From: a virus
Lineage: Duplodnaviria > Heunggongvirae > Uroviricota > Caudoviricetes
DNA length: 44,934 bases
Strand: one strand, 5' to 3'
Virus record (IMG/VR): IMGVR_UViG_3300045988_006673
Span: 1 to 44,934 of that record
The notes below the pieces were generated by a model. The model was not told the origin of the DNA. It saw nothing but the letters and a program-made list of their open reading frames with translations, and searched no databases. Positions 1-44,934 of this stretch are shown piece after piece. Made by a program: the position numbers and the translations under genes. Numbering within the stretch: the stretch's first letter is position 1; every line of letters starts with the position of its first letter.

Positions 1-99
1 ACCGGATTGCAACTGGACTACCATGTCCTGCACCTGGAAGCCTACCTGCCCGGCGGCGTTACGGAACTTGGCAAAACCGTCGGAGGCCGCTTTAGACGT
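1..99. repeat. Terminal direct repeat, copy 1; exact duplicate of 44836..44934 (assembly overlap of a circular or circularly permuted genome)
   Basis: All 99 nt compared base by base are identical at both window ends; the repeat lies inside the tape measure coding frame. Confidence 0.9.
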
Positions 100-249
100 A
101 GCAGAGTTTACTTTATTAACATCCGGGGTCAGCTTGTTTACCGCGGTATCCGCGCGGTCGGCCGACGACGCCATGGCGTCAAGCTGTTTGGCAGCTACGT
201 CAGCACCTTCTGTTTTTACTCTGGCGATTAGGGAAGCCGTATCAGCCAT
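1..249 (-). CDS. Tail tape measure protein, N-terminal segment (ATG at 249..247); CDS wraps the window junction and continues at 44934 down to 42772
   Basis: Reverse-strand translation from 249 gives MADTASLIARVKTEGADVAAKQLDAMASS... and reads in frame through position 100 into the repeat and the 698-aa ORF at the window end; upstream chaperone stop overlaps the start (ATGGCTGA). Confidence 0.8.
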   Translation of the reverse strand, partial: MADTASLIARVKTEGADVAAKQLDAMASSADRADTAVNKLTPDVNKVNSATSKAASDGFAKFRNAAGQVGFQVQDMVVQLQSG

Positions 250-514
250 CTTCTCTGCCCTCAAATATTCCGTCTAAGCCCATGATAACCTCGGCTTCGA
301 ACAAACTTATGCCGTAACCGGCGACATCACGAAACGCTACCAAATCTTGCCATTTGAGCGCATCGCGCGGGATTATAACGATAGTATCATCTGTTTCGCG
401 CTGTAGGAATTTAATGGCACGGTATTTCTCGAACACGTCGATAAGAGAAACGGGGCATTCTGGCCCCGTCGCTTCTTTCATCTGCGGTTCTTTAATCACG
501 CCCATTGCAATCAA
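242..514 (-). CDS. Tail assembly chaperone, -1 frame extension (T part of a G/GT pair)
   Basis: ORF directly upstream of tape measure, -1 frame relative to 604..1020 and open across its stop (frame open from 628); canonical G/GT arrangement. Confidence 0.5.
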   Translation of the reverse strand: MIAMGVIKEPQMKEATGPECPVSLIDVFEKYRAIKFLQRETDDTIVIIPRDALKWQDLVAFRDVAGYGISLFEAEVIMGLDGIFEGREDG

Positions 515-603
515 AGCCGCCTGGTGGCCCGCCGCGATGTCGTCAAATTGCTTACGCTTGTGACGGTCAACAAAACACCATTGCGCAAACTCATACAGCG
601 CTT

Positions 604-1020
604 TTACTTTTCCGAGAGTTTCTCCCGGCTATCGGTGTGGTGCTTAACTACGGCTTCTGCCAACCCACTGTACTGGTCAAACAGGTTAGCCAGCGCCTCT
701 TTGCTGAATGGTTCGTCGAATGACCAACCGGTGACAATTTCCACGGCAAGCTGCTTGTTCAGGTCCATAACCCGCCAGCCCTTCTCATCGTTATAGCGCG
801 CCCAGTTATTCAATGCCTCGCACTCTTTATCTAATGGCGCAAGTTCTTCCGTAAGGCGTCGAATTGCCGTTGTGTAGGCGCGGCCTGCGCGAACGCCGGC
901 ATCGCAGTCTGGGCCGATGACTTGCAACCATTCGCCGGAGTCTTTGCCACTTGGAAGAAGGATGGGCATTTTAGTGCCCGCAGCGTGTCGGTCAGCAAAA
1001 TAAAAATCAGAAAGTTTCAT
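604..1020 (-). CDS. Tail assembly chaperone (gpG-like)
   Basis: 138-aa ORF between major tail and tape measure genes; followed by overlapping -1 frame ORF. Confidence 0.55.
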   Translation of the reverse strand: MKLSDFYFADRHAAGTKMPILLPSGKDSGEWLQVIGPDCDAGVRAGRAYTTAIRRLTEELAPLDKECEALNNWARYNDEKGWRVMDLNKQLAVEIVTGWSFDEPFSKEALANLFDQYSGLAEAVVKHHTDSREKLSEK

Positions 1021-1127
1021 TCTTTAATCCTTTGGTTAAGAGGTTACAGGTTAAGGTTGACGCGCCAGACGGGAACCACCCGCTTTTCGTGTGCGACACT
1101 AGGCGCAAACTTATTCTAACACACTAC

Positions 1128-1156
1128 TTGCGCACCCCAATATAATAGGGTACTAT
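1128..1156 (+). promoter_or_regulatory. Class I promoter-like element P1: TTGCGC-N17-TACTAT with conserved spacer ACCCCAATATAATAGGG
   Basis: Sigma70-like -35/-10 at 17-bp spacing, about 30 bp upstream of the 1185 start; near-identical copies at 10837, 12992 and (minus strand) 21657 and 23429. Confidence 0.5.
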
Positions 1157-1184
1157 TCACCTGTAACCTACTGAGGAAACAATT

Positions 1185-1511
1185 ATGCGTAAATTAGTAT
1201 TAGCTCTGGGGTTTATGTCTTTTGCCGCTTTTGGGTCCCCGTGCGAACAGGTATTTAGTGAATCTGTTCTTATGACTTCTGGTGTGCTTGAGAAAGCCGA
1301 CCCTACTATTGTAAAGGCGTTCAAGGACTCTACAGTTCGCGAGTGTGAGGCCGCCGTGGAGGTTGGTAAATCGGGCCTACCCCCGCAAGCCGTAACCTAC
1401 ACAGTGATACGTTCGGTAGAGAAAAACGGAGATGCTTTCTATAGCCTACTGACAGCCACCCGTCTGCAAATGGTAATGACAGGGTGGGCGATGGGCGCAG
1501 AAAGTAAATAG
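1185..1511 (+). CDS. Small secreted protein (Sec signal peptide MRKLVLALGFMSFAAFG), function unknown
   Basis: ATG preceded by GAGGAAAC RBS; hydrophobic N-terminal signal; first gene of plus-strand cassette inside the tail module. Confidence 0.5.
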   Translation: MRKLVLALGFMSFAAFGSPCEQVFSESVLMTSGVLEKADPTIVKAFKDSTVRECEAAVEVGKSGLPPQAVTYTVIRSVEKNGDAFYSLLTATRLQMVMTGWAMGAESK

Positions 1512-1576
1512 TTGCCTTTATTTAAAGGAATCCACTGTGGTTAAATAGGACAAATCCTAAACACGAGGAAGTAAGC

Positions 1577-2707
1577 ATGGCCCAGAAGAAAATAACCGAC
1601 GAGCAGTTACAGGAAGAATTGAACGCCGGGATGAAGAATATCGATATAGCTCGTAAATACGGCATCTCCGACCGCGTTATTCGTATCCGTAAAGCGAAGC
1701 TGGCTAAGAAAGGTGTAGGCCACGGGCGTGACGTCAGTCACCTTGTACCGGACGGCTACAAGATTAAAGGCACGTCGTCGCTGGTTGATGAGTTCGGCAA
1801 CACTAAGTTGCAATGGGTTAAGACCGACACTGACGCCGAACGTCAGGTCGAGTTGATGAAAGCCGTAATTGAAGGCATGAAGTCGGAGATTACACCAGTT
1901 GCACCTGTTAAAGCGACTAGAGCCAAACGCGACGATAAACTACTCAATCTTTATACTGTGTCTGATTTCCATCTCGGTATGCTGGCATGGGCCGACGAGA
2001 GCGGAGATGACTGGGTCATGAAGATTGCAGAAGACCTGTTCTCTCGGTGGTTTGATGCCGCGTTTCAGAAAGCGCCTGACGCCGGAACAGGAGTTATTAA
2101 CCTGCTGGGCGACCTTGCGCACTTCGATAGTCTGGACGCCGTTACCCCCGCAAGTGGTCATGTTCTTGATGCGGACACGCGCTATCAGAAACTGGTACGC
2201 TACATGATTCGTATGGTACGTCGTGTTGTCGATATGGCCCTCGTTAAGCATAAAACTGTTCGCTTGCTTATCGTGCAAGGGAACCACGACGAAAGCGGAA
2301 TGATTTGGTTAGCTGAGATGTTCAGCACGCTATATGACAATGAGCCGCGTGTGTTCGTCGATACGTCTCCAGATGTTTACAAGATGGTGCAACACGGCAA
2401 AACGACATTGTTCTTTCACCACGGGCATAAAGCACGCTTCGACGCTATCGAACCGGTTATGATTGCCAAGTTCCGCAAAGCGTTCGGCGAGAGCGTTTAT
2501 AGCTACGCCCACGTGGGTCACCTGCACCACCAAAAGATTGTAGAAAGCCGTAACATGATTGTTGAGCAACACCGCACTCTCGCGGCTAAAGATGCATATG
2601 CCTCCCGCGGTGGGTGGATGTCGGGCCGCAGTGCAAATGTAATTACTTATAGCGCCGAATATGGCGAGGTCGCACGTTTAACTATTTCACCGGAGATGCT
2701 GGGATGA
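1577..2707 (+). CDS. Calcineurin-like metallophosphoesterase with N-terminal HTH-like region
   Basis: Motifs SDFH, GDLAHFD, GNHDE, HHGH typical of binuclear metallophosphoesterases; N-terminal 50 aa resembles a DNA-binding HTH; RBS CGAGGAAG. Confidence 0.6.
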   Translation: MAQKKITDEQLQEELNAGMKNIDIARKYGISDRVIRIRKAKLAKKGVGHGRDVSHLVPDGYKIKGTSSLVDEFGNTKLQWVKTDTDAERQVELMKAVIEGMKSEITPVAPVKATRAKRDDKLLNLYTVSDFHLGMLAWADESGDDWVMKIAEDLFSRWFDAAFQKAPDAGTGVINLLGDLAHFDSLDAVTPASGHVLDADTRYQKLVRYMIRMVRRVVDMALVKHKTVRLLIVQGNHDESGMIWLAEMFSTLYDNEPRVFVDTSPDVYKMVQHGKTTLFFHHGHKARFDAIEPVMIAKFRKAFGESVYSYAHVGHLHHQKIVESRNMIVEQHRTLAAKDAYASRGGWMSGRSANVITYSAEYGEVARLTISPEMLG

Positions 2708-3192
2708 AAGATATTGTGATTTTCGATTTAGATGGAACACTGGCGGATGGTACTCATCGTTTACATCTGCTGCCGAAAGATAACTACGGCGAAACCTGGG
2801 CGTGGAAGCCTTTTAACATGGCCTGTAAAGATGATGCGCCGATATATGACAACATTCACTTGTGCAACACACTGTGGCATACAGGGATGATCGTAATCAT
2901 CCTTACTGGGCGCAGTGATGATGCTGAGGATGAGACTCGTAAATGGTTGCAAGAAAATAACGTTAAGTTTGACACGCTGATAATGCGCAGCAAACACGAC
3001 AACAGAAAAGACATCGTAATTAAAGAAGAGGTGTTGCGTGCTATCGGGCTGGAGAGAATATTGTGTGCATTCGACGACTCGCCCGTGGTAATAAAGCATT
3101 TCCGCGGCCTCGGTATAACCACGCACGCGGTTACTGAATACGACTGTAACGGGAACTCTACACACTTAAAATCACACGGGAGTGATAAATAA
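2704..3192 (+). CDS. HAD-family phosphatase resembling the 3'-phosphatase domain of T4 polynucleotide kinase
   Basis: IVIFDLDGTLA (DxDGT nucleophile motif), TGR, RKDIVIKEE and DDSPVV blocks line up with remembered T4 Pnk C-terminal domain; start overlaps upstream stop (ATGA). Confidence 0.65.
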   Translation: MKDIVIFDLDGTLADGTHRLHLLPKDNYGETWAWKPFNMACKDDAPIYDNIHLCNTLWHTGMIVIILTGRSDDAEDETRKWLQENNVKFDTLIMRSKHDNRKDIVIKEEVLRAIGLERILCAFDDSPVVIKHFRGLGITTHAVTEYDCNGNSTHLKSHGSDK

Positions 3193-3746
3193 TGGCTAAG
3201 GTAATTATTCTTAATGGCCCGGCGGGCTGCGGGAAAGACACACTTGCTATGGCGCTGGTAGAAAGGGGCTTTGCAAAGGGCGCCGCCAGTTTCAAGAATC
3301 CAATGTTCAATATTGCTATGGCTGCGTTAGGTCCGGATGCTTACCACGAGTTTCTCGACGGCTACGACGACCGGGCCCGGAAAGAAAAGCCAGAGGGTTT
3401 CCTTAATGGGTTGTCTCGGCGTCAGTTCATGATCGCCATTTCTGAGCAATTCATTAAACCGGTATTCGGTGACGATTATTTCGGTAAGTATCTTGCCGGA
3501 AGATTGCCCGACGGCAACGAAGTTTTTGTAGTGTCCGACGGGGGATTCGCCAGTGAAGTTGCCCCTATCGTTGCCGTCGGGCATGACGTGCGAATCGTTC
3601 GCCTTCATCGTGACGGCTATACGTTTGAGGGGGACAGCCGTGGTTATCTGTATGGCGTTGATGGTGTAAAAGATTACGACACCTACATCATACCGGGTGA
3701 CGTTAAATCGAACGTTATAGACATTGCTTTAAAATTAGGTTTGTAA
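3192..3746 (+). CDS. P-loop nucleotide kinase, most similar to T4 gp1 deoxynucleoside monophosphate kinase
   Basis: Walker A GPAGCGKDT; blocks FKNPMFNIAMAALG and SRRQFMIAISEQF resemble gp1 substrate-binding regions; TAATG overlap with upstream gene. Confidence 0.6.
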   Translation: MAKVIILNGPAGCGKDTLAMALVERGFAKGAASFKNPMFNIAMAALGPDAYHEFLDGYDDRARKEKPEGFLNGLSRRQFMIAISEQFIKPVFGDDYFGKYLAGRLPDGNEVFVVSDGGFASEVAPIVAVGHDVRIVRLHRDGYTFEGDSRGYLYGVDGVKDYDTYIIPGDVKSNVIDIALKLGL

Positions 3747-3754
3747 GAAAAAAA

Positions 3755-3780
3755 AAGGCCCCGAAAGGGGCCTTAGTTTT
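3755..3780. terminator. Bidirectional rho-independent terminator (AAGGCCCC-GAAA-GGGGCCTT flanked by A and T runs)
   Basis: Perfect 8-bp GC stem with GAAA loop between convergent genes ending at 3746 (+) and 3779 (-). Confidence 0.7.
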
Positions 3781-4945
3781 ATGCGTAGCTAATACGCTGT
3801 ATTACAATAGAAGATTGATATTGATTGCCTGTGGACTGTCCTTCTATGCTCTGAGTGATTGACTCTGGCCCCCCAATCTCTGGTGTAACCGCCGTAAGTT
3901 CGGCACGTTTCAGGCTGAAAGACATAGCCCCGTTTACCCCCGCCAGAATAGAGTTAATCTCTACCTGCTGTTCGTTGATAAACTTCTGAATCATCGCCAT
4001 GTCGTACAGCTTGCCAGAGATGGAGAAGGTGTTAGCCGCGCGGCTACGCTCCACAAACGCAACGTTAGTGTTGCCGAGTTCGAACTGTGCGGACGCGCTG
4101 TTATCGTTGGTAATGGTCAAACTGTCGCAACGCAACGGCGTAGAGCCGTCAAACACGGAAACGTCAACCGAGGAGAATGGCTCGTCACCAAACGTAACAG
4201 ATGAGAAGTTGGAACCGGTCGGCGGCGTGGTGAGAATCTCCTGACTGCGACCGATGAATGGGAAGCTGCCAGTTACCATCGCGTTAACAGCCTGTTCGAT
4301 GGTAAACCCAGAAACTTCCACGCCTTTGGTTAACGTGTACGCGTCAGTGCCGCCGCACTGGCCTTTGTACCAGGTAAGGATAGAGAACGTCTTACACGTA
4401 TTACCGGTTTCCAGCGTGTCGCCAGTTTTAGCCTTACTAGTTTTTGTCTCGGCGGTCAGGGTGTGTTGGATGCCCGCACCAGTAACAACCGTAGCCGTTA
4501 CTGCAGTAACAATAAATGGTTTTGCGTTATCGCCTGTTAAATCGGTAAACGCAATCAGGTCGCCTACCCCAACTCCGTCAGTGATAAAGCTGCCGGTGGC
4601 ACGGGTAAAGGTCTTGCCTGCAGGCGCGACGGTAATTGATAGCCCGGTCAGAGAACTACCGGATTGCCATGTAGAGCCTAAAGCACCCGCCAGCCAGTCG
4701 TCCTGGCTTTTCGAGCTAAGCTCAATAGCGTATTCTCCGCTAACCTGCTTGTTACCGGTGCGGATTGACGTAGTTTCACGGCTGCCGTCCAGTTCGTTGG
4801 AGGTCAGCGTGTCGCGGGTAATGGCAGGAACGCCACCTGTGTTACGCAATGGCGCCCAGACCGGGTTAGTCGGTGTTACGCCAGGGGTAGTTTCTGCCAC
4901 ATAGAATTGCGCAGTATTCGCGCCCTTAAAAGGAGTTGTAGCCAT
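3779..4945 (-). CDS. Major tail (tube) protein, putative, possibly with C-terminal Ig-like extension
   Basis: Position immediately upstream (in transcription) of the chaperone and tape measure genes; ATG at 4945 with AAGAGG RBS; Thr/Gly/Ser-rich. Confidence 0.55.
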   Translation of the reverse strand: MATTPFKGANTAQFYVAETTPGVTPTNPVWAPLRNTGGVPAITRDTLTSNELDGSRETTSIRTGNKQVSGEYAIELSSKSQDDWLAGALGSTWQSGSSLTGLSITVAPAGKTFTRATGSFITDGVGVGDLIAFTDLTGDNAKPFIVTAVTATVVTGAGIQHTLTAETKTSKAKTGDTLETGNTCKTFSILTWYKGQCGGTDAYTLTKGVEVSGFTIEQAVNAMVTGSFPFIGRSQEILTTPPTGSNFSSVTFGDEPFSSVDVSVFDGSTPLRCDSLTITNDNSASAQFELGNTNVAFVERSRAANTFSISGKLYDMAMIQKFINEQQVEINSILAGVNGAMSFSLKRAELTAVTPEIGGPESITQSIEGQSTGNQYQSSIVIQRISYA

Positions 4946-4947
4946 AT

Positions 4948-5364
4948 TCACAGCCTCTTGGTGAATGCAATAAAGTTAATTGACAATGGTCGTTTGGCCC
5001 ATCCGTTTTCTACAATCAGCGGCCCCAGGCTAACCGATTGAACCTCGGCGCAGATGTCGTTACGAGAAAATGACTTACCTGCTTTGAATGCCGTGTTAAG
5101 TAAGTCTGCCATTTTATTGATTGGCGCGCTACCTTTCACCGATGCGTAGTTAATGTCGACCTGATAAACACCAGCGCGTTGTTCCGTGAAGAACAAATCT
5201 GCTTGCTCGGTATCCGCCAGTAACATGTAACTTGCCAGATATGGCGTATCGGTTGACGTCGGCGCGTCGATGTTTTCAAGCGCGACCTTGATGCCGTTGG
5301 CGGTTCCGAAGGCTACCAGCGGAACATCGAACGCTTTTGTTAAGTCCTCAAAGTAGCCCATCAT
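4948..5364 (-). CDS. Tail terminator / tail completion protein, putative
   Basis: 138-aa ORF immediately before major tail gene in operon order. Confidence 0.4.
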   Translation of the reverse strand: MMGYFEDLTKAFDVPLVAFGTANGIKVALENIDAPTSTDTPYLASYMLLADTEQADLFFTEQRAGVYQVDINYASVKGSAPINKMADLLNTAFKAGKSFSRNDICAEVQSVSLGPLIVENGWAKRPLSINFIAFTKRL

Positions 5365-5756
5365 TTCACCTTGTTGGCTTCTTCGTTAATGAGTTGCTGG
5401 AAGCGAGACACGTTAGTCCTGACCATACCTTGTGGCGCCTGTTGCGACCAACCGTACTCCAGCCGTTGGGCATACGGCAGATTATTAGTAAGCGTAAACT
5501 CGTGCCAGTCTGCGGCTTTCAGTACGAAACTTGTAGCGTTTCCGATTGCTATGTTTCCTGATTTATCTGTAGCATCCGCAACCCCTGAAGCAGGAGTACC
5601 GCCAGACGCCATCCAGTTCATACGAAAGCGACCAGTATCTACCGGACTCTCCTTTATGATAGCGGAAAACAGCTTAATAGACACCTGGCGCATCACCTTC
5701 TCAGGGTTCTTCTTCGCCTTTTCCACGAACTTAGAGACGTCAAGCGCGAAACTCAT
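5361..5756 (-). CDS. Neck / tail attachment protein (HK97 gp10-like), putative
   Basis: Size and position; RFRMNW and LEYGW motifs reminiscent of HK97 gp10 family. Confidence 0.4.
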   Translation of the reverse strand: MSFALDVSKFVEKAKKNPEKVMRQVSIKLFSAIIKESPVDTGRFRMNWMASGGTPASGVADATDKSGNIAIGNATSFVLKAADWHEFTLTNNLPYAQRLEYGWSQQAPQGMVRTNVSRFQQLINEEANKVK

Positions 5757-6166
5757 TTTCTCACCTGAATAAAGTAGGCCACGACATCATCGTTAACCAT
5801 CTTCTTCTCGATAGCTACGACCGACCATTGCTCGCCGCCGAATTGCACCTTGTCTTCCATCTTCGGAACGACGCTGCAATCCGCTTTAACAATCATGTCG
5901 CCAGCCTGAATCGTCGTACCGTTCACCAGTCCCGCGTTTACCGGAACCGGAACGGACTTCAACGGCAACACTTCATCTGCAGACCAGACGTACTCACCGA
6001 GAACTTCATCCCACACTTTCGAGCCAACGCGGACGAGAGATAACGTGCTGCCGAATTTGGTTAGCAGGCGCGTTCCAACGCCTTGCATACGCTTACTGAA
6101 AGCGGTGCTCATCAGGCGGCCTCCAGTCTCGAGATAACCAGTAATGCCGACGGTGCTGTGCCCCAT
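5753..6166 (-). CDS. Head closure / head-tail adaptor protein, putative
   Basis: 137-aa ORF in connector region; start uncertain (overlaps upstream ORF by 55 nt). Confidence 0.4.
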   Translation of the reverse strand: MGHSTVGITGYLETGGRLMSTAFSKRMQGVGTRLLTKFGSTLSLVRVGSKVWDEVLGEYVWSADEVLPLKSVPVPVNAGLVNGTTIQAGDMIVKADCSVVPKMEDKVQFGGEQWSVVAIEKKMVNDDVVAYFIQVRK

Positions 6167-6726
6167 GCGGTTACGGTAGCTGCTTGCGGGTATACGCCGC
6201 CGTAGTTGCTTCCGGCGCTATCCCGCATAATCTGAACGGCAAACGTCTGGCCTGCTGCAGGGTTAATAACGACGCGGGATTCAATCGGGATTGTTATATC
6301 GGCGCTGACTAGTTTTGTAGCGGCGGGGGACCCGTACTGAGAACCGTTCAGAAGAATGCGCGATAACATGATAGATGTCCCGCTAGCGCCCGTGCGCCCC
6401 GCCTGCAACTTGATGCGAACGGCGTAGTTACCCGCAGTGTTGAACGTAACAAGCCCTGCGGCATTAATCATTACCGGGTCCGACGCGATACCCTGCGCGG
6501 AGCCGAAAGTTAACTGCAACGCCGTATCTACTGCGGAAGGCGTTTGTGTTACGGTAGACGCAGCACGGAGAACTTCAACCTCTTTAACACCCGGAGTGGC
6601 GTAAATAGGTGAGTCCGCCATCTGTGTCATTACTTCGCGTAACTTCTCGGGTGTGATAAGCCCGGTGGTGTTATCGGGAAGGTTCGCTCCGATAAGGGTA
6701 AACATCTCTGTTTTAGTCTTCGCCAT
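6112..6726 (-). CDS. Virion structural protein of the head-tail joining region, function unknown
   Basis: 204-aa ORF between connector and head closure genes; translationally coupled. Confidence 0.35.
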   Translation of the reverse strand: MAKTKTEMFTLIGANLPDNTTGLITPEKLREVMTQMADSPIYATPGVKEVEVLRAASTVTQTPSAVDTALQLTFGSAQGIASDPVMINAAGLVTFNTAGNYAVRIKLQAGRTGASGTSIMLSRILLNGSQYGSPAATKLVSADITIPIESRVVINPAAGQTFAVQIMRDSAGSNYGGVYPQAATVTAWGTAPSALLVISRLEAA

Positions 6727-6728
6727 TT

Positions 6729-7241
6729 TTAACCCCGGTACACGTTAAACGAGAAGCCATTGTTAAGACCACCACACAGTAACGGGCGTAAGGCGTCGTC
6801 AGCAGCGGTAATGGCAGTTGTAGCTCCACTGCTGCCGTTGTTGAAGTACGTCACTGTCACAGCACCCTCAACACGCTCAGTCTGCACAGAACGACCGTCT
6901 GAGTTAGCCCGCACCTCAGTACCGGCACCATATGTAGCGGCGGCGATTACCTGCGCAAGAATAACCTGCTTCGGAATGGCGTTGTTAGCCGCCGGGAAGC
7001 CGTTTAACGTAACACCGGTGCGCGGGTACGCCAGAGACTGTTCAGCGGATACGCGACGCCCACACATCTGCGGTTCCGCGAGCCCGACATATGTAGCGCC
7101 ATTGCGCAGGGCTACTTCTGCAGCGGTATCGTCGGTGGGCAACTCCAGACCGTAATTAGCCGCTAACGCGCGGGCGTCAGCCAGACTAATGTAGCTGTCG
7201 GCATTCGGGACGATTGCCCCAGTTTCCACGATTAGCGGCAT
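6729..7241 (-). CDS. Head-tail connector protein (gp6-like), putative
   Basis: 170 aa; N-terminal YISLADARALAANYG pattern typical of gp6-like connector proteins; position after capsid genes. Confidence 0.45.
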   Translation of the reverse strand: MPLIVETGAIVPNADSYISLADARALAANYGLELPTDDTAAEVALRNGATYVGLAEPQMCGRRVSAEQSLAYPRTGVTLNGFPAANNAIPKQVILAQVIAAATYGAGTEVRANSDGRSVQTERVEGAVTVTYFNNGSSGATTAITAADDALRPLLCGGLNNGFSFNVYRG

Positions 7242-7244
7242 AAA

Positions 7245-7424
7245 TTATTCCTCTGACTTACGGCGACGACGCTTAGTACCACCGCCGTTGTTGTGCGCTT
7301 CTTCATTGTCTGGTTGAGTCGCAACCAGTTCATCCGCCTCTACCACACCGCGAACAGGCATCACCTGACCGTCAACAATATCAACGTGGGTGTACTTTTC
7401 GCGGATTACATAATTATCTGCCAT
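7245..7424 (-). CDS. Small hypothetical protein (59 aa) with basic C-terminus GGGTKRRRRK
   Basis: ATG at 7424 preceded by AAGGAAAGG RBS; not in ORF track (<60 aa). Confidence 0.35.
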   Translation of the reverse strand: MADNYVIREKYTHVDIVDGQVMPVRGVVEADELVATQPDNEEAHNNGGGTKRRRRKSEE

Positions 7425-7440
7425 GACCTTTCCTTATTAC

Positions 7441-7456
7441 GGCCCCGAAGGGCCGT
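7441..7456. terminator. GC hairpin GGCCC-CGAA-GGGCC (intra-operon attenuator/terminator)
   Basis: Palindromic stem-loop between Ig-like gene end (7461) and downstream small ORF. Confidence 0.4.
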
Positions 7457-7460
7457 TGTA

Positions 7461-7814
7461 TTAAGACACAGTTGCTACGGTGCTGCTGGAGATAATATTA
7501 CCATACACATCGTGAACAACCACTTTATACGTGCCGGAGTCGGCAGACGCGACAGTGGTGGCTTTGGTGTACGTAGCTGAGGTAGCGCCTGCGATGACGT
7601 TGTTATTCTTATACCACTGATAAGAATATGGCTCCAGACCGCCAGTTACTGCGACGGTAAGAGTCAATGCGGCGGGTGCACTAACAGTGGTGGTAGCATT
7701 GAGTGGGGTAGAAAAAGATGCTGGTGAGATATTTGCCATGTCGATTTCTACCTGACCATCAGCCGGGGAGTCGTCAGAGACACCAGTAATGCGACGTTTA
7801 ATTACATCAACCAT
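7461..7814 (-). CDS. Ig-like domain protein (putative capsid decoration / accessory)
   Basis: YSYQWYKNNNVIAGATSATY...SGTYKVVV pattern typical of bacterial Ig-like domains; AAAGGAG RBS. Confidence 0.5.
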   Translation of the reverse strand: MVDVIKRRITGVSDDSPADGQVEIDMANISPASFSTPLNATTTVSAPAALTLTVAVTGGLEPYSYQWYKNNNVIAGATSATYTKATTVASADSGTYKVVVHDVYGNIISSSTVATVS

Positions 7815-7826
7815 TTTTAAGCTCCT

Positions 7827-8126
7827 TTAGCTTACAGTTCCCGCGTTTTTAAGCGCAGTCAACAGATTTGCTACGGTAGTACGCAGCGCGGTAACATCGG
7901 TTCGCAGTTTGTTGTACTCGGCTACAAGCGCGTCGAACTCGGCTTTAGTCGGTTCAGCAGCGGACTGCGCCCCAGCTGCGGCGGTAATGGCCGCGGGCGC
8001 AGCTACGGTAGCTGACTTTTTAACCCCACCAACTACGCTGGTAGTAGCAGGCGTGACTGGGATATCAAAGTCGCCGAAATCGACATTCTGAAGGCTGCGC
8101 GGCAAGCCTTTTCCGGTCTTGGCCAT
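7827..8126 (-). CDS. Small head-associated protein, function unknown (Ala-rich with C-terminal coiled coil)
   Basis: 99-aa ORF directly downstream of major capsid gene; AAGAGG RBS. Confidence 0.4.
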   Translation of the reverse strand: MAKTGKGLPRSLQNVDFGDFDIPVTPATTSVVGGVKKSATVAAPAAITAAAGAQSAAEPTKAEFDALVAEYNKLRTDVTALRTTVANLLTALKNAGTVS

Positions 8127-8185
8127 AATTTACCTCTTAGTAAATGAAAAGAGGGACCGAAGTCCCTCTCGATTATAGCTTAACC

Positions 8186-9235
8186 TTAAGCACCGACACC
8201 AGTTACCAGGAAGGCAATAGGTACGTGCTTACGTTCAACCACACGGTTCCAGTTGGAGGCGTTAGCCAGGTCCTGCCAGGAAGCAGAGCGCGGGGTAGTC
8301 TCGGTGCCGTTGCCGGTGATTACTGCACTGGTGAAGCTGTAGCCCAGTGGGTGCAGCAACCAGGTCTTACGGGTCCACAGGGTTTCGACGCCGCCACCAT
8401 TGCCGCGGGACTCTTCGCGCTCATATGCCAGCGGATTTTTCGGGTTACCTTCGCCGTAACCGATAGCGCCGTTGCCGAAGATGATGGAGATGAACTTGCG
8501 GCTCGTGCCAGTACCTACTACGGTCATGCTGTCATCAACAATCACGCGGTAGCCCTGGTAGGTGGCGAACAGGGTGTCGTTGTCAGCGTCTTTGATGAAG
8601 TCGATAAGCTGCTGCTTACGGGCCTGCGCATAAACGAAGCTGTGCATCGCGATAGCACCCAGCACTTCACCGCCGTTACCCATCAGTGCATCACCCATAG
8701 TCTGGGTGGCGTCGATGAACGCGCCTGCGTCGAAGCCCAGAGTAGAGGACACGTCGATTACCATGTCGTTCTGCTCGTGGTAAGCATCGGTCGCGGCTAC
8801 GTTGTCGTTGTACAGGCCGAGCGCGGTAGCAATCAAACGGCGTTGCGCCTGACGCTGCCAGAAGTTATCCAGACGAGACGCTACAGATTGCAGCGGGTTC
8901 TGGCTGGTCAGTTCAACGGTCAAATCCGCCTGGCCGAAACCTTCGTTCAGGTACGCTACGCGCGCCATCATCTCACCGGTCTGCACATTACGAGGGGTCG
9001 CGATATCCTGGTATACGTCGTTCGAGTAGTTAGGCTCGATAGAGGTATCAATCGCTTTCCAGAACGGAATATTAGCGACGTTGGACGGGCCACGGGCAAT
9101 CTCGGCAGCGTACGGGGTCGGGGTCAGAATACCAGACTGGAAGAACGCGGTTTTTTCTACCGGATCCTCGGTCATATAAGACGCCAGGACCGGGATGTTG
9201 CCAGTTACGATATCGCCGATAGTGGTAATTGCCAT
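8186..9235 (-). CDS. Major capsid protein
   Basis: 349-aa ORF immediately after scaffold gene; GAGGAAATAAT RBS and ATG at 9235; size and position typical. Confidence 0.7.
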   Translation of the reverse strand: MAITTIGDIVTGNIPVLASYMTEDPVEKTAFFQSGILTPTPYAAEIARGPSNVANIPFWKAIDTSIEPNYSNDVYQDIATPRNVQTGEMMARVAYLNEGFGQADLTVELTSQNPLQSVASRLDNFWQRQAQRRLIATALGLYNDNVAATDAYHEQNDMVIDVSSTLGFDAGAFIDATQTMGDALMGNGGEVLGAIAMHSFVYAQARKQQLIDFIKDADNDTLFATYQGYRVIVDDSMTVVGTGTSRKFISIIFGNGAIGYGEGNPKNPLAYEREESRGNGGGVETLWTRKTWLLHPLGYSFTSAVITGNGTETTPRSASWQDLANASNWNRVVERKHVPIAFLVTGVGA

Positions 9236-9237
9236 TA

Positions 9238-9993
9238 TTATTTCCTCAGGGCTTTAAGTTGCCGTTCAAATTCGGCAGGGTTCGATTTGTACAGAGCTAA
9301 ACGCTCCGCTTCACTCATGTCTTTAAACGCTGGTGCGGCCCCGCCGCCTTTGCCACCGGAAGCCCCGCCGCCGGAAGCTGCATTTGCTTTAATCAAATGC
9401 GAAAACGCTTTGTGTTCGCGCAGATATTTGCGGAACTGTTCCGGGTCAGTCGTGATTACGTTACCGTCTGCGCCGACAAACTTAGTAACCACATCATCGC
9501 CTTCGAACTCAGTCTTAACGAACGGTGCAAGGATGTCCACTGCTTCCGGGGTGATGAAGTCACCCGCGAAAGAGCCTAACACCGCTTTACGTTCGCTGCC
9601 GAGGATGCGCTCTGCCATTCTGGAGATGCGACCGTCTTTCTCGGCTAACACCGGGTCATACTGGCTACGAATCGTCTTTTCGAACTCGTCCATCTTACCG
9701 GCGGCTTTTAACGCCTCCTGGTGTGCACGCTGCCGTTCTTCTTCGGCCTCTTTTGCTTTACGGGCTGCTTCTTTCTTCTCCGCCAGCAATGCTTCCTGAT
9801 TGGCCTTAAGCCCGGCAACTTCTTTCTCAATCAGCGCCTGAACTTCTTCAGCGGTGAACATTTTCGGCGCATCCCCGCCACCGGCTTTATCTTCTGCTCC
9901 AGCTTCTTCCTGGAACGGATAACGTAAAAAACGATTCATAGTCAGTATGTCCCCTGGACGTTGGAACCCGGGCCACCCGGATTTACATGTCAA
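9238..9993 (-). CDS. Scaffolding protein (true start possibly ATG at 9939)
   Basis: Coiled-coil, charged, Ala/Glu/Lys-rich sequence; located between morphogenesis genes and major capsid. Confidence 0.55.
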   Translation of the reverse strand: MTCKSGWPGFQRPGDILTMNRFLRYPFQEEAGAEDKAGGGDAPKMFTAEEVQALIEKEVAGLKANQEALLAEKKEAARKAKEAEEERQRAHQEALKAAGKMDEFEKTIRSQYDPVLAEKDGRISRMAERILGSERKAVLGSFAGDFITPEAVDILAPFVKTEFEGDDVVTKFVGADGNVITTDPEQFRKYLREHKAFSHLIKANAASGGGASGGKGGGAAPAFKDMSEAERLALYKSNPAEFERQLKALRK

Positions 9994-10021
9994 GAATAAA
10001 TTATTCCAACATGCAAGGCAA

Positions 10022-10285
10022 CTATTCCAGAATATTCCTCACGTAATCCTGCAACATGAATACTTTCAGCCTCAGTTGCCGTACACATTCGGCATTCTGA
10101 ACGTCGATAGCTAAATCCTCGTCGGCGTTGCTACTTGGCGGAGCCAGTTTGCACGGCGGCTGCATCATCGTCATATCCGGGGACGGAATTGGCGTTTGCG
10201 ACGGCGTGGGACTTGAGCTGCACGCGCTCAGGGTCAAAAGTGCACACGCTGCGACCAGGCGTTTTAATGTACTTAACGACTTCAC
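10022..10285 (-). CDS. o-spanin (Rz1-like outer-membrane lipoprotein), overlapping the i-spanin gene in another frame
   Basis: Lipoprotein signal with lipobox LSAC, proline-rich mature region; GTG start with AGAGGTGA RBS; overlaps 10131..10517. Confidence 0.6.
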   Translation of the reverse strand: MKSLSTLKRLVAACALLTLSACSSSPTPSQTPIPSPDMTMMQPPCKLAPPSSNADEDLAIDVQNAECVRQLRLKVFMLQDYVRNILE

Positions 10286-10517
10286 GGGTAATCACCTCTG
10301 ATTTCGTCTTGCCTTCGTTGTCAGCGGCTGCGGCCTTTGATTCGTCCTGCTGCTGCCGTTGTGTTTTCTTCGCTAACTCAGCCTGTGCTTTCTGCTGTTG
10401 CTGCGAAACGAGATTCGCCCGGCCTTCGTTCCAGCCGCTGCGATACTGGTAGATGCCGTGTGTGTAAGCCAGGATGATGAAACATGCTCCCGCTACGACA
10501 GTTGCTTTAAGATTCAT
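10131..10517 (-). CDS. i-spanin (Rz-like)
   Basis: N-terminal transmembrane segment followed by Gln/Lys-rich coiled-coil periplasmic domain; AAGGAGA RBS; contains overlapped lipoprotein gene. Confidence 0.6.
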   Translation of the reverse strand: MNLKATVVAGACFIILAYTHGIYQYRSGWNEGRANLVSQQQQKAQAELAKKTQRQQQDESKAAAADNEGKTKSEVITREVVKYIKTPGRSVCTFDPERVQLKSHAVANANSVPGYDDDAAAVQTGSAK

Positions 10518-10541
10518 GTTTCTCCTTTCTCGATAAGTAAA

Positions 10542-10561
10542 GCCCCGCCTTAAAGCGGGGC
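10542..10561 (-). terminator. Hairpin GCCCCGC-CTTAAA-GCGGGGC followed by T-rich tract on the minus strand
   Basis: 7-bp GC stem, TTTACTT downstream on the minus strand; lies 25 bp upstream of the i-spanin start. Confidence 0.4.
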
Positions 10562-10768
10562 GATAGTCCTTATCATTTAAACATAGAAACGGCGTAATCT
10601 CAGTAAACCAGTTACTTTTTACACAAGCAATAGAGTATGGCCCTTCCGAACGCGTCAGCGTAACTACACTCAGGACTTACGTCCCGCTCCGTTACCTGCC
10701 CGCGCCGCGGTCGCTTGTTCATACTTCACAAGCTCAGGTGGAGCTTATCATATTTTCAGTGAAAAGTC

Positions 10769-10784
10769 AACTATTCGAATAGTT
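10769..10784. repeat. Perfect 16-bp palindrome AACTATTCGAATAGTT
   Basis: Exact inverted repeat; half-site GAATAGT matches the core shared by the promoter elements. Confidence 0.6.
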
Positions 10785-10836
10785 TATTCCAACATTTACA
10801 ATTCAGTGGAATAACCGGAATAGCTAAACAAATAGT

Positions 10837-10865
10837 TTGCACACCCCAATATAATAGGGTACTAT
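10837..10865 (+). promoter_or_regulatory. Class I promoter-like element P2: TTGCAC-N17-TACTAT, spacer ACCCCAATATAATAGGG
   Basis: Identical spacer to P1; about 30 bp upstream of 10894 start with GAGGAG RBS. Confidence 0.5.
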
Positions 10866-10893
10866 TCATTACATCGAAACGAGGAGATGAAAA

Positions 10894-11415
10894 ATGGTTA
10901 CTACAGTAATTACTTTCCCTGCGTATGTAGGGGCAAAAATCTGCAGGGCTAAAAATGATGTGCGCTACTATTTGAACGCTTTTTACATAGACCCTGAAGG
11001 ATTGATAGTGTCTACGGACGGGCATAGATTGTTCTGCGACAATGTGAAAACAAACGTCGGAACGGGAGTTCTAATAGACATCAAAGGTAGGGAGCCTTCT
11101 AAATTTAACTACGCGGAGGTAGACCACGGCAACGGTAGTGTTTCTTTCTATGACGATAGTAGTGCGCTTATATGCACACTTCCGATCGGTATTGTAGACG
11201 GGAGATTTCCTTACTGGAGACGTGTGGCCAGCATTACGCCGGGTTCAGTTGATAGCATAGGGTTCTCTCTGCGCTATTTGGCGGACGCGTACAAGATTTC
11301 TAAGGCATACAAAAATGAAATTGCCCGTTTCGATTTCCAGGACCAAACAAACGGGTGCAAAATATCATTTTCGAACACTGCATTTATGGTGTTAATGCCG
11401 GCGCGATTTAAATAA
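10894..11415 (+). CDS. Truncated DnaN-like protein (homolog of bacterial beta sliding clamp domain II plus a C-terminal segment)
   Basis: NDVRYYLN...STDGHRL, VDGRFPYWRRV, IGFSLRYL and C-terminal VLMPARFK match remembered conserved blocks of E. coli DnaN (QDVRYYLNG...TDGHRLA, VDGRFPDYRRV, IGFNVSYVL, VVMPMRL); only 173 aa versus about 366. Confidence 0.6.
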   Translation: MVTTVITFPAYVGAKICRAKNDVRYYLNAFYIDPEGLIVSTDGHRLFCDNVKTNVGTGVLIDIKGREPSKFNYAEVDHGNGSVSFYDDSSALICTLPIGIVDGRFPYWRRVASITPGSVDSIGFSLRYLADAYKISKAYKNEIARFDFQDQTNGCKISFSNTAFMVLMPARFK

Positions 11416-11421
11416 AACTAA

Positions 11422-11441
11422 GGCCCCGAAAGGGGCCCTTT
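11422..11441. terminator. Bidirectional terminator GGCCCC-GAAA-GGGGCC with flanking A and T runs
   Basis: Same hairpin as at 3755..3780; between convergent genes ending 11415 (+) and 11443 (-). Confidence 0.65.
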
Positions 11442-11442
11442 A

Positions 11443-11904
11443 TCATTCTGGCTTAGTGACCTTCGCCGCTTTACTGACGGCCTCCACACCATCGGCATCA
11501 GTAACTTTAACGAAGTATTCACCGCCTGCGTTAACCGTCAGGGATAGAGCCTCTTCCGGGGCGTTTACTACTTCCTTACCGTCTTTGTACCATGTCAGTG
11601 TATATGGTGCTTTGCCCGCCTTAACTTCGACAGTGATAGTTGCGCTGCCGTCCGCCAGTTCAGTGTCTTTCGGTTGCACTGAGAAATACACATCGCCAGC
11701 GTCTGCCAGATACGGAATCTCGTAAAGCATACCAGCCGCTGGCAGCGCAATACCGGTTTTATCAGCAAACGGCATATCGTCCACTGGTGCACCAAGCACA
11801 CTTTCATCCTCAATAAATACCACGTTCTCACCGGAGCCAGACACGCGGGCGTACCGGACTACGCGACGCGCGGGTACATCAGTTACTTTGAAAAAGCCCA
11901 TCAT
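11443..11904 (-). CDS. Ig-like domain protein (virion-associated, putative)
   Basis: C-terminal YTLTWYKDGKEV...GEYFVKVTDADG resembles Ig I-set/Big domains. Confidence 0.45.
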   Translation of the reverse strand: MMGFFKVTDVPARRVVRYARVSGSGENVVFIEDESVLGAPVDDMPFADKTGIALPAAGMLYEIPYLADAGDVYFSVQPKDTELADGSATITVEVKAGKAPYTLTWYKDGKEVVNAPEEALSLTVNAGGEYFVKVTDADGVEAVSKAAKVTKPE

Positions 11905-12947
11905 TATTCCCCTTTCAGATAATCAGCAACACGTTTATCGAGTTCCGCCATCTGCTTAAGCGTGAGCGGATTCCCGAAACCATCTACAGATATTACGCGA
12001 AACTCTTCCGGCGATATACCGCTGTTGCGGAAAATCTTACCGCGAACAGGGCCGAGCGCCTGGTCCTGAAACCATGCCGGTTGTTGTTTAAGGAACTCGT
12101 AGTAAGTGGTGTCTGCGCTTACCTGAGTACCGCCGTCTGCGCCTTTAGCCGCGCGTTTAGCTCCTTTATCAAGGAAGTCGAACTCTGAACTGATTACCGG
12201 AGCCGTGCACGACCGGCAGTTCGGGTGGGCGGGGGGCATTGGCCCTTTACCGATTTCCCACGTCATCCCGTCTCTGGCCCTGCAAATCGTACTGGTACGG
12301 CTATCCAGCGTTGACACCCACTCGTACTTCTCGATGATGTCGTCGTTCTGGCGGTACGTCTCGTTACGGGCTTCGTTGGATACGTGGGAAAGCGCGGTGC
12401 GGATTACTGTAGCCGCGTTGCGTTCTGAGATATCCGCCAGCCCGCCTGCGCCTACAACATTCTTAACAATCTGCCGTGTTGTCTGGCCTTGTACGAAACC
12501 CATCTTAACGCCGGTTACAAGGCGCGCGACTTCGGTTTCACCCCAGCCATCCATCAGCTTGGTGAAATCAACAGGCTTGTCGCTTAGTGATAGCGGCTGA
12601 AACTCTGCTGCAGCCCACACTTGCTCGGCAGTAGGCGTAACAAATTCCGCGTCTACGTTGGCCGTCAGCGTTTTTACGTTCCACTCAGCCTCATACGCGG
12701 CCAGCTCCTTAAGGTCTTCTGCCAGCTTTGTTTGCCAGTCACCTGTAAGCCCCTCCAGTGCTTCTTCGAGGTCGCGTAACAGTTTATTCAGTCGCGCAGT
12801 GCTTCGCCCGTCGTCGCCGAATAACAGCACCCGCCGTTTGATTTCATCCCGCATCTCCTGAATAAACGGCGTGAGGTCTTTCACTTCGCCGGATGCGGTG
12901 CGTTGCAGCCATATCTGGTGGCTGATTAGAGATGTAAGTAAGCTCAT
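11904..12947 (-). CDS. Head morphogenesis protein (Mu gpF / SPP1 gp7 family)
   Basis: Conserved PAHPNCRSC motif; position after portal gene; start chosen at ATG 12947 with AGGAGGG RBS (track ORF extends to 13004). Confidence 0.7.
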   Translation of the reverse strand: MSLLTSLISHQIWLQRTASGEVKDLTPFIQEMRDEIKRRVLLFGDDGRSTARLNKLLRDLEEALEGLTGDWQTKLAEDLKELAAYEAEWNVKTLTANVDAEFVTPTAEQVWAAAEFQPLSLSDKPVDFTKLMDGWGETEVARLVTGVKMGFVQGQTTRQIVKNVVGAGGLADISERNAATVIRTALSHVSNEARNETYRQNDDIIEKYEWVSTLDSRTSTICRARDGMTWEIGKGPMPPAHPNCRSCTAPVISSEFDFLDKGAKRAAKGADGGTQVSADTTYYEFLKQQPAWFQDQALGPVRGKIFRNSGISPEEFRVISVDGFGNPLTLKQMAELDKRVADYLKGE

Positions 12948-12991
12948 ATGCCCTCCTGTAGTATCGACAGTGTAACGTATAAAAATAATAT

Positions 12992-13020
12992 TTGCAGACA
13001 CCAATATAATAGTGTACTAT
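12992..13020 (+). promoter_or_regulatory. Class I promoter-like element P3: TTGCAG-N17-TACTAT, spacer ACACCAATATAATAGTG
   Basis: Third plus-strand copy; 28 bp upstream of small ORF at 13048. Confidence 0.45.
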
Positions 13021-13047
13021 TCAGTTAACTTAAACAGGAGATGAAAA

Positions 13048-13227
13048 ATGAAAAATTACAAATTCTACGCGGTAGTAGACGATAAAGGGGTTGTTGGTAT
13101 TTCTAACGAAAAGTATAGAACTTTGAAAGCTATCTTCACAGATTTGTCTTGTGCTGAGCGAGTGCTGGAGAGGAACAAAAACATGCCGCTAAGAATAGAG
13201 GTTGTAGAGATAATTAAGCCCCTGTAA
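13048..13227 (+). CDS. Small hypothetical protein (59 aa), between head morphogenesis and portal genes
   Basis: ATG with AGGAG RBS, own promoter and terminator; not in ORF track (<60 aa). Confidence 0.4.
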   Translation: MKNYKFYAVVDDKGVVGISNEKYRTLKAIFTDLSCAERVLERNKNMPLRIEVVEIIKPL

Positions 13228-13237
13228 GGGGCCTTTC
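13217..13237. terminator. Hairpin GCCCC-TGTAA-GGGGC followed by CTTTCTC
   Basis: Stem-loop spanning the stop codon of 13048..13227; adjacent to portal gene end (13238). Confidence 0.45.
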
Positions 13238-14725
13238 TCATTGCTGGGGATTCTGTTGGTCTTGCGAGTTAGCCGACTGCGGAATCTCCCCCTCAACCTG
13301 AGTAACAGCACCTAACGGCAACGGTGCACCCTCAATAGCGTTCTGAATATCCTCGTCGGTCCAGTCGGTTACGCCGGCCTTGCGCAGCGCCGCATAGTAA
13401 GCGGTGGCCGGCAATAGGCCTGCGTTAATATCCGCCATCCACTGAGCGCGGTCCTGAGCTGTCATCGGTTGCAGGAAGAACTCCATATTCAGCTTGAACT
13501 CAATCTCTGTTCCCTCGCGCAATCCTAGCATCGCAGCTACCCAGCGCAACGCATCGGTGTACGCCATGCTTACGTTACGTGCGATTGTCGCCATAACAGA
13601 CGTATCAGCGCCGCGTTGCAGACGGGCCGATTCAGCGGTGATTTGCTGCGTTGGAGTAATAAGCTGCGCACCAATCTGGATCGCCTGATTCTCTTTATCC
13701 AGCATGTTCTGTTTGGCAAGGTTGTTCTCTCCTGCCTGAACCAGAAACGCATTGCCGCCGTAACCGATGTTATGACCTGAACGCGACCCCATGCGCACGC
13801 CGTGTGGGTTAGCTTCTTTCCACTGTTCCATGCTCATGTTTTCACCGGGGGCGATGAACAGAGTGGGTTGCCCGACCACGAAGCTGGACTCCTCATTGTC
13901 CGCGCTGTTGCGGAAATGCCCGATATTAAGCTCAGCTAACGGTAGCAAAGGTGCATCGTCGATAGTGGCGTCGTTGTTGCTTGCACCAATGAACGTGAAC
14001 GGGATTTCACCGCGTAGCTGTTCGCCAAGTTCCGGGAAGATTTCGATTACTTCACCCTGAGCACCACCTTCGGCATCGAAGCGGTAAATGCGCTGGCGGT
14101 AGCGCCCGTCAATCAAATCGAGAACGCGATACTGCTCACCGAACTTTGTTTCGAACTCTGCGCCCGGTTCCGAGTATTCCCACACCTCACGCAACACGAC
14201 CATAGTCACGCGGTTCACTGAACCGATGCGGGTCAGTCGCCAGTTGATGATGTTCTCTGCGGTATAGAATGCAATGACCGGGTTTAGTAGCCCCGCATTC
14301 TGTTCGGCTGCCGTTGCCGCGGCTGTCTCCGGGGCGTCCACCAGCAACCCACCACGACCTACCGAGTCAATCTCCATTAGAGTATCCTGCGCGTGTTGCC
14401 ACAGACCGACACCGGAACCGTCTGCATTACGTAACAGGTACTCCAGTTCCGGCGGGATAATCTGCTCGGGGTCTTTGCGCATCACCGACCCCACCATCCC
14501 CGCCAGGGTACGTTTAGTGAAGTTGTAGCAGATAGCGCCGTTCTCGTATTCTTCCTGGCGCTGTGCCGCGTAGGTCGGGTCAGGCTCGTTCTTCCCGACG
14601 TTGCGCAGATAGCGAATAAGGTCGCCTTCCAGCGCGTGCCGCACCTTCTGCCATTTATCGAAGTGATGCAGCCATTCCCGGTGTTTTGTCTTAACACCCT
14701 GATTCTGACCGTTCATAGTTAACAT
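13238..14725 (-). CDS. Portal protein
   Basis: 495 aa, directly downstream of terminase large subunit; AAGAGG RBS; acidic C-terminal region. Confidence 0.75.
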   Translation of the reverse strand: MLTMNGQNQGVKTKHREWLHHFDKWQKVRHALEGDLIRYLRNVGKNEPDPTYAAQRQEEYENGAICYNFTKRTLAGMVGSVMRKDPEQIIPPELEYLLRNADGSGVGLWQHAQDTLMEIDSVGRGGLLVDAPETAAATAAEQNAGLLNPVIAFYTAENIINWRLTRIGSVNRVTMVVLREVWEYSEPGAEFETKFGEQYRVLDLIDGRYRQRIYRFDAEGGAQGEVIEIFPELGEQLRGEIPFTFIGASNNDATIDDAPLLPLAELNIGHFRNSADNEESSFVVGQPTLFIAPGENMSMEQWKEANPHGVRMGSRSGHNIGYGGNAFLVQAGENNLAKQNMLDKENQAIQIGAQLITPTQQITAESARLQRGADTSVMATIARNVSMAYTDALRWVAAMLGLREGTEIEFKLNMEFFLQPMTAQDRAQWMADINAGLLPATAYYAALRKAGVTDWTDEDIQNAIEGAPLPLGAVTQVEGEIPQSANSQDQQNPQQ

Positions 14726-14737
14726 TGAATAATCCTC

Positions 14738-15988
14738 TTAAAGTGCGAAAGTCACCGGGATGTTGATTACTGGTTTAACCACCGGCATCTCGTAAACTAC
14801 AGGATAACCGAGAGCGTCCGCCATATGGTCAATGACGCCGTCCTTAGCTGGCTCTCCGTTATCATCATATGCCTGCTGCTCCAGCGTCTTCGCTATCTCA
14901 GGGCATAAGTGGTCATTAACCCACAGCTTACCTTTTTCCAGCGCGGTATTCACGGCTAAAACGCGGTCCTTAACCGGGGGGTTGGCAGATTTAGCGCGAA
15001 CATCGAACCCGGCCTGCTGGAGTAATGCAATATCAGAGATTGACGCTGAGTTCGTCTTGCGGTTCTTGCCGCTGGCGTCGGGGTAAACAACGATGCGGTG
15101 GCCTTGTGACTTCCACTTCTCTGTAATTACGCGCACGGTGTCCGGCGTATCGAACAAGCCTTTCAGTTCTGCCACCGCGTGCCAGCCGTCTTTACGCTGT
15201 ACATACACGGCACTTGCGTTCTTTGTAACGTTGAAGTCCTGCCCGATGTACAGAGTGTCGCCTGGTTGAATTGTCTCTTTGCTGCGGTGCTTGCGTCGGT
15301 CATATGCGTAATACACGCTGCCGGATGTCAGGTTAACAAACTCACCATTCAGATACGCGTTAATCAACTGCGCAGGGTAAGTCTCTGTCAGTGAGCTAAT
15401 GTAATCCGGCGGCAGGAATCGCGCATTCTCATGTGTGGAAGCCTGCACCATCGAGTAACTTGGCGTCGGGTTCTCTTTGAACTTGGCGTAGACGAACTTG
15501 AACCCTTCCGGCGTCGTGGTAACAGAGATGTGGTTAGTTACGCCCGGGATAACCAGACGCATACGGGCTACAATTTTGTTCCACGCCAGTTCAGCTTTTT
15601 CACGGCTCAATACGTCCAGCTCATCGACGACTGCAGCAGCGATTTTGAAACCAACGATAGAGCCAGGGTTGTCCATCGAGCGGCAGATAACAGTACCGAG
15701 AACAGTCTTACCACGAGTAACCACGACTTCTTTGTCGCCGGATTTAACCAGCACATCAAGGCCGAGCAGGTTAGCCGCCTCTTCGAATGTCGGGTAGAAG
15801 ATATCGCGGATAGCAGGGTATGTCGGGCCGAAATAGCCCAGGCGAGTACCTGGGTGCTTGAGCATAAACGTAAGCAGGTCCAGACAGCCCACAAACGTCT
15901 TGCCACTGCCGAAGCCTCCGACATAGGCTTTGTACTTGTTATCGCAATTCAGGAACAGCGCCTGCGGGGCCGATAGCTGAATACTCAT
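14738..15988 (-). CDS. Terminase large subunit
   Basis: Walker A GGFGSGKT near N-terminus, Walker B-like VVDELD, C-terminal nuclease-like region; 416 aa. Confidence 0.85.
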   Translation of the reverse strand: MSIQLSAPQALFLNCDNKYKAYVGGFGSGKTFVGCLDLLTFMLKHPGTRLGYFGPTYPAIRDIFYPTFEEAANLLGLDVLVKSGDKEVVVTRGKTVLGTVICRSMDNPGSIVGFKIAAAVVDELDVLSREKAELAWNKIVARMRLVIPGVTNHISVTTTPEGFKFVYAKFKENPTPSYSMVQASTHENARFLPPDYISSLTETYPAQLINAYLNGEFVNLTSGSVYYAYDRRKHRSKETIQPGDTLYIGQDFNVTKNASAVYVQRKDGWHAVAELKGLFDTPDTVRVITEKWKSQGHRIVVYPDASGKNRKTNSASISDIALLQQAGFDVRAKSANPPVKDRVLAVNTALEKGKLWVNDHLCPEIAKTLEQQAYDDNGEPAKDGVIDHMADALGYPVVYEMPVVKPVINIPVTFAL

Positions 15989-16533
15989 TCCTCTACCTCA
16001 CCCATGTTCGTTGTTACAATTTTACCTACAGGCTCTGCAACACTGAAAATAATCTCGGTTGGTGCTGTTTCTTCGGCGGATTCAACCGGTTTCTCTTTGC
16101 TAAGGCCCAGTTTCGCGGCAGCAAACGTAGCAGAGATACCTGCGGCCCCTGTCTCGGTGAAGTATGCCTCTTCCAGCGCCTGTGCTGTTTCATATGCTTC
16201 TGCAAATGCGGGAATCTCGCGCAGCCACAGCTTAATAATCGGGATAGTGACGCCGATGTGTAATGCGAAGCGAGCCAGAGACGGGGGTTTATCCGCAATG
16301 ACCGCTTTGTAGTCTCCGTGCGCACCGGTCGGCATAGACTCCCACGACGTGCGGTCGAAGAACTCGATTAATTCGTCGCAATAGTCCGGGTCCCACAACG
16401 CAGCGGAATTACGGGATGATTGATAAAGGCTCTGTTTACCGCGCGGTCGTCTACGGCGACGGTTTGCGCTAACAGCCTCTTCGTGTGCAGCTTGCACCAC
16501 CTCTGGTGATGGCTGCTTGAGTTTCAGCTTCAT
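15985..16533 (-). CDS. Terminase small subunit, putative
   Basis: Immediately upstream of and overlapping the large subunit gene; basic DNA-binding-like N-terminus; start chosen at ATG 16533 with AAGGGG RBS. Confidence 0.55.
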   Translation of the reverse strand: MKLKLKQPSPEVVQAAHEEAVSANRRRRRPRGKQSLYQSSRNSAALWDPDYCDELIEFFDRTSWESMPTGAHGDYKAVIADKPPSLARFALHIGVTIPIIKLWLREIPAFAEAYETAQALEEAYFTETGAAGISATFAAAKLGLSKEKPVESAEETAPTEIIFSVAEPVGKIVTTNMGEVEE

Positions 16534-16573
16534 AGAATCCCCTTGCATATGCGTCTGACCATCAGAGTGCACC

Positions 16574-16604
16574 AGACGCGCCCTACGCGTCTAAATGGAT
16601 TATA
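16574..16604 (-). promoter_or_regulatory. Late-operon leader: consensus TATAAT (16604..16599, minus strand) followed by 7-bp inverted repeat AGACGCG-N5-CGCGTCT (16574..16592)
   Basis: Perfect -10 hexamer with poor -35 upstream of the terminase genes; palindrome in the 5' leader. Confidence 0.35.
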
Positions 16605-16631
16605 TAAGGGGATTGGGCGGGATGTACAGAA

Positions 16632-16651
16632 AAGCCCTCCGTAGAGGGCTT
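16632..16651 (-). terminator. Rho-independent terminator AAGCCCTC-CGTA-GAGGGCTT followed by TTTTCTGT on the minus strand
   Basis: 8-bp stem and T-run after the last early gene (16666) and before the late operon. Confidence 0.6.
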
Positions 16652-16665
16652 GTTGAGTGGGTATT

Positions 16666-16896
16666 TTACAGCTCTGCGGATGCCAGATGACTTGCCGCGA
16701 CTTTAACCGCATCTTTAAGGTTATCATACGCGGAAGTAAAAGACGCATGCGCCCCTTTTGATACGACGGTAACACCGCCGTTAAAGTACGCTTTTGCTCT
16801 CCAGCCACCATTTACCTTATCAATAAGGATGTAGTGGCTACCTTCTTCCGTTACCGTAACTGTGTTTTCATCGATTACTTCAAATTTAGTATCCAT
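16666..16896 (-). CDS. Hypothetical protein (76 aa)
   Basis: ORF with ATG start, downstream of a class II promoter. Confidence 0.45.
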   Translation of the reverse strand: MDTKFEVIDENTVTVTEEGSHYILIDKVNGGWRAKAYFNGGVTVVSKGAHASFTSAYDNLKDAVKVAASHLASAEL

Positions 16897-16941
16897 ATTT
16901 GCTCTCTCTCTGTTCGTTAAATTAGTGTATGAAGCGTTTTA

Positions 16942-16970
16942 ACTATACTAGCAGGCTATTCACGCGTCAA
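16942..16970 (-). promoter_or_regulatory. Class II promoter-like element (minus strand): TTGACG-N17-TATAGT, spacer contains TGAATAGC
   Basis: Near-consensus sigma70 hexamers at 17-bp spacing upstream of 16896 start. Confidence 0.45.
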
Positions 16971-17074
16971 CAACTTCTGCCTGTGTCAGTTATATAGGCC
17001 GTGTCGTGGTGCTCTTTTACCATCTCCGCCGTAATGGTCGTTGCCCACAGCGATAGTCCAGGCGTTAGGGATGA

Positions 17075-17380
17075 TTAATATCCGCATTCCCCGCTCTCCT
17101 TTCGCGTACTACTGGTTAATAACTTATCCTGCAAAATCATAACAGCATCAGCCATGATTTGTACGTGCCACAAATCTTTATCAGGGTACGGCAGTTTGTT
17201 AGGGTCGGACGACGATACACAGGTTGTTATCTTGGACCGCATAATGTCTATGAGAGTCAATAATTGCTTTTCATCACCACATTGAAGCACTAAGCTGACA
17301 AGTGTTTCGTATTCAGCGTTCTTTTCATCAACCGGGCTTTGTTTAATACCACAACATCTGCAAGGTTTCATCTCACTCAT
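17075..17380 (-). CDS. Hypothetical Cys-rich protein (101 aa)
   Basis: ORF in the early leftward region, overlapping stop/start with upstream gene. Confidence 0.4.
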   Translation of the reverse strand: MSEMKPCRCCGIKQSPVDEKNAEYETLVSLVLQCGDEKQLLTLIDIMRSKITTCVSSSDPNKLPYPDKDLWHVQIMADAVMILQDKLLTSSTRKESGECGY

Positions 17381-17637
17381 TCCCTGCTCTCCCCTCGTGC
17401 GATGCGTTGCTCAGTTTTGGTGATACCCCGGCGCGTGAATAACACCGGGCTAGTCTTAACGTGCGTCATCAGACGGTTGTTATAAATTACGTGGCGCTCG
17501 CAATCAACGTCTTTGCTGTACTTCGCAATCGTCATTTCGTTGATGCCGGTTTGACGGCATGTCTCGGCCATCGTGCCGTATTCTTTAATCAGGTTCGGAA
17601 TGCTGGTAATCATCCTACGAAATTCCTCGTTGTCCAC
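17377..17637 (-). CDS. Hypothetical protein (86 aa), possible HTH
   Basis: ORF; segment ETCRQTGINEMTIAKY resembles a helix-turn-helix. Confidence 0.4.
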   Translation of the reverse strand: MDNEEFRRMITSIPNLIKEYGTMAETCRQTGINEMTIAKYSKDVDCERHVIYNNRLMTHVKTSPVLFTRRGITKTEQRIARGESRE

Positions 17638-17782
17638 ATCGCGTTTGGATATTTGTTATCACGGTCCTGTACTACGGCAATCATGTTTCCACGTTGCACC
17701 AGGCAGAAGTGCCGCTGCTGCTCGCCGTTGTAGCGACGCCAGATTGCTTCTTCGATTGCTGCGTTGATGTCACTGAACATGC

Positions 17783-17974
17783 TCACCCCACTATCTCATC
17801 ACCAAGCCACGCCGTTTCTCGTATATCGTCAACCACACAAGCGGCGTGCTCACGGCTAATTGCAAAAATGTAGAAGCTGAACTTCTTCCCGTCGGCGTCG
17901 ATGTGGTTAACCGAGTAAGGCTTCCACAGAACGCCATCGATAACTACTGGCTCAGGCGCTTTCATCGGAGTCAC
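17783..17974 (-). CDS. Hypothetical protein (63 aa)
   Basis: ORF in compact early gene array. Confidence 0.35.
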   Translation of the reverse strand: MTPMKAPEPVVIDGVLWKPYSVNHIDADGKKFSFYIFAISREHAACVVDDIRETAWLGDEIVG

Positions 17975-18276
17975 TCTACGCTAATGCGGCGTATCTGGTA
18001 TGTAGCTCCGAGTTCATTTCGCAAGAGAAACTCTTTATACTCTTGTGCGTCAGATTCTTTCAAAAACGCTCTCGCTATAGTCTGTACGCCGTTTTTGGTG
18101 CGGGATACTATGCTTACACCGTTTTCATTCTTCATGCGCTCAAGCAACAACTTAAACGCCTCCAGTTGAAACTCACCGTTAATAGACAGTTGCCCACCTA
18201 ACGTCTGTTTCTCGGACTCAAGCACCAGAATACGGCGCTCGAGTGATGCGATTGTGATTTTAGGCATTGGTATCAC
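17971..18276 (-). CDS. Hypothetical protein (101 aa)
   Basis: ORF in compact early gene array, overlapping stop/start with neighbours. Confidence 0.4.
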   Translation of the reverse strand: MIPMPKITIASLERRILVLESEKQTLGGQLSINGEFQLEAFKLLLERMKNENGVSIVSRTKNGVQTIARAFLKESDAQEYKEFLLRNELGATYQIRRISVE

Positions 18277-18445
18277 CTTTGTTCAGGTTGAAGCGGTTAA
18301 TCAGTTCACGGCGTGTCTCATATAGCGACTCAACCATTTGCTCGGCCACCGCGATTTTAGTATTCAGGACGTGCATCACGTGGCTAATGTCCACACCGCT
18401 GTCAACAGCCTCAACCATCATCTTTTCATATTCGCGGTCAGTCAT
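18260..18445 (-). CDS. Hypothetical protein (61 aa)
   Basis: ORF in compact early gene array. Confidence 0.35.
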   Translation of the reverse strand: MTDREYEKMMVEAVDSGVDISHVMHVLNTKIAVAEQMVESLYETRRELINRFNLNKGDTNA

Positions 18446-18741
18446 GCTTTACGCTCTCCCACATGCGATTGAGATACTTGTTCTTGTCCGGGCCAGGGAA
18501 ACTGTTACGTTTCATCAGTTCCTCGCGTGTCGGGAACGGGGTGTGGTTGACTTTACGGCCTACTCGTAACGGCTGGCTTGCTGGACCTTGTTCGCTCATT
18601 TCTTCTCTCCTGCATAAGCTGCTTTAAGTGTCTGCATCGCGGCGAACCAGAACGCGGCCGCGGGAATGCTGTTGCTCAGGTTACTAACGGCGATGCGGGC
18701 CATCAGTTGTGCGTCTTTGAATGCTTCGATATCTGTGATTT

Positions 18742-18975
18742 TCATTGGTCAAATTCCTTAATCAGTTCGTCTACCGCGTCGTCCGTATCCGCGTCTAATC
18801 CTCCGCAGTTAGAAAGTACTTCTACGTAATCACTGTCATTCATACCTATCGCCGAGAAGAACTCTACAATAGTAAGTTTTACAAGTTCACGCTGCTCTGC
18901 ATCTGTGCATGAATACAAAGAGCAATTAACCGCGTCTCGTAGTTTTAGTTTAAGGGTGCTTTTATCTGTAACCAT
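18742..18975 (-). CDS. Hypothetical acidic protein (77 aa)
   Basis: ORF immediately downstream of minus-strand promoter at 19009..19037. Confidence 0.4.
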   Translation of the reverse strand: MVTDKSTLKLKLRDAVNCSLYSCTDAEQRELVKLTIVEFFSAIGMNDSDYVEVLSNCGGLDADTDDAVDELIKEFDQ

Positions 18976-19008
18976 CTTCTCTACTCCGTTCTCGTTGTCG
19001 ATGGAGTA

Positions 19009-19037
19009 AATATAATAGGGTCTAAGGTAATAGTCAA
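19009..19037 (-). promoter_or_regulatory. Promoter-like element (minus strand): TTGACT-N17-TATATT
   Basis: Sigma70-like hexamers at 17-bp spacing; forward strand carries AATATAATAGGGT as in class I spacers. Confidence 0.4.
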
Positions 19038-19067
19038 CTAGTCATTGCAGAAAATAGATAAAAAAAA

Positions 19068-19092
19068 ATCCCGGCTGGGTCAGGGCCGGGAT
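19068..19092 (-). terminator. Strong rho-independent terminator (ATCCCGGC-N9-GCCGGGAT followed by T9 on the minus strand)
   Basis: 8-bp stem and nine-T run downstream of the endolysin gene. Confidence 0.75.
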
Positions 19093-19156
19093 AAAACTGG
19101 AGAGCAGAGGGATGGAGCAGGAGGTGATTTAAGTATCGTCGGATTAGTCTTGGGTG

Positions 19157-19645
19157 TCAACCTTTCACCGCGCGCCCAATAGCTTCTGCCTCCTGCCACG
19201 GCTTACCGTCGAACAGCGCCAGACGACCGGCTGTACGGCGACGCAGGCCGAGTAACGGTTTGCCGTTTTGGTTGATGAACAACGCCAGCTTAGCCCGCAG
19301 CGTCGCGATATCCCCCGAACGCAGCGCCTTGCCCGTGCCAGTAGTAGCTGCAATCACGCCAGCACCTGCGTTATAGACCAGGTCGCAAACAGCGTCGAAC
19401 TGGGCTTGTGTCAATGAATGGTGCGCTGCTGCGTCGACCGCAGCTACGGCCTTAGCCATATCGCGATTCAGTAACAGGAGGCCTTGTCCTGGCGTGATGG
19501 TCTTGCCTGGCGTTACGTCAGGCCCATAGTGACCGTAGCCTATAGTAAGGTACTTCTCGTTCGGTGTAGCGCGATACGCGGTTCCACGGAATCCCTCGAA
19601 CGCAGCGGTAAAATGCAATCCATTATCTGAAATGTTTCGAGACAC
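19157..19645 (-). CDS. Endolysin (lysozyme-like muramidase)
   Basis: N-terminal EGFRGTAYRATPNEKYLTIGYGH block typical of T4 e-type/GH24 lysozymes; follows holin genes. Confidence 0.75.
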   Translation of the reverse strand: MSRNISDNGLHFTAAFEGFRGTAYRATPNEKYLTIGYGHYGPDVTPGKTITPGQGLLLLNRDMAKAVAAVDAAAHHSLTQAQFDAVCDLVYNAGAGVIAATTGTGKALRSGDIATLRAKLALFINQNGKPLLGLRRRTAGRLALFDGKPWQEAEAIGRAVKG

Positions 19646-19895
19646 GCTTGTGCCCTCCGTATGATAGCCACGCCTGGCGAATCTGACGCAGCGCTACTAA
19701 TGTGATTAATGTCTCAGGCAGCGTTGGTGACATGCTGCCCTGTAACAGGTGGATACATCCGGCAGCGCAGACGATAGCTGTCAGGATATAGAGCACCCGG
19801 CCAAATAATCCGTCGTCCACGCCGGGATGGTACACATTAAACAGCGATGTGCCTCCGATTGCCAGCATACCGCCGAACCAGAATAACTCATTCAT
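19623..19895 (-). CDS. Holin/antiholin-like small membrane protein
   Basis: ATG at 19895 with GAGGAGG RBS; two or three predicted transmembrane segments; overlaps endolysin start. Confidence 0.5.
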   Translation of the reverse strand: MNELFWFGGMLAIGGTSLFNVYHPGVDDGLFGRVLYILTAIVCAAGCIHLLQGSMSPTLPETLITLVALRQIRQAWLSYGGHKRVSKHFR

Positions 19896-20196
19896 CCGGG
19901 CCTCCTCGACGTGCGATGTATTCTCCGGCGACGATACCGGAGAGGCGGGAATAGATGGGCATCCAGAGGACAGCGATGATAAATCCGAGGCCAGCGATTT
20001 CACGTTCGCCCGTGATGCCAAACCATTGAGCTGCGAGAGGTGCACCAAATACGGCGCAAGTGAAGCCAGTTGCAATAAAGCAGAATCCGTCGATGGGACC
20101 AGAAATAACGGACTTATGTTGCCTTAGTCCGATTACCCCTCCGGCTAGCGCGGCAGCGAGAAGCCACCCCGTCACTGTTTCAGTAAATTTATCCAA
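19888..20196 (-). CDS. Holin-like membrane protein (three hydrophobic segments), TTG start
   Basis: TTG start 8 nt after GGAGG RBS; three hydrophobic helices; immediately upstream of second holin-like gene and lysozyme. Confidence 0.5.
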   Translation of the reverse strand: MDKFTETVTGWLLAAALAGGVIGLRQHKSVISGPIDGFCFIATGFTCAVFGAPLAAQWFGITGEREIAGLGFIIAVLWMPIYSRLSGIVAGEYIARRGGPDE

Positions 20197-20271
20197 GATG
20201 AATCCTCCAGGTGCGTATTAAGTATGCAGTAACTGGAGGATACCACGGGTAGGAATTATCCTAATAACGGT

Positions 20272-20565
20272 TTATTTATGACGCCAGATGTATTGTCGTC
20301 TCTGCGGTTTCGTCGGAATATCATCGTACCCCAGCGATTTCCAGTAATTAAATAACCGGTTAGCGATTGCCGCGTGTTTCTGTGTCTTGAACTCACCAAG
20401 ATTCACAGCCTTTCCGTTCTGGAACCCGCAGGCGCGGACAGCTTTGCGTCTGGCCTGAATCTCTGGGTACAGCGCGTTACCGCGACGCTTGTGTATGCGC
20501 GTCTTCGCTCTCGGTGACAGCGGCGCAAGGCCGCTTCGTTTCAGGATGTCAGTTGCAAGAGACAT
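20272..20565 (-). CDS. AP2-domain DNA-binding protein (stand-alone), putative
   Basis: NGKAVNLGEFKTQKHAAIANRLFNYW resembles the AP2 DNA-binding domain seen in phage HNH-AP2 endonucleases; start chosen at ATG 20565. Confidence 0.45.
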   Translation of the reverse strand: MSLATDILKRSGLAPLSPRAKTRIHKRRGNALYPEIQARRKAVRACGFQNGKAVNLGEFKTQKHAAIANRLFNYWKSLGYDDIPTKPQRRQYIWRHK

Positions 20566-20861
20566 CACTCCACCCCTTCCACATGCGTAATTGACCCACA
20601 GTTCGCGCACTCGATGTAATCCGGGAACTGGTCTTTGTATTTTTGTAACTCGGCTTCCGCTTTTTCTGCCCGCGCTAAAGAGTCGAAAGCGTCATTGGGT
20701 ATCCGCGCACGCCTCGCCCTGAGTTCATTGAACTTACGCTCAAGTTCCTCGTAGTCTTCATAACCCACCCAGTCACCTTTGTCGCTCTTCACCATCTCGT
20801 AATACGGGTGGTACGGACTAGCGTCCACATCTTTAAGCTCATATCTCTGTACCATAATCAC
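20565..20861 (-). CDS. Hypothetical protein (98 aa)
   Basis: ORF, overlapping stop/start with neighbours. Confidence 0.4.
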   Translation of the reverse strand: MIMVQRYELKDVDASPYHPYYEMVKSDKGDWVGYEDYEELERKFNELRARRARIPNDAFDSLARAEKAEAELQKYKDQFPDYIECANCGSITHVEGVE

Positions 20862-21085
20862 TTCTCCTGTTTACCAAGTCGCTTAGGTGAGCAGATAGCG
20901 CGTACCTCTGAATCGATGGGCTTGTCACCCTGAAACAGGAAGTGCGCGTTCTCTGCGGCGCGTGCCGCAGACTGGCACGCCTCCATCGAGTAAAACGTTT
21001 CTGATGCCGCGAGTTGCATCTGACCAGCGGACATCACCCAGATAAAAAGGATGCTGGTCATTTCTTTAATCCACATTTTTTGCAC
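20858..21085 (-). CDS. Small protein with N-terminal hydrophobic segment (75 aa)
   Basis: ORF; hydrophobic N-terminus MTSILFIWVMSAG. Confidence 0.35.
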   Translation of the reverse strand: MQKMWIKEMTSILFIWVMSAGQMQLAASETFYSMEACQSAARAAENAHFLFQGDKPIDSEVRAICSPKRLGKQEK

Positions 21086-21507
21086 ATCATCGAAGCGCCT
21101 TTATCGTAAAAGTACCAATCATGCTCACACCCCTGCGCGTCTTCTTTTCGGCAACCGGATTGCTCGGGGCCAAGCGCACCTTTGCGTATAAGTTTGTAAG
21201 CCTCGACGTCACCCGTAGCCTTAGCCAACGCGATATGCAAATCCTTAAGCTGCGCCGAAGCATCACGTAACTGATTCTTAAGTGACTGCACATCGTGCGC
21301 CAGGTCTTCGCACTGTTTCTTGTACGGGTTGTGTTCCAGGCCAATGTAAGCATCAATTATGGCGTTTTCCTCGTCGGTATAGATACCGCGACCCACGATA
21401 CTACGGTCTATACTCCACCGTTTAATTTCACCCATCACATCTACGACTGGTAGCTGCCGCCGTAGTTGGTCAATCAAGTACTCGAATACTTCGTTTTTAG
21501 TGCTCAT
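21058..21507 (-). CDS. Hypothetical coiled-coil protein with C-terminal Cys cluster (start uncertain)
   Basis: ORF; start chosen at ATG 21507 overlapping the upstream small ORF; C-terminal CEHDW...CKKCG. Confidence 0.4.
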   Translation of the reverse strand: MSTKNEVFEYLIDQLRRQLPVVDVMGEIKRWSIDRSIVGRGIYTDEENAIIDAYIGLEHNPYKKQCEDLAHDVQSLKNQLRDASAQLKDLHIALAKATGDVEAYKLIRKGALGPEQSGCRKEDAQGCEHDWYFYDKGASMMCKKCGLKK

Positions 21508-21656
21508 ATTCTTCACTGACTCCGTTATAGACGCCGTTGTAATCTCCGTCGCAGATGAACGGGTAGAGCATATCTTCGTACTCGTCCTGCAACTCACCCA
21601 AAGTTACTTCGCTATAATCTTTCATCTTCTGTCTCTCCTCTCGTTTGTGTAAATGA

Positions 21657-21685
21657 ATAGTAGCCTATTCTATCATAGTGTGCAA
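21657..21685 (-). promoter_or_regulatory. Class I promoter-like element P4 (minus strand): TTGCAC-N17-TACTAT
   Basis: Reverse complement TTGCACACTATGATAGAATAGGCTACTATTCA; upstream of the gene block starting near 21628. Confidence 0.45.
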
Positions 21686-21948
21686 GTACATTTTATTGGG
21701 GCCCGACGCACCCACTCACGCACCAACCACCCCGCAAAAAGAAACGCCGGGTTTAAGTTTCAGGTTACGGACAATCACCGTCTCTACTGAATAGATTGAT
21801 TCATACCTCGAGTGCCCTCTTCCGTGGCCAAGTTTAACCATGCCTCCGGTTACTTCGGTTACTAACCTCTTCCTCCCATTGACCAGGACGACATCGCCCG
21901 GGCGCACATCAGGATGTTTAAGTTGAGCCAGTCGCTCTTCATATCTGG

Positions 21949-22221
21949 TTATTGTTGCATCTCCTGCAACGCGGAGAATGCAACAATAACTCCGTTCGCC
22001 TTTAGCCAGTGGTACACGAACACATCGCTCGGAGACGGCGCTCCAAGAATCCCGACGATATTTAGGTGGGACAGCAACCCTTCAATTTCTCGCATGGAAT
22101 AAATATCATGCGAACGACCACTATTCAGGGTTAGTGTTGCGTCACCGAAAGGAGTACCGTCGGTATGACCTACGCCTGTCATGTAGCCGCGTAAGAATTC
22201 TATCTTCTCTCTGTCTGTCAT
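21949..22221 (-). CDS. Hypothetical protein (90 aa), flanked by a 19-bp direct repeat
   Basis: ATG at 22221 with GGAG RBS; the 19-mer ATTGTTGCATCTCCTGCAA occurs at 21951..21969 and 22220..22238. Confidence 0.45.
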   Translation of the reverse strand: MTDREKIEFLRGYMTGVGHTDGTPFGDATLTLNSGRSHDIYSMREIEGLLSHLNIVGILGAPSPSDVFVYHWLKANGVIVAFSALQEMQQ

Positions 22222-22292
22222 TGTTGCATCTCCTGCAATAGTCGCTTCGATTGTTGCGTTTGGTGAAATAGAACAAAAATGAGAAAAATGAT

Positions 22293-22312
22293 ACGCTGCT
22301 GTGTAGCAGCGT
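22293..22312 (-). terminator. Rho-independent terminator ACGCTGCT-N4-AGCAGCGT followed by a T-rich tract on the minus strand
   Basis: 8-bp stem; ATCATTTTTCTCATTTTTG downstream on the minus strand; after gene 22346..22540. Confidence 0.55.
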
Positions 22313-22345
22313 AAGTCACTTAGTAAAATCCCAAACTATTGAACA

Positions 22346-22540
22346 TCACACTTCCGGCGGCTCAGGTAACGGCATCCAGTGGGTAACATCCTCACTACTG
22401 ATATTTGAGTTACGCGGCGCCCAACAATCCCAGAAACTGTCGCAATCCCACCACATCACCTCAACGTTAACCCCGTCCGAAACCAGCACCTCTTCAAATT
22501 CTTCTGGCGTCCTCTCACTACACTTAATCCACTCGCCCAT
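22346..22540 (-). CDS. DUF551-like small phage protein
   Basis: C-terminal W-MPLPEPP motif characteristic of a common small phage protein family. Confidence 0.45.
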   Translation of the reverse strand: MGEWIKCSERTPEEFEEVLVSDGVNVEVMWWDCDSFWDCWAPRNSNISSEDVTHWMPLPEPPEV

Positions 22541-22690
22541 AAATCACCCCTTATTCATCACAGCCTGCACACCAGCTTTCCACGCCCGCCACGCGAGACG
22601 CGTCTTAACGTTCAGGTACTCTTTCTTCGAACCCTTGTTAACCGGCAGACCCTCGACGACGGCCCACCGTTCGAATGCTTCTCTCATAAC

Positions 22691-22924
22691 TTAGTCCTCA
22701 CTTAATGCCTGAGCCGCGACCCGGATGATGGCGGATAAACACTGTGCGCAAGGCTCTTGCCTGAATCCGTTTTCTACAGCATATAGGGCGTGTTGGGCGT
22801 CCTGGAACAGCCATTCACCGTACGATGGAGTGGCTCCGCACCACGTTTCTATTTCATTCGTCGGCAATCTATCCCCGTCCCGATGGTCTACCTTGATTAT
22901 GTGTTTTCGCATACCTACCCCCAC
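22691..22924 (-). CDS. Hypothetical protein (77 aa)
   Basis: ORF in early leftward operon. Confidence 0.35.
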   Translation of the reverse strand: MGVGMRKHIIKVDHRDGDRLPTNEIETWCGATPSYGEWLFQDAQHALYAVENGFRQEPCAQCLSAIIRVAAQALSED

Positions 22925-22975
22925 AACACGTGCACCACATAAACGACGCTGACAATTAATAAAATAAACAGGTAA

Positions 22976-23215
22976 TTATTCACGGCAACCTCCCTCAGAG
23001 TCGTCGGCACGAGCATCATGATTCGATGCCGTTGTGTATATTTCCGCTTCGGCCTTAGTTACCGGGATTGTGTATCTCCCTGTCTTAATCCACCAGCCGC
23101 CGTTACAGGAATCCAGCACATCAAAAACATCACCGATATTTACGCCTATGCTTTCCAGAGTATCTTTAGCTGTTTCATAGGTAACGGTGTTATCTGTAAT
23201 TATGATTTGCATCAC
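22976..23215 (-). CDS. Hypothetical protein (79 aa)
   Basis: ORF in early leftward operon. Confidence 0.4.
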   Translation of the reverse strand: MMQIIITDNTVTYETAKDTLESIGVNIGDVFDVLDSCNGGWWIKTGRYTIPVTKAEAEIYTTASNHDARADDSEGGCRE

Positions 23216-23403
23216 TTCGCCCCTTTGAATTTAAAATTGTTGCCGATGAGTTTTAGCTCGTGTCCTCTGTACCAGATACCAAAAGACCAATACGGATTAG
23301 TAATAAGATACAGGTCCACGAGTCTCTTAGAAACGTGCCTAATTACCCCGACCCCGTTGCACTTTGTTTTCACCAACTGACCCTTCTTAAACATAACCCT
23401 CAC
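23212..23403 (-). CDS. Hypothetical protein (63 aa), first gene of the early leftward operon
   Basis: ORF starting about 25 bp downstream of promoter P5. Confidence 0.4.
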   Translation of the reverse strand: MRVMFKKGQLVKTKCNGVGVIRHVSKRLVDLYLITNPYWSFGIWYRGHELKLIGNNFKFKGAK

Positions 23404-23428
23404 TCCTCTGTCCCGTTTCGATAAGTGA

Positions 23429-23457
23429 ATAGTATCCTATTATGTTGGGGTGTGCAA
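23429..23457 (-). promoter_or_regulatory. Class I promoter-like element P5 (minus strand): TTGCAC-N17-TACTAT, spacer ACCCCAACATAATAGGA
   Basis: Reverse complement nearly identical to P1 and P2. Confidence 0.5.
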
Positions 23458-23827
23458 GAGAATAGTTACGTTGCCGTTGTGATTCTTCAGGTAGGGTTGT
23501 GCCTTTATTCTTATTACTTGGTAACTAAAGGGCAGGCCTTAAGCCTGCCCAATAATCGTTACATTTTTACGGTTGCGAATCTACGGCACATTAAGAAAAT
23601 CAGATACTTAAGAGATATGCCGCCGATGAGAATAGAGCTTGCCCAGGGCAACCGGAGATACTTAGGAAGGAAAGTTACGATAATTCTCATGTTCAGTAAG
23701 CCTGTGTTTAACCCTTTGCTTGTCGCACGGGTTAAACATTCTTACAAGGTGAACAGGAATCAAAGTAACTAAGATACAGAAGCACCTTAAACGAAGATTT
23801 TCATAATGTCAATAGGTGCGATTATGT

Positions 23828-23856
23828 TTGATTTCCCATTATTCGCAATGTATACT
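23828..23856 (+). promoter_or_regulatory. Rightward early promoter: TTGATT-N17-TATACT
   Basis: Sigma70-like hexamers at 17-bp spacing, about 30 bp upstream of the 23889 start. Confidence 0.5.
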
Positions 23857-23888
23857 AGATTTCGTTAACTGATAATGAGGGTTTTAGA

Positions 23889-24059
23889 ATGACACAGAAT
23901 GAGGTAGCCGAGCGTATCGGGGTTACTCGTCGCACACTGAATAACTGGTTAAAGAGTGGGAAGTTTCCGGATTGTTGTATTCGCATTATGGGCCGCCGGC
24001 AGCCAGGTACGTTTGACCCGGAGAAAGTGGAAGCGTGGATTAAGGAGAACGTGAAATGA
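23889..24059 (+). CDS. AlpA/Xis-like HTH DNA-binding protein (56 aa)
   Basis: MTQNEVAERIGVTRRTLNNWLKSGKFP matches the AlpA-family HTH pattern; RBS AATGAGGG; not in ORF track (<60 aa). Confidence 0.55.
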   Translation: MTQNEVAERIGVTRRTLNNWLKSGKFPDCCIRIMGRRQPGTFDPEKVEAWIKENVK

Positions 24060-24289
24060 CCGAATTCCAGTCACGCGTATTTACGGCGGTCGTTTCGTTA
24101 ACATGTAAAAAAGGGTCGTGCAGCGTTATCGACTTGCGCCGCAGTTATTTTAAGTACTATAGTTCCGCCATTATTGAAGGGTCGTTGAGGGTGCTGGTTA
24201 AATCTGGTGTCGTGAAAAACACTGGCGGGAAATATAGCGCCGTTGCTGAAGTTCGTGGAATGACCGCTACTTTAGAAGACCTGGAATAA
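24056..24289 (+). CDS. Hypothetical protein (77 aa) ending in LEDLE
   Basis: ATGA overlap with upstream gene. Confidence 0.4.
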   Translation: MTEFQSRVFTAVVSLTCKKGSCSVIDLRRSYFKYYSSAIIEGSLRVLVKSGVVKNTGGKYSAVAEVRGMTATLEDLE

Positions 24290-24346
24290 AAGAAAGCCCC
24301 GACGTTAGAGCGCCGAGGCCAAATTACTTGCTGAAGGAAATACAAC

Positions 24347-26617
24347 ATGTCCGATGTAATTTTATCCTACTCGTGGTCTCGTCGCAACGCGCGAGCGGAG
24401 AAAAAGGATATAAACGTCAGAACAACACACACGGCAACACTGGACGACCTGAAAGAGTTAATCCAGCCACTAGATGCCGTTCGTGGCGGAATTAACCCGA
24501 AGACCGCGCCCGGTTATATCACTGCCGCGTGTGACTCTACACACAGCACCGTAAAAGACCCGGAAACCGGTGACTTTAAGCAAGCGCGTAAAGGCTTCTT
24601 CTATCGCTGTGATGCGTCTGTAAGCAAATCGTCGCTGGCGTATCTGGACTTCGACAGTGCAACACCGGAAGAGTATCAGAGAGCTGTGCGCCTGGTTAAG
24701 CGCAGCCGCCAGGCTATGTGCCTTTACACCACGGCATCCCATACTGATGAGGCCCCACGCTTCCGCGTCGTCGTGCCGCTAGGTTGCCCGGTTGAAGGTG
24801 GCGACATCATCCGTGTTCGTCATGGATTGCTGGAGCATTTCTTCAAAGGTATGGGCGCGGACCGCAGCGGTTTTACTCTGTCCCAGCCTATGTACCTGCC
24901 ACCGGTTGGCTCTACCGTTATCTGGTCTCGTCGCAACGACCTGATTGACCCGAACGAGTTACTGGAAGGCATCCCCGCCGTTGACGTTAGCAGTGCATCG
25001 GATTACCAGATACCGGAAGAACTGCGCACCGCGTTTACTGATGCGTTCGAGGCACTGGCGTTCGAGTATGGCGGCATCATGACGCCGCGCGGCCTGAAAA
25101 TGCCAGCTACGCCGGAACACGCGGAGAACTACAGCGACCCTACGCCGCGCCCGGATGACTTCCTGCTGTGCTTCCCGCGTGAAGGGTACGAAGCGCCCAA
25201 CGTAGCAATGATTCACGACACCGACATTACGGCGACAGAAGGCATGTCACCGAAAGAGGTGTGGAAGTATGCGTGCGACGCGACTGGTCTTCCGTTCAGT
25301 GAAGTCGCCGAGGCTATCGGCTGGGGCGCACGTGAGTCAGTTTTGTGCAGCCTCGACGACCTGGAAGACGACGAGGACTCAGAGGAGGACGAGCTACCGG
25401 AACCGGTAAAGGCCGATTTCGTCGTTGAAGGGTACATGCCGTCGGATTGTATCTGGGATATCGTCGGGGAATCTGGCACGTACAAATCGTTCTATACGCT
25501 GGGGATGATGTACCTTAGCGCCGCCGGATACCGGTTTGCTGGGGCGGACACCCAGCGTTGTCACCATTTCTATATCGATGGTGAGGGTGGTGCAGCCACA
25601 CGTACACGTATTGATGCGCTCGCGGCTAAATACGGCGCGGAAGGTAAAGATTATGTACATGTCATTGATATGGGAGAAGTTGGAAAACTGAAAAGTCTGA
25701 TTAAGCTAATGCGCGAAACTGCTGGCGACGAGCCAATTGGCATGGTTGCGTTCGACACCCTCAACCAGACGCTGGCCCTGACGATTGATAAGTTCGACGA
25801 GAACAGCTCCTCAACAGCAATCGGCATGGGTAAAGTTATCGCCATCCTGAAAGAAGTACGCGACGCGACTAAAGCCGCGGTAGGCGTTGTCCACCATACC
25901 CCGAAGGGTGGAAAGAAAGCCCGCGGCAGTGGGGCATTGTATGCTGGTGTCGATGTGGAGCTAACAATTGAGCGTGCGACCGATCGCCAGATAAACGTAT
26001 ACCACTCGAAATTTAAGCACGGGCCTCAACAGAAGACGGTGGGCATGGTGCTGGAGTCGGTACAGTTCCGTGAAGCGCCGCCGCCGAAAGAATACCGTGC
26101 GGTTGAGTTCATCGGTAACACAGAGGAATACGGCACAATCGTAAACCTCGACCTGCCGGAACCACACAAGGCGCTTGTACTGATGCCGTGGGGCTTCGAG
26201 CCGTTCAAGACTGACGAGGAGAAAGAGCGGGAAGAAGGACTGACAAATGAAGGTAAAGCGGCCGTTAAAGAAAAGGTAGGCCAGTTTGAGAAACTGGATA
26301 CCAAAGAAGCTACGGTTATTTACGCATTAGGTAAATTGCAGGAGCAGGGTGATGACAAGCGAGGGTTCTCCATGTCCGCTATCGTCAAAGCGGCAAAAGA
26401 AGATAGTTACGGCGTACCGATTAACGCTAACAACGACCTTCGAAAGAAACTGGAAGAGATGCACGAGGCAGGGGTTATCGTCTCAGGACTGGATAACAAC
26501 AACAGGCCTATACCTAAGCAGTACCGTCTGCCGTGGGGTATAAACGACAACAAGATTCCGAAGACAATATACGAACCGAATGAAATGCTGGTGGTGACAG
26601 AGGAGGATTTGGAATAG
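24347..26617 (+). CDS. Primase-polymerase / RepA-like replicative helicase (756 aa)
   Basis: N-terminal region with LAYLDFD acidic motif (primase-like); central P-loop GESGTYKS and RecA/AAA_25-like core; GAAGGAAA RBS. Confidence 0.65.
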   Translation: MSDVILSYSWSRRNARAEKKDINVRTTHTATLDDLKELIQPLDAVRGGINPKTAPGYITAACDSTHSTVKDPETGDFKQARKGFFYRCDASVSKSSLAYLDFDSATPEEYQRAVRLVKRSRQAMCLYTTASHTDEAPRFRVVVPLGCPVEGGDIIRVRHGLLEHFFKGMGADRSGFTLSQPMYLPPVGSTVIWSRRNDLIDPNELLEGIPAVDVSSASDYQIPEELRTAFTDAFEALAFEYGGIMTPRGLKMPATPEHAENYSDPTPRPDDFLLCFPREGYEAPNVAMIHDTDITATEGMSPKEVWKYACDATGLPFSEVAEAIGWGARESVLCSLDDLEDDEDSEEDELPEPVKADFVVEGYMPSDCIWDIVGESGTYKSFYTLGMMYLSAAGYRFAGADTQRCHHFYIDGEGGAATRTRIDALAAKYGAEGKDYVHVIDMGEVGKLKSLIKLMRETAGDEPIGMVAFDTLNQTLALTIDKFDENSSSTAIGMGKVIAILKEVRDATKAAVGVVHHTPKGGKKARGSGALYAGVDVELTIERATDRQINVYHSKFKHGPQQKTVGMVLESVQFREAPPPKEYRAVEFIGNTEEYGTIVNLDLPEPHKALVLMPWGFEPFKTDEEKEREEGLTNEGKAAVKEKVGQFEKLDTKEATVIYALGKLQEQGDDKRGFSMSAIVKAAKEDSYGVPINANNDLRKKLEEMHEAGVIVSGLDNNNRPIPKQYRLPWGINDNKIPKTIYEPNEMLVVTEEDLE

Positions 26618-26634
26618 GTAAAAAGAAAGGGGCG

Positions 26635-26850
26635 TTAAGCCCCTTCACCGAACGCCAGCCACTTAGCGTCTACCTGCAGCACTTCCGCCAGTTTAAACAG
26701 TGTCGCCGGACGTACGTCCTGAGTTACCCCGAGTGCCAGTTGGTTAATCGCGCCCTGGGAAACACCGGCCAGGACAGCCAGACGGCGCTGGGAGATGCCG
26801 AGTTCTTTGCGGCGTTGTTCTACGCGAATGCCTAGTTCAGATGGTTGCAT
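26635..26850 (-). CDS. XRE-family (Cro/CI-type) HTH transcriptional regulator (71 aa)
   Basis: ISQRRLAVLAGVSQGAINQLALG is a canonical HTH_XRE segment; divergent from the operator-bearing promoters at 26871..26943. Confidence 0.7.
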   Translation of the reverse strand: MQPSELGIRVEQRRKELGISQRRLAVLAGVSQGAINQLALGVTQDVRPATLFKLAEVLQVDAKWLAFGEGA

Positions 26851-26870
26851 GTCAGTTACTCCTTAGTCAG

Positions 26871-26943
26871 TTGATATGTGAATAGTACCATATTAATTAT
26901 TTTAGAAAAGCCCATTGACAAGTGAATAGTTAGCTATTATAGT
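26871..26943 (+). promoter_or_regulatory. Tandem class II promoter-like elements (TTGATA-N17-TAATTA at 26871..26899; TTGACA-N17-TATAGT at 26915..26943), each carrying a GTGAATAGT operator-like site
   Basis: Two consecutive -35/-10 pairs with conserved spacer TGAATAGTTAGCTAT between the XRE gene and the 26975 gene. Confidence 0.5.
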
Positions 26944-26974
26944 TAGCCCATACCAAACGAGAGGAGAGAAACAA

Positions 26975-27475
26975 ATGTTAGAGAAATTCTTAGTATTACT
27001 TGAACGTTTCGTAGTTGCCCACGAACTGATTGCCGCGAACAGTGCGAAACGACCGGTGCCGCCGGCTGAGCGTGTAGGTGAAATGCTTGTAGACGTGTCG
27101 GTTACGGGAGAGGTACTTGAAGTCGACCCAGGCACTGGCGTAGGGAAAGAAATACCGGTGGAAGGCGAAGACATCGTCGACACTAAACCGGCAGAAGACG
27201 AGAAGCCGAAACGCAAGCCGCGTAAAGCTAAAGTTGAGGAGCCGACACCAGAACCGGAAGAAGAAGTAGATTACCAGTCTCTTCGTGACCAGATTCAGGC
27301 TATCGACGATGCAATAAGTGCCGGGCCTAGTAATAAGGCTTGCGCCGATGCCGATGATCTGCTGGAGGAGTTCACCGGTAAACATTTCCAATTAGCTAAG
27401 ATTAAAGACGAAGACCTGCCCGAGTACCTTGAACGCCTGACGACAATCAAGAACAAGTATTTCGAAGAAGAATAA
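26975..27475 (+). CDS. Hypothetical acidic protein (166 aa)
   Basis: ATG with GAGGAGAG RBS; Glu/Asp/Pro-rich centre with basic KPKRKPRKAK patch. Confidence 0.45.
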   Translation: MLEKFLVLLERFVVAHELIAANSAKRPVPPAERVGEMLVDVSVTGEVLEVDPGTGVGKEIPVEGEDIVDTKPAEDEKPKRKPRKAKVEEPTPEPEEEVDYQSLRDQIQAIDDAISAGPSNKACADADDLLEEFTGKHFQLAKIKDEDLPEYLERLTTIKNKYFEEE

Positions 27476-27518
27476 CTATCCCGCGGCCTTCGGGCCGCTT
27501 TAACTGAGGGTCAGAAAT

Positions 27519-27791
27519 ATGATTTACCAACTCTACCGCGCCGTAGACAGGCGGGATAACACAGAGGCGCTATGGCTGTTACGTGCGCCGTCCGGTGCGC
27601 ACCTGATGGAAGAGATGGCGTACTTAGGCAAAGTACCGCGACCTAAAGATATAGGCCGCCACGTGTCACAGATTAAGCGCACGACTTTCGCCAAACCTGA
27701 CTTTTATGTATTCGAGTCGATGTATGGGTGGGCTATGCACTGCGAGCATAAGACACGACATTTAATCGACCAGTGGGAGAACCGGGTATGA
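27519..27791 (+). CDS. Hypothetical protein (90 aa)
   Basis: ORF; stop overlaps downstream nuclease start (ATGA). Confidence 0.4.
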   Translation: MIYQLYRAVDRRDNTEALWLLRAPSGAHLMEEMAYLGKVPRPKDIGRHVSQIKRTTFAKPDFYVFESMYGWAMHCEHKTRHLIDQWENRV

Positions 27792-29098
27792 TTTTAAAGG
27801 AACGCGGCGGCAATAATGATGTGCACGCCTTACTGTCGCCGTCAGGTGCTAAAAAGTGGCTAAGCTGCGCGGCATCGTTGGCCTGTGAAAAAGATATTCC
27901 TAACACTTCGGGTAAATCCGCCGTTACAGGGACTGCGTGCCACACTATAGCAGAGGTCCATCTAAACCAGTACATCAAAGGCACTGCGTTGCCGTTGGAG
28001 CGCGAAGTCGGTGCTTACGTGCTGGATGAGGGTAAAGGCCAGATTAAGGCGCTAATCAGCCCGATGAAGGGCGCGGTACTGATTACGGCGGATATGATTG
28101 AGCAGGTGCGCAAGTACACCGACTACTGCAAAGCGATTATAGATGTAGCGACTTACGCCAAGCTGGAAATGCGCGTCAATCTTACTGAGGTATTGCATCC
28201 GGGGTACAAAGTACCTGCTGGGAGTGAAGAAGGTAAGGAGGATGGTTTAGAGACATTCGGAACAGCCGACTTAGTGGCGGTTATAGAAGGCTTTACGGGT
28301 GAGAGTAACTCAGCGATGCTAATTATCGGCGACCTTAAAACAGGACGGCATCGGGTCGAAGCGAAAGAAAACAAGCAGCTTATGCTTTATGCGCTCGGTG
28401 TATATCGCCGACTCAAGAGACGTTATAACATCACAGTTGTTCGTCTGGTAATCTTCCAGCCGTACGCTGGCGGTGCGTTGGAGTGGGACATTTCGGTTGA
28501 AGGTCTGGAACTGTTCGCTAAGTTCGCACAGAAACGAGCACTGTTAGCTCTTGATGCCTATTCCCGTGGCAAGAAGAATCTGAAAGCGTCGGATTTCAGG
28601 CCGTCGGTCGATGGGTGCCAGTGGTGTCGGTTCTCTGAACAATGCGCCGCGCGTACAAAGACGGTTAATTCTGTACTGGCGGAAGAACTGGAAGACGACT
28701 TTGCGCTGGAGCTTACGCCGGAGCAACTCGTAGCTGAGTATGAGAAGTTGCCGCTGTTGCGCCAGCACATCGACAAGGTTGAGAGAGCTATGGCTGCCGC
28801 GTTGCATTCTGGCAAGAAAGTGCCTGGGTACAAGCTGGTCGAAGGTCGCCCGGGTAATCGTGCGTGGAAAGATGCGAAGGAGGTAATAGACGCCGCAGAA
28901 TTTTATGAAATAGACCGGAAAATGCTGTTTAAGGCGTCTCTTGTGTCTCCTAAAGAAGCAGAGGCCGCGTTCAAAAATACCGATGCGTGGCCTATTCTCG
29001 AAAAACTAATTACCCGTAAGCCCGGCGCACCATGTGTCGCAACGACAGATGATAAACGGCCTGAGTGGAATCAGGTAACAGAGGAGGATTTGGAATGA
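27788..29098 (+). CDS. PD-(D/E)XK exonuclease (DUF2800 / Cas4-RecB-like) with C-terminal Cys cluster
   Basis: C-terminal CQWCRFSEQC cluster typical of Fe-S containing RecB-family nucleases; adjacent to SSB-like gene; start chosen at ATG 27788. Confidence 0.65.
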   Translation: MILKERGGNNDVHALLSPSGAKKWLSCAASLACEKDIPNTSGKSAVTGTACHTIAEVHLNQYIKGTALPLEREVGAYVLDEGKGQIKALISPMKGAVLITADMIEQVRKYTDYCKAIIDVATYAKLEMRVNLTEVLHPGYKVPAGSEEGKEDGLETFGTADLVAVIEGFTGESNSAMLIIGDLKTGRHRVEAKENKQLMLYALGVYRRLKRRYNITVVRLVIFQPYAGGALEWDISVEGLELFAKFAQKRALLALDAYSRGKKNLKASDFRPSVDGCQWCRFSEQCAARTKTVNSVLAEELEDDFALELTPEQLVAEYEKLPLLRQHIDKVERAMAAALHSGKKVPGYKLVEGRPGNRAWKDAKEVIDAAEFYEIDRKMLFKASLVSPKEAEAAFKNTDAWPILEKLITRKPGAPCVATTDDKRPEWNQVTEEDLE

Positions 29099-29253
29099 TT
29101 AGTAAAATTGTGTATTGGGCTTTATTATCACCGTTGATAGTTATATCTGCTTTTACTTCATTTTTTGCTTGGGTAGATCGTAAGTTTAGGGGTAGCCCAC
29201 CCATAGAACGCTATGTTCTTTGGTGTGAAAAAGTTTCTAAAATTAAGCGTTGA
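29095..29253 (+). CDS. Small membrane protein (52 aa)
   Basis: ATG 8 nt after GAGGAGG, overlapping nuclease stop (ATGA); one hydrophobic helix. Confidence 0.4.
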   Translation: MISKIVYWALLSPLIVISAFTSFFAWVDRKFRGSPPIERYVLWCEKVSKIKR

Positions 29254-29278
29254 CACCTGAATAGTTAGCTATTATAGT
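29250..29278 (+). promoter_or_regulatory. Class II promoter-like element: TTGACA-N17-TATAGT, spacer CCTGAATAGTTAGCTAT
   Basis: Near-identical to 26915..26943; upstream of SSB-like gene. Confidence 0.5.
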
Positions 29279-29332
29279 TCTAATCACTGGCCGGGCAGCT
29301 TCCCGGAGTAAACTTAAAAGCGAGAAATTAAG

Positions 29333-29959
29333 ATGGGACTGAAATTAAATCTGCGTAAAGTAAACACTGCTTGGGTTAACGTATTTGAACGCGAAAAAGA
29401 CCGTGAAAACGATGATGGCTCAATCACTAAAGGTCGGTACAGCGCAACTATCATCCTGCCGTCTGACCATGCTCAAATCGACGCGCTTTACGACACTGTT
29501 TACGCTGTAGTCGAAGAAGCATTAGGGGCCGCCGCTGCTGAGAAGTGGATGAAGTCCAACTACGGCGAAGGTAAGCACATGGATAAATGTGCGATTAAAG
29601 ACATTGCCGAGCGAGACAATCCGTTTGAAGACTTCCCGGAAGGCTTCTACTTCAAAGCGAAGGCACAGAAACAGCCACTGATTGTAACATCTAAAAAAGG
29701 TGAGACTCAGGTAGAGCAGGATTTCAACGTAGACGGTGGACAGATTGAAGGCGAACAGGTTTACAGCGGCTGCGTTGCTAACGTAAGCGTAGAAATCTGG
29801 TTCAGCCAGAAATACAAAGTCCTCGGCGTTAACCTGCTGGCTATTAAATACGTTGGCGAAGGTAAAGCGTTTGGTGGTTCTAAAGTCGCCGCAAGCGTCA
29901 ATGACCTGGAAGACGACGAAGAAGATGAAGCACCGCGCCGCGAACGTCGCCGTCGCTAA
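29333..29959 (+). CDS. ssDNA-binding protein-like (DUF2815 family), acidic C-terminal tail
   Basis: Gene order DUF2800-DUF2815-DNA polymerase typical of this replication module; C-terminal DLEDDEEDE tail. Confidence 0.5.
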   Translation: MGLKLNLRKVNTAWVNVFEREKDRENDDGSITKGRYSATIILPSDHAQIDALYDTVYAVVEEALGAAAAEKWMKSNYGEGKHMDKCAIKDIAERDNPFEDFPEGFYFKAKAQKQPLIVTSKKGETQVEQDFNVDGGQIEGEQVYSGCVANVSVEIWFSQKYKVLGVNLLAIKYVGEGKAFGGSKVAASVNDLEDDEEDEAPRRERRRR

Positions 29960-29980
29960 TATCTGAATCAATTTAACTAA

Positions 29981-30001
29981 GGCCCTTCATTGGGCCTTTT
30001 T
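29981..30001 (+). terminator. Rho-independent terminator GGCCC-TTCATT-GGGCC-TTTTT
   Basis: GC stem followed by five T, just after the SSB-like gene. Confidence 0.65.
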
Positions 30002-30170
30002 ACTAAGGGTCGAAAATAATGTTTTTCTGTAGGCACGTTTATCGCTATATGAAACCGCTTCCGTGGTACGCAGATGAGTACCGGGCCGGGTACAGGCATG
30101 TGTGGATTTGCCGTGATTGTATGAAAATAAGATTAAGCGAAACGAAGGCACTGGATTTAAGGAAAAAGAA

Positions 30171-32351
30171 ATGAGCTACTTATACCTGGACTTTGAAACA
30201 TTCTCTGATGCCGATTTAAAGAAAGTCGGCTCCTACGCTTACGCCGAACATCCATCCACCGAAGTGCTCATCTGCGCATACGCTTTTGACGACGAACCTG
30301 TTCAGGTGTGGGATTGCACTGACGGCAGCGACATGCCAGGCGATTTGCACCGCGCACTTCGCCGCCTGGTGAAGCCTAACAGCCGCATCAAGATGGTATG
30401 GCACAACGGTTCAATGTTCGACAGGCTCATCATGAAACACTGCTGGGGCTTTGATATTCCGGTAAGCAACACCATTGATACGATGATTTGGGCTTTTCGT
30501 CACGCGCTGCCGGGTTCTCTTGATGCGTTGTGTGGGGTGCTGGGTGTGTCGGCAGACAACGCGAAAGATAAACGAGGCAAGGCGCTGATTCAGCGTTTTT
30601 CTAAACCGACGCCGAAGAACTACAAAATTCGCCGTTACACTGCTGAAACCCACCCTGACGAATGGGTGCTGTTCATCAAGTACGCCGTGAGTGACATTAC
30701 TGCGATGCGTGAAGTCTTCAATAAGCTGCCGCGTTGGGGTAACTCTGAGTTTGAAGACCGTGTACTGGAACTTGACCAGTTAATCAACGACCGCGGGTTT
30801 AAGGTCGACGTGGCACTGGCGGAAGCCGCGATTGAAGCCGTGGAGAAACACAAAGCACAGTTACAGGAAGAAGCCCAACGTAAATACGGCGGCTCGCTTA
30901 CTGGAAAGGACTTTCTGCCGATTCTACGTGAACTTGCCCCCGCGCACCGCATCCACAATGCGCAGAAGTCGACGCTGAATGACCTGTTGGCGGACGATGA
31001 TTTACCGGACGACGCCCGCACGATTATCGAAATGCGCCTCGGGGCTGCATCCACCGCGTCAACGAAATATAACCCGCTGCTCTTGGGCCGCTCTGCGGAC
31101 GACCGACGTCGCGGTTGCATCCAGTACGGTGGGGCTAAGCGTACGTTGCGGTTTGCTGGTAAAGGATTCCAGCCGCAGAACCTGGCGCGCGGGTACTATC
31201 ACGACGATGAACTGGATAAAGGCGTTTCTGCGTTACTTAAGGGCCGCGCCCATCGCCGTTTCGATGTAGCCAAGCTAACGGCCTCGACGGTTCGTAGCTG
31301 CATCATACCGGAAGCAGGGCATAAGTTTGTCGTTGCCGATTACTCGAACGTCGAAGGCCGCGGTTTGGCATGGCTGGCGGGAGAAGAAACCGCGCTCGAT
31401 ACGTTCCGCGCCGGGCTGGACATTTACTGTGTAACCGCGGGTAAGATGTTCGGCATGGAACCGGATTACATTAAGAAAGAACGTAAAGACCTACGCCAGA
31501 TTGGTAAAGCCTGTGAACTGGGCCTAGGCTACGCCGGGGGTGTCGGCGCGTTCGTTCAGTTTGCTAAGAACCTCGGACTTGACCTTGTCGATATGGCTAA
31601 AACAATGGATGGGACATTCCCTGACCATATATGGGCAGCTACCGCACGCGGGTATGAGTGGGCGCGTATTCAGGAGGCAAAGCGACCACCGCGCCCCGGT
31701 GAAAAGGACGACAGACCGTCGTATATTCTTGATAAGAAAGTGTGGCGTACCTGTGACGCTATCAAGCGCATGTGGCGCGAGTCTCACCCAGAAACCGTAG
31801 CTTTCTGGCGGGGTATTGAAGACGCAGCTATGGCCGCCATCCGCAACCCAGGTAAAGAGTTCACCGCAGGGCCGCGCGGCGTTAAGTTTTCGCGTAACGT
31901 AGAGACAGACAACAACGGCAACAAAGTCGCGGGCTGGTGGTTGCGCATGACGTTGCCGTCGGGTCGCGTTATGTCATACCCGGGCGTCGGGTTAAGCGTG
32001 TCGAAAGAAACAGACGAAGATGGAAAAGTGTCTACTAACGTGCGCATCAAGTACCAGGGGGAGAATCAGCTAACCCGCAAGTGGGGCTTCCAGTACACCT
32101 ACTCCGGTAAACTGGTGGAAAACTGCACCCAGGCATTGTGCCGTGATTTGCTGGCTAACGCGCTGCTGAACGTAGAAGCTAACGGCTACCCGATTGTACT
32201 TCATGTTCACGATGAGATTATATGCGAGACACCAGATTTACCGGAATACAATGTGGCTGAGCTGGAAAAATTAATGTGTGAATTACCGGAATGGGCCGAG
32301 GGGTTCCCTCTTGTGGCGGAAGGTGCGGAGATGAAGCGTTATGCTAAGTAA
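30171..32351 (+). CDS. Family A DNA polymerase with 3'-5' exonuclease domain
   Basis: Exo I motif YLDFETFS near N-terminus; 726 aa from ATG 30171 (track ORF extends to 30117). Confidence 0.8.
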   Translation: MSYLYLDFETFSDADLKKVGSYAYAEHPSTEVLICAYAFDDEPVQVWDCTDGSDMPGDLHRALRRLVKPNSRIKMVWHNGSMFDRLIMKHCWGFDIPVSNTIDTMIWAFRHALPGSLDALCGVLGVSADNAKDKRGKALIQRFSKPTPKNYKIRRYTAETHPDEWVLFIKYAVSDITAMREVFNKLPRWGNSEFEDRVLELDQLINDRGFKVDVALAEAAIEAVEKHKAQLQEEAQRKYGGSLTGKDFLPILRELAPAHRIHNAQKSTLNDLLADDDLPDDARTIIEMRLGAASTASTKYNPLLLGRSADDRRRGCIQYGGAKRTLRFAGKGFQPQNLARGYYHDDELDKGVSALLKGRAHRRFDVAKLTASTVRSCIIPEAGHKFVVADYSNVEGRGLAWLAGEETALDTFRAGLDIYCVTAGKMFGMEPDYIKKERKDLRQIGKACELGLGYAGGVGAFVQFAKNLGLDLVDMAKTMDGTFPDHIWAATARGYEWARIQEAKRPPRPGEKDDRPSYILDKKVWRTCDAIKRMWRESHPETVAFWRGIEDAAMAAIRNPGKEFTAGPRGVKFSRNVETDNNGNKVAGWWLRMTLPSGRVMSYPGVGLSVSKETDEDGKVSTNVRIKYQGENQLTRKWGFQYTYSGKLVENCTQALCRDLLANALLNVEANGYPIVLHVHDEIICETPDLPEYNVAELEKLMCELPEWAEGFPLVAEGAEMKRYAK

Positions 32352-32472
32352 ACTGATTATCGCGGTACTGGCTGGATTTGCCGCCGGTGTCTACTGTCAC
32401 GAGGGTCAATACGGCATGATGGTTGCCATATTGGGTATGTTCATCACAATTTATCTGTGGGTGCTGGAATGA
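32341..32472 (+). CDS. Micro-ORF, 43-aa membrane peptide
   Basis: ATG overlapping polymerase stop; hydrophobic; stop overlaps next ATG (ATGA). Confidence 0.3.
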   Translation: MLSKLIIAVLAGFAAGVYCHEGQYGMMVAILGMFITIYLWVLE

Positions 32473-32558
32473 AAATCTACTGGTTTTATGAAGAAGACTG
32501 TCGAATCTGTCCGCGCTGCGGTATTGCACATACGAAACGTGAGGGGTGCGTGTTATGA
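32469..32558 (+). CDS. Micro-ORF, 29-aa peptide with CxxC...C motif
   Basis: ATGA overlap on both ends with neighbouring micro-ORFs. Confidence 0.3.
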   Translation: MKIYWFYEEDCRICPRCGIAHTKREGCVL

Positions 32559-32707
32559 CAATGTTTGTATTTTGGACAACAGTAACCATGCTAGCACTGT
32601 TATTCGGTGCGGGAATAGCTGCGATGTTCTGTTACGGCCTGTTCTTTAAGTTTGTTGGCGTTGCCGTTCTCGGAGGGGCGTTTATAACTTGGGTTCTGCG
32701 CTCATGA
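32555..32707 (+). CDS. Micro-ORF, 50-aa membrane peptide
   Basis: ATGA overlap with upstream micro-ORF and with VRR-NUC start; two hydrophobic segments. Confidence 0.3.
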   Translation: MTMFVFWTTVTMLALLFGAGIAAMFCYGLFFKFVGVAVLGGAFITWVLRS

Positions 32708-32988
32708 CCCCGGAAGGCAAGATTCAGAAATACGCAAAAGAGCGATTCGAGGCCATTGGTGGCCTCGTTCGCAAATTGTCATACGAAAATAGAGCAGGCG
32801 CTCCTGACCTGCTGGTAATTCTCCCCGGCGGCATCGTCTGGTTCGTCGAGGTTAAGAAAGACGAAAACACGAAGCCGGACCCGCACCAGTTACGGGAGCA
32901 TGAGCGGATGCGTAAACGTGGTGCAAATGTTTTTGTCGTTGGTTCGATAAAACAGATTGACGACCTAATAGCGAACTATTATAGTTAG
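32704..32988 (+). CDS. VRR-NUC domain nuclease
   Basis: PDLLVILPGGIVWFVEVK carries the PD-(D/E)xK signature in the arrangement typical of VRR-NUC proteins. Confidence 0.6.
   Translation: MTPEGKIQKYAKERFEAIGGLVRKLSYENRAGAPDLLVILPGGIVWFVEVKKDENTKPDPHQLREHERMRKRGANVFVVGSIKQIDDLIANYYS
32957..32985 (+). promoter_or_regulatory. Class II promoter-like element: TTGACG-N17-TATAGT
   Basis: Hexamers at 17-bp spacing inside the 3' end of the VRR-NUC gene; shares CTATTATAGT with other class II sites. Confidence 0.4.
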
Positions 32989-33018
32989 TCCTACACCAAC
33001 AATATAAGGAATTGAGAA

Positions 33019-33210
33019 ATGAAACACGAATATGACCGCAAACCAGCACGTGACATCGTACCTGGAGACATGATTTTCAACGTTAAGACACGCCGACCTG
33101 TTGCCGTCGATACGGTGTTCGTCGAGTCGAACGGTAAACTGGTTATAGAAGATGTAACAGGTAACGTTACGGCGTTCGGGCGTAAAGAGTTAGTTCTGGT
33201 GTTGAAATGA
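33019..33210 (+). CDS. Hypothetical protein (63 aa)
   Basis: ATG with AAGGAATTGAG RBS region; stop overlaps the downstream start. Confidence 0.4.
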   Translation: MKHEYDRKPARDIVPGDMIFNVKTRRPVAVDTVFVESNGKLVIEDVTGNVTAFGRKELVLVLK

Positions 33211-33890
33211 TTGTCTGGTCATTGTTTGACGGTTCGGGCCTTATGGCCCAGCCGTGGGCGGAAGCGGGCCATACTTGCTATTGTTTCAACTACGATGGCG
33301 CTGACCACGGCGACTACGCACGATTGGGCGCAAAAGTTGAACACGAGAACATACGCTATATAAACGCGTGGATTGATACTAAGTTTGACTTCGAGGTTGC
33401 GCCGGATATTATTTTCGCATTTCCTCCTTGCACGGATTTAGCCGTTAGCGGGGCTGCGCATTTTGAAACAAAGCGCAAGAAGAACCCAACGTTTCAGGTA
33501 GAGGCCGTGATTACATGCAAACTGGCGGCCCGTCTGGCTAAAAAGTATAACGTACCTTATATGATTGAGAACCCGGTTAGTGTTCTTTCATCTTTATGGC
33601 GTAAGCCTGATTATGTGTTCAATCCTTACGAATACGGTGGCTATCTACCAGAAAACGACACGCACCCAATGTTCCCTGAATACATAAAACCACGTGACGC
33701 GTACCCCAAAAAGACATGTATTTGGGTGGGTAACGGTTTTTTTATGCCGGTTAAATCATGTGTTGCCGTTGTTGATGGGTACTCAGACCAGCACAACAAA
33801 CTTGGCGGTAAATCAGTGCGGACAAAAACAATCCGCAGCCTTACTCCTCGAGGTTTCGCAAAAGCAGTTTACGAGGCTAATCATGTCTAA
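33207..33890 (+). CDS. DNA (cytosine-5)-methyltransferase-like protein, unusually short (227 aa)
   Basis: Motif I-like SLFDGSG, motif IV PPCTDLAVSGA (catalytic Pro-Cys), motif VI-like MIENPV. Confidence 0.5.
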   Translation: MIVWSLFDGSGLMAQPWAEAGHTCYCFNYDGADHGDYARLGAKVEHENIRYINAWIDTKFDFEVAPDIIFAFPPCTDLAVSGAAHFETKRKKNPTFQVEAVITCKLAARLAKKYNVPYMIENPVSVLSSLWRKPDYVFNPYEYGGYLPENDTHPMFPEYIKPRDAYPKKTCIWVGNGFFMPVKSCVAVVDGYSDQHNKLGGKSVRTKTIRSLTPRGFAKAVYEANHV

Positions 33891-35307
33891 GTTTCAAAGG
33901 CGCGAGTACCAAAAGCTCATGACTTCGTTCATGTTGCGGCACCATCGATGCAACATATGGGCAAGCATGGGTGCCGGGAAGACTGGCAGCGTACTGTGGG
34001 TTCTAAACCGCCTGTTCCGCAACGGGCAGCTCACGGAAGAGGACCGCGTGTTAATCCTCGCCCCGTTACGTGTTGCGTCCGGTACGTGGCCTGCTGAACA
34101 AGAGAAATGGAACTTCCCTTGTCTGCGTGTCGTAGATGCAACCGGTTCAGAGAAGCGCCGCATCGCGGCGCTGGAGTCAGACGCTAACGTGGTTTGCACC
34201 AACTACGAAGTTATCGAATGGCTGATTGACTACTACGGCAAAGACGACTGGCCTTTTACGGTTATCGTTGCTGACGAGAGTACGAAGCTAAAATCATTCC
34301 GCAGCCGTTCGGGGGGAAGCAAGCGGGCGAAGGCGCTTAGTAAAGTGGCGTTCGGTAAAGTTAAGCGTTTCATTAATCTTACAGGCACACCATCACCAAA
34401 CGGGCTCAAAGACTTGTGGGGCCAGAACTGGTTTATCGATGGCGGCGAGCGCCTCGGTTCTTCATACACGGCATTTACCGACCGCTGGTTTAACTCGGTG
34501 CAAAAAGGTAAGTCGGCTATGGCGCGGGAGTATCACGCACGACCGGGTGCGGATACTGAAATTCATCAGAAGATGAAGGACATTAGTCTCACGATTGACG
34601 CCGCCGAGTGGTTCGGATGTGAAGCGCCGATTATTGTACCGGTTGAGATAGACCTGCCGAAGAAGGCGCGTCAGGCGTACATCGATATGGAGGAGAAGTT
34701 ATTTGCGGAACTGGAGAGTGGGGAAGTTGAAGCGGCTAACGCGGCGGCGAAGACGTCGAAGTGTTTGCAGATTGCATCCGGTGCCGTATATGTGTCTGGC
34801 CCCGACGGCGAGGCAACCAAAGACTGGGAGAAAGTGCACGACACGAAACTAGACGCGCTGGAGTCGATTGTCGAGGAGTTACAGGGTGCGCCGTTGCTGG
34901 TCGCCTATCAGTTCAAGCACGAACTGGAGCGCATCCTTAAGCGATTCCCTCAGGCACAGGCGTTTGCCAAAGGTGCTAAGGGGAATAAGCAGATGGAAGC
35001 GTGGAACCGCGGGGAGATACCTATGCTCCTGATACACCCAGCCTCCGCAGGTCACGGGCTGTCGCTACAACACGGCGGACACCACATGGCCTTTATGAGT
35101 CAGGGGTGGAACCTGGAACATTATTTGCAGGTTATCGAGCGTATAGGTCCGGTAAGGCAGATGCAATCTGGATACAGACGGTCTGTATTCATTTATCAAA
35201 TAATAGCCCGAGATACTCTTGATGAAGTTGTCGCCGCGCGTACAGACGAGAAAAGGTCTGTACAGGATGAACTACTTAATTATATGAAGAGAAGGAGTAA
35301 GAAATGA
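33883..35307 (+). CDS. SNF2-family (SF2) helicase
   Basis: Motif I GAGKT, motif II DEST, motif III LTGTPSPNGLKDLW typical of SNF2-type ATPases; start chosen at ATG 33883. Confidence 0.7.
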   Translation: MSKFQRREYQKLMTSFMLRHHRCNIWASMGAGKTGSVLWVLNRLFRNGQLTEEDRVLILAPLRVASGTWPAEQEKWNFPCLRVVDATGSEKRRIAALESDANVVCTNYEVIEWLIDYYGKDDWPFTVIVADESTKLKSFRSRSGGSKRAKALSKVAFGKVKRFINLTGTPSPNGLKDLWGQNWFIDGGERLGSSYTAFTDRWFNSVQKGKSAMAREYHARPGADTEIHQKMKDISLTIDAAEWFGCEAPIIVPVEIDLPKKARQAYIDMEEKLFAELESGEVEAANAAAKTSKCLQIASGAVYVSGPDGEATKDWEKVHDTKLDALESIVEELQGAPLLVAYQFKHELERILKRFPQAQAFAKGAKGNKQMEAWNRGEIPMLLIHPASAGHGLSLQHGGHHMAFMSQGWNLEHYLQVIERIGPVRQMQSGYRRSVFIYQIIARDTLDEVVAARTDEKRSVQDELLNYMKRRSKK

Positions 35308-35819
35308 TGGATTGCGAGGAGTTACTACTTAGGGTGCATCTGTTGTCACGAGGTTTTGACGCGGACCGTTTACGTGTAGTCTTAGGCCCTGGAGTAGCTA
35401 CGTTTTACCTGTGGGGGTTTGATGGTAGGCTTCGCGGATACCAGCACTACAAACCACACGCGGAAAAGAACTGTAAAAACCCTAAAGACGCGAGGTACTT
35501 TACCAGAACAACAAGGCCGTGTTTGTGGGGGCTTGAGTATTTGCCGTATAGCGGGGTGGTATTTGTTACCGAAAGCATATTCAAAGCCGTAGCATTGATG
35601 AATTGCGGGTTCAATGCCGTAAGCGCACTGGGGTCAAATATACCAGCCGATTTACGGCGGCAAATGTCACTTTTGCCGTATGATTGGGTGTGCGCTGGGG
35701 ACAATGATAAAGATGGGTTAAAGTTCAGCAAAACATTCACCAGAGGATTTGTATCTAACGACCTTGATGAACTTTGTGAAGAAGAAATAACGTATCTTGC
35801 GAGGAAATTTACCAGATGA
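35304..35819 (+). CDS. TOPRIM-domain protein (DnaG-type primase catalytic core-like), stand-alone
   Basis: VFVTESIFKA (conserved Glu) and AGDNDKDG (DxD) in TOPRIM-typical order; ATGA overlap with helicase. Confidence 0.5.
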   Translation: MMDCEELLLRVHLLSRGFDADRLRVVLGPGVATFYLWGFDGRLRGYQHYKPHAEKNCKNPKDARYFTRTTRPCLWGLEYLPYSGVVFVTESIFKAVALMNCGFNAVSALGSNIPADLRRQMSLLPYDWVCAGDNDKDGLKFSKTFTRGFVSNDLDELCEEEITYLARKFTR

Positions 35820-35953
35820 ACATCATAGCCCCAATTCCGGTATTGCAAAAACGTATCAAGGAACTAGAAGAAGAGGTTCTACGACTACGGCAACAGAGAG
35901 ATGCCGCTAATGCGCAACTGGCGTTTGTACTTGAGAAGTTATCAGAAGAGTAG
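35816..35953 (+). CDS. Small coiled-coil protein (45 aa)
   Basis: ATGA-coupled to TOPRIM gene; heptad-like ELEEEVLRLRQQ; not in ORF track. Confidence 0.3.
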   Translation: MNIIAPIPVLQKRIKELEEEVLRLRQQRDAANAQLAFVLEKLSEE

Positions 35954-35958
35954 AGAAA

Positions 35959-35985
35959 AGGCCCCGTTTGGGGCCTTAGTTTTTA
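35959..35985. terminator. Bidirectional terminator AGGCCCC-GTTT-GGGGCCT followed by T5
   Basis: GC hairpin between convergent replication module (+) and tailspike gene (-). Confidence 0.65.
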
Positions 35986-37938
35986 GAGTATGCGTATTTC
36001 CCCACCGTGTATGGCGATGGGAGTGGCTAAATAAGGACTTCTTACCACAACGAAGCCATTTTCGTTGCTCACCACCGGCGGCTTCGATACATCGGATATA
36101 GAAAGCGCCACCGCGGTCCCGCCGGCTACATGCCCGAGCCAAAACCATGTCCCCAAGTTATGGTCTATTTTAAGGGCGAGGAAAAGCAATTGGGTATCTG
36201 AATATTGAATCTGTGTTGTCCATTTTGCTCTGGTTTCTGAACCAGAAACCTCTGTAGATACACTCGCACCGACTGTGTGACCAGCGGAGCTGCCATTGCT
36301 CATCTTCCCGTTAACAAGCTGCGGGTGGTATTTACTGGTCTGCTTGGCTTTCCCTACAACTGAACTAAGTCCTAAATCCGGGTGGTAGAAGACTATAGTC
36401 TGGTCTACTGTGCTGGCCTCTTTAGCGGATGCAGCGGGTAGTGTCGTACCGCCAGGTTTTATATCTGTTTGCCAGTGAATGTCAGAAAGGTTGTACGGCG
36501 ACCCTTCGTTAAGGTCCCACCAAACCGCCCCGCCTCCAATACGGTTATTAGGCATAATTCTTACGTTGGTATTGTCATCGAATGCGCCAAACATTTTCAT
36601 ACTGCTGCCGTAAATCCAGCAGTTATCCAGCGTAATGTTATTTGCGCTCGTTGCTATAACCCCATACACATTGCTTTGGTTTGACTCTATGTAGCATGAA
36701 TCAAACTTGATGTTATATGCACCTGCAATCCAAACACCGTGAGTACGAAAACTTTCAATGCCACAGTTGAACAGCGTAAGAGCTTCAACGGCCCCTTCGA
36801 ACTTAATGCCAACGTCACACTGGCCCGTATGAACTGATACTAATGGCTGAATGTTACATTCATCGGTAAAGTGATAGCGATGTAGACCAGTAGTATATGT
36901 ACCATTGCACTGAAGATTGCGAAATAAAGAGTAAAAGCAGCGCTGAGTGTAAACCAACTGCTGGACGTTTACTCCAACAATATCTGTAACTTCGCATCCA
37001 AATACATGGTCTCGCAAACGAAAGCCTTGATAGAAATTAATCAGTGTGGCATTGCGAATTGTTGTTCCTATAGTTAGATACTCTTCACCAGTTTTTCCAA
37101 AAACCGAAGAGATAGCGCCAGTAGAAGTTATATAGCCGGTCTCAATGAACACGTTAGTTGTGTCGGAAGTGTCGTCACGCCCTACGATACGAGCGCCCTG
37201 AAAATCTATCACTTGCATCCGACGCTTAGGGAAATTATTTGCTTCAATGTCAGATGGAGATTCTGAAGCCAACACATAAACTTTACCGGCGATGTAATAG
37301 CTTTTCCACGGAGTGGCTACTACTTTAACACCACCTGCACGCCAAGCCGCGACTATAGCCGCCTGAAACGCCGCTGTGTCATCGTGGCGACTGGGGTTTG
37401 GGTTTCCGTTTACCAGGTAGGCGTCACCATATGCCCCAAAATCATCAACGTTAATCTCCTGTTTGAGTTTATCCATTACGGTGAGTGAAACCGAATCAGA
37501 ATACCCAGAATTGAATCCCACCAAAGATGCGCCGGATAGAGATGCTAGCTCATTCCTCAAATCCGGGTCTGTCTGTGGCTTCCAGTTAGCGTTTCCTACT
37601 GGGTTAAACCCAGCCGGGACAACAACAACAGGTAAGGTACCTGCATACGAATACCACGTTTTACTTACAGGGTCATACACCACTTTGTCACGATCGGCTA
37701 TCGTCAGTGTGCCGCCAGTTGAAAAGTCCCACGACACGGGGGAAAAGCCAGCGTCGCGCAACACGGCGGGTAACGTCTTCTGTGTCTGACCAGTAACCTG
37801 ATTAGTTGCGTAATCAATATCCGCACCCGTAGCCACACCACCCGCTTTACCTGTGATAACCTCGGCCTCGAAAATTTGGTGTTTCTTGGCGGTCTGTAAA
37901 TCCGCCAGGCTTAAAACGTCACCGCATCCGCTTGACAT
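35983..37938 (-). CDS. Tailspike / tail fiber with pectate-lyase-like right-handed beta-helix (putative depolymerase)
   Basis: VDDFGAYGDAYLVNGNPNPSRHDDTAAFQAAI matches the Pectate_lyase_3-type N-cap; many N-x-G/T-rich beta-helix-like repeats; last gene of tail operon. Confidence 0.6.
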   Translation of the reverse strand: MSSGCGDVLSLADLQTAKKHQIFEAEVITGKAGGVATGADIDYATNQVTGQTQKTLPAVLRDAGFSPVSWDFSTGGTLTIADRDKVVYDPVSKTWYSYAGTLPVVVVPAGFNPVGNANWKPQTDPDLRNELASLSGASLVGFNSGYSDSVSLTVMDKLKQEINVDDFGAYGDAYLVNGNPNPSRHDDTAAFQAAIVAAWRAGGVKVVATPWKSYYIAGKVYVLASESPSDIEANNFPKRRMQVIDFQGARIVGRDDTSDTTNVFIETGYITSTGAISSVFGKTGEEYLTIGTTIRNATLINFYQGFRLRDHVFGCEVTDIVGVNVQQLVYTQRCFYSLFRNLQCNGTYTTGLHRYHFTDECNIQPLVSVHTGQCDVGIKFEGAVEALTLFNCGIESFRTHGVWIAGAYNIKFDSCYIESNQSNVYGVIATSANNITLDNCWIYGSSMKMFGAFDDNTNVRIMPNNRIGGGAVWWDLNEGSPYNLSDIHWQTDIKPGGTTLPAASAKEASTVDQTIVFYHPDLGLSSVVGKAKQTSKYHPQLVNGKMSNGSSAGHTVGASVSTEVSGSETRAKWTTQIQYSDTQLLFLALKIDHNLGTWFWLGHVAGGTAVALSISDVSKPPVVSNENGFVVVRSPYLATPIAIHGGEIRIL

Positions 37939-37950
37939 ATAGAGTCCTCT

Positions 37951-40506
37951 TTAATTAAAGCCATTGCTGAATCCGTCGGAGAAACCGCTGCCGTATGGCG
38001 CGACGCCGTCGTATTTATAGAATCCGTCGTCATAGTTGTAGCCAGTAATCTTGACCGTGCGGTCGTCGCCCGGGTCGATTGAAGAAACAACTATCTTCTG
38101 AGCATTATGCCTTGCTTCGTTGCCGAATGAAAACTCAGTTTTTAGTGCGCTATTCCCTGTGTAGATTGCCTCCTCCGGCGCGGAGAGCATAACCACCTCG
38201 CGGTCGTGGCTTCCTTTGATAACAGAAATACTCTGCACGGAGCCATCGCGCTTCTTGAGGATGATGGAGTGGTCATCGCCCGGAGTAAACGTAACGGGCT
38301 GAGACAGTGTCAGCGTAAGCCCATTAACGGCAACAACATAGCCGTCCTGTGGTGCGATACGTGAACCTTTAACCACGCTGATTACGCCACCCGGGGTAGC
38401 GAGTGCCCCCTCTTCCGTAGCTTCGAACTCCACAACAACTTTACTTAACGCATTGCGTTGGTAGCGACGCCACGCCAGCCAATACGCCTGCTGATAGTTT
38501 CGCACGCCCTTCGATTCGTATTCCTCGGTGTTTGCCCCGAGTTCTTCCGGGATGTAAATCGTCTCCTGCACGTTTGTATCCGGGTCGATGTACGAGAACG
38601 ACAGGCTATCGTAGGTTGTCGAATCGTTGAACGTGCGGGTCCATTTCTCCGTACCGGTAGTTTTACTGCGGTGGGTGAACACCATCTCCGGCCCAGTAAC
38701 CGGACGGTCGAATCGCAGCATAATATCCGCACCTTTGCGGTACGCAGTACAGAACACGGCTTCCGCTATGGTTTGAACGATATCCTGCATGGTTGTGTCG
38801 TAGTCGTCGAACGTATAGCAGAACTGCCCCGCTAATTCACTTCCGAAATACGACTCAATTTCTTCCTGCACAGCGAGTAACTTGTCCATGTTTGCTGTTG
38901 TCAGTTCCAGATTACCCACCGCAGGGTCGCGCGCCAGTCGAATTAGTGACTGCACAGCCTGGGTATTTGGCGACATTACTGTATCGAATACCCCATTGCC
39001 TAAGTATTTGTAGCACATCTCGGTTGCAATCATGCGCAGTTCCGGGTTGTCAATACTGGCAGCACGCGGTGTCTGTTTACGGGCGCAATGTACAGTAGTT
39101 CGGTTGCCGTAATGCGGTGTTGTGTCAAGAGACTGCCCGTACAGGTTGATGAACGTTATCTCATCGCTTACGGTCCCGTCGTAATCCTTGTCGAAATTCG
39201 TTATACGGCGCATGCGGGCGCGGAAACGTGATGCAGTAGGCAACTGCCCATAAATGGACGTACCAACGTAATCCGTGCTATTACCTGTAATTGTAGCCTG
39301 TACCGTGTAAATATCGCTCAACGGGTTGCGCTGAGAGTCAATCATCTGGTACTGGAGTTCTACGGTTACGCCGGTGCGGTTATAGCCGCCGTCGTATTTG
39401 TAGAGGCCATTCTGCCCTGCGACGTTCGCGAGCACCCTGTCGACCTCTCCGCGAACCATGTAATACCAGTCCGTAAGAGATACGTCATATGTGTTGCTAG
39501 GGCCAATAAACGTGTCAGAACGCTCTGTAAGTGCGTAAGTCTCTCCGTTATTAAGGTTGCCCCAGTTACCTATATCCCCGACGTACAACCGAACCTCAAA
39601 GTCGTCGACGTATAAAACTTCAAACGAGCCGTTCAGGTTAGTGACGTCCTTAACGTCGAAATTGCTCAACACTGCGACATCACCAACACTAAGAAACTCG
39701 GAAAAGGCAGAGTCACCCGACGGGTCATAGAGGTAGCCGGTGTTTGAAATACGTTTTGCTGTGCCGCCGGAGCTTGGGTTAGCCCCAATGTCGTTTGGCG
39801 CTTTGAGCACAATACCGTCAACGTCGTCATTGGAGTACGTCACATATAGCTTCTGGTCAATGACGTCGCCGATTTGTAGTTGCGGCGATGTGGTGTTGTT
39901 AGGCGACGTATACGGCGCGTACACGGCAACAGAGGAACCAGTGATGTCGCTTATCAGGGTGTCACCTTCTGTGACGCCATCTGCCTCAATATGCAGATGC
40001 CCGCGCCCTGCGTCATAATACGAATACTCCAGCAAAGCACCAGTGGAATTGAACGCCTTGTACGTCTGCATCAGGTCATTAGGGATTGTCTGTACAGTCC
40101 CGCAGATGTCATAGGAGCGCTCGTAGGGCCGCGGCTTGTTGGAGCGGTCTGTGAGGCTGTTATTTGGCGATGTTGTCTGGTTGTTAGTCGCCGTATAGTT
40201 GGCGTTTGCGGACATGTTCAGACCAAACAACTTAGCGATTGGCTTAAGGATAAAGCCGAATACCTTACTAACCGCACCGAGCGCCCCGCTACCCGCGCCC
40301 TCAATAATGTGGTACACGGCGTCTTCGTCTTTGAGAGCGTCGAAGTCGTCGGTGACATCAGTATCATCGCCAATCTCACCCAGGTAGACGCGCACCGGCA
40401 CGCCGTCAGGAATATGGTTAACGACAAACTCCATCGGCATCCCGACGTGTTTTGTACGGTCGAAAGCGCCATCATCGTTTCGCGTGTAGTGCAGGATTAT
40501 CGCCAA
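37951..40506 (-). CDS. Central tail fiber / host specificity protein (lambda gpJ-like)
   Basis: 851-aa ORF following K-like and L-like genes in lambda order. Confidence 0.55.
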   Translation of the reverse strand: MAIILHYTRNDDGAFDRTKHVGMPMEFVVNHIPDGVPVRVYLGEIGDDTDVTDDFDALKDEDAVYHIIEGAGSGALGAVSKVFGFILKPIAKLFGLNMSANANYTATNNQTTSPNNSLTDRSNKPRPYERSYDICGTVQTIPNDLMQTYKAFNSTGALLEYSYYDAGRGHLHIEADGVTEGDTLISDITGSSVAVYAPYTSPNNTTSPQLQIGDVIDQKLYVTYSNDDVDGIVLKAPNDIGANPSSGGTAKRISNTGYLYDPSGDSAFSEFLSVGDVAVLSNFDVKDVTNLNGSFEVLYVDDFEVRLYVGDIGNWGNLNNGETYALTERSDTFIGPSNTYDVSLTDWYYMVRGEVDRVLANVAGQNGLYKYDGGYNRTGVTVELQYQMIDSQRNPLSDIYTVQATITGNSTDYVGTSIYGQLPTASRFRARMRRITNFDKDYDGTVSDEITFINLYGQSLDTTPHYGNRTTVHCARKQTPRAASIDNPELRMIATEMCYKYLGNGVFDTVMSPNTQAVQSLIRLARDPAVGNLELTTANMDKLLAVQEEIESYFGSELAGQFCYTFDDYDTTMQDIVQTIAEAVFCTAYRKGADIMLRFDRPVTGPEMVFTHRSKTTGTEKWTRTFNDSTTYDSLSFSYIDPDTNVQETIYIPEELGANTEEYESKGVRNYQQAYWLAWRRYQRNALSKVVVEFEATEEGALATPGGVISVVKGSRIAPQDGYVVAVNGLTLTLSQPVTFTPGDDHSIILKKRDGSVQSISVIKGSHDREVVMLSAPEEAIYTGNSALKTEFSFGNEARHNAQKIVVSSIDPGDDRTVKITGYNYDDGFYKYDGVAPYGSGFSDGFSNGFN

Positions 40507-40862
40507 AATTCAATCTCCGTGTACGTGTCTCTGAGGTCCGCCAGCCTGTCGAGCCGTACCTGACGTGACGCAAGTTCACAATGACTCACCATCCCGTCGA
40601 AGTAAACTCCTGCGTGCCACACGATACGACCACCACGGCGATACCCCATAAGCACCGCACAGAAGTTTTCAGGCTTATCGATTTTTGTAAGCCCCTTCGT
40701 GTCACGGTGGCCTTCGTCAAACGCTTCGTTAATTGCCGTTGGGCTTGTAACGTCGAACGCCGGGGTTTCTAACCCGGCATCCGCGCGGACAATGCGCACG
40801 TGATGCCAGCAATTACGTTTTCGAAAGTCGTAAGGTATGCCCGTGTAGTCGTTAATATTCAT
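40497..40862 (-). CDS. Tail assembly protein with NlpC/P60 (lambda gpK-like) domain
   Basis: Conserved Cys...His arrangement (NCWHHV...WHAGVY...H) typical of NlpC/P60-type K proteins. Confidence 0.55.
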   Translation of the reverse strand: MNINDYTGIPYDFRKRNCWHHVRIVRADAGLETPAFDVTSPTAINEAFDEGHRDTKGLTKIDKPENFCAVLMGYRRGGRIVWHAGVYFDGMVSHCELASRQVRLDRLADLRDTYTEIEFWR

Positions 40863-41374
40863 GTGGTCAACAGGCCGCGTAATAACGGTATCTCTTTAGG
40901 TGTCATCAGTATACCAGTGCTTCGTTGGTTCAGCATAGGTGTACCGACATCCGCGGAGAACTCGCCTTTCTCCTGGCTGATAGCCTGCAACTCATACACG
41001 ACAGGGCCGTCGGCCGGGTAAGACAGGTCGGTGCTGACATAACGGCGGAAGACGAACTTCGGCAACTCCGTATTGCTCATTGGGATTTTATCCATCTCAT
41101 CATCAAGTTGATTGAGAATATCCGGTAAAGTAAACGTCGTCGTCTGGTCCATATCGCTGTTGTTAGCTGCCCCCGACGCTTCCATCGGGGTTGGTTCGAA
41201 CGTGATAGTTTCGCCCGTCTCCAGTGTTGCCGTGAGTTCCTGTAGCCTGCGCACAAGATAGTACGTCTTCGACAGCAGCGGGTGGCTGATTTGCAACGTG
41301 ATGTAGTCCATCTCGCCGTCGGGATTTGAGGCCAGCTTACGGCGATAGGCTGCTTCTACTGATTCCTGGCTCAT
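40859..41374 (-). CDS. Minor tail protein (lambda gpL-like), putative
   Basis: 171-aa ORF between the distal tail and K-like genes. Confidence 0.4.
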   Translation of the reverse strand: MSQESVEAAYRRKLASNPDGEMDYITLQISHPLLSKTYYLVRRLQELTATLETGETITFEPTPMEASGAANNSDMDQTTTFTLPDILNQLDDEMDKIPMSNTELPKFVFRRYVSTDLSYPADGPVVYELQAISQEKGEFSADVGTPMLNQRSTGILMTPKEIPLLRGLLTT

Positions 41375-41377
41375 AAG

Positions 41378-42772
41378 TTAACCGTCCACGTTAAAATCAA
41401 TGCGAGTGATGTATTTACTCCCCCACGCAGAATCGGCCTGCGGGATGGTGGCGTAGCCGTCAACCGCCGGAACGTTTACCACAGAGTCGTCGGAATAGGT
41501 AATATCGATGCTCGTTGCGCCGCGCATTACTACTTTTGCCGATGCCGGTGTTCTATCTTCCGCGATATCCGATGTTTGTATGTAACTTGTGGTATTTGCC
41601 GATTTCTCTAACTGCGCACCCCATACATAAATGCCATTCTCCCCTGTACCCATGAATGTTAGGTTCACACCAGATGCAAGCTGCACACGGATAATAGAGT
41701 TCCCAGTTGTGGTGCGCGCCCGAAAGACCATTGCTACCCTATATATATCCTCAGAAACCCTAACGACATTTTTTGATACAAAATCACCCCCTGCGTTCGC
41801 GACAAATGTGCCAGTAACAGGGTTGAATATTGTATTTGCTCCTACTCCTATTGCCACCGTTAGGACAAGGTTTAGTGGGTCGCTAGCTGCTTTTACAAAG
41901 ATTGAATATGAATATAACTCACCTTGCTGCAACCCTACTACCCTGTCGTCGGTGAAATGCCCTACATTTGGAGTTGACGCGGCGACTTTTGCCATAGTTA
42001 TATCGCCACGAGGCGATACCTCAGCATTATTCTGTACTAATGTTCTGCCCCCAAAGCCATCCCATGTTTCCGAATTTATGTACAAATTGCGCGAGGCATC
42101 TTCTGGCGGCACACGCCCAACGGCAACACCATCAATAAATGTTAGAGGCCATTCATTAGCAGCGGACTGCACAAGATTGCCATTTCGGTTGATGTAGTAA
42201 ACCTGCGGCCCGTCATACACAATGCGGCTATCAAGCGTAGATGACAGCATGTTAATCGGCGGATATCCGGCGGGGCCTTCATTGCTCCAGATGCGTGGGA
42301 ACGTCGTCTCGTAGTTCGCATATATTTTCATGAAGCTGCCCAGGTGGTCGCCATAGCAACCGTACAGATCTGGCAGATTGTTAATCAGGCACTGGTTCTC
42401 GAGGTCCTGGAACGGCGATTTCTCGGCGGTTGCCGTGAAAGTAATCGTCCAGTTAATGCCGTCGTCGGTGGATTCCGCGATGGTTGACGTAATGGTTACC
42501 TGGTAGTCCTCGATACCCATGCCGAAGTCGTGCGCCATCCAGAAACTTGACGCGCCGCCGTCTACTTTTTCGAGGAACGACAGAAACGCCTGCCGCCCTA
42601 GCGCCGATGTAATCAGGGTTACGCTTATCGGGAACATATCGTAATACGTGTCACGGCCCTGGCGCACTCCGCCACCGGCTAAATCGACACTCCAGACGTT
42701 GTTGCGTCTGGTCATTGAGTAGCCTTTCGACACTATAGGGCGGAGGCTACGTGGGAAATATAAGTCGCTCAT
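41378..42772 (-). CDS. Distal tail protein (gpM-like N-terminus) with large C-terminal extension
   Basis: First gene after tape measure; 464 aa, much longer than a minimal gpM, suggesting an added carbohydrate-binding-type domain. Confidence 0.45.
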   Translation of the reverse strand: MSDLYFPRSLRPIVSKGYSMTRRNNVWSVDLAGGGVRQGRDTYYDMFPISVTLITSALGRQAFLSFLEKVDGGASSFWMAHDFGMGIEDYQVTITSTIAESTDDGINWTITFTATAEKSPFQDLENQCLINNLPDLYGCYGDHLGSFMKIYANYETTFPRIWSNEGPAGYPPINMLSSTLDSRIVYDGPQVYYINRNGNLVQSAANEWPLTFIDGVAVGRVPPEDASRNLYINSETWDGFGGRTLVQNNAEVSPRGDITMAKVAASTPNVGHFTDDRVVGLQQGELYSYSIFVKAASDPLNLVLTVAIGVGANTIFNPVTGTFVANAGGDFVSKNVVRVSEDIYRVAMVFRARTTTGNSIIRVQLASGVNLTFMGTGENGIYVWGAQLEKSANTTSYIQTSDIAEDRTPASAKVVMRGATSIDITYSDDSVVNVPAVDGYATIPQADSAWGSKYITRIDFNVDG

Positions 42773-44934
42773 TACTTGAACCCCGGCGCGTTTCTTGTGG
42801 CCTTGCGGGCCTTGCTAATCTTACTGTTGCTGTTCTGCAAAGACGCGGCAACTTGCTCCTCGATGATGATACGCAAACGGCCCTCATCATCTTGTTCAGT
42901 GGATACGTTTCCAATCTGACTCGATGTGTTATTTACGATGGTAACATTAGACGGTCCGGAAGAAGACCCGTTTTGCCCCATAATCTCTTTCATTTGCTGT
43001 GCTGTGCGCACGCGCGATGCGCCAGCGGGCATGATAACTTCGGGTTTACCGCGTTCAGCGATGGTGGAAGCCTGCCCCGCGGATAACTGACCACCCTGTT
43101 CACGTGCAGACCTGATAGCGGAAACCTGCGCCATACCCGCCCCAACGGCAGCGGCAGCGGCTACAGGGGCCAGGAACGGGCCAACTACAGGGATAGCCGC
43201 CGTGGACTTGTATGCCTCAATAGCCGCGGTGTACGTGGCTATCGTGGCCTGTACGATAGCGAATGCCTTATACGCGCCAGAAGCCTCACCCAAAGCCGAA
43301 CCGATGTTTGAAGCCATGTTACCAAAGGCGGTTGCCGTTGCGTCGGCGCGCTTCGTAGCATACTGCTCGTTGATGGCGTTAAGCGCGGCCTGGTACTGTT
43401 TCTCATTAATAAGCCCCTGCTCACGGTACTTATCCGCTACCGCCAGTTTCTGCTGTTCCTGGATGTCGAGAAGCTCAAGCTCAGTAGCGTTCTGGCCCAT
43501 AATCTGAGCCATGAAGTCGTCGCCTTTCTGCTGCTTTTCCTGCTGCTCTTTTCTTTTCTTATCCAGTTCTTCCTGTCTGGCCTGCTCGGCTGTGAGCATA
43601 ATTTGAGTTTTGGCGTTTTCATACTGCTGCTGGCTTATCGTTCCGGCGCGGTTGAACTCCTCCAGTTTCGCCAGTTTCTGTTCTTCTGCCGCCGTGATCC
43701 GAGAAATTTCGTCTCCGGTTGTACGGTCAACCGTAGCGAGAAAATCTTCCGCGGCTTTCTTCTGGCGTTGTGCCGCTGTTTCTTCACGTTTGGCCTGCGC
43801 CGCCAGACGTTTCTCGTTCGATTTAGCCTCGCGGTCAGCCTTAGCTTTTTCGGTCGCGTCGATGCGAGCGATGTCTTGCTGTGCTTCTGTGTCGCGGGCG
43901 GCGTTATACGCGGCGATCTGTTCTTTGGTGACAGCTTCACGTTTAGCGAATGCCTGCTTGTCCAGTTCAGCTTGCGCCCGGATGCGTTCGCGGTCGCTTA
44001 AGATGGCAATTTGCTGATTCTTGACGATAGCTTCGTTCTGCTCCTGGAATCTCTGCGTGGTTGAGTTGACGTTACGACCCAGATTCTTTTGGGCCTCTGC
44101 CGCCGCGTTTGCTGACTTCTCTGCGTTCTCCAGTGCCGTGGCGTTCTTATTGGCATTGTCAGTCAGGCGGATAAGTTCCGGGTTCAACTGTTTTGTGTTA
44201 CCGAGCCAGTCGGTAAACACATCGGCGATGCGGCGGGCATTCTCGGCGGTTGGCTCTTTGTTAAACGCGCTCTGCGCCGCTATCATCTCCAGCGCCTGGT
44301 CACGGTTAACCCCGAACTTACTGCTAAGCTCTGCAATGTTCTGCGCCAGCATGTTGACGCCTACGATATTACCCTCGTAAGTGCCGCCGAGTTTTTCTAA
44401 CGTGTCGCCTACATCCGCACCCTTAGATACCAGTGCGTCGTACTGGCTAATCGCCGATGCTGTGGATGCTTTCCACGTTTCCCACGATTCTGCGTCCTCG
44501 CGAACGGCTTTAGCTGTTTGCTGTGCGATAAGGTCCGCGTTGGCCTTAGCCAGAGCAAGCTGAGTCTCCGCCGCTTCTCTGCTGATTTGGGTAAGCTGGA
44601 TAAGGCCATCTGTCAGTTCAAGAGAACCGGATGCCGTTTGCTGGAAAGTATCTTTTAACTGCTTCTGCGCAGCTTCGAGGTCTTTTGAACTGCCTTCTGC
44701 TTCGGTTAGCGATTTATACAGGACACCGCCAATTGCTGACGCAAGAGCAATTACAGCCCCAAGCACTGCACCACCGGGGCCGAAAGCACCCGCAAGCTGC
44801 GAACCTTGTTGGCCTATTGCCACGAATGCCGACGTACCGGATTGCAACTGGACTACCATGTCCTGCACCTGGAAGCCTACCTGCCCGGCGGCGTTACGGA
44901 ACTTGGCAAAACCGTCGGAGGCCGCTTTAGACGT
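42772..44934 (-). CDS. Tail tape measure protein, main segment (N-terminal 50 codons lie at 249..100; about 770 aa in total)
   Basis: Long Ala/Gln/Glu-rich coiled-coil ORF; frame open to the window end with codon boundary exactly at 44934, continuing in frame at 100..249. Confidence 0.85.
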   Translation of the reverse strand, partial: TSKAASDGFAKFRNAAGQVGFQVQDMVVQLQSGTSAFVAIGQQGSQLAGAFGPGGAVLGAVIALASAIGGVLYKSLTEAEGSSKDLEAAQKQLKDTFQQTASGSLELTDGLIQLTQISREAAETQLALAKANADLIAQQTAKAVREDAESWETWKASTASAISQYDALVSKGADVGDTLEKLGGTYEGNIVGVNMLAQNIAELSSKFGVNRDQALEMIAAQSAFNKEPTAENARRIADVFTDWLGNTKQLNPELIRLTDNANKNATALENAEKSANAAAEAQKNLGRNVNSTTQRFQEQNEAIVKNQQIAILSDRERIRAQAELDKQAFAKREAVTKEQIAAYNAARDTEAQQDIARIDATEKAKADREAKSNEKRLAAQAKREETAAQRQKKAAEDFLATVDRTTGDEISRITAAEEQKLAKLEEFNRAGTISQQQYENAKTQIMLTAEQARQEELDKKRKEQQEKQQKGDDFMAQIMGQNATELELLDIQEQQKLAVADKYREQGLINEKQYQAALNAINEQYATKRADATATAFGNMASNIGSALGEASGAYKAFAIVQATIATYTAAIEAYKSTAAIPVVGPFLAPVAAAAAVGAGMAQVSAIRSAREQGGQLSAGQASTIAERGKPEVIMPAGASRVRTAQQMKEIMGQNGSSSGPSNVTIVNNTSSQIGNVSTEQDDEGRLRIIIEEQVAASLQNSNSKISKARKATRNAPGFK

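Follow-up and report, generated by a model that had tools for sequence, protein, structure and literature searches.

A probable composite plus-strand island in the tail module of a Kagunavirus genome and its candidate role in dNMP salvage

The window analysed here is a 44,934-nucleotide Guernseyvirinae (Kagunavirus) genome, that of a Kagunavirus-type coliphage (IMG/VR record IMGVR_UViG_3300045988_006673). Its tail operon is split by a block of four plus-strand genes, which we interpret, with a probability of about 0.6, as a composite, lineage-conserved island that includes an accessory pair of genes for dNMP salvage. On this reading, the block is not one dedicated repair system. Three layers can be recognized in the proposed arrangement: a variable moron slot, occupied here by a gene for a small, putatively secreted protein; a core gene whose product, a binuclear metallophosphoesterase (MPE) fused to an HTH, is predicted from its sequence to be probably DNA-bound; and an accessory, translationally coupled pair that would encode a dNMP kinase (DNK) and, ahead of it, a PNKP-like HAD phosphatase. 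Hundreds of phage records contain the block or its core, which is widespread in two large phage families and has already been annotated there.

In the proposed mechanism, DNK would use ATP to convert free dAMP, dGMP, dCMP, and dTMP to dNDPs, a reaction shown in a 52%-identical homologue. The dNDPs are converted to dNTPs by host NDK. The dNMPs would come from host DNA broken down by the T7-like endonuclease and exonuclease set of the phage. The HAD phosphatase would act at the level of nucleotides and may strip 3'-phosphates from 3'-dNMPs, pdNp, or DNA fragments to feed the 5'-dNMP pool; alternatively, it may trim dNMP pools, and RNA-end healing would not be its role. A side effect of DNK would be that the phage becomes detectable by the Kongming (KomABC) defence. 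Among the three functions originally offered for the block, namely nucleic-acid end healing, salvage of degraded host DNA into dNTPs, and degradation of nucleotide second messengers, salvage is the best supported.

Layout and boundaries of the island

The features of the region are collected in Table 1. Four plus-strand ORFs lie between the tail assembly chaperone and tail tube genes, as originally predicted, and they had been described as a single translationally coupled unit. Coupling holds for the last three, whose genes overlap (MPE/HAD by ATGA, HAD/kinase by TAATG), but not for ORF1, because 65 nt separate it from the MPE gene.

Table 1. Features of the island and its flanks (window coordinates)
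Feature	Position	Strand	Details
Tail assembly chaperone (left flank)	604-1020	-	PF08748 Phage_TAC_4, E 1e-8; phrog_15027, E 1e-65
Divergent intergenic region, conserved	1021-1184		164 bp; column identity 93% across four relatives
ORF1	1185-1511	+	Shine-Dalgarno-like motif upstream
HTH-metallophosphoesterase (MPE) gene	1577-2707	+	376 aa; Shine-Dalgarno-like motif upstream
PNKP-type HAD phosphatase gene	2704-3192	+	162 aa; Shine-Dalgarno-like motif upstream
DNK (gp1-like dNMP kinase) gene	3192-3746	+	184 aa; Shine-Dalgarno-like motif upstream
Bidirectional intrinsic terminator hairpin	3755-3774	both	AAGGCCCC-GAAA-GGGGCCTT; terminator call
Tail tube (major tail) protein (right flank)	3779-4951	-	PF18906 Phage_tube_2, E 7e-38

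The product of ORF1 is 108 aa long, begins with a Sec-type signal sequence (MRKLVLALGFMSFAAFG|SP) without a lipobox, as read from the sequence, and matches phrog_14165, a group of unknown function (E 1e-55). It has no match in Pfam, NCBIfam, or PADLOC; the NCBIfam search of all four proteins returned nothing useful, and the PADLOC search gave no match. In many relatives, this position holds instead a gene of 59-63 aa annotated as 'superinfection immunity'. The ORF1 position is a variable moron slot, here with a small predicted secreted protein.

Regulation within the divergent intergenic region is plausible because its sequence is so highly conserved in four relatives, and this conservation holds even in relatives with a different downstream gene. 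The promoter P1 that had been placed ahead of the block does not stand as described. A sigma-70 scan found no plus-strand promoter at 1128-1160, nor did any other plus-strand site of the intergenic region pass it, and the earlier candidate, TTGCGC-17-TACTAT, agrees with the consensus at no more than 7 of 12 positions. On the plus strand, a perfect TATAAT with a poor -35 element can be read by eye at 1141-1146, and the scan reports a promoter-like site on the minus strand at 1167..1139 (GTTACA-17-TATATT, 9 of 12 positions). The bidirectional terminator proposed to close the block is confirmed as a GC-rich hairpin called on both strands. Its stem is 8 bp, 6 of them GC, with a GAAA loop, and it scores in both directions because an A9 run lies upstream and a T-rich run downstream. 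The terminator is stronger on the minus strand, where the T-run is perfect; on the plus strand the T-run is interrupted.

Distribution of the block and its core metallophosphoesterase

Homologues of at least 80% identity occur in 292 phage records for MPE, 57 for HAD, and 53 for the kinase. The HTH-MPE gene fills the tail-module slot across the Guernseyvirinae, and the HAD-kinase pair is present in about one-fifth of close relatives. In Bas73, SETP13, and LDW16, the MPE gene occupies the same slot and other small genes replace HAD-DNK. The arrangement, which the original prediction called unusual, is in fact conserved across the Guernseyvirinae and Drexlerviridae, and the gene order has already been published (PMC13164509). 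In Drexlerviridae without a stand-alone SH3 gene, PNK and dNMP kinase are the commonest genes after the 'DNA repair exonuclease', and the two have been interpreted as serving nucleotide supply (PMC13164509).

The MPE-HAD-kinase trio occurs in the same order in Escherichia phage Rao1 of the Drexlerviridae (gp56-gp57-gp58) and in Webervirus KingDDD. In Rao1, the genes, their order, and their sizes correspond to those of the window, the catalytic K15 of the kinase is conserved, and the protein identities are 45% for MPE (gp56), 53% for HAD (gp57), and 52% for the kinase (gp58, R1DNK). The Rao1 trio is located upstream of the lysis cassette with short gaps between its genes, and escaper mutations imply a promoter region specific to gp58, whereas the trio of the window is antisense within the tail operon, consists of overlapping genes, and is preceded by an extra moron.

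The MPE protein contains an N-terminal LuxR/sigma-70 region-4-like HTH (~aa 5-45), a linker of a beta-hairpin and helix, and a binuclear core (~aa 119-370). The metal-binding motifs DxH, GD, GNHD, H, and GHxH (D130/H132, G178/D179, G235/N236/H237/D238, H282-284, and G314/H315/H317) do not vary even among distant homologues. The identification of the first enzyme as an HTH-fused binuclear metallophosphoesterase is upheld. All these motifs are intact, and they predict a catalytically intact enzyme. MPE is an end-to-end match to PHROG 704 (E 8e-166); its score against the calcineurin-like Pfam model falls below the gathering threshold. PHROG 704, annotated as 'DNA repair exonuclease', is a core gene of the Drexlerviridae (508 of 522 genomes; PMC13164509), where the protein has the same HTH and MPE architecture but the gene lies in the lysis module rather than the tail module. 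Literature searches for functional or biochemical work on this family found none. The name 'exonuclease' is an annotation only.

In an alternative, integrated scheme, a DNA-bound MPE exonuclease degrades host DNA, HAD removes blocking 3'-phosphates, and DNK phosphorylates the released 5'-dNMPs. We regard such a scheme as rather improbable. It would make the trio a single functional pathway leading from host DNA to dNTPs, but most Guernseyvirinae and many Drexlerviridae have MPE and lack HAD-DNK, and DNK is found without either partner in many other phages. In a fold search, moreover, phosphodiesterases (Rv0805, MJ0936) and LpxH match MPE about as well as nucleases, with no subfamily singled out, and a different gene of the window already codes for a phrog_69 exonuclease. 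It is from the distribution of the genes that we infer whether MPE is linked to or independent of HAD-DNK.

The kinase, the phosphatase, and the salvage of dNMPs

The P-loop protein was predicted to be a gp1-like dNMP kinase, and three comparisons bear this out. Its AF2 model (pLDDT 94) has the T4 dNMP kinase 1DEK as its best Foldseek match in the PDB (E 1.6e-5, TMq 0.65), followed by phosphomevalonate kinases; it matches phrog_139 (E 7e-45); and it aligns with R1DNK over the full length (E 7e-63). The P-loop reads GPAGCGK15DT, and its residues G14, K15, and D16 do not vary among 25 homologues. The structure model was required to establish the link to gp1, because HMMER searches of PDB sequences, whether started from the single sequence or from 25 sequences, found nothing beyond P-loop matches to AAA+ ATPases and missed 1DEK. 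Alignment with T5 Dnk by hhalign gives a probability of 95%, over only 48 columns. The window protein shares the GKD(T) P-loop and an NMP-kinase-like fold with T4 gp1 and T5 Dnk, although these are longer (241-250 aa) and only ~16-18% identical in sequence. By sequence and modelled fold, it is a DNK-family dNMP kinase, for which phosphorylation of dNMPs is predicted.

Using ATP, R1DNK phosphorylates dAMP, dGMP, dCMP, and dTMP to dNDPs, and its deletion lowers dATP (10.1101/2024.12.20.629578). R1DNK is also the trigger sensed by the Kongming defence, and the K15A substitution abolishes its Kongming-triggering toxicity (10.1101/2024.12.20.629578). Salvage by DNK may be dispensable or condition-dependent, because Rao1 deleted for dnk showed no measurable loss of fitness under laboratory conditions (10.1101/2024.12.20.629578). 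Distant DNK homologues adjoin PolA, dCMP deaminase, DNA ligase, and PhoH. In a T7-like phage, DNK is flanked by the ligase gene and gene 2.5, which is the position of the nucleotide kinase gene 1.7 in T7. The replication module of the window is itself T7-like, consisting of helicase-primase, exonuclease, gp2.5-like SSB, PolA, and endonuclease. Neither RNR nor thymidylate synthase was seen among the larger ORFs of the window or in the annotation of one relative.

The phosphatase, as predicted, is a homologue of the Pnk-type 3'-phosphatase domain. It carries DxDGT and an RKDxVIKEE block, and it matches PF25109 HAD_PNKP (E 1e-19), phrog_415 (E 3e-66), the phosphatase domain of T-even Pnk (BLASTP E 7e-12), and, in the PDB, Pnkp1 and T4 Pnk. 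Its motifs are D8xD10GT, R70, D99-R-K101-D, and D124D125, and the residues D8, D10, R70, D99, K102, D124, and D125 are shared with T-even Pnk. The HAD domain is homologous to that of T4 Pnk (PseT), with which it has in common DxDGT, the arginine of the GR motif, the D-x-RKD-xV-KEE block, and the DD motif; it differs in that a kinase is neither fused to it nor present in a Pnk-like form, in that a ligase partner was not seen, and in its assignment to a separate PHROG (415 rather than 505). Overall, the protein is closest to the Pnk 3'-phosphatase domain, and from its sequence an activity on nucleic-acid ends is conceivable.

A Pnk-like end-healing system split over separate genes was also considered. 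In it, 3'-phosphates would be taken off by HAD, 5'-OH ends would be phosphorylated by the P-loop protein, and 2',3'-cyclic phosphates would be opened by MPE, so that the three jointly mend breaks that abortive-infection nucleases of the host leave in tRNA or DNA. In bacterial Pnkp, the 2',3'-phosphatase is a calcineurin-type MPE, which speaks for this system, as do the membership of HAD in the PNKP family and the GenBank records that often call it 'polynucleotide kinase'. The kinase, however, aligns with T-even Pnk over only 23 P-loop columns in a profile hhalign comparison, its fold is gp1-like with T4 Pnk absent from the top 50 fold matches, and its 52%-identical homologue acts on free dNMPs. 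No ligase was seen among the larger replication ORFs of the window or in the relative Bas73, whose full annotation was covered. With its likeness to Pnk confined to the P-loop of the kinase, and with no ligase among these ORFs and genes, the 'Pnk logic' first proposed for the block is not sustained and split end healing is very unlikely.

The T4-like phage RB49 provides a further nucleotide-metabolism context for HAD, obtained by ORF calling and PHROG scans of an unannotated assembly. A stand-alone phrog_415 HAD gene overlaps nrdB at its end and is followed by an endonuclease gene (phrog_1111), which is read by its position as denA-like. The RB49 record also contains a second match to HAD, probably its Pnk, in addition to the phrog_415 HAD of the nrd cluster; in that case the two would not be redundant, and this would argue against end healing.

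Part of the phosphatase points in another direction. An insert of ~15-18 residues follows DxDGT in the cap region; it is absent from T-even Pnk and shared with Dmp of phage T5, a 5'-deoxyribonucleotidase that acts as an anti-Kongming factor. The N-terminal third of HAD resembles two validated anti-Kongming Dmps, from T5 (E 7e-4) and from VPG01 (E 9e-6), with the alignment confined to the first ~48-75 residues and no full-length homology that would include the C-terminal region of Dmp. T5 Dmp likewise has a HAD fold with DxDGT and then an HR motif, and T5-type Dmps co-occur with DNKs (10.1101/2024.12.20.629578). HAD always lies directly upstream of DNK in the lineage of the window. T5 Dmp differs in being 244 aa long, in its long C-terminal extension, and in its pre-early expression from the T5 terminal repeat. 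The validated 'Dmp' of Bas26 was considered as the same kind of HAD and was rejected; being a T5-type Dmp, it has no direct bearing on the HAD of the window.

On these grounds, HAD could be a Dmp-like counter-defence phosphatase that lowers dAMP and blunts DNK-provoked Kongming signalling, with MPE separately or additionally degrading nucleotide second messengers. We consider this unlikely. Despite having the orthologous HAD (gp57), Rao1 is fully sensitive to Kongming and is rescued by T5 Dmp in trans (10.1101/2024.12.20.629578), and HAD is overall nearer to the Pnk phosphatase than to Dmp. Second-messenger degradation, one of the functions first suggested, finds no support: neither a PADLOC match nor another anti-defence signal was found, and MPE is a core gene with a DNA-binding HTH domain, which is atypical of an accessory anti-defence gene. 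Dmp-like features are also part of a further, doubtful proposal, in which the phrog_415 HAD is a nucleotide-level phosphatase (acting on 3'-dNMP/pdNp, or as a Dmp-like dNMPase) that forms with HTH-MPE either a dedicated conveyor turning host DNA into dNTPs or a means of buffering Kongming-type sensing of DNK. If true, it would provide a function for the PHROG 704 core gene, which is present in >2,000 sequenced phages.

Consequences for annotation and host defence

The practical value lies in the correct annotation of the genes of the block, for which the GenBank labels 'polynucleotide kinase' and 'ATPase/RFC/phosphomevalonate kinase' are misleading. DNK homology predicts that the phage of the window is sensitive to Kongming (KomABC) hosts, and this is relevant to Kagunavirus phages directed against K1 and UTI E. 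coli. MPE is a core gene of both the Guernseyvirinae and the Drexlerviridae. Natural variants without HAD-DNK, such as Bas73, are ready-made controls.

Layout and regulation of the island

The four plus-strand genes, encoding ORF1, a metallophosphoesterase with a helix-turn-helix domain (HTH-MPE), a HAD phosphatase and a dNMP kinase (DNK), are read here as a composite island and not as a single machine, with a probability of about 0.6. Such an island would consist of a variable moron in the ORF1 slot, a core phosphoesterase that is putatively DNA-binding, and an accessory dNMP-salvage pair formed by the HAD and the DNK. All four reading frames are present exactly where they had been predicted, each with a Shine-Dalgarno-like motif upstream, and the block runs antisense to its surroundings, between tail assembly chaperone and tail tube genes.

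Coordinates of the island genes and their flanks
Feature	Position	Strand	Basis
ORF1	1185-1511	+	ORF calling
HTH-metallophosphoesterase	1577-2707	+	ORF calling
HAD phosphatase	2704-3192	+	ORF calling
dNMP kinase (DNK)	3192-3746	+	ORF calling
Tail assembly chaperone (flank)	604-1020	antisense to block	PF08748
Tail tube gene (flank)	3779-4951	antisense to block	PF18906

The MPE and HAD genes overlap through ATGA and the HAD and kinase genes through TAATG, which bears out the proposed translational coupling for these genes; a 65-nt spacer separates ORF1 from the MPE gene, and coupling is therefore limited to three of the four. Within this spacer lies an AT-rich 14-nt palindrome, CCTTTATTTAAAGG (1515-1528), which is probably not a terminator because it carries no T-run. 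At the 3' end of the block, the hairpin AAGGCCCC-GAAA-GGGGCCTT (3755-3774), with A9 and a T-rich run on either side, scores on both strands, more strongly on the minus strand, in agreement with the predicted bidirectional terminator. The proposed promoter P1 was not recovered by a sigma-70 scan. The -35 that goes with a perfect TATAAT at 1141-1146 is poor; on the minus strand, the conserved intergenic region contains a promoter-like sequence, GTTACA-17-TATATT (1167..1139). This 164-bp region (1021-1184) is 93% conserved in four relatives, including where the downstream gene differs, which makes divergent regulation from it plausible on sequence grounds. Together, the antisense island and the terminator, which is strong on the minus strand and comes straight after the tail tube gene, split the tail operon, so that the downstream chaperone, tape-measure and distal tail genes would need a promoter of their own.

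The ORF1 slot is the swappable first gene of the island. It holds a 108-aa protein with a predicted signal peptide (phrog_14165) in the window, L AB-2017 and Bas73, and a 59-63-aa 'superinfection immunity' protein (phrog_1039) in EM1, K1G, LDW16 and others (6088-6279 and 2259-2438 in L001 and L019, stretches from other phage records).

The kinase and nucleotide supply

Pfam, NCBIfam and PDB sequence searches of the kinase recognised only its P-loop; PHROG 139, 'deoxynucleoside monophosphate kinase', matched at E 7e-45. Its AlphaFold model, for which 25 diverse homologues were aligned (pLDDT 94), has T4 dNMP kinase 1DEK as its best PDB match, followed by phosphomevalonate and adenylate-kinase-like enzymes, and T4 polynucleotide kinase (Pnk) is absent from its top 50 structural matches. 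Profile comparison with T-even Pnk gave an alignment confined to the 23-residue P-loop, and that with T5 Dnk extends over 48 columns at 95% probability. Over its full length the kinase is 52% identical to R1DNK of Escherichia phage Rao1 (E 7e-63), and it is about 43% identical to Webervirus kinases (VAC4, VAC7). The structural match, PHROG 139 and R1DNK together uphold the predicted gp1-like dNMP kinase, with most weight on R1DNK, a close homologue whose assays support the function. R1DNK phosphorylates dAMP, dGMP, dCMP and dTMP, and is the phage factor exploited by the bacterial defence system Kongming (KomABC) to make its dITP signal; its K15A variant no longer triggers Kongming toxicity, dnk deletion moderately lowers dATP during infection with no laboratory fitness cost, and the DNKs of Webervirus VAC2 and phage KarlJaspers likewise triggered Kongming (bioRxiv 10.1101/2024.12.20.629578). 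These last two enzymes carry the same GKDT, SDGGF and GDSR motifs. By homology, this phage is predicted to be sensed by Kongming via its DNK.

The kinase would convert dNMPs to dNDPs, a step shown in a homologue, and host NDK converts dNDPs to dNTPs. By analogy with T7 genes 3, 6 and 1.7, the dNMPs would be derived from host DNA degraded by the phage endonuclease and exonuclease, with the HAD perhaps acting on nucleotides or on 3'-phosphorylated degradation products. Among the roles originally predicted, salvage of host DNA breakdown products into dNTPs is the one that fits the pair best, whereas a PADLOC search gave no positive evidence for second-messenger degradation by the block.

Megablast of the block region matched 240 phage records, nearly all Escherichia or Salmonella phages of Guernseyvirinae (Kagunavirus and relatives), with Escherichia phage L AB-2017 the best at 94%; matches for the remainder of the window fall in that group too, and the window is essentially a Kagunavirus genome. 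Its replication set is T7-like, with a helicase-primase, a phrog_69 exonuclease, a gp2.5-like SSB, a family A polymerase and an endonuclease. Neither the window's large ORFs nor the annotation of its relative Bas73 showed a ligase, a ribonucleotide reductase or a thymidylate synthase. The polymerase ORF (30117-32351; 744 aa, TTG start) matches endonuclease family phrog_93 internally at aa 463-555, as does a separate 99-aa ORF downstream (32689-32988), and in some relatives the polymerase is annotated in several pieces. A homing-endonuclease or intein-type insertion could account for the internal stretch.

The HAD phosphatase

The HAD matches PF25109 (HAD_PNKP; E 1e-19) and phrog_415 (E 3e-66), Pnkp1 and T4 Pnk are among the proteins it matches in PDB sequence searches, and the whole T-even Pnk phosphatase domain aligns with it (E 7e-12), with the DxDGT, the GR arginine, the D-x-RKD-x-V-KEE block and the DD motif kept. 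The predicted resemblance to the T4 Pnk 3'-phosphatase domain is therefore confirmed. End healing by Pnk-like activities split among the block enzymes is nevertheless very improbable, since the kinase is not Pnk-like and no ligase was seen among the large ORFs or in Bas73.

The N-terminal third of the HAD also resembles Dmp, the T5 5'-deoxyribonucleotidase and anti-Kongming factor (E 7e-4 for T5, E 9e-6 for VPG01), and in this region DxDGT is followed by an insert of some 15-18 residues, absent from T-even Pnk. In RB49, a T4-like Krischvirus (L025, 1841-3474), a stand-alone phrog_415 HAD, 39% identical to that of the window, begins 4 nt ahead of the nrdB stop codon, overlapping the nrdB end. 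Past a few small ORFs lie a phrog_1111 endonuclease gene, read by position as denA-like, and an RNA ligase 1-type gene (phrog_562). This setting is a nucleotide-metabolism neighbourhood; a second match to the window HAD in RB49 is probably pseT. Given the Dmp-like third with its insert and the RB49 setting, we argue that the stand-alone HAD should not be regarded as just 'half a Pnk'.

The HAD is unlikely to serve in counter-defence as Dmp does. Rao1 carries an orthologue, gp57 (53% identity), and is still Kongming-sensitive, being rescued by T5 Dmp in trans (bioRxiv 10.1101/2024.12.20.629578), which by analogy argues against an effective 5'-dAMPase role of the HAD in vivo.

The metallophosphoesterase and gene order across phages

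Over its whole length the MPE matches phrog_704 'DNA repair exonuclease' (E 8e-166), and its Pfam matches (Metallophos, Metallophos_2, GerE) are all under the gathering threshold. It has all five metal-binding motifs of the calcineurin-like superfamily, unchanged in homologues down to 25-30% identity. Its N-terminus is a LuxR/sigma-70 region-4-like HTH (Sigma70_r4_2 at E 1.5e-6 in two homologues; a weak FixJ match). Conservation is also strict in two loops, VTPASGHxLDxDxRY and KDAYAxxGGW (aa 185-197 and 336-351); these are the sole segments modelled at pLDDT <50 and may be flexible, family-specific substrate- or partner-binding sites. A literature search found no functional work on the HTH-MPE.

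In tblastn searches of 50,697 phage records, the MPE was found in 2,054, the HAD in 2,245 and the kinase in 1,535; at ≥80% identity, roughly the level of close Guernseyvirinae relatives, these numbers fall to 292, 57 and 53. In Bas73 (Kagunavirus) and in SETP13 and LDW16 (Jerseyvirus), the MPE occupies the identical slot and is followed by small ORFs or an HNH gene in place of HAD-DNK. The Drexlerviridae Rao1 and KingDDD show the MPE-HAD-DNK order again, immediately upstream of the lysis cassette. An exonuclease-holin-endolysin-spanin module persists in 508 of 522 Drexlerviridae; in those without a stand-alone SH3 gene, 'polynucleotide kinase' and 'dNMP kinase' are commonest directly after the exonuclease, which its authors read as an extension of nucleotide supply (PMC13164509, 2026). 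In other lineages the MPE occurs alone beside lysis genes, thyX and dCMP deaminase, or a DNA ligase. The DNK occurs alone beside PolA, dCMP deaminase, ligase or PhoH and, in a T7-like phage, between the ligase gene and gene 2.5, the position that nucleotide kinase gene 1.7 occupies in T7. A tighter three-enzyme conveyor of MPE, HAD and DNK is unlikely.

The arrangement, originally called unusual, is not so: the block is annotated in dozens of GenBank records, its order is in print for Drexlerviridae, and the kinase family is already characterised biochemically and in vivo. The remaining interest lies in what the HTH-MPE and the stand-alone HAD act on, and in the predicted Kongming sensing via the DNK. 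Campylobacter phage CP30A (L008, 3652-5951) encodes an MPE version without the HTH (28% identity, matching from aa 65) directly downstream of a DNA ligase gene; of the MPE contexts seen, no other ties the family to DNA end metabolism.

Follow-up and report, generated by a model that had tools for sequence, protein, structure and literature searches.

Five near-identical promoter-like elements (P1-P5) recur in the window, a 44,934-nucleotide stretch of DNA comprising the near-complete genome of a Kagunavirus, a virulent phage of Escherichia coli. The question they raise is what, besides RNA polymerase, recognizes them.

A palindrome common to promoters of two architectures

All five copies lie where an earlier note on this DNA had placed them (Table 1) and match TTGC-N19-TACTATTCA, against 0.06 matches expected from shuffles of the window; with up to three mismatches allowed, the full 29-mer occurs four times, against 0 expected. 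Their sigma70 anatomy is borne out as well. The TTGCAC and TACTAT hexamers agree with 7 of the 12 sigma70 consensus positions, including all six of the best conserved (TTG and TA...T), and a Shine-Dalgarno sequence and ATG follow 25-40 bp downstream of each copy on the same strand; a modified sigma interaction, which the note had also considered, finds no support. In four copies nearly all of the spacer is conserved (0-2 spacer mismatches); P4 differs from them at 6 of 17 spacer positions and has in common with them just the AC that follows the -35, besides the palindrome AATAG-N4-CTATT. The palindrome overlaps TACTAT in 5/5 copies.

Across the window this palindrome is present in 8 exact copies, and in 12 at one mismatch or fewer, compared with 1.05 expected. 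In a position weight matrix scan 10 sites stand clearly apart from background and 2 marginally so, and every clear site falls in promoter-like intergenic DNA. The dyad reads (T/G)AATAG-N4-CTATT(A/C), 14-16 bp. A family of five was thus an undercount: six more promoter-like sites (P6 and B1-B5) carry the palindrome, giving at least 10, about 11, operator-bearing promoters of two architectures. In class A the -10 lies inside the dyad; in class B, whose members B1-B4 are of a near-consensus TTGACA-17-TATAGT type, the dyad occupies the spacer and ends at the -10. The common core is inverted between the two, and with it the unequal flanks, TG at one end and AT at the other. Recurring in six further promoters in inverted or other registers, the dyad is therefore an independent module. 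At P6, which is conserved in 35 related loci and has no -35, a G-to-T change in one half-site creates an extended -10 (TGG-TACTAT). B5 lies just past a strong terminator, with a CTATT half-site abutting the -10. Only two sigma70-like promoters lack the palindrome, those of the terminase/structural genes and of the HTH_17/primase operon; the former, a candidate late promoter, has an equivalent site in Jerseyvirus SE2.

Table 1 Promoters, candidate regulator genes and terminators of the window
Feature	Position	Strand	Palindrome	Description
P1, class A, TTGCGC-17-TACTAT	1128..1156	+	1144-1157	Drives 1185-3746
P2, class A	10837..10865	+	10853-10866	Drives 173-aa gene 10894-11415
P3, class A	12992..13020	+	13008-13021	Drives 59-aa gene 13048-13227
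P4, class A	21657..21685	-	21656-21669	Divergent upstream spacer; drives 42-aa ORF 21625-21497 and leftward early genes
P5, class A	23429..23457	-	23428-23441	Drives 60-aa gene 23394-23212 and leftward early genes
P6/O1	26881..26894	-	AATAT GGTA CTATT, imperfect	Contains -10 TACTAT (26887..26882)
B1, class B, TTGACA-17-TATAGT	26915..26943	+	26925-26938, in spacer	Drives 26975 onward
B2, class B	29250..29278	+	29260-29273	Drives ssDNA-binding-like gene at 29333 and DNA polymerase gene
B3, class B, TTGACG-17-TATAGT	32957..32985	+	32967-32980	
B4, class B, TTGACG-17-TATAGT	16942..16970	-	AATAGCCTGCTAGT, 16960..16947, one mismatch	Drives 76-aa ORF 16896-16666
B5, TTGACT-17-TATATT	19009..19042	-	ACTAGTTGACTATT, 19042..19029, one mismatch	Palindrome overlaps -35
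Sigma70-like promoter, TGTACA-18-TATAAT	16599..16628	-	None	Directly upstream of small terminase gene
Sigma70-like promoter, TTGATT-17-TATACT	23828..23856	+	None	Precedes HTH_17, phrog_5169 and primase-helicase genes
71-aa HTH_3 (XRE/Cro-CI) gene	26635..26850	-		Proposed operator binder; Pfam HTH_3 1.2e-12
56-aa HTH_17 (AlpA/excisionase-like) gene	23889..24059	+		Rival binder; absent from Cornellviruses
Bidirectional terminator	3755..3774	Both		Closes P1 cassette
Bidirectional terminator	11420..11439	Both		Closes P2 cassette
Bidirectional terminator	13216..13234	Both		Closes P3 cassette

Constraint on the half-sites and earlier descriptions of the motif

In a comparison of about 36 related contigs the half-sites hardly change, variation being found in the central 2-3 bases and beside the -35, and at B1 the distance from -35 to dyad differs by 1 bp. 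Judged from sequence, this substitution pattern is operator-like. It supports a second recognition event, as had been argued from conservation beyond the polymerase contacts, and places the constraint in the 14-16-bp palindrome, not in the whole spacer. Common descent and recombinational spread of a promoter-leader cassette, with selection on promoter strength for the polymerase only, would call for no dedicated factor, and this account gains from the non-palindromic ACCCCAATAT and the leader parts (TCAnTTAnCGAAACGAGGAG) that P1, P2, P3 and P5 also have in common, and from the position of the promoters beside genes that are hypervariable among close relatives. The promoter early stem-loops (PeSL) of T4-type phages offer a precedent, in which near-identical early promoters and leaders border hyperplastic regions with small genes differing between close relatives, although no associated stem-loop was seen at the elements here. 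Against such spread, the half-sites persist over three genera in varied registers and orientations while centre and flanks vary, paralogous copies differ less in them than in the -35 hexamers, and the upstream arm in class B has no known polymerase contact; we regard this account as unlikely.

The motif itself has been published. PHIRE lists of conserved phage promoters contain it for the Kagunaviruses VB_EcoS-Golestan (PMC7203180, Table S4) and fBC-Eco01 (PMC9825357, Table S2), as the 20-bp TAATAGGGTACTATTCATTA (other strand tgAATAGTa-ccTATTat-T) in seven copies per genome at positions equivalent to those in the window. Both papers list hits only, without noting the -35/-10 context, the dyad, its two orientations or a candidate binder. 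The fBC-Eco01 paper assigns the motif to a phage RNA polymerase (PMC9825357), wrongly, as the phage encodes none. Gene content contradicts such promoters: the annotations of the relatives EF2-1 and SE2 contain neither an RNA polymerase nor a sigma gene, and every large ORF of the window has another assignment. The elements moreover carry sigma70-type hexamers at 17-bp spacing, and for most copies the genes lie on the other strand from the published consensus. We give this assignment practically no credence.

The earlier note had asked whether the motif might be a common sequence of unrelated genomes. It is lineage-restricted: among phages the element matches only Kagunavirus/Jerseyvirus-type records, and in IMG/VR the dyad-bearing version is confined to Kagunavirus-like contigs. 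Binding by a host transcription factor common to E. coli and Salmonella would agree with the same half-site occurring in phages of both hosts. A blastn search of 5,426 complete E. coli genomes with a 66-bp stretch spanning one element (10830-10895) gave no match, although it would miss isolated 14-bp host sites. The Salmonella-infecting Cornellviruses use a shifted half-site, which tracks a phage protein and not the host, and we know of no enterobacterial regulator with the AATAG-N4-CTATT site. A host factor is therefore very improbable.

Candidate binders across three genera

The note had named an XRE-type and an AlpA-like protein for binding assays. The former, a 71-aa HTH_3 protein, is the best candidate on sequence grounds: its nearest solved relative is Cro of phage 434 (E = 4.9e-7), also of 71 aa, it has orthologues in all three genera compared, and 35 of 36 Kagunavirus loci encode one and the same recognition helix. 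We assign P6/O1, which its gene adjoins downstream, as its promoter/operator from sequence; with the B1 palindrome, 44 bp away centre to centre, this places two sites in the gene's divergent control region. 434 Cro binds 14-bp dyads. The likeness to the early sigma70 promoters of phage 434 (and P22/lambda) that Cro-bound OR/OL operators overlap extends to a 14-bp dyad whose outer 5 bp are conserved and whose centre varies, to sites over the promoter core, and to a regulator gene divergent from a rightward replication-gene promoter with operators between. Unlike 434, the phage here is virulent, with no integrase or CI-type repressor with a C-terminal domain annotated in its relatives; the tripartite OR is absent, and single operators are instead dispersed genome-wide over about 11 promoters, in both orientations and several registers.

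Comparison across genera bears on the choice of binder. AATAG-N4-CTATT is enriched in SE2 (7 sites, 1.1 expected), whereas Cornellvirus FSL SP-031 shows no excess (1 versus 1.0). In Cornellviruses a shifted dyad of the same geometry, TATTAS-N4-STAATA (half-sites TATTAG/TATTAC), stands at syntenic promoters instead (about 8 versus 1.0 expected). This motif is AT-rich and -10-like, so promoter composition may account for some of its enrichment; the shift is partial, with 4 of 12 half-sites still TAATAS. Where SE2 and the Cornellviruses carry the dyad, its right arm itself forms the -10, or the -10 stands upstream of it. Of the three small early-operon candidates (the Cro-like protein, HTH_17 and the 77-aa phrog_5169 adjacent to it), Cornellviruses keep the Cro-like orthologue alone, with recognition helix TQSAISH in place of SQGAINQ; the other two are absent by tblastn.

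HTH_17 or phrog_5169 could instead be the operator binder at all dyad promoters. HTH_17 is 88% identical between the phage and SE2, parallel to their common AATAG half-site, and its distribution coincides with the two genera that have AATAG-N4-CTATT. The SE2 Cro-like protein is only 51% identical, with 4/7 recognition-helix positions changed, yet AATAG is retained there, so that within Kagunavirus/Jerseyvirus the pattern fits HTH_17 at least as well. Both genes lie downstream of the promoter at 23828, the presumed source of their expression, whose lack of the operator would be expected for a first-expressed regulator. However, a same-geometry dyad persists in Cornellviruses, which have neither gene, and no dyad copies flank the HTH_17 gene whereas two flank the Cro-like gene. 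Excisionase-type winged-helix proteins, moreover, usually bind direct repeats or single sites, not perfect 5-N4-5 dyads. Because relatives without HTH_17 still carry the palindrome, we hold it to be the less likely binder and this alternative to be distinctly unlikely.

The dyad is thus most likely the operator of the 434-Cro-like protein, as far as sequence comparison can tell, and we read P1-P5 as host sigma70-type promoters with an embedded operator for that protein, which probably turns down early and middle transcription (rough probability 0.55). What is observed are the sites, with their enrichment, positions and conservation pattern; that a protein binds them, which protein it is and that it represses and does not activate are inferred. 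The protein would bind as a dimer and, since the dyad covers the spacer, -10 or -35, should block RNA polymerase. As it accumulates, early and middle promoters, among them P1-P5 and those for replication, B1-B3, would be turned down; its own promoter would be repressed more weakly because the operator there is imperfect, and the operator-less late promoter before the terminase gene would stay active. The protein could also modulate or activate instead of repressing, and the temporal logic of operators at nearly every promoter is speculative. Many copies of one short repressor site across a genome are also found in mycobacteriophage L5 (cluster A). Its stoperators are asymmetric 13-14-bp targets of the lysogenic repressor that lie within transcription units, in the direction of transcription, whereas the sites here are dyad-symmetric, on promoter cores and in a virulent phage. 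Dyad-bearing promoters of this kind would be a tidy yet fairly ordinary type of phage gene control.

Cassettes within the structural arm

P1-P3 head plus-strand cassettes in the minus-strand structural arm that are predicted to be independently transcribed, as the earlier note had it, each ending in a bidirectional terminator. P1 drives a small secreted/membrane protein and, after it, genes for a DNA-repair exonuclease, a polynucleotide kinase and a dNMP-kinase-like protein; P2 drives a phrog_3007 protein that bears the label RusA-like, and P3 a 59-aa protein without assigned function. The host-takeover or anti-defence role that the note expected of them is conjectural.

The core could also be a bidirectional promoter, its reverse class A hexamers (TATATT/TATTAT) restarting structural-gene transcription behind these terminators. 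The reverse face of P1 (GTTACA-17-TATATT, 1167..1139; 9/12 sigma70 match) is directed into the tail chaperone genes, immediately behind the strong terminator 3774..3755, and it is P1-P3, whose cassettes lie within the arm, that best retain the reverse hexamer. Yet P2 (CGATGT) and P3 (AAGTTA) have poor reverse -35 hexamers, the reverse -35 is lost in relatives whose P1 leader differs, and class B dyads are left unexplained, making this a decidedly improbable account. Under Cro-like control, the P1-P3 cassettes would be wired into the regulon.

The cassettes are moron-like, each with a promoter, variable gene(s) and a bidirectional terminator. Like the morons of lambdoid and other siphoviruses, they are self-contained and oppositely oriented, and even near-identical relatives differ in the genes they carry there (EF2-1 lacks the P2 gene). 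Classical morons, however, are expressed from the prophage independently of lytic control, whereas P1-P3 use the early promoter/operator module of a virulent phage.

Class A and class B promoters

The pattern TTGC-N19-TACTATTCA matches the window exactly five times (0.06 expected), at the five class A promoters (P1–P5) that the earlier note had placed there. As it had also reported, the inverted repeat AATAG-N4-CTATT (hereafter the dyad, with AATAG and CTATT as its arms) lies over the TACTAT hexamer in all five copies. Its claim of a shared spacer holds nearly completely for four copies, but P4 differs at 6 of the 17 spacer positions. All five copies have sigma70 promoter anatomy and a Shine–Dalgarno sequence with an ATG 25–40 bp downstream, and match the sigma70 consensus at just 7 of 12 positions. 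The family is, however, larger than five and includes two architectures. The window has 8 exact copies of the dyad and 12 copies with at most one mismatch, against 1.05 expected, and a PWM scan of the window detected no sites beyond 10 clear and 2 marginal ones. The second architecture (class B, B1–B4; TTGAC(A/G)-17-TATAGT) matches the sigma70 consensus at 10–11 of 12 positions. Read on the other strand, class A is TG-AATAG-TAcc-CTAT/TATATT; class B is TG-AATAG-TTAG-CTAT/TATAGT, with the same core. The family is therefore built on one asymmetric 20-bp core, which occurs in either orientation with respect to −35 and gene. Only two sigma70-like promoters in the window lack the dyad.

Promoters, dyads, terminators and selected genes of the window
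Feature	Position	Strand	Sequence or architecture	Context
P1	1128	+	TTGC(A/G)N-17-TACTAT	Plus-strand cassette
P2	10837	+	TTGC(A/G)N-17-TACTAT	Plus-strand cassette
P3	12992	+	TTGC(A/G)N-17-TACTAT	Plus-strand cassette
P4	21685	−	TTGC(A/G)N-17-TACTAT	
P5	23457	−	TTGC(A/G)N-17-TACTAT	
Class B dyad	26925		In spacer of near-consensus TTGAC(A/G)-17-TATAGT	Drives rightward replication genes
Class B dyad	29260		In spacer of near-consensus TTGAC(A/G)-17-TATAGT	Drives rightward replication genes
Class B dyad	32967		In spacer of near-consensus TTGAC(A/G)-17-TATAGT	Drives rightward replication genes
Dyad	16947	−	Within promoter similar to class B	
Imperfect dyad	26881	−	One-base half-site change creates extended −10 (TGG-TACTAT); no −35	Before the 71-aa HTH gene
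B5	19029		Dyad over −35	Promoter just behind strong terminator
Dyad-less promoter	16628..16599	−	TGTACA-18-TATAAT	Directly 5′ of small terminase gene
Dyad-less promoter			TTGATT-17-TATACT	5′ of HTH_17, phrog_5169 and primase-helicase genes
Terminator	3755-3774		Bidirectional	Ends P1 cassette
Terminator	11420-11439		Bidirectional	Ends P2 cassette
Terminator	13216-13234		Bidirectional	Ends P3 cassette
P4 first gene	21497-21625	−		
P5 first gene	23212-23394	−		
HTH_3 (Cro-like) gene	26635-26850	−		71 aa
HTH_17 gene	23889-24059	+		56 aa
Candidate dyad for a Cro-like dimer			TGAATAGTTAGCTATTCA	

Over the first 25 kb of the window, Kagunavirus phages align at ~90% identity, with as much as 83% of their length covered. 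There are 498 related records, mostly Salmonella and Escherichia siphoviruses, and the best match is Escherichia phage EF2-1. According to the EF2-1 annotation, the leftward arm runs from small early genes to lysis, terminase, head and tail genes and has three short plus-strand insertions in its structural part; the rightward arm carries primase-helicase, ssDNA-binding-like, DNA polymerase and helicase genes. Scans of the window for tRNAs and against Rfam gave no matches.

The 20-bp motif has already been listed, with seven PHIRE hits each, for the close relatives VB_EcoS-Golestan (PMC7203180, Table S4) and fBC-Eco01 (PMC9825357, Table S2). In the fBC-Eco01 table it appears as ‘phage RNAP promoters’, mostly on the strand opposite the genes served. 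Neither paper describes a sigma70 context or a dyad, remarks on the two orientations or proposes a binder. The phage RNA polymerase label is contradicted by gene content: no such polymerase gene is annotated in EF2-1 or in the Jerseyvirus SE2, and every window ORF that large is assigned otherwise. Literature searches with the motif strings yielded chance matches only, and queries for Guernseyvirinae transcriptome or 5′-end data, including Jerseyvirus RNA-seq, found none, although they were too loose to exclude such data.

Register and conservation of the dyad

The position of the dyad relative to the polymerase hexamers varies: class A dyads include the −10, class B dyads stop at it and the B5 dyad covers the −35. 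All clear sites overlap the promoter core (−10, spacer or −35). In SE2, the right arm is the −10 itself (TTGCAT-N7-AATAGTGGCC/TATTAT). Across ~36 related IMG/VR contigs the arms are near-invariant, and it is the central 2–3 bases of the dyad and the three bases after the −35 that vary. Among paralogues the −35 (TTGCGC, TTGCAC, TTGCAG, TTGACA, TTGACG, TTGACT or none) is more variable than the arms. At B1 (window 26915-26925 and orthologues), relatives differ in the gap between −35 and dyad (4 or 5 nt, hence a spacer of 17 or 18 bp), and the register of dyad to −10 is fixed. Because of this 1-bp polymorphism, orthologous B1 sites aligned without gaps lose register in part on their upstream side. 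Arms that stay constant while the register shifts are the signature of a dyad bound by a protein; polymerase contacts or recent duplication would not by themselves leave it. The geometry is that of a Cro/CI-type (434-like) operator, a dyad of 14–18 bp with conserved outer bases and variable centre and flanks.

Two other readings of the elements were discarded. The class A −35 (TTGC) is not a special MotA-like recognition box, as SE2 has TTGACG or TTGCAT at equivalent promoters; reverse-strand promoter activity is not a general feature, as only P1 has a usable reverse −35. That reverse face of P1 (1139-1167, minus strand) is a 9/12 match to sigma70, GTTACA-17-TATATT, aimed into the tail chaperone and tape-measure genes. 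These genes lie behind a strong minus-strand terminator (3774..3755), and structural genes lie downstream of all three bidirectional terminators.

Candidate binders of the dyad

The window encodes three small candidate binders: the 71-aa HTH_3 protein, the 56-aa HTH_17 (AlpA/excisionase-like) protein and its 77-aa neighbour phrog_5169. Among solved structures the HTH_3 protein (hereafter the Cro-like protein) comes closest to phage 434 Cro (E 4.9e-7), which likewise has 71 aa; the 434 and P22 repressors come next. The Cro-like protein also shares 45% identity with a protein annotated as Cro in a lambdoid Klebsiella phage. Operators of phage 434 are 14-bp dyads whose centre is not contacted, the same geometry as AATAG-N4-CTATT. 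The Cro-like protein has the same recognition helix in 35 of 36 Kagunavirus loci, and roughly 570 phage records have a homologue. The divergent control region of its gene contains two dyads 44 bp apart, one of them imperfect. This is not a lambdoid immunity region, which would have a tripartite OR/OL, an integrase and a CI repressor whose C-terminal domain is cleavable: the only HTH_3 regulator found is this 71-aa protein with its two sites, and the EF2-1 and SE2 annotations include neither CI nor integrase.

Conservation in SE2 counts against the Cro-like protein and accords no less with HTH_17 as the binder. SE2 keeps the AATAG dyad (7 sites against 1.1 expected) though its Cro-like orthologue is just 51% identical and differs at 4 of 7 helix positions; its HTH_17 protein is 88% identical, and HTH_17 occurs in Kagunavirus and Jerseyvirus only. 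Yet HTH_17 and phrog_5169 are absent by tblastn from the Cornellviruses FSL SP-031 and St162, in which a dyad of the same geometry is present. About eight syntenic promoters there carry it with shifted half-sites (TATTAG/TATTAC-N4-GTAATA/CTAATA), and the Cornellviruses retain a Cro-like orthologue (39–41% identity, recognition helix TQSAISH). Thus the Cornellviruses changed both helix and half-site, whereas SE2 changed the helix and kept AATAG. AATAG-N4-CTATT itself is not enriched in FSL SP-031 (1 against 1.0 expected). The generalized TAWTAS-N4-STAWTA, a pattern tested after the dyad had been located by reading promoters, has 8 sites in FSL SP-031 (1.0 expected) and 7 in the window (1.1 expected); the Cornellvirus enrichment may be partly compositional, the motif being AT-rich and −10-like. 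De novo counts of exact 5-mer dyads in SE2, FSL SP-031 and St162 recovered terminators only, and one-mismatch counts in the three were too noisy (null maxima 8–10). Because the Cornellviruses lack HTH_17 and phrog_5169, the Cro-like protein is the sole candidate present wherever the dyad is. We infer, as we do everything beyond sequence anatomy and comparative patterns, that it is the putative dyad binder, at slightly better than even odds.

A 66-bp stretch spanning the element matches only Kagunavirus/Jerseyvirus-type records among phages and none of 5,426 complete E. coli genomes, which makes a host factor an unlikely binder. A loading site for an AlpA/Q-type antiterminator was also rejected, as the HTH_17 protein is essentially an HTH domain alone. 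The Q-like AlpA of P. aeruginosa exceeds 140 aa, forms an RNA-exit-channel ring, has its HTH at residues 128–142 and requires a pause element (PMC9371919). No obvious −10-like pause element (TAnnnT) was seen by eye at +1 to +20 of the leaders. The position is tempting for such a factor, with the element between −35 and −10 and many terminators downstream.

Cassettes, late genes and a possible single-regulator model

The genes of P1–P3 are antiparallel to their neighbours, and are thus placed where a promoter of their own is needed. The P1 cassette starts with the gene of a 108-aa secreted or membrane protein, after which come exonuclease, polynucleotide kinase and dNMP-kinase-like genes; the P2 cassette encodes a 173-aa phrog_3007 protein and the P3 cassette a 59-aa protein of unknown function. 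Assigning them to anti-defence or host takeover, as the earlier note did, amounts to a guess. Each cassette has its own promoter and terminator, lies between conserved late genes and varies in content among relatives. In close relatives other first genes follow the same promoters: P1, P2 and P3 each precede at least three different ones, and EF2-1 lacks the P2 gene. In this comparison the cassettes read as moron-like hyperplastic loci edged by a conserved promoter–leader module.

The P4 and P5 promoters and leaders are almost unchanged across relatives (loci L001, L030–L161). The first gene of P4 has roughly 18 different N-termini among near-identical relatives, many sharing a ‘...LGEL.D.YE...VCDGD’ motif; that of P5 has a conserved MFKKGQL start followed by unrelated sequence. 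This pattern suggests either recombination breakpoints within the module of promoter, leader and first codons or a diversifying family of small proteins.

Other repeats accompany the cassettes. The P1 and P2 terminators and another bidirectional one at 35958-35977 are near-identical (AAGGCCCC-NNNN-GGGGCCTT), so cassette ends form a repeated family, as cassette promoters do. Upstream of P2 (10762-10836) is a perfect 16-bp everted dyad, AACTATTCGAATAGTT (10769-10784), with the same half-sites in swapped order, followed by GGAATAA, GGAATAG and AAATAGT repeats (10808-10836). Similar GGAATAA repeats occur in the syntenic cassette of FSL SP-031 (L123, about 25390-25450). The everted dyad and repeats could serve as auxiliary half-sites, as a decoy array or as the site of another protein. 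In some related loci (for example, L126–L160) a ‘tgtagcagcgta’ terminator is followed by an extra dyad, AATAGTAACCTATT, directly adjoining the direct repeats CCTGTTACACC-CCTGTTACACC, an arrangement that might be an iteron-like or origin-like element; the window has no CCTGTTACACC-type direct repeats.

Taken jointly, these patterns leave room for a bolder, tentative model, to which we assign a probability of about 0.3, in which one 434-Cro-like protein runs nearly the whole transcription of a strictly virulent siphovirus. A single dyad operator, in either orientation and several registers, would control all but two of ~13 sigma70 promoters, including those of the moron cassettes. The switch from early to late transcription would rest on selective repression alone, which the operator-less terminase promoter would escape; neither an activator nor a sigma factor nor an antiterminator would be involved. 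Hypervariable early genes would be swapped at the operator–promoter module, which would have a second role as their conserved boundary. Control of sigma70 promoters by a Cro-type repressor is a classical, textbook principle; the unusual feature is that a virulent phage carries single operators at almost every promoter. Phages of Kagunavirus and Jerseyvirus are commonly isolated for therapy or biocontrol directed at E. coli and Salmonella. The promoter set would correct the ‘phage RNAP promoters’ mislabel in the literature and, with the single-regulator model, would allow early, middle and late transcription units to be mapped. The model would also account for the timing of accessory cassettes inside the structural operon, and the compact promoter/operator parts with a candidate repressor would serve the engineering of these phages.

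The position of the dyad-less terminase promoter is conserved in SE2. In the window, this candidate late promoter (within 16576-16640, minus strand) lies immediately behind a terminator. Between it and the terminase start is a GC-rich hairpin, GACGCG-TAGG-GCGCGTC, without a T tract, and the stretch bearing it could be a regulatory leader for the late genes.

Follow-up and report, generated by a model that had tools for sequence, protein, structure and literature searches.

The window analysed here, an E. coli phage genome of the genus Kagunavirus (Guernseyvirinae) of 44,934 nucleotides, carries at positions 10894 to 11415 of its plus strand a gene for a 173-amino-acid protein that is homologous to the bacterial beta sliding clamp (DnaN) in both sequence and fold, and that has lost the parts from which the clamp ring is formed but has kept the partner-binding pocket. 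On the basis of this combination of losses and retentions, we read the protein as a functional short clamp, i.e., a soluble, non-encircling pocket module that would bind the clamp-binding motifs of host proteins, and we hold this reading at roughly even confidence. The family to which it belongs is already annotated but functionally uncharacterised, and constitutes a beta-clamp variant with a structure of its own.

Homology to the clamp was evident in several independent comparisons. In a phmmer search of the PDB sequences, the window protein matched E. coli beta with E = 7e-6, its residues 16-124 aligning with E. coli residues 144-260 and its residues 117-171 with 312-365, and a profile built from 169 family members scored 112 bits against the same protein; overall identity to the beta clamp was about 20%. 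The AlphaFold2 model, generated from a 26-sequence alignment, was of high confidence (pLDDT 94.1, pTM 0.90), and when it was compared with the PDB by Foldseek the best 50 matches were all beta clamps (E about 3e-8; query-normalised TM 0.68), with 162 residues superposing rigidly on beta protomers. A preliminary description of this DNA, made from the letters alone, had proposed a truncated DnaN homolog, and the sequence matches, the predicted fold and the structural neighbours, the last obtained by the very Foldseek comparison it had suggested, all bear this out. Its other suggested check, against the three DnaN domain families, succeeded in part: Pfam at E <= 10 returned solely the beta-clamp central and C-terminal domains (PF02767, 14.6 bits; PF02768, 11.4 bits), both short of the gathering score of 27, the NCBIfam equivalog TIGR00663 stayed below threshold (15.5 bits against a cut-off of 137.65), and no match to the N-terminal domain (domain I) was found either in Pfam or in the alignment to E. 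coli beta.

The conserved DnaN blocks named in that description are all present and align with E. coli beta, although their numbering was slightly off. On the plus strand, codons 10954 to 11031 (residues 21-46) specify NDVRYYLN (residues 21-28, corresponding to E. coli 149-156) and STDGHRL (residues 40-46, E. coli 171-177); in this stretch, which forms the wall that domain II contributes to the partner-binding pocket, lie the equivalents of R152, L155, T172, G174, H175, R176 and L177. The block VDGRFPYWRRV (residues 101-111; 11194 to 11226, plus strand), formerly placed at E. coli 243-253, in fact aligns with 237-247 and contributes pocket residues P242, R246 and V247. It is followed on the same strand by IGFSLRYL (residues 122-129; 11257 to 11280), equivalent to E. 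coli 317-324, in which N320 is replaced by S and Y323 is kept, and by the C-terminal VLMPARFK (residues 166-173; 11389 to 11412), equivalent to E. coli 360-366, in which V360, M362, P363 and R365 are kept and M364 is replaced by A.

The N-terminus of the protein coincides with the first strand of domain II, and its C-terminus is that of the native clamp. After the linker between domains II and III (VDGRFPxWRRV), the model contains one strand, one helix and three strands; domain III is thus a single beta-alpha-beta-beta-beta unit instead of two, and the model as a whole comprises 1.5 domains. Compared with the three domains and about 360-380 amino acids of a complete clamp, the 173 residues match only E. 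coli 137-260 and 312-366, and in the preferred alignment E. coli residues ~250-311, including Ile272 and Leu273, are unmatched. Mutation of Ile272 and Leu273 is known to render beta monomeric (PMC11139829). The components of the head-to-tail dimer interface are accordingly not found, domain I being gone and the Ile272/Leu273 region having no counterpart in the preferred alignment. Since the protein begins at domain II and one domain III unit has been lost, both ring-closing surfaces are missing, and the earlier statement that it cannot form a normal clamp ring by itself holds. The absence of domain I was also correctly described, but ‘most’ of domain III was an overstatement, the deleted portion being rather about half of it (E. 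coli ~250-311). A further loss is predicted within domain II, where the second helix is a 9-residue loop in the lineage of the window protein; the model has two long helices, whereas a 207-amino-acid relative that keeps this helix has three (model pLDDT 85.6). By these models, then, one of the helices lining the DNA channel is lost in the lineage of the window protein.

It is to be noted that residues 117-140 cannot be assigned unambiguously to one half of domain III. In an alignment that included full-length beta, MAFFT put residues 117-150 on the first half, and the family profile gave a collinear alignment of the domain III unit to the first half and a separate one to the second, whereas the HMMER and Pfam local alignments and the match to IGFxxxYxxD pointed to the second. 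Placement on the second half is favoured by the family-conserved IGFxxxYLxD, which corresponds to E. coli 317-326, together with the tail ...MPxR(L/F), which is the native end. Whichever alignment holds, one domain III repeat unit is missing; in the favoured alignment, the missing unit would be the one that carries Ile272 and Leu273.

In contrast to the ring-forming parts, the hydrophobic pocket between domains II and III is retained, as judged from both the alignment and the model, and it may well still bind peptides. In E. coli beta, subsite I of this pocket consists of R152, L155, T172, G174, H175, R176, L177, P242, R246, V247, V360 and M362, and subsite II of H175, N320, Y323, V344, M362, P363, M364 and R365 (PMC11139829). 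In the window protein, in which the equivalent of V344 is uncertain, 15 of the 17 mappable pocket residues are identical to those of E. coli beta, the exceptions being N320S and M364A, and the rigid superposition of 162 residues indicates that the two walls of the cleft hold their native relative position. Among 169 diverse short-form representatives, mean column entropy was 1.00 bit at the pocket positions against 2.77 bits elsewhere (Mann-Whitney p = 8e-9), a difference that may partly be structural constraint, since the same residues are the best conserved in cellular clamps, and to which the ascertainment of the profile search, favouring sequences that keep the pocket, could contribute. 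Of the 13 positions with the strongest conservation across the family, 10 are pocket residues (G174, P242, R152, T172, M362, H175, P363, Y323, L155 and R365). Such family-wide selection, apparently centred on the partner-binding pocket, is a new point of the present analysis.

The window protein is not a one-off truncation but an ordinary member of a large family of short clamps of 160-225 amino acids. By tblastn, homologs were found in at least 224 phage records, including members of Kagunavirus, Cornellvirus, Dhillonvirus, Skatevirus and Roufvirus as well as Serratia phage Eta; further homologs occur in phages of Klebsiella, Proteus, Vibrio, Acinetobacter, Burkholderia and other hosts. A profile search of 1.84 billion cluster representatives gave 4926 matches at E <= 1e-10, and among the best 150 of these, 144 were 160-225 amino acids long and only two were full-length clamps. 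In BFVD, many phage proteins of 163-266 amino acids share the fold (TM 0.8-0.87). The orthologs of Escherichia phage vB_EcoS_XY2 and phage Snoke are 89-91% identical to the window protein, and in four comparisons between distinct Kagunavirus orthologs dN/dS lay at 0.15-0.2, while the most closely related pair gave 0.38, values indicative of purifying selection.

Labels attached to the family are nonetheless diverse. Some members are called ‘DNA polymerase III sliding clamp’ in GenBank, others ‘beta clamp domain-containing protein’, and others again, by way of phrog_3007, ‘RusA-like Holliday junction resolvase’; the clamp annotation in the Snoke record cites an HHpred probability of 99.88%, and one genome paper treats the short protein as an ordinary clamp that tethers polymerase (PMC9825357). 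Thus, where the preliminary description knew of no described function, the gene had in fact been annotated as a beta-clamp homolog in many GenBank records, although no functional study of the short clamp family was found in the literature searched. No family in the PADLOC-DB defence models matched the short clamp at E <= 1, and Rfam and tRNA scans found nothing.

Over positions 10500-11900, the window shares 91.8% identity with Escherichia phage vB_EcoS_XY2, and matches to this region occur in 182 phage records. The genes around the short clamp gene are all on the minus strand: terminase large subunit (14738 to 15988), portal (13238 to 14725), head morphogenesis (11904 to ~12950) and a Hoc-like decoration protein (11443 to 11904) on one side, and the spanins (10131 to 10517 and 10022 to 10285), scaffold (9238 to 9993) and major head protein (8186 to 9235) on the other. 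Since every neighbouring gene lies on the opposite strand, a self-contained, counter-oriented unit inside the head module, as originally described, is indeed the correct description.

The cassette has its own ribosome-binding site, GAGGAG, at 10881 to 10886 (plus strand), 7 nucleotides before the ATG, an equivalent of which is annotated in Snoke. It ends in a G+C-rich intrinsic-terminator hairpin at 11420 to 11439 with the core GGCCCC GAAA GGGGCC, which scored on both strands (-14.3 and -17.4 kcal/mol), is annotated on both strands in Snoke and is kept in phage Golestan; it terminates the clamp gene on the plus strand and the Hoc-like decoration gene on the minus strand. Both of these elements had been anticipated. 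The proposed class I promoter fared less well. The 29-bp promoter-like element TTGCACACCCCAATATAATAGGGTACTAT at 10837 to 10865 (plus strand), with -35 TTGCAC, a 17-nucleotide spacer and -10 TACTAT, matches the sigma-70 consensus weakly (7/12) and was not picked by a consensus scan, but it recurs in four near-identical copies in the window, where none would be expected by chance. Besides the copy that heads the clamp gene (10837, plus strand), one at 1128 (plus strand) heads an opposite-strand island in the tail module that encodes an unknown protein, an SbcD-like exonuclease, a polynucleotide kinase and a dNMP kinase; one at 12992 (plus strand) heads a 59-amino-acid ORF between the portal and head-morphogenesis genes; and one at 23429 (minus strand) precedes a series of small ORFs such as early regions typically contain. 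Three copies are followed by an ATG 28-29 nucleotides downstream, with an AGGAG- or GAGGA-type site between, and the copy at 23429 by a listed GTG start 26 nucleotides downstream or by an in-frame ATG 9 nucleotides further. Conservation of the element over its full length suggests a dedicated promoter or operator class, and this shared motif, together with the genes behind its copies, suggests that the clamp gene is probably expressed early.

The slot occupied by the clamp gene is exchangeable. In Golestan, the same promoter element and terminator hairpin enclose a different cargo, namely a 33-amino-acid membrane peptide, a 114-amino-acid lipoprotein (lipobox LSGC) and another small hydrophobic ORF, and the match to the locus includes the clamp gene in only 23 of the 182 records. 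The Kagunavirus LM08P2 is without the gene, and keeps the helicase-primase (88% identity), exonuclease (92%), PolA (77%) and helicase (94%). The replisome encoded in the window is T7-like, comprising helicase-primase, a gp2.5-like SSB, PolA, exonuclease and a Toprim primase, and no clamp-loader-like match was found among the replication-region ORFs scanned. Comparison of these genomes points to the clamp gene being dispensable cassette cargo in Kagunavirus, which is a further new point of the analysis; since the cassette is swappable and siblings with the same T7-like replisome do without the gene, its product is best regarded as an accessory factor and not as a core replisome subunit. For these phages, this slot also provides a convenient natural location in the head module at which accessory genes can be carried.

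In other phages, the homologs are likewise found in DNA-metabolism or accessory-gene contexts. In Dhillonvirus EP23, the homolog is counter-oriented in the head module and adjoins the gene of an Nmad5-domain protein. Skatevirus BS5, Roufvirus pYD38-A and Klebsiella phage 6991 have a counter-oriented head-module island made of a ParB/KorB-like gene, a 57-amino-acid ORF and the short clamp, to which BS5 adds an annotated anti-restriction gene. In Serratia phage Eta, an early operon divergent from the primase contains a ParB-like gene, the short clamp and a helicase; in a metagenomic phage contig, the homolog lies downstream of a DUF5906 primase-helicase; and in Proteus phage ZX7, it closes a series of small ORFs that precedes the lysis genes. 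No ParB-like gene was found in the window.

These results can be combined into a mechanism for the pocket module. In the cellular clamp, the cleft is shared by Pol III alpha, epsilon and delta, by Pol I, II, IV and V, and by ligase, Hda and MutS/MutL. The retained domain II/III cleft of the phage protein would offer a dock for QLxLF-type clamp-binding motifs. The module, probably made early, would bind the motif of at least one host protein, and partners so bound, such as delta, Pol III or repair factors, would be withheld from the host clamps; alternatively, a host enzyme might be brought to the phage DNA. Either would take place in a phage that has its own clamp-independent replisome. Among the roles entertained in the preliminary description, a recruitment device or a decoy fits best, since it is the partner-binding pocket that the family conserves. 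We would tentatively go further, short of an even chance, and suggest that the short family is the first described ‘hub-pocket decoy’, soaking up or re-routing proteins with clamp-binding motifs; its targets would be the clamp-loader delta, Pol III, repair polymerases, mismatch repair, Hda, or a toxin or defence nuclease bearing the motif. The effect need not be the same everywhere. Serratia phage Eta and the phage of the DUF5906 contig probably rely on the host replicase, and a pure Pol III poison would be self-defeating there; thus, the effect may be recruitment, or may vary by lineage.

Ligands encoded by the phage itself were also sought. A strict clamp-binding-motif pattern matched only three ORFs in the phage proteome, two of them spuriously, and none at the termini of replication proteins. 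QMSLL in the 171-amino-acid Toprim primase-like protein (35304 to 35819) was dropped as a pocket ligand because its gene does not co-vary with the clamp gene, being absent from LM08P2 and present in Golestan and in Jerseyviruses, which also lack the clamp gene. The C-terminal VTEEDLE tail shared by the helicase-primase and the exonuclease was likewise rejected, as it is identical in the clamp-less LM08P2 and misfits the motif. In other phages, the ParB/KorB-like neighbours and the ORFs of 54-65 amino acids directly upstream of the homologs showed no convincing clamp-binding motif.

Several other explanations have to be weighed against the pocket module. The protein could be a processivity clamp of a novel style, in which 1.5-domain protomers would pair by way of their half-domains and the edges of domain II. 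The product would be either a two-faced crescent of two subunits or a ring of four subunits and twelve motifs, by which the phage PolA or a host polymerase would be held on DNA. The pseudo-twofold symmetry of clamp domains makes such a homo-oligomer conceivable on geometric grounds, and it would, if true, be a hitherto unseen oligomeric architecture for a clamp. It is, however, unlikely, considering that one channel helix is reduced to a loop, that no clamp-loader-like protein accompanies the protein among the replication-region ORFs scanned, that siblings with the same polymerase and helicase-primase have no clamp gene, and that the termini of the phage replication proteins lack the canonical clamp-binding motif; nor is the family strongly basic, although its median pI of 7.7, being near neutral, is uninformative on a DNA-binding face. 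The host clamp itself could be the target, the phage protein pairing with a beta monomer or capping an opened ring and so poisoning host clamps. Homology to beta, with sheet edges left exposed by the absence of domain I and of the remainder of domain III, speaks for this, as does the fact that phages do attack the clamp, e.g., by Twort Gp168 (PMC8565349). On the other hand, the components of the natural interface are absent and the conservation of the family lies on the pocket, not on the sheet edges, which makes this explanation quite improbable. In particular, heterodimerisation with host beta through the normal interface, which the preliminary description had put forward, is unlikely since both interface halves, domain I and the Ile272/Leu273 segment of domain III, are missing; that description was otherwise right about the truncated homolog, the lack of a ring and the cassette.

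The protein might instead couple the phage to another process, such as transcription, or act as a DNA- or ssDNA-binding factor, its pocket binding a phage protein or ssDNA. A role in transcription is known for T4 gp45. Phage Mu similarly uses the host beta clamp in late gene transcription (PMC12867686), a monomeric beta variant still binds DNA (PMC11139829), and ParB/KorB-like DNA-binding proteins recur as neighbours in four other phage groups. However, neither the window nor the neighbouring genes in other phages yielded a phage protein that carries a conserved clamp-binding motif, and the Kagunavirus cassette has no ParB-like partner; there is, in our estimate, little chance that coupling is the explanation. 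Finally, the protein could be a decaying remnant of a captured dnaN, or a RusA-like Holliday-junction resolvase. Its length is under half that of DnaN, and its best PHROG match, phrog_3007 (E = 1.7e-34, residues 13-172), bears the name ‘RusA-like Holliday junction resolvase’. Decay is contradicted by the low dN/dS values, by a family length that is stable across hundreds of clusters and by the confidence of the model; the same model, with top structural neighbours that are all clamps, and the Pfam search, which gave beta-clamp domains only and no RusA family at E <= 10, show that the RusA label is wrong. These two possibilities can be regarded as already effectively refuted.

The preferred reading of the protein as a pocket module is of wider relevance, since in bacteria the beta clamp serves replication and repair as their central docking hub and is a drug target, and a widespread phage protein consisting of its pocket only would compete naturally for every clamp partner. 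If true, it would reveal a new strategy of host takeover, based on mimicry of the hub pocket rather than inhibition of the hub, would make available a compact, possibly monomeric scaffold on which clamp-binding motifs could be studied or screened, and would correct the spreading labels ‘sliding clamp / processivity factor’ and ‘RusA-like resolvase’. Selection centred on the pocket, in a gene that is dispensable cargo in Kagunavirus, makes this a directly testable hypothesis.

Comparison with known systems places the protein as follows. With DnaN itself (E. coli 2POL/1MMI; PF00712, PF02767, PF02768) it shares a homologous domain II and C-terminal part of domain III, a nearly identical pocket and the native ...MPxR(L/F) tail. 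Unlike DnaN, it has 173 instead of 366 amino acids, lacks domain I, the first half of domain III and one channel helix, falls below the Pfam and TIGR00663 cut-offs, and is encoded by an accessory, cassette-borne gene. A natural shortening of the clamp at its N-terminus has been reported before: beta*, reportedly described by Skaliter et al. and by Paz-Elizur et al. in J Biol Chem in 1996, is said to be a UV-inducible shorter dnaN product of ~26 kDa and was proposed to be a clamp. Like the phage protein, beta* has no domain I, its start being close to the boundary of domains I and II, but it retains domains II and III in full, whereas the phage protein lacks half of domain III. The herpesvirus processivity factors UL42 (HSV-1), UL44 (HCMV), PF-8 (KSHV) and BMRF1 (EBV) each consist of two complete PCNA-like domains, have a basic face for DNA binding and are essential subunits of their polymerases; in contrast, the phage protein has 1.5 domains and a near-neutral charge, and is dispensable within its genus. 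A functional precedent is offered by the Ile272Ala/Leu273Ala variant of beta, a monomer that binds delta ~50x tighter than the dimer and supports no processive synthesis (PMC11139829). This variant, too, is a non-ring form with the pocket kept, and thus a precedent for a non-ring, high-affinity trap of a clamp partner, although it is engineered and has all three domains at full length, whereas the phage protein is natural and has 1.5. The 5-residue loop of beta that contacts delta presumably lies, given its position in domain III, in the region deleted from the phage protein. Finally, Twort Gp168 (PMC8565349) and Mu MuC (PMC12867686) are, like the short clamp, phage factors aimed at the beta-clamp hub during infection, but they have unrelated folds and bind the host clamp, whereas the short clamp is derived from the clamp and would be a rival for its partners.

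In sibling Kagunaviruses, the promoter and the terminator were found arranged as in the window, with the clamp gene between them replaced by other cargo. In the Golestan phage (NC_042084.1), the counterpart of window positions 10837-11441 (positions 1840-2430 of the locus examined) contains genes for a membrane peptide of 33 aa and a lipoprotein of 114 aa whose lipobox is LSGC, together with a further small hydrophobic ORF; this cargo has the look of an envelope or superinfection-exclusion function. In its behaviour, the clamp-gene slot resembles a moron site with exchangeable content. Approximately 275 bp of apparently non-coding DNA (10542-10836) separate the spanin gene from the cassette promoter, and this stretch is retained in relatives that carry different cargo. 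It contains a strong predicted terminator-like hairpin on the minus strand (10561..10542), directly upstream of the spanin start; the minus-strand late genes are located downstream of this hairpin.

The promoter of the cassette is one copy of a 29-bp promoter-like element, TTGCACACCCCAATATAATAGGGTACTAT, of which a repeat search of the window retrieved four copies with no more than three mismatches, where none would be expected by chance. They are situated at 1128-1156 (+), 10837-10865 (+, before the clamp gene), 12992-13020 (+) and 23429-23457 (-), and all four are followed by a start codon 26-35 nt downstream. Conservation spans the full element, including the nominal 'spacer', within which a TATAAT is found; such full-length conservation points to a promoter or operator class dedicated to accessory, probably early, genes. 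The copy at 12992-13020 heads, and is the putative driver of, a 59-aa ORF (13048-13227, +) between the portal and head-morphogenesis genes, which is absent from LM08P2, a Kagunavirus devoid of the clamp gene. No family match was obtained for this ORF, which is another small counter-oriented cassette within the head module. Inside the tail module, a counter-oriented DNA-metabolism island (1185-3746, +) encodes an unknown 108-aa protein, an SbcD/Mre11-like exonuclease, a polynucleotide kinase and a dNMP kinase; since the last two genes are missing in LM08P2, this island likewise has variable cargo. Opposite the major head and scaffold genes, in antisense orientation, runs a 551-aa open reading frame (8144-9799, +); its translation is of low complexity and rich in Ala, Arg and Ser, and it almost certainly does not represent a gene.

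A ParB/KorB-like gene of about 272 aa is found a short way upstream of the short clamp gene in four further phage groups, represented by Skatevirus BS5 (2496-4501), Roufvirus pYD38-A (2241-3765), Klebsiella phage 6991 (2136-4004) and Serratia phage Eta (4131-5504; all positions are those of the loci examined), and in three of the four a conserved ORF of 57-58 aa is located between the two. This arrangement may constitute a functional module; it is absent from the window. In the Dhillonvirus Shigella phage EP23 (locus positions 4601-5365), the short clamp is adjoined by a co-oriented Nmad5 (nucleotide modification associated domain 5) protein (E = 2e-58), which hints that the Dhillonvirus island is linked to DNA modification. 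It is to be noted that phrog_3007, the PHROG family holding the short clamp, is named 'RusA-like Holliday junction resolvase' although it has the beta-clamp fold, and that automated annotation is carrying this label into phage GenBank records (e.g., PQ429079.1, NC_016566.1, NC_054646.1 and NC_071156.1). Pfam and structure searches offered no support for a RusA identity.

Lastly, the helicase-primase (24347..26617) and the exonuclease (27773..29098) of the phage's own replisome have their last seven residues, VTEEDLE, in common (codons 26594-26614 and 29075-29095, respectively), and both proteins of LM08P2 bear the same tails. In phage T7, gp4 and gp2.5 bind the polymerase via acidic C-terminal tails, which the VTEEDLE tails recall; the shared ending suggests a common docking partner for the helicase-primase and exonuclease in this T7-like replisome.

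Follow-up and report, generated by a model that had tools for sequence, protein, structure and literature searches.

The C-terminal tip of E. coli SSB, Asp-Phe-Asp-Asp-Asp-Ile-Pro-Phe, is an interaction hub, and in the tails of phage T7 a C-terminal aromatic residue (Phe) is the critical anchor. The gp4 tails of T7 attach to two basic patches on gp5; for the gp2.5 tail the contacts are gp5, gp4 and gp6. Enterobacter phage Enc34 encodes an SSB (ORF6; DUF2815/PF10991) of the same family as the SSB described below. Its tail is acidic and disordered, with the tip lying in a groove of the neighbouring molecule in the crystal. Only the SSB tail is described in the paper on this protein; the same tail on the primase-helicase or on other proteins is not reported, and the word 'exonuclease' is absent from the text.

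The DNA analysed here (the window, 44,934 nucleotides) belongs to a Kagunavirus/Jerseyvirus-type phage (Guernseyvirinae), so that the acidic tail encoded at the ends of several of its genes could be tested in approximately 170 related loci.

Acidic C-terminal tails in the window

A sequence-only reading of the window had pointed to an identical 19-mer at the 3' ends of the primase-helicase and nuclease genes. The exact 19-mer, ACAGAGGAGGATTTGGAAT, was indeed found twice on the + strand of the whole window, at 26597-26615 and 29078-29096; the chance expectation for the pair was 0 (100 shuffles), and no third site was found in the window with up to 3 mismatches allowed. Similarity between the two sites reaches 22 of 23 bases (GGTrACAG...; 26593-26615 compared to 29074-29096). 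The first copy supplies the T-E-E-D-L-E codons of the helicase-primase and the first base of its TAG stop, and contains GAGGAGG without a following start codon. The second copy supplies the T-E-E-D-L-E codons of the nuclease, and its GAGGAGG (29081-29087) precedes an ATG at 29095 that overlaps the nuclease stop (ATGA). The placement of GAGGAGG before this ATG is as first read, but the spacing is 7 nt, not 8. No Rfam family matched at E up to 1 when positions 23000-30500 were searched.

The helicase-primase (24347..26617, + strand, 756 aa) carries an AAA_25 domain at residues 352-522, matches phrog_3228 ('replicative helicase-primase') and ends ...MLVVTEEDLE. The DUF2800/PD-(D/E)XK nuclease (27788..29098, + strand, 436 aa; ATG at 27788, TGA at 29098) ends ...WNQVTEEDLE, and both translations agree with the ends first given for them (...VVTEEDLE and ...QVTEEDLE). 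A third tail carrier, the 77-aa protein of phrog_5169 (24056..24289, + strand), consists of a predicted winged-helix domain and then a disordered tail, ...GMTATLEDLE, whose end had been given as ...TLEDLE and is read here as ...ATLEDLE. Tail disorder was modelled on this protein (pLDDT >90 for the winged-helix domain and <50 for the tail), the structure model of the nuclease being of poor quality.

These three proteins have in common the C-terminal motif [AV]-[TS]-[DE]-[DEG]-D-L-x, with the acidic segments TEEDLE, TEEDLE and LEDLE at the extreme C-terminus. The same motif opens the acidic tail of the gp2.5/Enc34-type SSB (29333..29959, + strand; Pfam Enc34_ssDNA-bd), in which the OB fold is followed by SVNDLEDDEEDE (nt 29900-29929) and then by a basic end, APRRERRRR; the DLEDDEEDE-type stretch reported earlier for this protein was seen as SVNDLEDDEEDEAPRRERRRR. 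The helicase-primase has a second acidic-D-L-acidic core in an internal acidic linker, DDLEDDEDSEEDELPE (residues 337-352; 25355..25402, + strand), directly before the helicase domain, and other lineages keep this linker as DEDLDDDP or DEDLEDEP. Ends of the form [DE]DLE were present on only 3 ORFs among all six-frame ORFs of the window, compared to 0.03 expected (Poisson 6e-6), and the [DEN]DLE core occurred 5 times in approximately 13,900 aa of coding potential, every time within one of four replication proteins. The family A DNA polymerase (30117..32351, + strand, 744 aa) is tail-less in every lineage and is a candidate receptor for the tails.

Repeats that are direct, exact and 2481 bp apart might represent a target-site duplication or an attachment-site pair around a 2.48-kb insert (26616-29077). 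The genes between them (the repressor, phrog_3127, phrog_4965 and the nuclease) nevertheless keep their order in every Kagunavirus/Jerseyvirus relative that was examined, and none of them is a transposase, integrase or homing endonuclease/HNH gene. Both repeats lie within conserved coding sequence, and the peptide predates the genus. A mobile-element insertion scar is contradicted by this conserved core without mobility genes, and we consider it hardly credible.

Conservation and co-variation of the peptide

The sequence-only reading had proposed an alignment of orthologs to see whether the tail is conserved as protein or as DNA. The comparison showed conservation at the protein level, with different codons and different gene order. 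Among close nuclease homologs, 119 of 120 ended ...DLE and one ended ...DLEA, and approximately half of the relatives wrote the nuclease tail with other codons (AGT GAA GAA GAT TTR GAA). The motif was retained in phages with dissimilar DNA, and distant lineages in which the helicase lies on the opposite strand kept it on the helicase, the nuclease and a small protein. The tails were ASDEDLNS, ATDEDLE and ATDEDLE in one such locus (L051), ATDDDLKD and ASDEDLNDE in Dhillonvirus, and NSDLED and DDDLVD in eiAU-183. The nuclease/helicase peptide is older than the genus and is kept in lineages whose DNA is unalignable.

Other lineages carried other shared tails: ...DEV was found on six proteins in Chi-like phages and ...DEL on five in locus L163, and the Enc34 SSB ends WDEDEV, the tail type of the Chi-like primase, nuclease and SSB. 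The type (...DLE, ...DDLxD, ...DEV or ...DEL) switched together in all carriers by lineage. Helicase and nuclease tails of the same genome were more alike than cross-lineage pairs (14 lineages; p ~0.001-0.003); the lineages are nested, so that only about 3-4 independent tail-type changes underlie this test, and the tail patterns were defined after the data had been seen. In DL-type lineages all SSBs had ...[ST]ATDDDLxDDD... or ...SVNDLEDDE... immediately behind the OB fold, the start of the SSB tail matching the helicase and nuclease tails of its own lineage, and in Chi-like lineages all of them ended ...DEV or ...DEL.

The tails might instead be generic acidic appendages of convergent composition and without a common receptor, serving as self-inhibitory DNA mimics on each protein's own DNA-binding surface or as solubility tags. 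Every tail carrier is a DNA-binding or DNA-processing protein, and in gp2.5, gp32 and bacterial SSB the acidic tail has a further role in controlling the protein's own DNA binding, as this explanation would have it. The likeness is, however, positional and not only compositional (A/V-T/S-acidic-acidic-D-L, or terminal V versus L), and the tails switch in step across 3-6 proteins per genome. An unrelated 62-aa protein of L051 shares nothing but ...MTATxEDLE with the 77-aa protein, a tail identical at 8 of 11 positions. We regard generic appendages as quite improbable.

Tail codons and the small genes behind them

Writing Glu-Glu-Asp as GAG GAG GAT and the final codon with its stop as GAA TGA (the codon set ACA GAG GAG ... 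GAA TGA) sets GAGGAGG 7 nt before the stop-overlapping ATG. The tail codons would thus double as a strong Shine-Dalgarno (SD) sequence, and a small accessory gene beginning at the overlapping ATG would be translated by coupling. In the window, the gene behind the nuclease encodes a small membrane protein of 52 aa (29095..29253, + strand). The stop codon of this gene falls within the -35 box of the promoter that follows, a sigma-70-type promoter for the SSB-polymerase genes (29250..29278, + strand; TTGACA, 17 nt, TATAGT), which forms the right edge of the accessory-ORF slot. In 10 Salmonella Jerseyvirus records the 52-aa gene has 83-90% identity, related small membrane proteins are encoded at the same position even in lineages whose nucleases are 44-56% identical, and synonymous differences are in excess between the window and one relative, L012 (16 versus 12 codons). 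This conservation and synonymous excess mark the ORF as a real gene, and coupling via the GAGGAGG of the tail codons is its probable route of translation, as judged from the sequence. No burial of the SD/ATG region in RNA structure was found.

Behind the helicase, the first reading had a stop and no gene, which is true for the window; 15 of 49 related helicase genes do have an ATGA-overlapping ORF directly behind them. The window has in this slot a hairpin with a T-run (26626..26646, - strand), located directly after the helicase stop and acting as terminator of a convergent HTH (Cro/CI-type) repressor gene (26635..26850, - strand). At least five unrelated ORF families share this ATGA start position and the SD spelling in front of it, and the relatives have various small ORFs behind both helicase and nuclease.

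Among 51 nuclease genes, 22 had both the ORF and GAGGAGG, 2 had the ORF alone, none had GAGGAGG alone and 27 had neither (Fisher 2e-12). The corresponding numbers for 49 helicase genes were 12, 3, 14 and 20 (p 0.015). Counting against such a link, 14 of the 34 helicase genes that lack a downstream ORF still had GAGGAGG; the window's is among them and keeps the SD spelling in the absence of a gene to serve. In the nuclease tree the two allele states were interleaved, with at least 7 switches, and were never uncoupled. Divergent Jersey-like genomes repeated the pattern, with GAG GAG where the ORF was present and GAA GAC where it was not. Because SD codons and ORF lie within 20 nt, the perfect association may partly reflect linked junction haplotypes shuffled by recombination and not selection at each switch.

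Could the peptide be a by-product of the need for an SD, with no function of its own? GAGGAGG in the frame of the tail reads Glu-Glu, and both sites are accessory-gene slots. Against this, 27 nuclease and 20 helicase genes keep the peptide with neither GAGGAGG nor a downstream ORF, and the 77-aa protein carries its tail as CTG GAA GAC CTG GAA without an overlapping gene. In distant lineages other codons encode T-D-[ED]-D-L, and in the SSB the motif is internal. The ortholog comparison contradicts an RNA layer acting alone, and we consider it very unlikely.

Across genomes, the helicase and nuclease tail DNA matched at 12-18 of 18 coding positions, and the exact identity in the window is the extreme of this continuum; the last 18 coding bases were identical in only 3 of 47 genomes. 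The synonymous sites of the two copies did not track each other within genomes, and the states of the Leu codon were not concordant (10 TTG/TTA, 3 TTG/TTG and 2 TTA/TTA). The identity of the copies does not extend beyond the shared peptide, the preceding Val codon already differing (GTG versus GTA). We attribute the identity to one peptide being spelled twice with the same SD-compatible codons. Of the portable translational-coupling unit proposed earlier, the coupling was supported, GAGGAGG plus TGA being strictly linked with the ATGA ORF. That a portable module had made the copies identical was not supported: the DNA between the copies is conserved core, identity ends at the peptide, synonymous sites are untracked and only those 3 of 47 genomes have identical tails.

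Copying of tail DNA between gene ends, either by ectopic gene conversion or by a cassette that moves with its 5' junction, would make the 19-mer mainly a recombination junction for cassette exchange. Several features of the nuclease junction are in keeping with this. In locus L019 a 60-aa cassette ORF behind the nuclease lies between direct repeats of tail-coding DNA (left, GAGGATTTAGAATGA; right, GAAGATTTAGAATAA, followed by the promoter). The nuclease 3' ends form two sharply distinct haplotypes (GTT AGT GAA GAA versus GTA ACA GAG GAG), almost without intermediates, which have been reshuffled against the body of the gene no fewer than 7 times. Unrelated cassettes have an identical left junction, and a similar right-hand promoter repeat is present at both slots. 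On the other hand, no cassette family was found at both slots, and the end of identity at the peptide boundary and the discordant Leu codons do not fit copying. Since the peptide is conserved where the DNA of the lineages is unalignable, copying cannot explain the tail itself. We consider DNA-level copying unlikely as the main explanation; it could have contributed to the spelling of the 19-mer in the genome of the window.

Proposed docking of the tails and comparison with known systems

The explanation that we favour, and hold to be rather probable, has two layers: the same tail codons would encode a shared acidic docking peptide and provide the SD for a small gene whose start overlaps the stop. 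A disordered acidic peptide at the C-terminus, with the core [AV]-[TS]-[DE]-[DE]-D-L-[E], present on the helicase-primase, the DUF2800 exonuclease and the winged-helix protein, would allow its carriers to dock on one shared receptor. By analogy with the gp4 and gp2.5 tails of T7, this receptor is probably at the replication fork, and the tail is probably a docking peptide copied from the ssDNA-binding protein of the phage. As candidate receptor we would put a basic region on the surface of the family A DNA polymerase first and the ssDNA groove of the SSB second. Helicase-primase, nuclease, SSB and DNA-binding protein would then be recruited to, or exchanged at, a single docking site. The shared docking tail of the earlier reading is supported as a protein-level tail (conservation, co-variation and match to the SSB motif), and its partner is one that we infer.

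More tentatively, phages with a DUF2800 nuclease, a gp2.5-type SSB, a family A polymerase and a primase-helicase may have a lineage-specific C-terminal 'address tag' that co-evolves with a single receptor hub and that in Guernseyvirinae is also used as a ribosome-binding site. If this is true, each genome has 3-6 proteins, not related in other respects, that bear an acidic peptide resembling the SSB tail and containing a single hydrophobic anchor. These are the helicase-primase, the exonuclease, the SSB, a small DNA-binding protein of wH/HTH type and a conserved protein of unknown function, with the small terminase in addition in Chi-like phages. Factors for replication, for recombination and perhaps for packaging would be rivals for a single docking site, and in Guernseyvirinae the tag codons would double as the ribosome-binding site of hypervariable accessory-gene slots.

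The locus resembles T7 in having a primase-helicase fusion and a gp2.5-fold SSB with a similar short acidic tail, one hydrophobic anchor and a tail-less family A polymerase nearby. It differs in the tail itself, ...[TS][DE][DE]DL[E], which has Leu in the -2 position and Glu at its end, and we infer its binding from sequence. The T7-type terminal aromatic residue is lacking; the one hydrophobic residue is the Leu at -2, its place being taken in other lineages by a Val or Leu at the very end. In addition, the tail here is also found on the DUF2800 exonuclease and the winged-helix protein, and the SSB copy of the motif in this lineage is internal and followed by an Arg-rich end. The bacterial SSB tip is similarly a short acidic and hydrophobic peptide that ends a disordered tail and recruits proteins at ssDNA. 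In that system one carrier of the peptide serves many pocket-bearing partners, whereas here there are many carriers, which implies one pocket or a few. The junction behind the nuclease, with GAGGAGG 7 nt before an ATG overlapping TGA and a conserved downstream ORF, is similar to classic translational coupling by an SD within a gene. In contrast to the classic case, the codons that spell the SD belong to a conserved, probably functional peptide; this would explain why the spelling is found at both gene ends, where it marks two hypervariable accessory-gene slots.

The 19-mer pair and its relatives

The window contains two exact copies of the 19-mer ACAGAGGAGGATTTGGAAT, at 26597-26615 and 29078-29096, both on the plus strand. 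No third match was present in the window at up to three mismatches, and none was expected from shuffled sequences, which rules out chance as the origin of the pair. When the alignment of the two copies is extended, 22 of 23 bases match. The first copy closes the helicase-primase gene (24347-26617, plus strand; AAA_25 domain and phrog_3228; ...MLVVTEEDLE, TAG) and the second closes the gene for a DUF2800/PD-(D/E)XK nuclease (27788-29098, plus strand; ...WNQVTEEDLE, TGA), so that the sequence-only reading was exact both for the two sites and for the VTEEDLE tails. It had also reported a third ORF (24056-24289) ending in TLEDLE and an SSB-like protein with DLEDDEEDE near its C-terminus; these were read here as ...ATLEDLE and as ...NDLEDDEEDE followed by a basic end, RRERRRR. 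In copy 2 the nuclease stop lies within ATGA, and the ATG at 29095, which is 7 nt from the end of GAGGAGG, starts a 52-aa ORF (29095-29253). The hairpin 3' of copy 1 is the terminator of a convergent, minus-strand HTH repressor gene.

There are 451 phage records matching the region, of which 330 are from Salmonella phages and the best are Escherichia Kagunavirus phages (about 91% identity), identifying the window as a Guernseyvirinae siphovirus. A metagenome contig of 44,962 bp, recorded as Caudoviricetes sp., encodes an identical nuclease protein. Deep protein searches yielded close relatives only (nuclease identity at least 76% among the 120 matches listed; 71-94% for full-length matches of the 77-aa product of ORF 24056-24289), and distant lineages were therefore reached through whole loci. 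About 170 related loci were compared, found by probing IMG/VR with the nuclease or taken from annotated GenBank entries for ever more distant phages that share the DUF2800 nuclease, a gp2.5/Enc34-type SSB, a family A polymerase and the primase-helicase module. The distant GenBank phages were a Dhillonvirus (phage Gluttony), Edwardsiella phage eiAU-183, APSE-7, the Chi-like phage ST-101 and Caulobacter phage RapA. Across the Kagunavirus/Jerseyvirus relatives examined the 2.48 kb between the copies is a syntenic conserved core without mobility genes, which excludes an insertion scar or target-site duplication. The 19-mer pair is thus real, and neither chance nor a mobile-element artefact.

Conservation and co-variation of the acidic tail

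Kagunavirus and Jerseyvirus relatives keep the tail on helicase-primase and nuclease despite differences in the DNA; in about half of these nuclease genes it is spelled GTT AGT GAA GAA GAT TTR GAA TAA (VSEEDLE). The nuclease ends in ...DLE in 119 of the 120 close homologs listed and in ...DLEA in the other. The motif is also C-terminal on both proteins where the nuclease is only 45-57% identical and the helicase lies on the other strand. Related locus L051 has ...ASDEDLNS on the helicase and ...ATDEDLE on both the nuclease and a 62-aa protein, the Dhillonvirus has ...ATDDDLKD and ...ASDEDLNDE, and eiAU-183 has ...NSDLED and ...DDDLVD. More distant lineages carry another tail sequence, yet one that is again common to the proteins within each genome: ...EWEDEV or ...DDEDEV (primase), ...DDDDEV (nuclease) and ...DWEDEV (SSB) in Chi-like phages; ...DDDDEL, ...DDEDDEL and ...DDDDDDL in loci L162 and L163; ...DDDGV and ...DDDQV in RapA. 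No tail was found on the polymerase in any lineage compared.

Helicase and nuclease tails from the same genome were more alike than pairs drawn across lineages in a permutation test over 14 nuclease lineages. With the last six residues anchored at the end, the true pairings scored 7.5 and shuffled ones 1.3 ± 1.9 (p ~0.0008), and with the best 5-mer p was ~0.003; the 14 lineages behind both values are nested, so that truly independent switches are few, about 3-4. Within single loci, tails were strongly enriched at ORF ends, in the window (3 observed, 0.03 expected), in the Chi-like locus L158 (6 and 0.12) and in L163 (5 and 0.14), for patterns picked after the data were seen. Within the whole coding potential of the window (about 13,900 aa), there are five instances of [DEN]DLE, confined to four replication proteins: at three C-termini, in the SSB tail, and in an acidic linker before the helicase domain (DDLEDDEDSEEDELPE) that is conserved as DEDLDDDP or DEDLEDEP in other lineages. 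The motif is a conserved, co-varying, SSB-like acidic C-terminus restricted to proteins of the replication module.

The helicase-primase linker (SLDDLEDDE, 25349-25377) and the SSB tail (SVNDLEDDE, 29894-29922) share 86% DNA identity over 29 nt, a second case of an acidic-D-L-acidic motif in similar codons. An exact 16-nt direct repeat, TGGTCTCGTCGCAACG, lies at 24374-24389 and 24923-24938, 549 nt apart, in the primase part of the helicase-primase gene. The exact 19-mer also ends ORFs in two AT-rich contigs unrelated to the window, L177 (1232-1438, ...ITEEDLE) and L180 (3718-4125, ...LTEEDLE), near terminase-like genes and with no start codon adjacent on the downstream side; either coincidence or a C-terminal motif of wider distribution could account for this.

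SD-compatible spelling and accessory genes

Nuclease genes of the Kagunavirus/Jerseyvirus type have two 3' haplotypes. In the first, GTT AGT GAA GAA GAT TTR GAA TAA, the TTGACA promoter of the SSB gene follows directly with no ORF between; in the second, GTA ACA GAG GAG GAT TTR GAA TGA, an ATG overlaps the stop and a small ORF occupies the gap to the promoter. An ORF was present with GAGGAGG in 22 genes and without it in 2, GAGGAGG without an ORF was never seen, and 27 genes had neither (Fisher 2e-12). The rule recurs in other spellings in divergent Jersey-like genomes, which read GTT ACG GAG GAG GAT TTG TAATG with an ORF and GTT ACT GAA GAC GAT TTA GAG GCT TGA without one. On a gene-body tree the two junction states are interleaved, requiring at least 7 changes compared to 14.6 with shuffled states, and they are never uncoupled. 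The SD-compatible spelling is tied to the overlapping downstream gene. Since the SD codons adjoin the ORF, the data also fit two junction haplotypes moved as units by recombination.

At least five unrelated ORF families occupy the nuclease junction, some encoding membrane proteins (52 and 78-83 aa) and others soluble ones (57, 60 and 67 aa). The 52-aa family shows an excess of synonymous differences, and GenBank has the window's version in just 10 records, every one a Salmonella Jerseyvirus. Related membrane proteins (MI[RK]K..., a TM segment with a conserved Pro, ...[RK]Y...EK[IV][ST]G.K.) are encoded behind the nuclease in lineages where the latter is 44-56% identical, and judged by these sequences a membrane-protein gene at this slot is old. 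Behind the helicase gene, an ORF overlapping at ATGA is present in 15 of 49 relatives (104-, 65- and 36-aa families), 12 of them with GAGGAGG; among the 34 without an ORF, 14 keep GAGGAGG, the window included, and the others have decayed to GAGGAA, GAAGAG or GAGGAT (p 0.015). No accessory cassette common to the two slots was found among the loci. There was no Rfam match to a structured RNA; compared with shuffles, better folding was confined to the terminator hairpin at the helicase end, the nuclease copy being unstructured.

A 30-nt promoter-like repeat, TTGACAnnTGAATAGTTAGCTATTATAGTT, is present in four copies (23418-23447, 26871-26900, 26915-26944 and 29250-29279), two of which match the sigma-70 consensus at 11 of 12 positions. 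A short inverted repeat, AATAG-N4-CTATT, overlaps both the spacer and the beginning of the -10 hexamer. Because the copies flank the HTH repressor gene (26635-26850, minus strand) and lie upstream of the replication operons, they are probably repressor-controlled early promoters.

The combined demands of the TEEDLE peptide, the SD (GAG GAG G) and the ATGA overlap (GAA TGA) leave free only the third positions of the Thr, Asp and Leu codons. Across genomes the last 18 coding bases of the two tails share 12-18 positions and are identical in only 3 of 47; just one other Kagunavirus contig in IMG/VR has two exact copies of the 19-mer. The match breaks off where the shared peptide does, with Val written GTG in one copy and GTA in the other. 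No support was found for ongoing gene conversion between the copies: the Leu codon is typically TTG in the helicase and TTA in the nuclease without concordance within genomes, which together with the 12-18 range argues against it.

Judging by two junctions, recombination at tail-coding DNA does occur. In related locus L019 (about 7215-7440) a 60-aa accessory ORF lies between direct repeats of tail-coding DNA (left copy GAGGATTTAGAATGA, right copy GAAGATTTAGAATAA). The ORF ends ...GAAGATTTAGAATAA followed by the promoter, which amounts to a duplicate of the non-SD nuclease end placed to the right of an SD-type end, and as a result the accessory protein itself ends ...KKEDLE. In locus L011 a different cassette sits exactly inside the old TAA stop of the nuclease. 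Such recombination may have contributed to the spelling of the window's two copies, although it is not required to explain their identity. The proposal of a translational-coupling unit was supported by the link between SD spelling and the overlapping gene, but a portable module was not supported as the cause of the copies' identity. For the shared docking peptide, the conserved, co-varying motif was borne out, while docking itself is inferred. The two readings appear each to be partly right, acting together.

Tail carriers, candidate receptors and known systems

In every DL-type lineage the SSB (29333-29959 in the window) carries, right after the OB fold, ...GGSTATDDDLSDDDD..., ...ETATDDDLGDDDD..., ...VATDNDLDDDD... 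or, in the window, ...AASVNDLEDDEEDE..., which is the A-T-D-D-D-L motif that also marks the helicase and nuclease tails. Beyond it runs a charged extension with an Arg cluster at its end. This match means that helicase-primase, nuclease and the small protein bear an SSB-tail-like peptide. DL-type SSB tails (the window and L051, L058, L062 and L076) alternate acidic and Arg/Lys-rich blocks before the Arg-cluster end (RRERRRR in the window). An SSB of the gp2.5 type is normally acidic at its end, and an Arg-cluster end is unusual. The window's SSB is a member of the Enc34 family, characterised by the fold of T7 gp2.5 and by a disordered acidic tail; in the crystal the tip of that tail occupies a neighbouring molecule's groove (PMC5686142). 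The Enc34 SSB ends in WDEDEV, read off the reverse primer (PMC5686142), which is a Chi-type tail.

The 77-aa protein (24056-24289) belongs to phrog_5169. Its model (mean pLDDT 84.7) has three helices and a beta-hairpin with residues 67-77 disordered, and its best structural matches are all winged-helix: the MotA N-terminal domain, LexA, IclR, IdeR and RPA32C (TM 0.6-0.74, with weak E-values). With this protein the 62-aa tail carrier of L051 shares only the last 11 residues (MTATxEDLE), so that unrelated scaffolds bear the same tail. Extra carriers in Chi-like loci (L158 10792-11361, 613-954 and 4096-4515; L163 10363-11046) include an HTH DNA-binding protein, a conserved phrog_7721 protein adjoining the nuclease and the small terminase subunit. 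Their tails match the lineage type, DEV in L158 and DEL or EDL in L163 and L164 (L158 has ...DEV or ...DDV; in L163 the terminase ends ...DEL and the phrog_7721 protein ...EDL). These carriers hint that packaging is linked to the same docking system.

Two core proteins showed further features. Cysteines C27, C277, C280 and C286 of the nuclease are invariant down to 26% identity and, with the D161, D182, K184 nuclease motif, suggest a Cas4/AddB-like iron-sulfur cluster. An AlphaFold2 model of the nuclease, from a shallow alignment, had a mean pLDDT of 43. The polymerase ORF is 1032 aa rather than about 730 aa in some Jersey-like relatives (L041, L043, L045 and L046), suggesting an insertion (an intein or an endonuclease domain) in the gene.

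The motif would dock its carriers on one common receptor at the fork. Our favoured candidate, held tentatively, is the family A polymerase (30117-32351), because it is the only universally conserved core protein without a tail and is the receptor in T7; the Enc34 crystal contact suggests the SSB groove as an alternative. A tailed winged-helix/HTH protein could carry the receptor to a DNA site, such as an origin, and a tailed exonuclease would be drawn, for recombination-dependent replication, to intermediates bound by the SSB or the polymerase. Should the tail prove to be a shared docking peptide, a simple, testable wiring rule follows: tag carriers are the proteins that meet at the fork, they would compete for one site, and the DUF2800 exonuclease and the small DNA-binding protein would join the replisome. 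The variants DLE, DDLxD, DEV and DEL would be natural specificity swaps, usable to find the receptor by co-variation or tail-swap genetics. At the DNA level this appears to be a clear case of dual coding, in which the translation need of the next gene sets the synonymous codons of a functional peptide, and both tail-coding gene ends are hot spots for gain and loss of small accessory genes in therapeutic-candidate phages.

The replication module is found in Guernseyvirinae, Dhillonvirus, Chi-like, Enc34/Nazgul-like and many other phages; to our knowledge this very widespread module is biochemically unstudied. No description of a shared tail in these phages was found in the limited literature searched, which is weak evidence of novelty; precedents in T7 and Enc34 were found. 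In T7, the polymerase has two basic patches to which the acidic gp4 tails bind (PMC12593628); the tail of gp2.5 makes contact with both gp5 and gp4, and stimulation of the gp6 exonuclease depends on it (PMC4124056). An SSB-tail-like peptide on helicase-primase, nuclease and a small protein is the T7 arrangement, known here from sequence. Acidic docking tails (T7 gp4 and gp2.5, the bacterial SSB tip) and translational coupling through an SD within an ORF are both known kinds. What is new is a motif with Leu at -2 or a terminal Val/Leu that lacks an aromatic end, its occurrence on a DUF2800 exonuclease, a wH/HTH protein and further proteins, its lineage-specific co-variation over 3-6 proteins, an SSB in which it has turned internal, and the apparent reuse of tail codons as the ribosome-binding site of two accessory-gene slots.

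Follow-up and report, generated by a model that had tools for sequence, protein, structure and literature searches.

A 14-base inverted repeat on the promoter cores of a Kagunavirus-like phage as the proposed operator of a small 434-Cro-like protein

Introduction

A small gene of the XRE family and the operon starting at 26975 diverge from an intergenic region in which operator-like sequences lie on the promoters. The region belongs to the window, by which we mean the whole analysed stretch of 44,934 nucleotides, derived from a Kagunavirus-like virulent siphovirus of E. coli (Guernseyvirinae). It raises the question of what these sequences do, which protein reads them and why a virulent phage should carry a gene of the repressor type. 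Phages of the genera Kagunavirus and Jerseyvirus belong to the most often isolated candidates for use against E. coli K1/UPEC and Salmonella in therapy and biocontrol, and a "repressor" gene in lytic phages is a regular source of safety questions in genome reports. No experimental study of the Kagunavirus or Jerseyvirus transcription programme was found in the literature searched.

The sequence-only reading had described a phage lacking an integrase, and this agrees with the relatives: neither an integrase nor any other lysogeny module is annotated in K1H, Jersey, fBC-Eco01 or SenTO17. Lysogeny genes are likewise not reported in PMC9825357 and PMC7203180. All large open reading frames (ORFs) of the window match structural or replication genes. 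A second repressor of the CI type, with a C-terminal oligomerisation or S24 domain, is absent from the ORFs scanned and from the annotation of the relatives; the sole XRE protein is 71 aa long.

Results and Discussion

The XRE protein

The gene of the proposed repressor occupies 26635..26850 on the minus strand, as had been read from the sequence, and is preceded by an AAGGAG Shine-Dalgarno sequence. Its product matches Pfam HTH_3 with 48.1 bits (cut-off 23, E 1.2e-12) as well as the transcriptional repressor families of PHROG. The protein resembles 434 Cro in both sequence and fold. By sequence 434 Cro is its best solved relative (1zug, E 4.9e-7), and the AlphaFold model (pLDDT 79.8) consists of five helices (residues 5-17, 21-28, 32-39, 48-57 and 62-66) for which the top Foldseek matches are 1pra, 2cro and 3cro (TM 0.73-0.80, 36-41% identity), that is, the N-terminal domain of 434 repressor and 434 Cro. 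Sequence and fold together give 434 Cro, 434 repressor and P22 c2 as the closest solved relatives. Gln32 at the start of the recognition helix aligns with the conserved Gln28 of the 434 proteins.

The divergent promoters

The sequences TGAATAGTACCATAT (26879-26893) and TGAATAGTTAGCTAT (26923-26937) are located where the first description had placed them. That description assigned them to two tandem rightward promoters, a reading that is probably wrong: the left element matches only 9 of 12 consensus positions on the plus strand (TTGATA-18-AATTAT), a score at which shuffled sequence gives equally many sites in the scan. Judged by its sequence, the region 26871-26943 is better read as a pair of back-to-back divergent promoters, leftward for the XRE gene and rightward for the 26975 operon, with a putative operator over each.

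The rightward promoter is of the sigma-70 type (class II, TTGACA-17-TATAGT, 26915..26943, plus strand, 11/12 consensus) and is conserved in 38 Kagunavirus loci. It is predicted to drive the 26975 operon, which codes for proteins of 166 aa and 90 aa and for a PD-(D/E)XK exonuclease. The perfect operator O1 (AATAG-TTAG-CTATT, 26925..26938) is situated in its spacer and abuts the -10 hexamer. The proposed XRE promoter is formed by the extended -10 element TGgTACTAT (26882..26890, minus strand) and has a class-I-like layout, namely TACTATTCAC with AAGGAG about 18 nt downstream. A weakened operator, O2 (AATAG-TACC-ATATT, one mismatch, 26881..26894), lies over it. A second candidate for a leftward XRE promoter, TTCACT-16-TAAAAT (26926..26899, minus strand), came from the promoter scan. 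At the position of the proposed XRE promoter Jerseyvirus has TTGCAC-17-TACTAT without TG, whereas Kagunavirus has the TG and no -35; this exchange looks compensatory. The intrinsic terminator of the XRE gene (26626..26646, minus strand, from the terminator scan and the sequence) has a T-run in the leftward direction only, so that rightward primase transcripts can run antisense through XRE.

The perfect site on the divergent promoter and the one-mismatch site on the promoter of the XRE gene itself are, by analogy, the classic autoregulatory layout. Both O1 and O2 are kept in Kagunavirus, where they are 44-45 bp apart, and a weaker form of the arrangement with a spacing of 55 bp is present in Jerseyvirus. 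O2 is nearly invariant in the Kagunavirus loci, including the diverged locus L076.

Distribution of the repeat in the window

Both sites are versions of AATAG-N4-CTATT, a 14-base inverted repeat found on the cores of some ten promoters. Its half-site centres are 9 bp apart, the centre being free, and in Kagunavirus it extends to TGAATAG-N4-CTATT(C/A)A. Eight perfect copies are present in the window as compared to 0.038 expected from base composition. With up to one mismatch there are 12 sites (four more), a number reached in 0 of 100 shuffles (mean 1.05). In the window, as in K1H and Jersey, the repeat ranks top among the enriched inverted repeats. The longer form GTGAATAGT-N3-CTATTATAGT, from which the operator-like sequence had first been recognised, has 7 matches at up to three mismatches (0.01 expected). 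The 29-mer indeed recurs at 29250-29278 with two mismatches (0 expected), and the related copies at 32957-32985 (plus strand) and 16942-16970 (minus strand) are also present.

The claim of a single operator-like code holds at most promoters and in all Kagunavirus and Jerseyvirus loci examined. It fails for the 16-bp perfect palindrome: this does lie at 10769-10784, but its half-sites are everted (CTATTC|GAATAG) and have no spacer, which places it outside the code, and chance alone would give about 0.7 perfect 16-bp palindromes in 45 kb. The hexamer GAATAG, the half-site put forward as the link, is not enriched, being found 27 times against 22 expected.

The consensus itself has already been published (PMC9825357). 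It was obtained with PHIRE for fBC-Eco01 as tgAATAGTa-ccTATTat-T and interpreted as a promoter for a phage-encoded RNA polymerase. Our data leave this interpretation virtually no probability. A promoter-like core underlies 11 of the 12 sites, and the sites coincide with near-consensus sigma-70 promoters (up to 11/12 positions). A gene for an RNA polymerase is missing from the annotations of K1H, Jersey, fBC-Eco01 and SenTO17 and from the large ORFs of the window, so that the proposal is contradicted by gene content and untenable. A function at the RNA level was likewise rejected: the repeat precedes the predicted start points of transcription and has arms of only 5 bp, and the Rfam search of the window gave no match.

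By consensus matching alone, two classes of promoters can be distinguished. Class II promoters match the sigma-70 consensus at 10-11 of 12 positions and have the layout TTGACA-N4-operator, the last T of the operator being the first base of TATAGT; the central 4 bp of the operator are free. Class I promoters (TTGCAC-17-TACTAT, with a Shine-Dalgarno sequence about 20 nt further on) have the layout TTGCAC-N10-operator, the -10 TACTAT lying inside the right half, and the central 4 bp are limited to NNTA exactly where this hexamer requires it. Three registers, with 4, 7 or 10 nt between the operator and the -35, are observed overall.

Class II promoters with perfect operators precede the DUF2815 SSB-like gene and the DNA polymerase (29250..29278, plus strand, operator 29260-29273) and the methyltransferase/helicase operon (TTGACG-17-TATAGT, 32957..32985, plus strand, operator 32967-32980). 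The class-II-like TTGACG-17-TATAGT upstream of the terminase and structural genes (16942..16970, minus strand) carries an operator with one mismatch (16947-16960, CTAGT half). At 1128..1167 one perfect operator (1144-1157) is common to two opposed promoters, the rightward class I TTGCGC-17-TACTAT (1128-1156, plus strand) and the leftward class-II-like GTTACA-17-TATATT (1167..1139, minus strand); the rightward unit 1185-3746 codes for a DNA repair exonuclease, a polynucleotide kinase and an ATPase. Further class I promoters with perfect operators are positioned to drive the 173-aa gene at 10894-11415 (TTGCAC-17-TACTAT, 10837..10866, plus strand, operator 10853-10866) and the 59-aa ORF at 13048-13227 (12992..13021, plus strand, operator 13008-13021), and another heads leftward small genes of the early type (23428..23457, minus strand, operator 23428-23441). 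The most symmetric operator (GAATAG-N4-CTATTC, 21655-21670) belongs to the class I promoter at 21656..21685 (minus strand) and heads a leftward operon with holin and endolysin genes last; a simple early shut-off would not predict a site of this quality ahead of lysis genes. Degenerate or half-site operators are present at the promoters 16942-16970 and 19009-19037. The contrasting case is the operator-free promoter candidate TTGATT-17-TATACT (23828..23856, plus strand), which precedes the gene of an AlpA-like HTH_17 protein and the primase operon; an 86-nt block here has hardly changed across Kagunavirus and Jerseyvirus.

Inside the leftward structural module there are three rightward DNA-metabolism units, each of which begins with a class I element and closes at a bidirectional terminator, and the genes following class I copies differ among relatives. 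Such an arrangement would suit cassettes that serve in recombination or as boundaries when gene modules (morons) pass between phages, their location on promoters being secondary. This role is very improbable as the primary one, as homologous exchange would demand something longer and less variable than a 14-bp dyad with a free centre and the sites are kept at orthologous positions in two genera; it would, moreover, be compatible with operator function.

Conservation among related phages

The perfect repeat is present in 50 of the 50 Kagunavirus and Jerseyvirus loci compared, and the operators at orthologous positions are kept across the two genera. Among the Kagunavirus relatives the half-sites do not vary, unlike the central 4 bp and, by 1 nt, the distance to the -35. 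In class II the left half falls in the promoter spacer, a stretch whose bases are not read by sigma-70, and is invariant while the neighbouring bases vary. Fixed half-sites, a variable centre and different registers in the two classes fit an operator and not an element of RNA polymerase.

The repeat might nevertheless be an intrinsic part of strong promoters of the host RNA polymerase with no dedicated binder, its copies being alike by descent, duplication or gene conversion and its palindromic look arising from the overlap of AT-rich -10-like hexamers (TATTAT, TATAGT, TACTAT, TATAAT). The sites do lie on promoter cores, with the right half overlapping or abutting the -10 in both classes, and the class I copies are alike over about 32 nt, which is beyond the needs of an operator. 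The junction beside the -10 (xxATT|ATAGT) is retained in the SenTO17 lineage despite its differing left half, and part of the right-half conservation may therefore be promoter-intrinsic. In addition, the program that recovered the same consensus in fBC-Eco01 is a finder of repeated promoters (PMC9825357). We regard this explanation as rather unlikely. It does not account for the invariance of the class II left half in the spacer or for the different registers of the repeat to the -35 and -10, and a dyad whose central 4 bp are free is not a trait of sigma-70 promoters. Furthermore, the outer base changes from G to T between the genera in a coordinated manner at several unlinked promoters, which argues for a trans-acting reader.

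In the half-site free of -10 constraint, G predominates at the outer base in Kagunavirus (TG-AATAG, AG-AATAG) and T is also found, whereas Jerseyvirus has T only (TT/GT/AT-AATAG). This base changes between the genera together with the recognition helix of XRE, SQGAINQ in Kagunavirus and SQSLITH in Jerseyvirus; as only two lineages are involved, the covariation amounts to effectively one evolutionary event. The helices differ at four of seven positions, yet the 10-bp core of the operator is identical.

In vB_SenTO17, whose XRE protein is 39% identical and which has no HTH_17, and in contig fragments with near-identical XRE, a diverged AATAC-N4-CTAAT occupies the same promoter position; a de novo search for 12-mer repeats in SenTO17 gave coding-region noise alone. 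Contig L052 has a Jersey-type helix together with the palindrome CCCTACG-T-CGTAGGG at the O1 position, and elsewhere only versions of the motif with 2-3 mismatches; it is the one related contig at odds with the reading of the repeat as an XRE operator. A representative search of 1.84 billion proteins for the SQGAINQ helix returned none in unrelated elements and mostly proteins with multiple HTH repeats, and a search of 5.8 billion proteins for an independent lineage with the same helix gave only Kagunavirus-type proteins with identical HTH. A metagenome scan yielded further loci of the Kagunavirus and SenTO17 types, and the unrelated elements found there lack the motif.

Candidate readers of the repeat

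The reader had been proposed to be either the XRE or the AlpA-like protein. The latter is encoded at 23889-24059 (plus strand), downstream of the operator-free promoter. Among about 30 small ORFs no further sequence-specific regulator was recognisable besides HTH_17 and the NinH-like protein at 17377-17637, whose NinH match is sub-threshold. The repeat could thus be an operator read by HTH_17, by the NinH-like protein, by an unrecognised small phage protein or by a host factor. HTH_17 is the most developed of these alternatives: its gene follows the sole strong-looking promoter without the repeat, it is 88% identical between the window and Jersey (52% for XRE) just as the 10-bp core is common to both genera, its homologues are restricted to Kagunavirus and Jerseyvirus, the two genera bearing the perfect repeat, and L052 separates the Jersey-type XRE helix from the repeat. 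These identity values had spoken for HTH_17 as the reader of the core, a view reversed by the analysis of its alleles in the 50 loci. Kagunavirus has at least four HTH_17 alleles with different putative helices (TRRTLNNWL, TRQTINNWL/I, SPMTLNRWL), none of which changes the operator or is followed by its outer base, and the helix of Jersey HTH_17 is that of the window allele, yet the Jersey operator is flanked by T and not G. Small proteins of the HTH_17/Xis type typically bind direct repeats, not 14-bp dyads. The position on the -10 fits repression, and an HTH_17 repressor made first and unregulated would stop the whole programme.

As for host factors, no match was found to the boxes of LexA, ArgR, TrpR, CRP or MarA-type regulators, and the genus-specific flank would not be explained by a host factor because the regulators of E. 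coli and Salmonella are nearly identical. A reader other than XRE is accordingly considered unlikely, and of the two proteins first proposed the comparative data favour XRE, whose helix the outer base tracks.

The expression data of a closely related phage are in line with this. In the RNA-seq study of K1B4 (PMC12645636), with coarse time classes spanning 5-120 min, the XRE gene is classed as "middle" and the HTH_17 gene as "early", the genes being identified by mapping the window proteins onto OQ696342.1 and matching gene order. A "middle" XRE gene fits a repressor with delayed action, and the "early" class of HTH_17 is at the same time a point in favour of HTH_17 as the reader.

Proposed function

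AATAG-N4-CTATT is best explained as the operator of a dimeric HTH repressor of the phage, most probably the 434-Cro-like XRE protein, an assignment in which we have moderate confidence. As the operator extends over the -10 hexamer and into the spacer at about ten promoters of the sigma-70 type, a bound dimer would block the host RNA polymerase. At the start of infection, with no repressor present, the operator-bearing promoters would fire and drive the genes of replication and DNA metabolism, small early genes and the operon ending in lysis genes. XRE would be made leftward from its weak promoter and, on rising, would fill the perfect operators and turn those units down; at a higher concentration it would also occupy O2, resulting in negative autoregulation. 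The promoters at 16942-16970 and 19009-19037 and the operator-free one at 23828-23856 would escape repression. The data show the motif with its enrichment, its place on promoter cores and its pattern of conservation, together with the fold of XRE; from these we infer in this scheme the identity of the binding protein, repression on binding and the temporal logic of a Cro-like shut-off.

A more elaborate version can be put forward only tentatively, and we consider it doubtful as a whole. The strictly virulent subfamily would direct most of its transcription by a single autoregulated Cro-like repressor with about ten dispersed operators, whose quality (perfect, one-mismatch, half-site or absent) and register would encode temporal order. 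The outer base, which can be G or T in Kagunavirus but only T in Jerseyvirus, would set an immunity type by which an infected cell silences superinfecting relatives. The system would then descend from a temperate switch, having neither integrase nor CI, and would now work as a timer or a governor of copy number.

If XRE is indeed a global repressor, this would account for the universally retained "repressor" gene in these strictly lytic phages and correct the published view that the motif belongs to a phage RNA polymerase. It would also provide a repressor/operator pair that is both compact and portable, a series of graded promoters, and a timing circuit open to simple reporter and EMSA tests. 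Control by a small repressor and its operator is a fairly ordinary kind of phage gene regulation, and even then the general concepts of phage regulation would be unchanged.

Comparison with known systems

The motif was described in fBC-Eco01 at orthologous positions, including one just upstream of the XRE gene on the XRE strand, and seven PHIRE promoters are given for vB_EcoS-Golestan (PMC7203180). The fBC-Eco01 paper (PMC9825357) is silent on the dyad symmetry, the two registers and the link to XRE, and credits the motif to a polymerase whose gene is absent from that genome.

Operators that are scattered over a genome have precedents in phage P1, with more than ten sites for C1, and in the "stoperators" of mycobacteriophage L5 gp71. 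These systems share with the present one a single repressor code at many promoters or transcription units genome-wide. Their sites, however, are asymmetric, read by a monomer and serve to maintain lysogeny, whereas here dyads lie on promoter cores and there is no lysogeny module. The controller proteins of restriction-modification systems, C.AhdI and C.BclI, are small XRE-fold dimers that appear among the fold matches of XRE; the dyads to which they bind are located on the promoter of their own gene, and in a newly entered, naive cell they serve as a delay timer. C proteins are confined to one or two promoters, where activation comes first and repression second; no activation geometry was seen here.

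The closest likeness is to phages 434 and P22. The operators of 434 are 14 bp long (ACAA-N6-TTGT) and those of P22 c2 are TTAAG-N4-CTTAA. Common features are an HTH_3 protein of about 70 aa and five helices, a Gln at the start of the recognition helix, a 14-bp dyad with conserved outer half-sites and a sequence-free centre, and operators placed over the -10 and spacer of divergent promoters beside the regulator gene; the free, presumably non-contacted centre matches the pattern of the 434 and P22 operators. The present system differs in its half-site, AATAG, and in that its binding is putative. It lacks a CI partner, an integrase and any S24 peptidase or oligomerisation domain, and two sites 44-45 bp apart take the place of three adjacent OR sites, so none of the three hallmarks of the lambdoid bistable CI/Cro switch (CI-type repressor, integrase or lysogeny module, three adjacent operators) is found. 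In contrast to 434 and P22, the genome is that of a virulent phage and bears at least eight more operators in scattered positions.

Enrichment of an inverted repeat

All strings quoted in the sequence-only reading were recovered at their stated coordinates by a sequence check, and the 29-mer TTGACAAGTGAATAGTTAGCTATTATAGT (26915-26943) occurs again at 29250-29278 with 2 mismatches, where 0 such recurrences are expected by chance. The common core of these sequences is the dyad AATAG-N4-CTATT, present in 8 perfect copies (starting at 1144, 10853, 13008, 21656, 23428, 26925, 29260 and 32967) against 0.038 expected. With at most one mismatch the window contains 12 copies (mean of 1.05 in shuffles). 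Three of the four additional copies (16947, 19029 and 26881) coincide with promoter-like sites, and the fourth (10762) overlaps a 16-bp palindrome (10769-10784). Unbiased enumeration places the dyad first among the enriched 5+5 inverted repeats of the window, of K1H (7 copies) and of Jersey (4 copies); the enrichment is genuine and vastly exceeds chance. The half-site GAATAG is not enriched as a hexamer alone (27 observed vs 22 expected), and the palindrome 10769-10784 is not the same element, because its half-sites are everted and have no spacer. Other Kagunavirus phages possess an extra perfect dyad beside tandem GGTGTAACAGGT repeats and a terminator hairpin TACGCTGCT...AGCAGCGTA; its counterpart in the window (region 22320-22345) is degenerate (AATCC-CAAA-CTATT at 22327).

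The motif itself is already published. PHIRE yielded tgAATAGTa-ccTATTat-T for seven "phage promoters" of Kagunavirus fBC-Eco01, ascribed to a phage-encoded RNA polymerase (PMC9825357), and a similar count, seven, was given for vB_EcoS-Golestan (PMC7203180). In the GenBank record of Jersey several of the same sites are annotated merely as sigma-70-like promoters. The literature searched says nothing of the symmetry of the dyad, of its two registers, of a link to XRE or of any experiment.

Hexamers GGAATA(A/G) cluster in 9985-10035 and 10769-10825. Three of them (minus strand, 10002-10033) lie just upstream of a TTGACA which stands before the scaffold and major-capsid genes and lacks an obvious -10; three more are at 10785-10817. 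GAATA-N3-TATTC, which forms a second family of inverted repeats, is found at 9994 and 10777 of the window and at 4566 and 5349 of K1H, and SenTO17 has GAATAA-N-TTATTC three times near the spanin gene. These repeats may form a separate regulatory code of a late activator-dependent promoter.

Promoters carrying the dyad

The dyad occurs in two promoter layouts. Class II is TTGACA-N4-AATAG-N4-CTAT[T-ATAGT], a near-consensus sigma-70 promoter (10-11/12, 17-bp spacer) whose spacer is filled by the dyad, which touches the -10; its sites are 26915 (+), 29250 (+) and 32957 (+), with a one-mismatch site at 16970..16942 (-) and a weaker version at 1167..1139 (-). Class I is TTGCAC-N10-AATAG-NN[TA-CTAT]T-CA, with the -10 hexamer TACTAT inside the right half of the dyad and a Shine-Dalgarno sequence ~20 nt downstream; its sites are 1128, 10837 and 12992 (rightward) and 21685 and 23457 (leftward). 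Class II has 4 nt between the -35 and the dyad, class I has 10 nt and one Jersey promoter has 7 nt; at one orthologous promoter within Kagunavirus the dyad shifts by 1 nt. The four central bases are free in class II and fixed as NNTA in class I, where the -10 requires TA. The left half of class II is invariant in 38 Kagunavirus loci with variable neighbouring bases, at a spacer position where sigma-70 reads no bases. The varied -35 distance, the free centre in class II and the invariant spacer half argue that the dyad would be a separate module laid over promoter cores. In class II a protein bound to it is predicted to cover ~-25 to -12, and in class I ~-19 to -6, which would be the geometry of a repressor and not of an activator.

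Units under the predicted operators

The window belongs to Kagunavirus (Guernseyvirinae), with ~88-91% identity (megablast) to phages such as ST20, K1H, K1ind1 and EF2-1, which are virulent siphoviruses. A simple ORF map compared with K1H shows a rightward replication module (~23889 to 35953) with the genes of the AlpA-like HTH_17, a 77-aa ORF, primase-helicase, XRE (71 aa, 26635-26850, on the opposite strand), 166-aa and 90-aa ORFs, PD-(D/E)XK exonuclease, DUF2815 SSB-like protein, DNA polymerase A, VRR-NUC nuclease, methyltransferase and helicase. A long leftward series from ~23400 down contains small early-type, lysis, nin-like, terminase, head and tail genes. On the plus strand, a 551-aa ORF (8144-9799) runs opposite the minus-strand scaffold and major-capsid genes (8186-9235 and 9238-9993) and is almost certainly a shadow ORF; the capsid gene of the window shares 94% identity with its K1B4 counterpart.

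Operator-bearing promoters precede the replication operons at 26975, 29333 and 33019, the leftward small early-type genes below 23400, and the operon from 21625, whose last genes encode holin and endolysin. Operators also stand at the head of three rightward cassettes, with DNA-metabolism or unknown genes, that lie within the leftward structural module: one encodes an SbcD-like exonuclease, a polynucleotide kinase and an ATPase (1185-3746), one is annotated as clamp-like or RusA-like (10894-11415), and the third is at 13048-13227. Each cassette has a class I promoter at its start and a bidirectional terminator at its end (3755-3774, 11420-11439 and 13216-13234); the organisation is moron-like, and the genes after the promoter differ among relatives. 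Degenerate or half sites lie at 16970 ahead of the terminase/structural genes and at 19037 ahead of the nin-like genes. No operator accompanies the promoter candidate of HTH_17 and primase (23828-23856). A non-coding gap of ~450 bp (23441-23888) separates the HTH_17 gene from the leftward class I promoter; it contains two hairpins (23530-23550 and 23639-23651), gave no Rfam match and could harbour an origin of replication or an as yet unannotated small RNA.

The region between XRE and the 26975 operon

This region had been described as two tandem rightward promoters, which probably does not hold for the left element: on the plus strand it offers only TTGATA-18-AATTAT (9/12), a level at which shuffled sequence gives as many scan matches as the real one. 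A weak rightward promoter may lie there. On the minus strand the element reads AATATGGTACTATTCACATATCAACTGACTAAGGAG-N8-ATG and fits the class I layout (TACTATTCAC, ~18 nt, then a Shine-Dalgarno sequence), with an extended -10 (TGg) in place of the -35. Jerseyvirus has TTGCAC-17-TACTAT without TG at this position, and one relative (L076) retains TGcTACTATTCAC though the rest of its intergenic region has diverged. XRE needs a promoter, and the 124-bp gap is the sole possible place for it. Because of the class I layout, this conservation and this need, we read the region as predicted back-to-back promoters: a leftward one for XRE, overlapped by the one-mismatch operator O2 (26881-26894), and a rightward one for the 26975 operon, overlapped by the perfect operator O1 (26925-26938). 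The promoter scan gives a second leftward candidate, TTCACT-16-TAAAAT (26926..26899, minus strand), whose -35 would lie within O1.

The centres of O2 and O1 are 44 bp (20 sequences including the window) or 45 bp (16 loci) apart in Kagunavirus and 55 bp in Jerseyvirus (12 loci, e.g. L002 35812-35880). The difference is about one helical turn (10-11 bp), so the helical phase is roughly kept, which could reflect cooperative binding or coincidence. The hairpin in 26617-26646, between the primase and XRE stop codons, has a T-run leftward only, so rightward transcripts of the primase operon should run through antisense to XRE; this could cause transcriptional interference with XRE early in infection.

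Candidate reader of the dyad

The XRE protein matches HTH_3, and its closest solved relative is 434 Cro, of equal length (71 aa). Its structure model has five helices, with 434 repressor and Cro, P22 c2, SinR and C proteins as the top fold matches. The operator of 434/P22-type proteins is a 14-bp dyad whose centre is not contacted. The rival candidate is HTH_17 (AlpA/excisionase-like, 56 aa, 23889-24059), whose identity between the window and Jersey is 88%, compared with 52% for XRE and 59-62% for the neighbouring genes. Its operator-free promoter candidate TTGATT-17-TATACT with 86-nt surroundings is near-invariant in Kagunavirus and Jerseyvirus (window 23805-24059), and other Kagunavirus phages have quite different HTH_17 alleles. 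Since a near-invariant block with highly identical HTH_17 stands here between diverged flanks, and alleles elsewhere in the genus differ, 23805-24059 looks like an exchanged mosaic block.

Comparison of alleles in 47 IMG/VR loci and in four reference genomes (K1H, Jersey, fBC-Eco01 and SenTO17) reversed an initial preference for HTH_17. Each genus has a single, unvarying form of the XRE helix-turn-helix, GVSQGAINQLAL in Kagunavirus and GVSQSLITHLAT in Jerseyvirus. The outer base of the free half-site in Kagunavirus is predominantly G (TG-AATAG, AG-AATAG), with T also present; in Jerseyvirus it is T only (TT/GT/AT-AATAG). This change affects several unlinked promoters of both classes and goes with the XRE helix, a covariation that amounts in effect to a single event; both genera have the same 10-bp core despite four differing helix positions. 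HTH_17, by contrast, has at least 4 alleles within Kagunavirus with differing putative recognition helices, none of which changes the operator, and its helix is the same in Jersey and the window, yet Jersey operators are T-flanked. In vB_SenTO17, a further Guernseyvirinae lineage with an XRE 39% identical, there is neither an HTH_17 homologue nor AATAG-N4-CTATT, and the O1 position reads AATAC-N4-CTAAT. Five short metagenome fragments whose XRE proteins are near-identical carry this element, or a near-identical one, at that position (AATAT in one of them). L052, a related metagenome contig, shares the synteny and has an XRE recognition helix of Jersey type, but its O1 position is CCCTACG-T-CGTAGGG, and the dyad occurs elsewhere in it only as 2-3-mismatch versions. 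This 15-bp palindrome (3205-3225, in the spacer of the divergent promoter) is absent from the other 102 loci. Apart from a sub-threshold NinH match, no further regulator appeared in ~30 other small ORFs scanned. On balance, these comparisons modestly favour XRE over HTH_17 as the reader.

Timing of expression and comparison with known systems

K1B4 is the subject of the sole Kagunavirus time-course RNA-seq study, in which the only annotated one of four "early" genes is "Helix-turn-helix domain" (gene 008), and the "middle" class includes "Specific DNA binding" (004) and "AAA domain" (005) (PMC12645636). The window proteins were mapped onto the deposited K1B4 genome; by gene order, 004 would be XRE, 005 primase and 008 HTH_17. 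The data, whose time classes are coarse, are consistent with an operator-free promoter that acts early and a repressor that accumulates later; the operator of the lysis operon is the least comfortable fit to a pure early shut-off model.

Of the earlier interpretation, the dyad stands as a predicted operator code, the tandem architecture probably gives way to divergent promoters, XRE is modestly the better candidate of the two proposed readers, and a Cro-like role for it is plausible. No integrase, CI or RNA polymerase is annotated in K1H, Jersey, fBC-Eco01 and vB_SenTO17. The lambdoid switch is not a fitting parallel, as these annotations show no CI or integrase and the window has no triple operator. 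The 434 and P22 repressor/operator pairs are the closest mechanistically, while P1 C1 and mycobacteriophage L5 gp71 are the closest in the genome-wide spread of one operator code.
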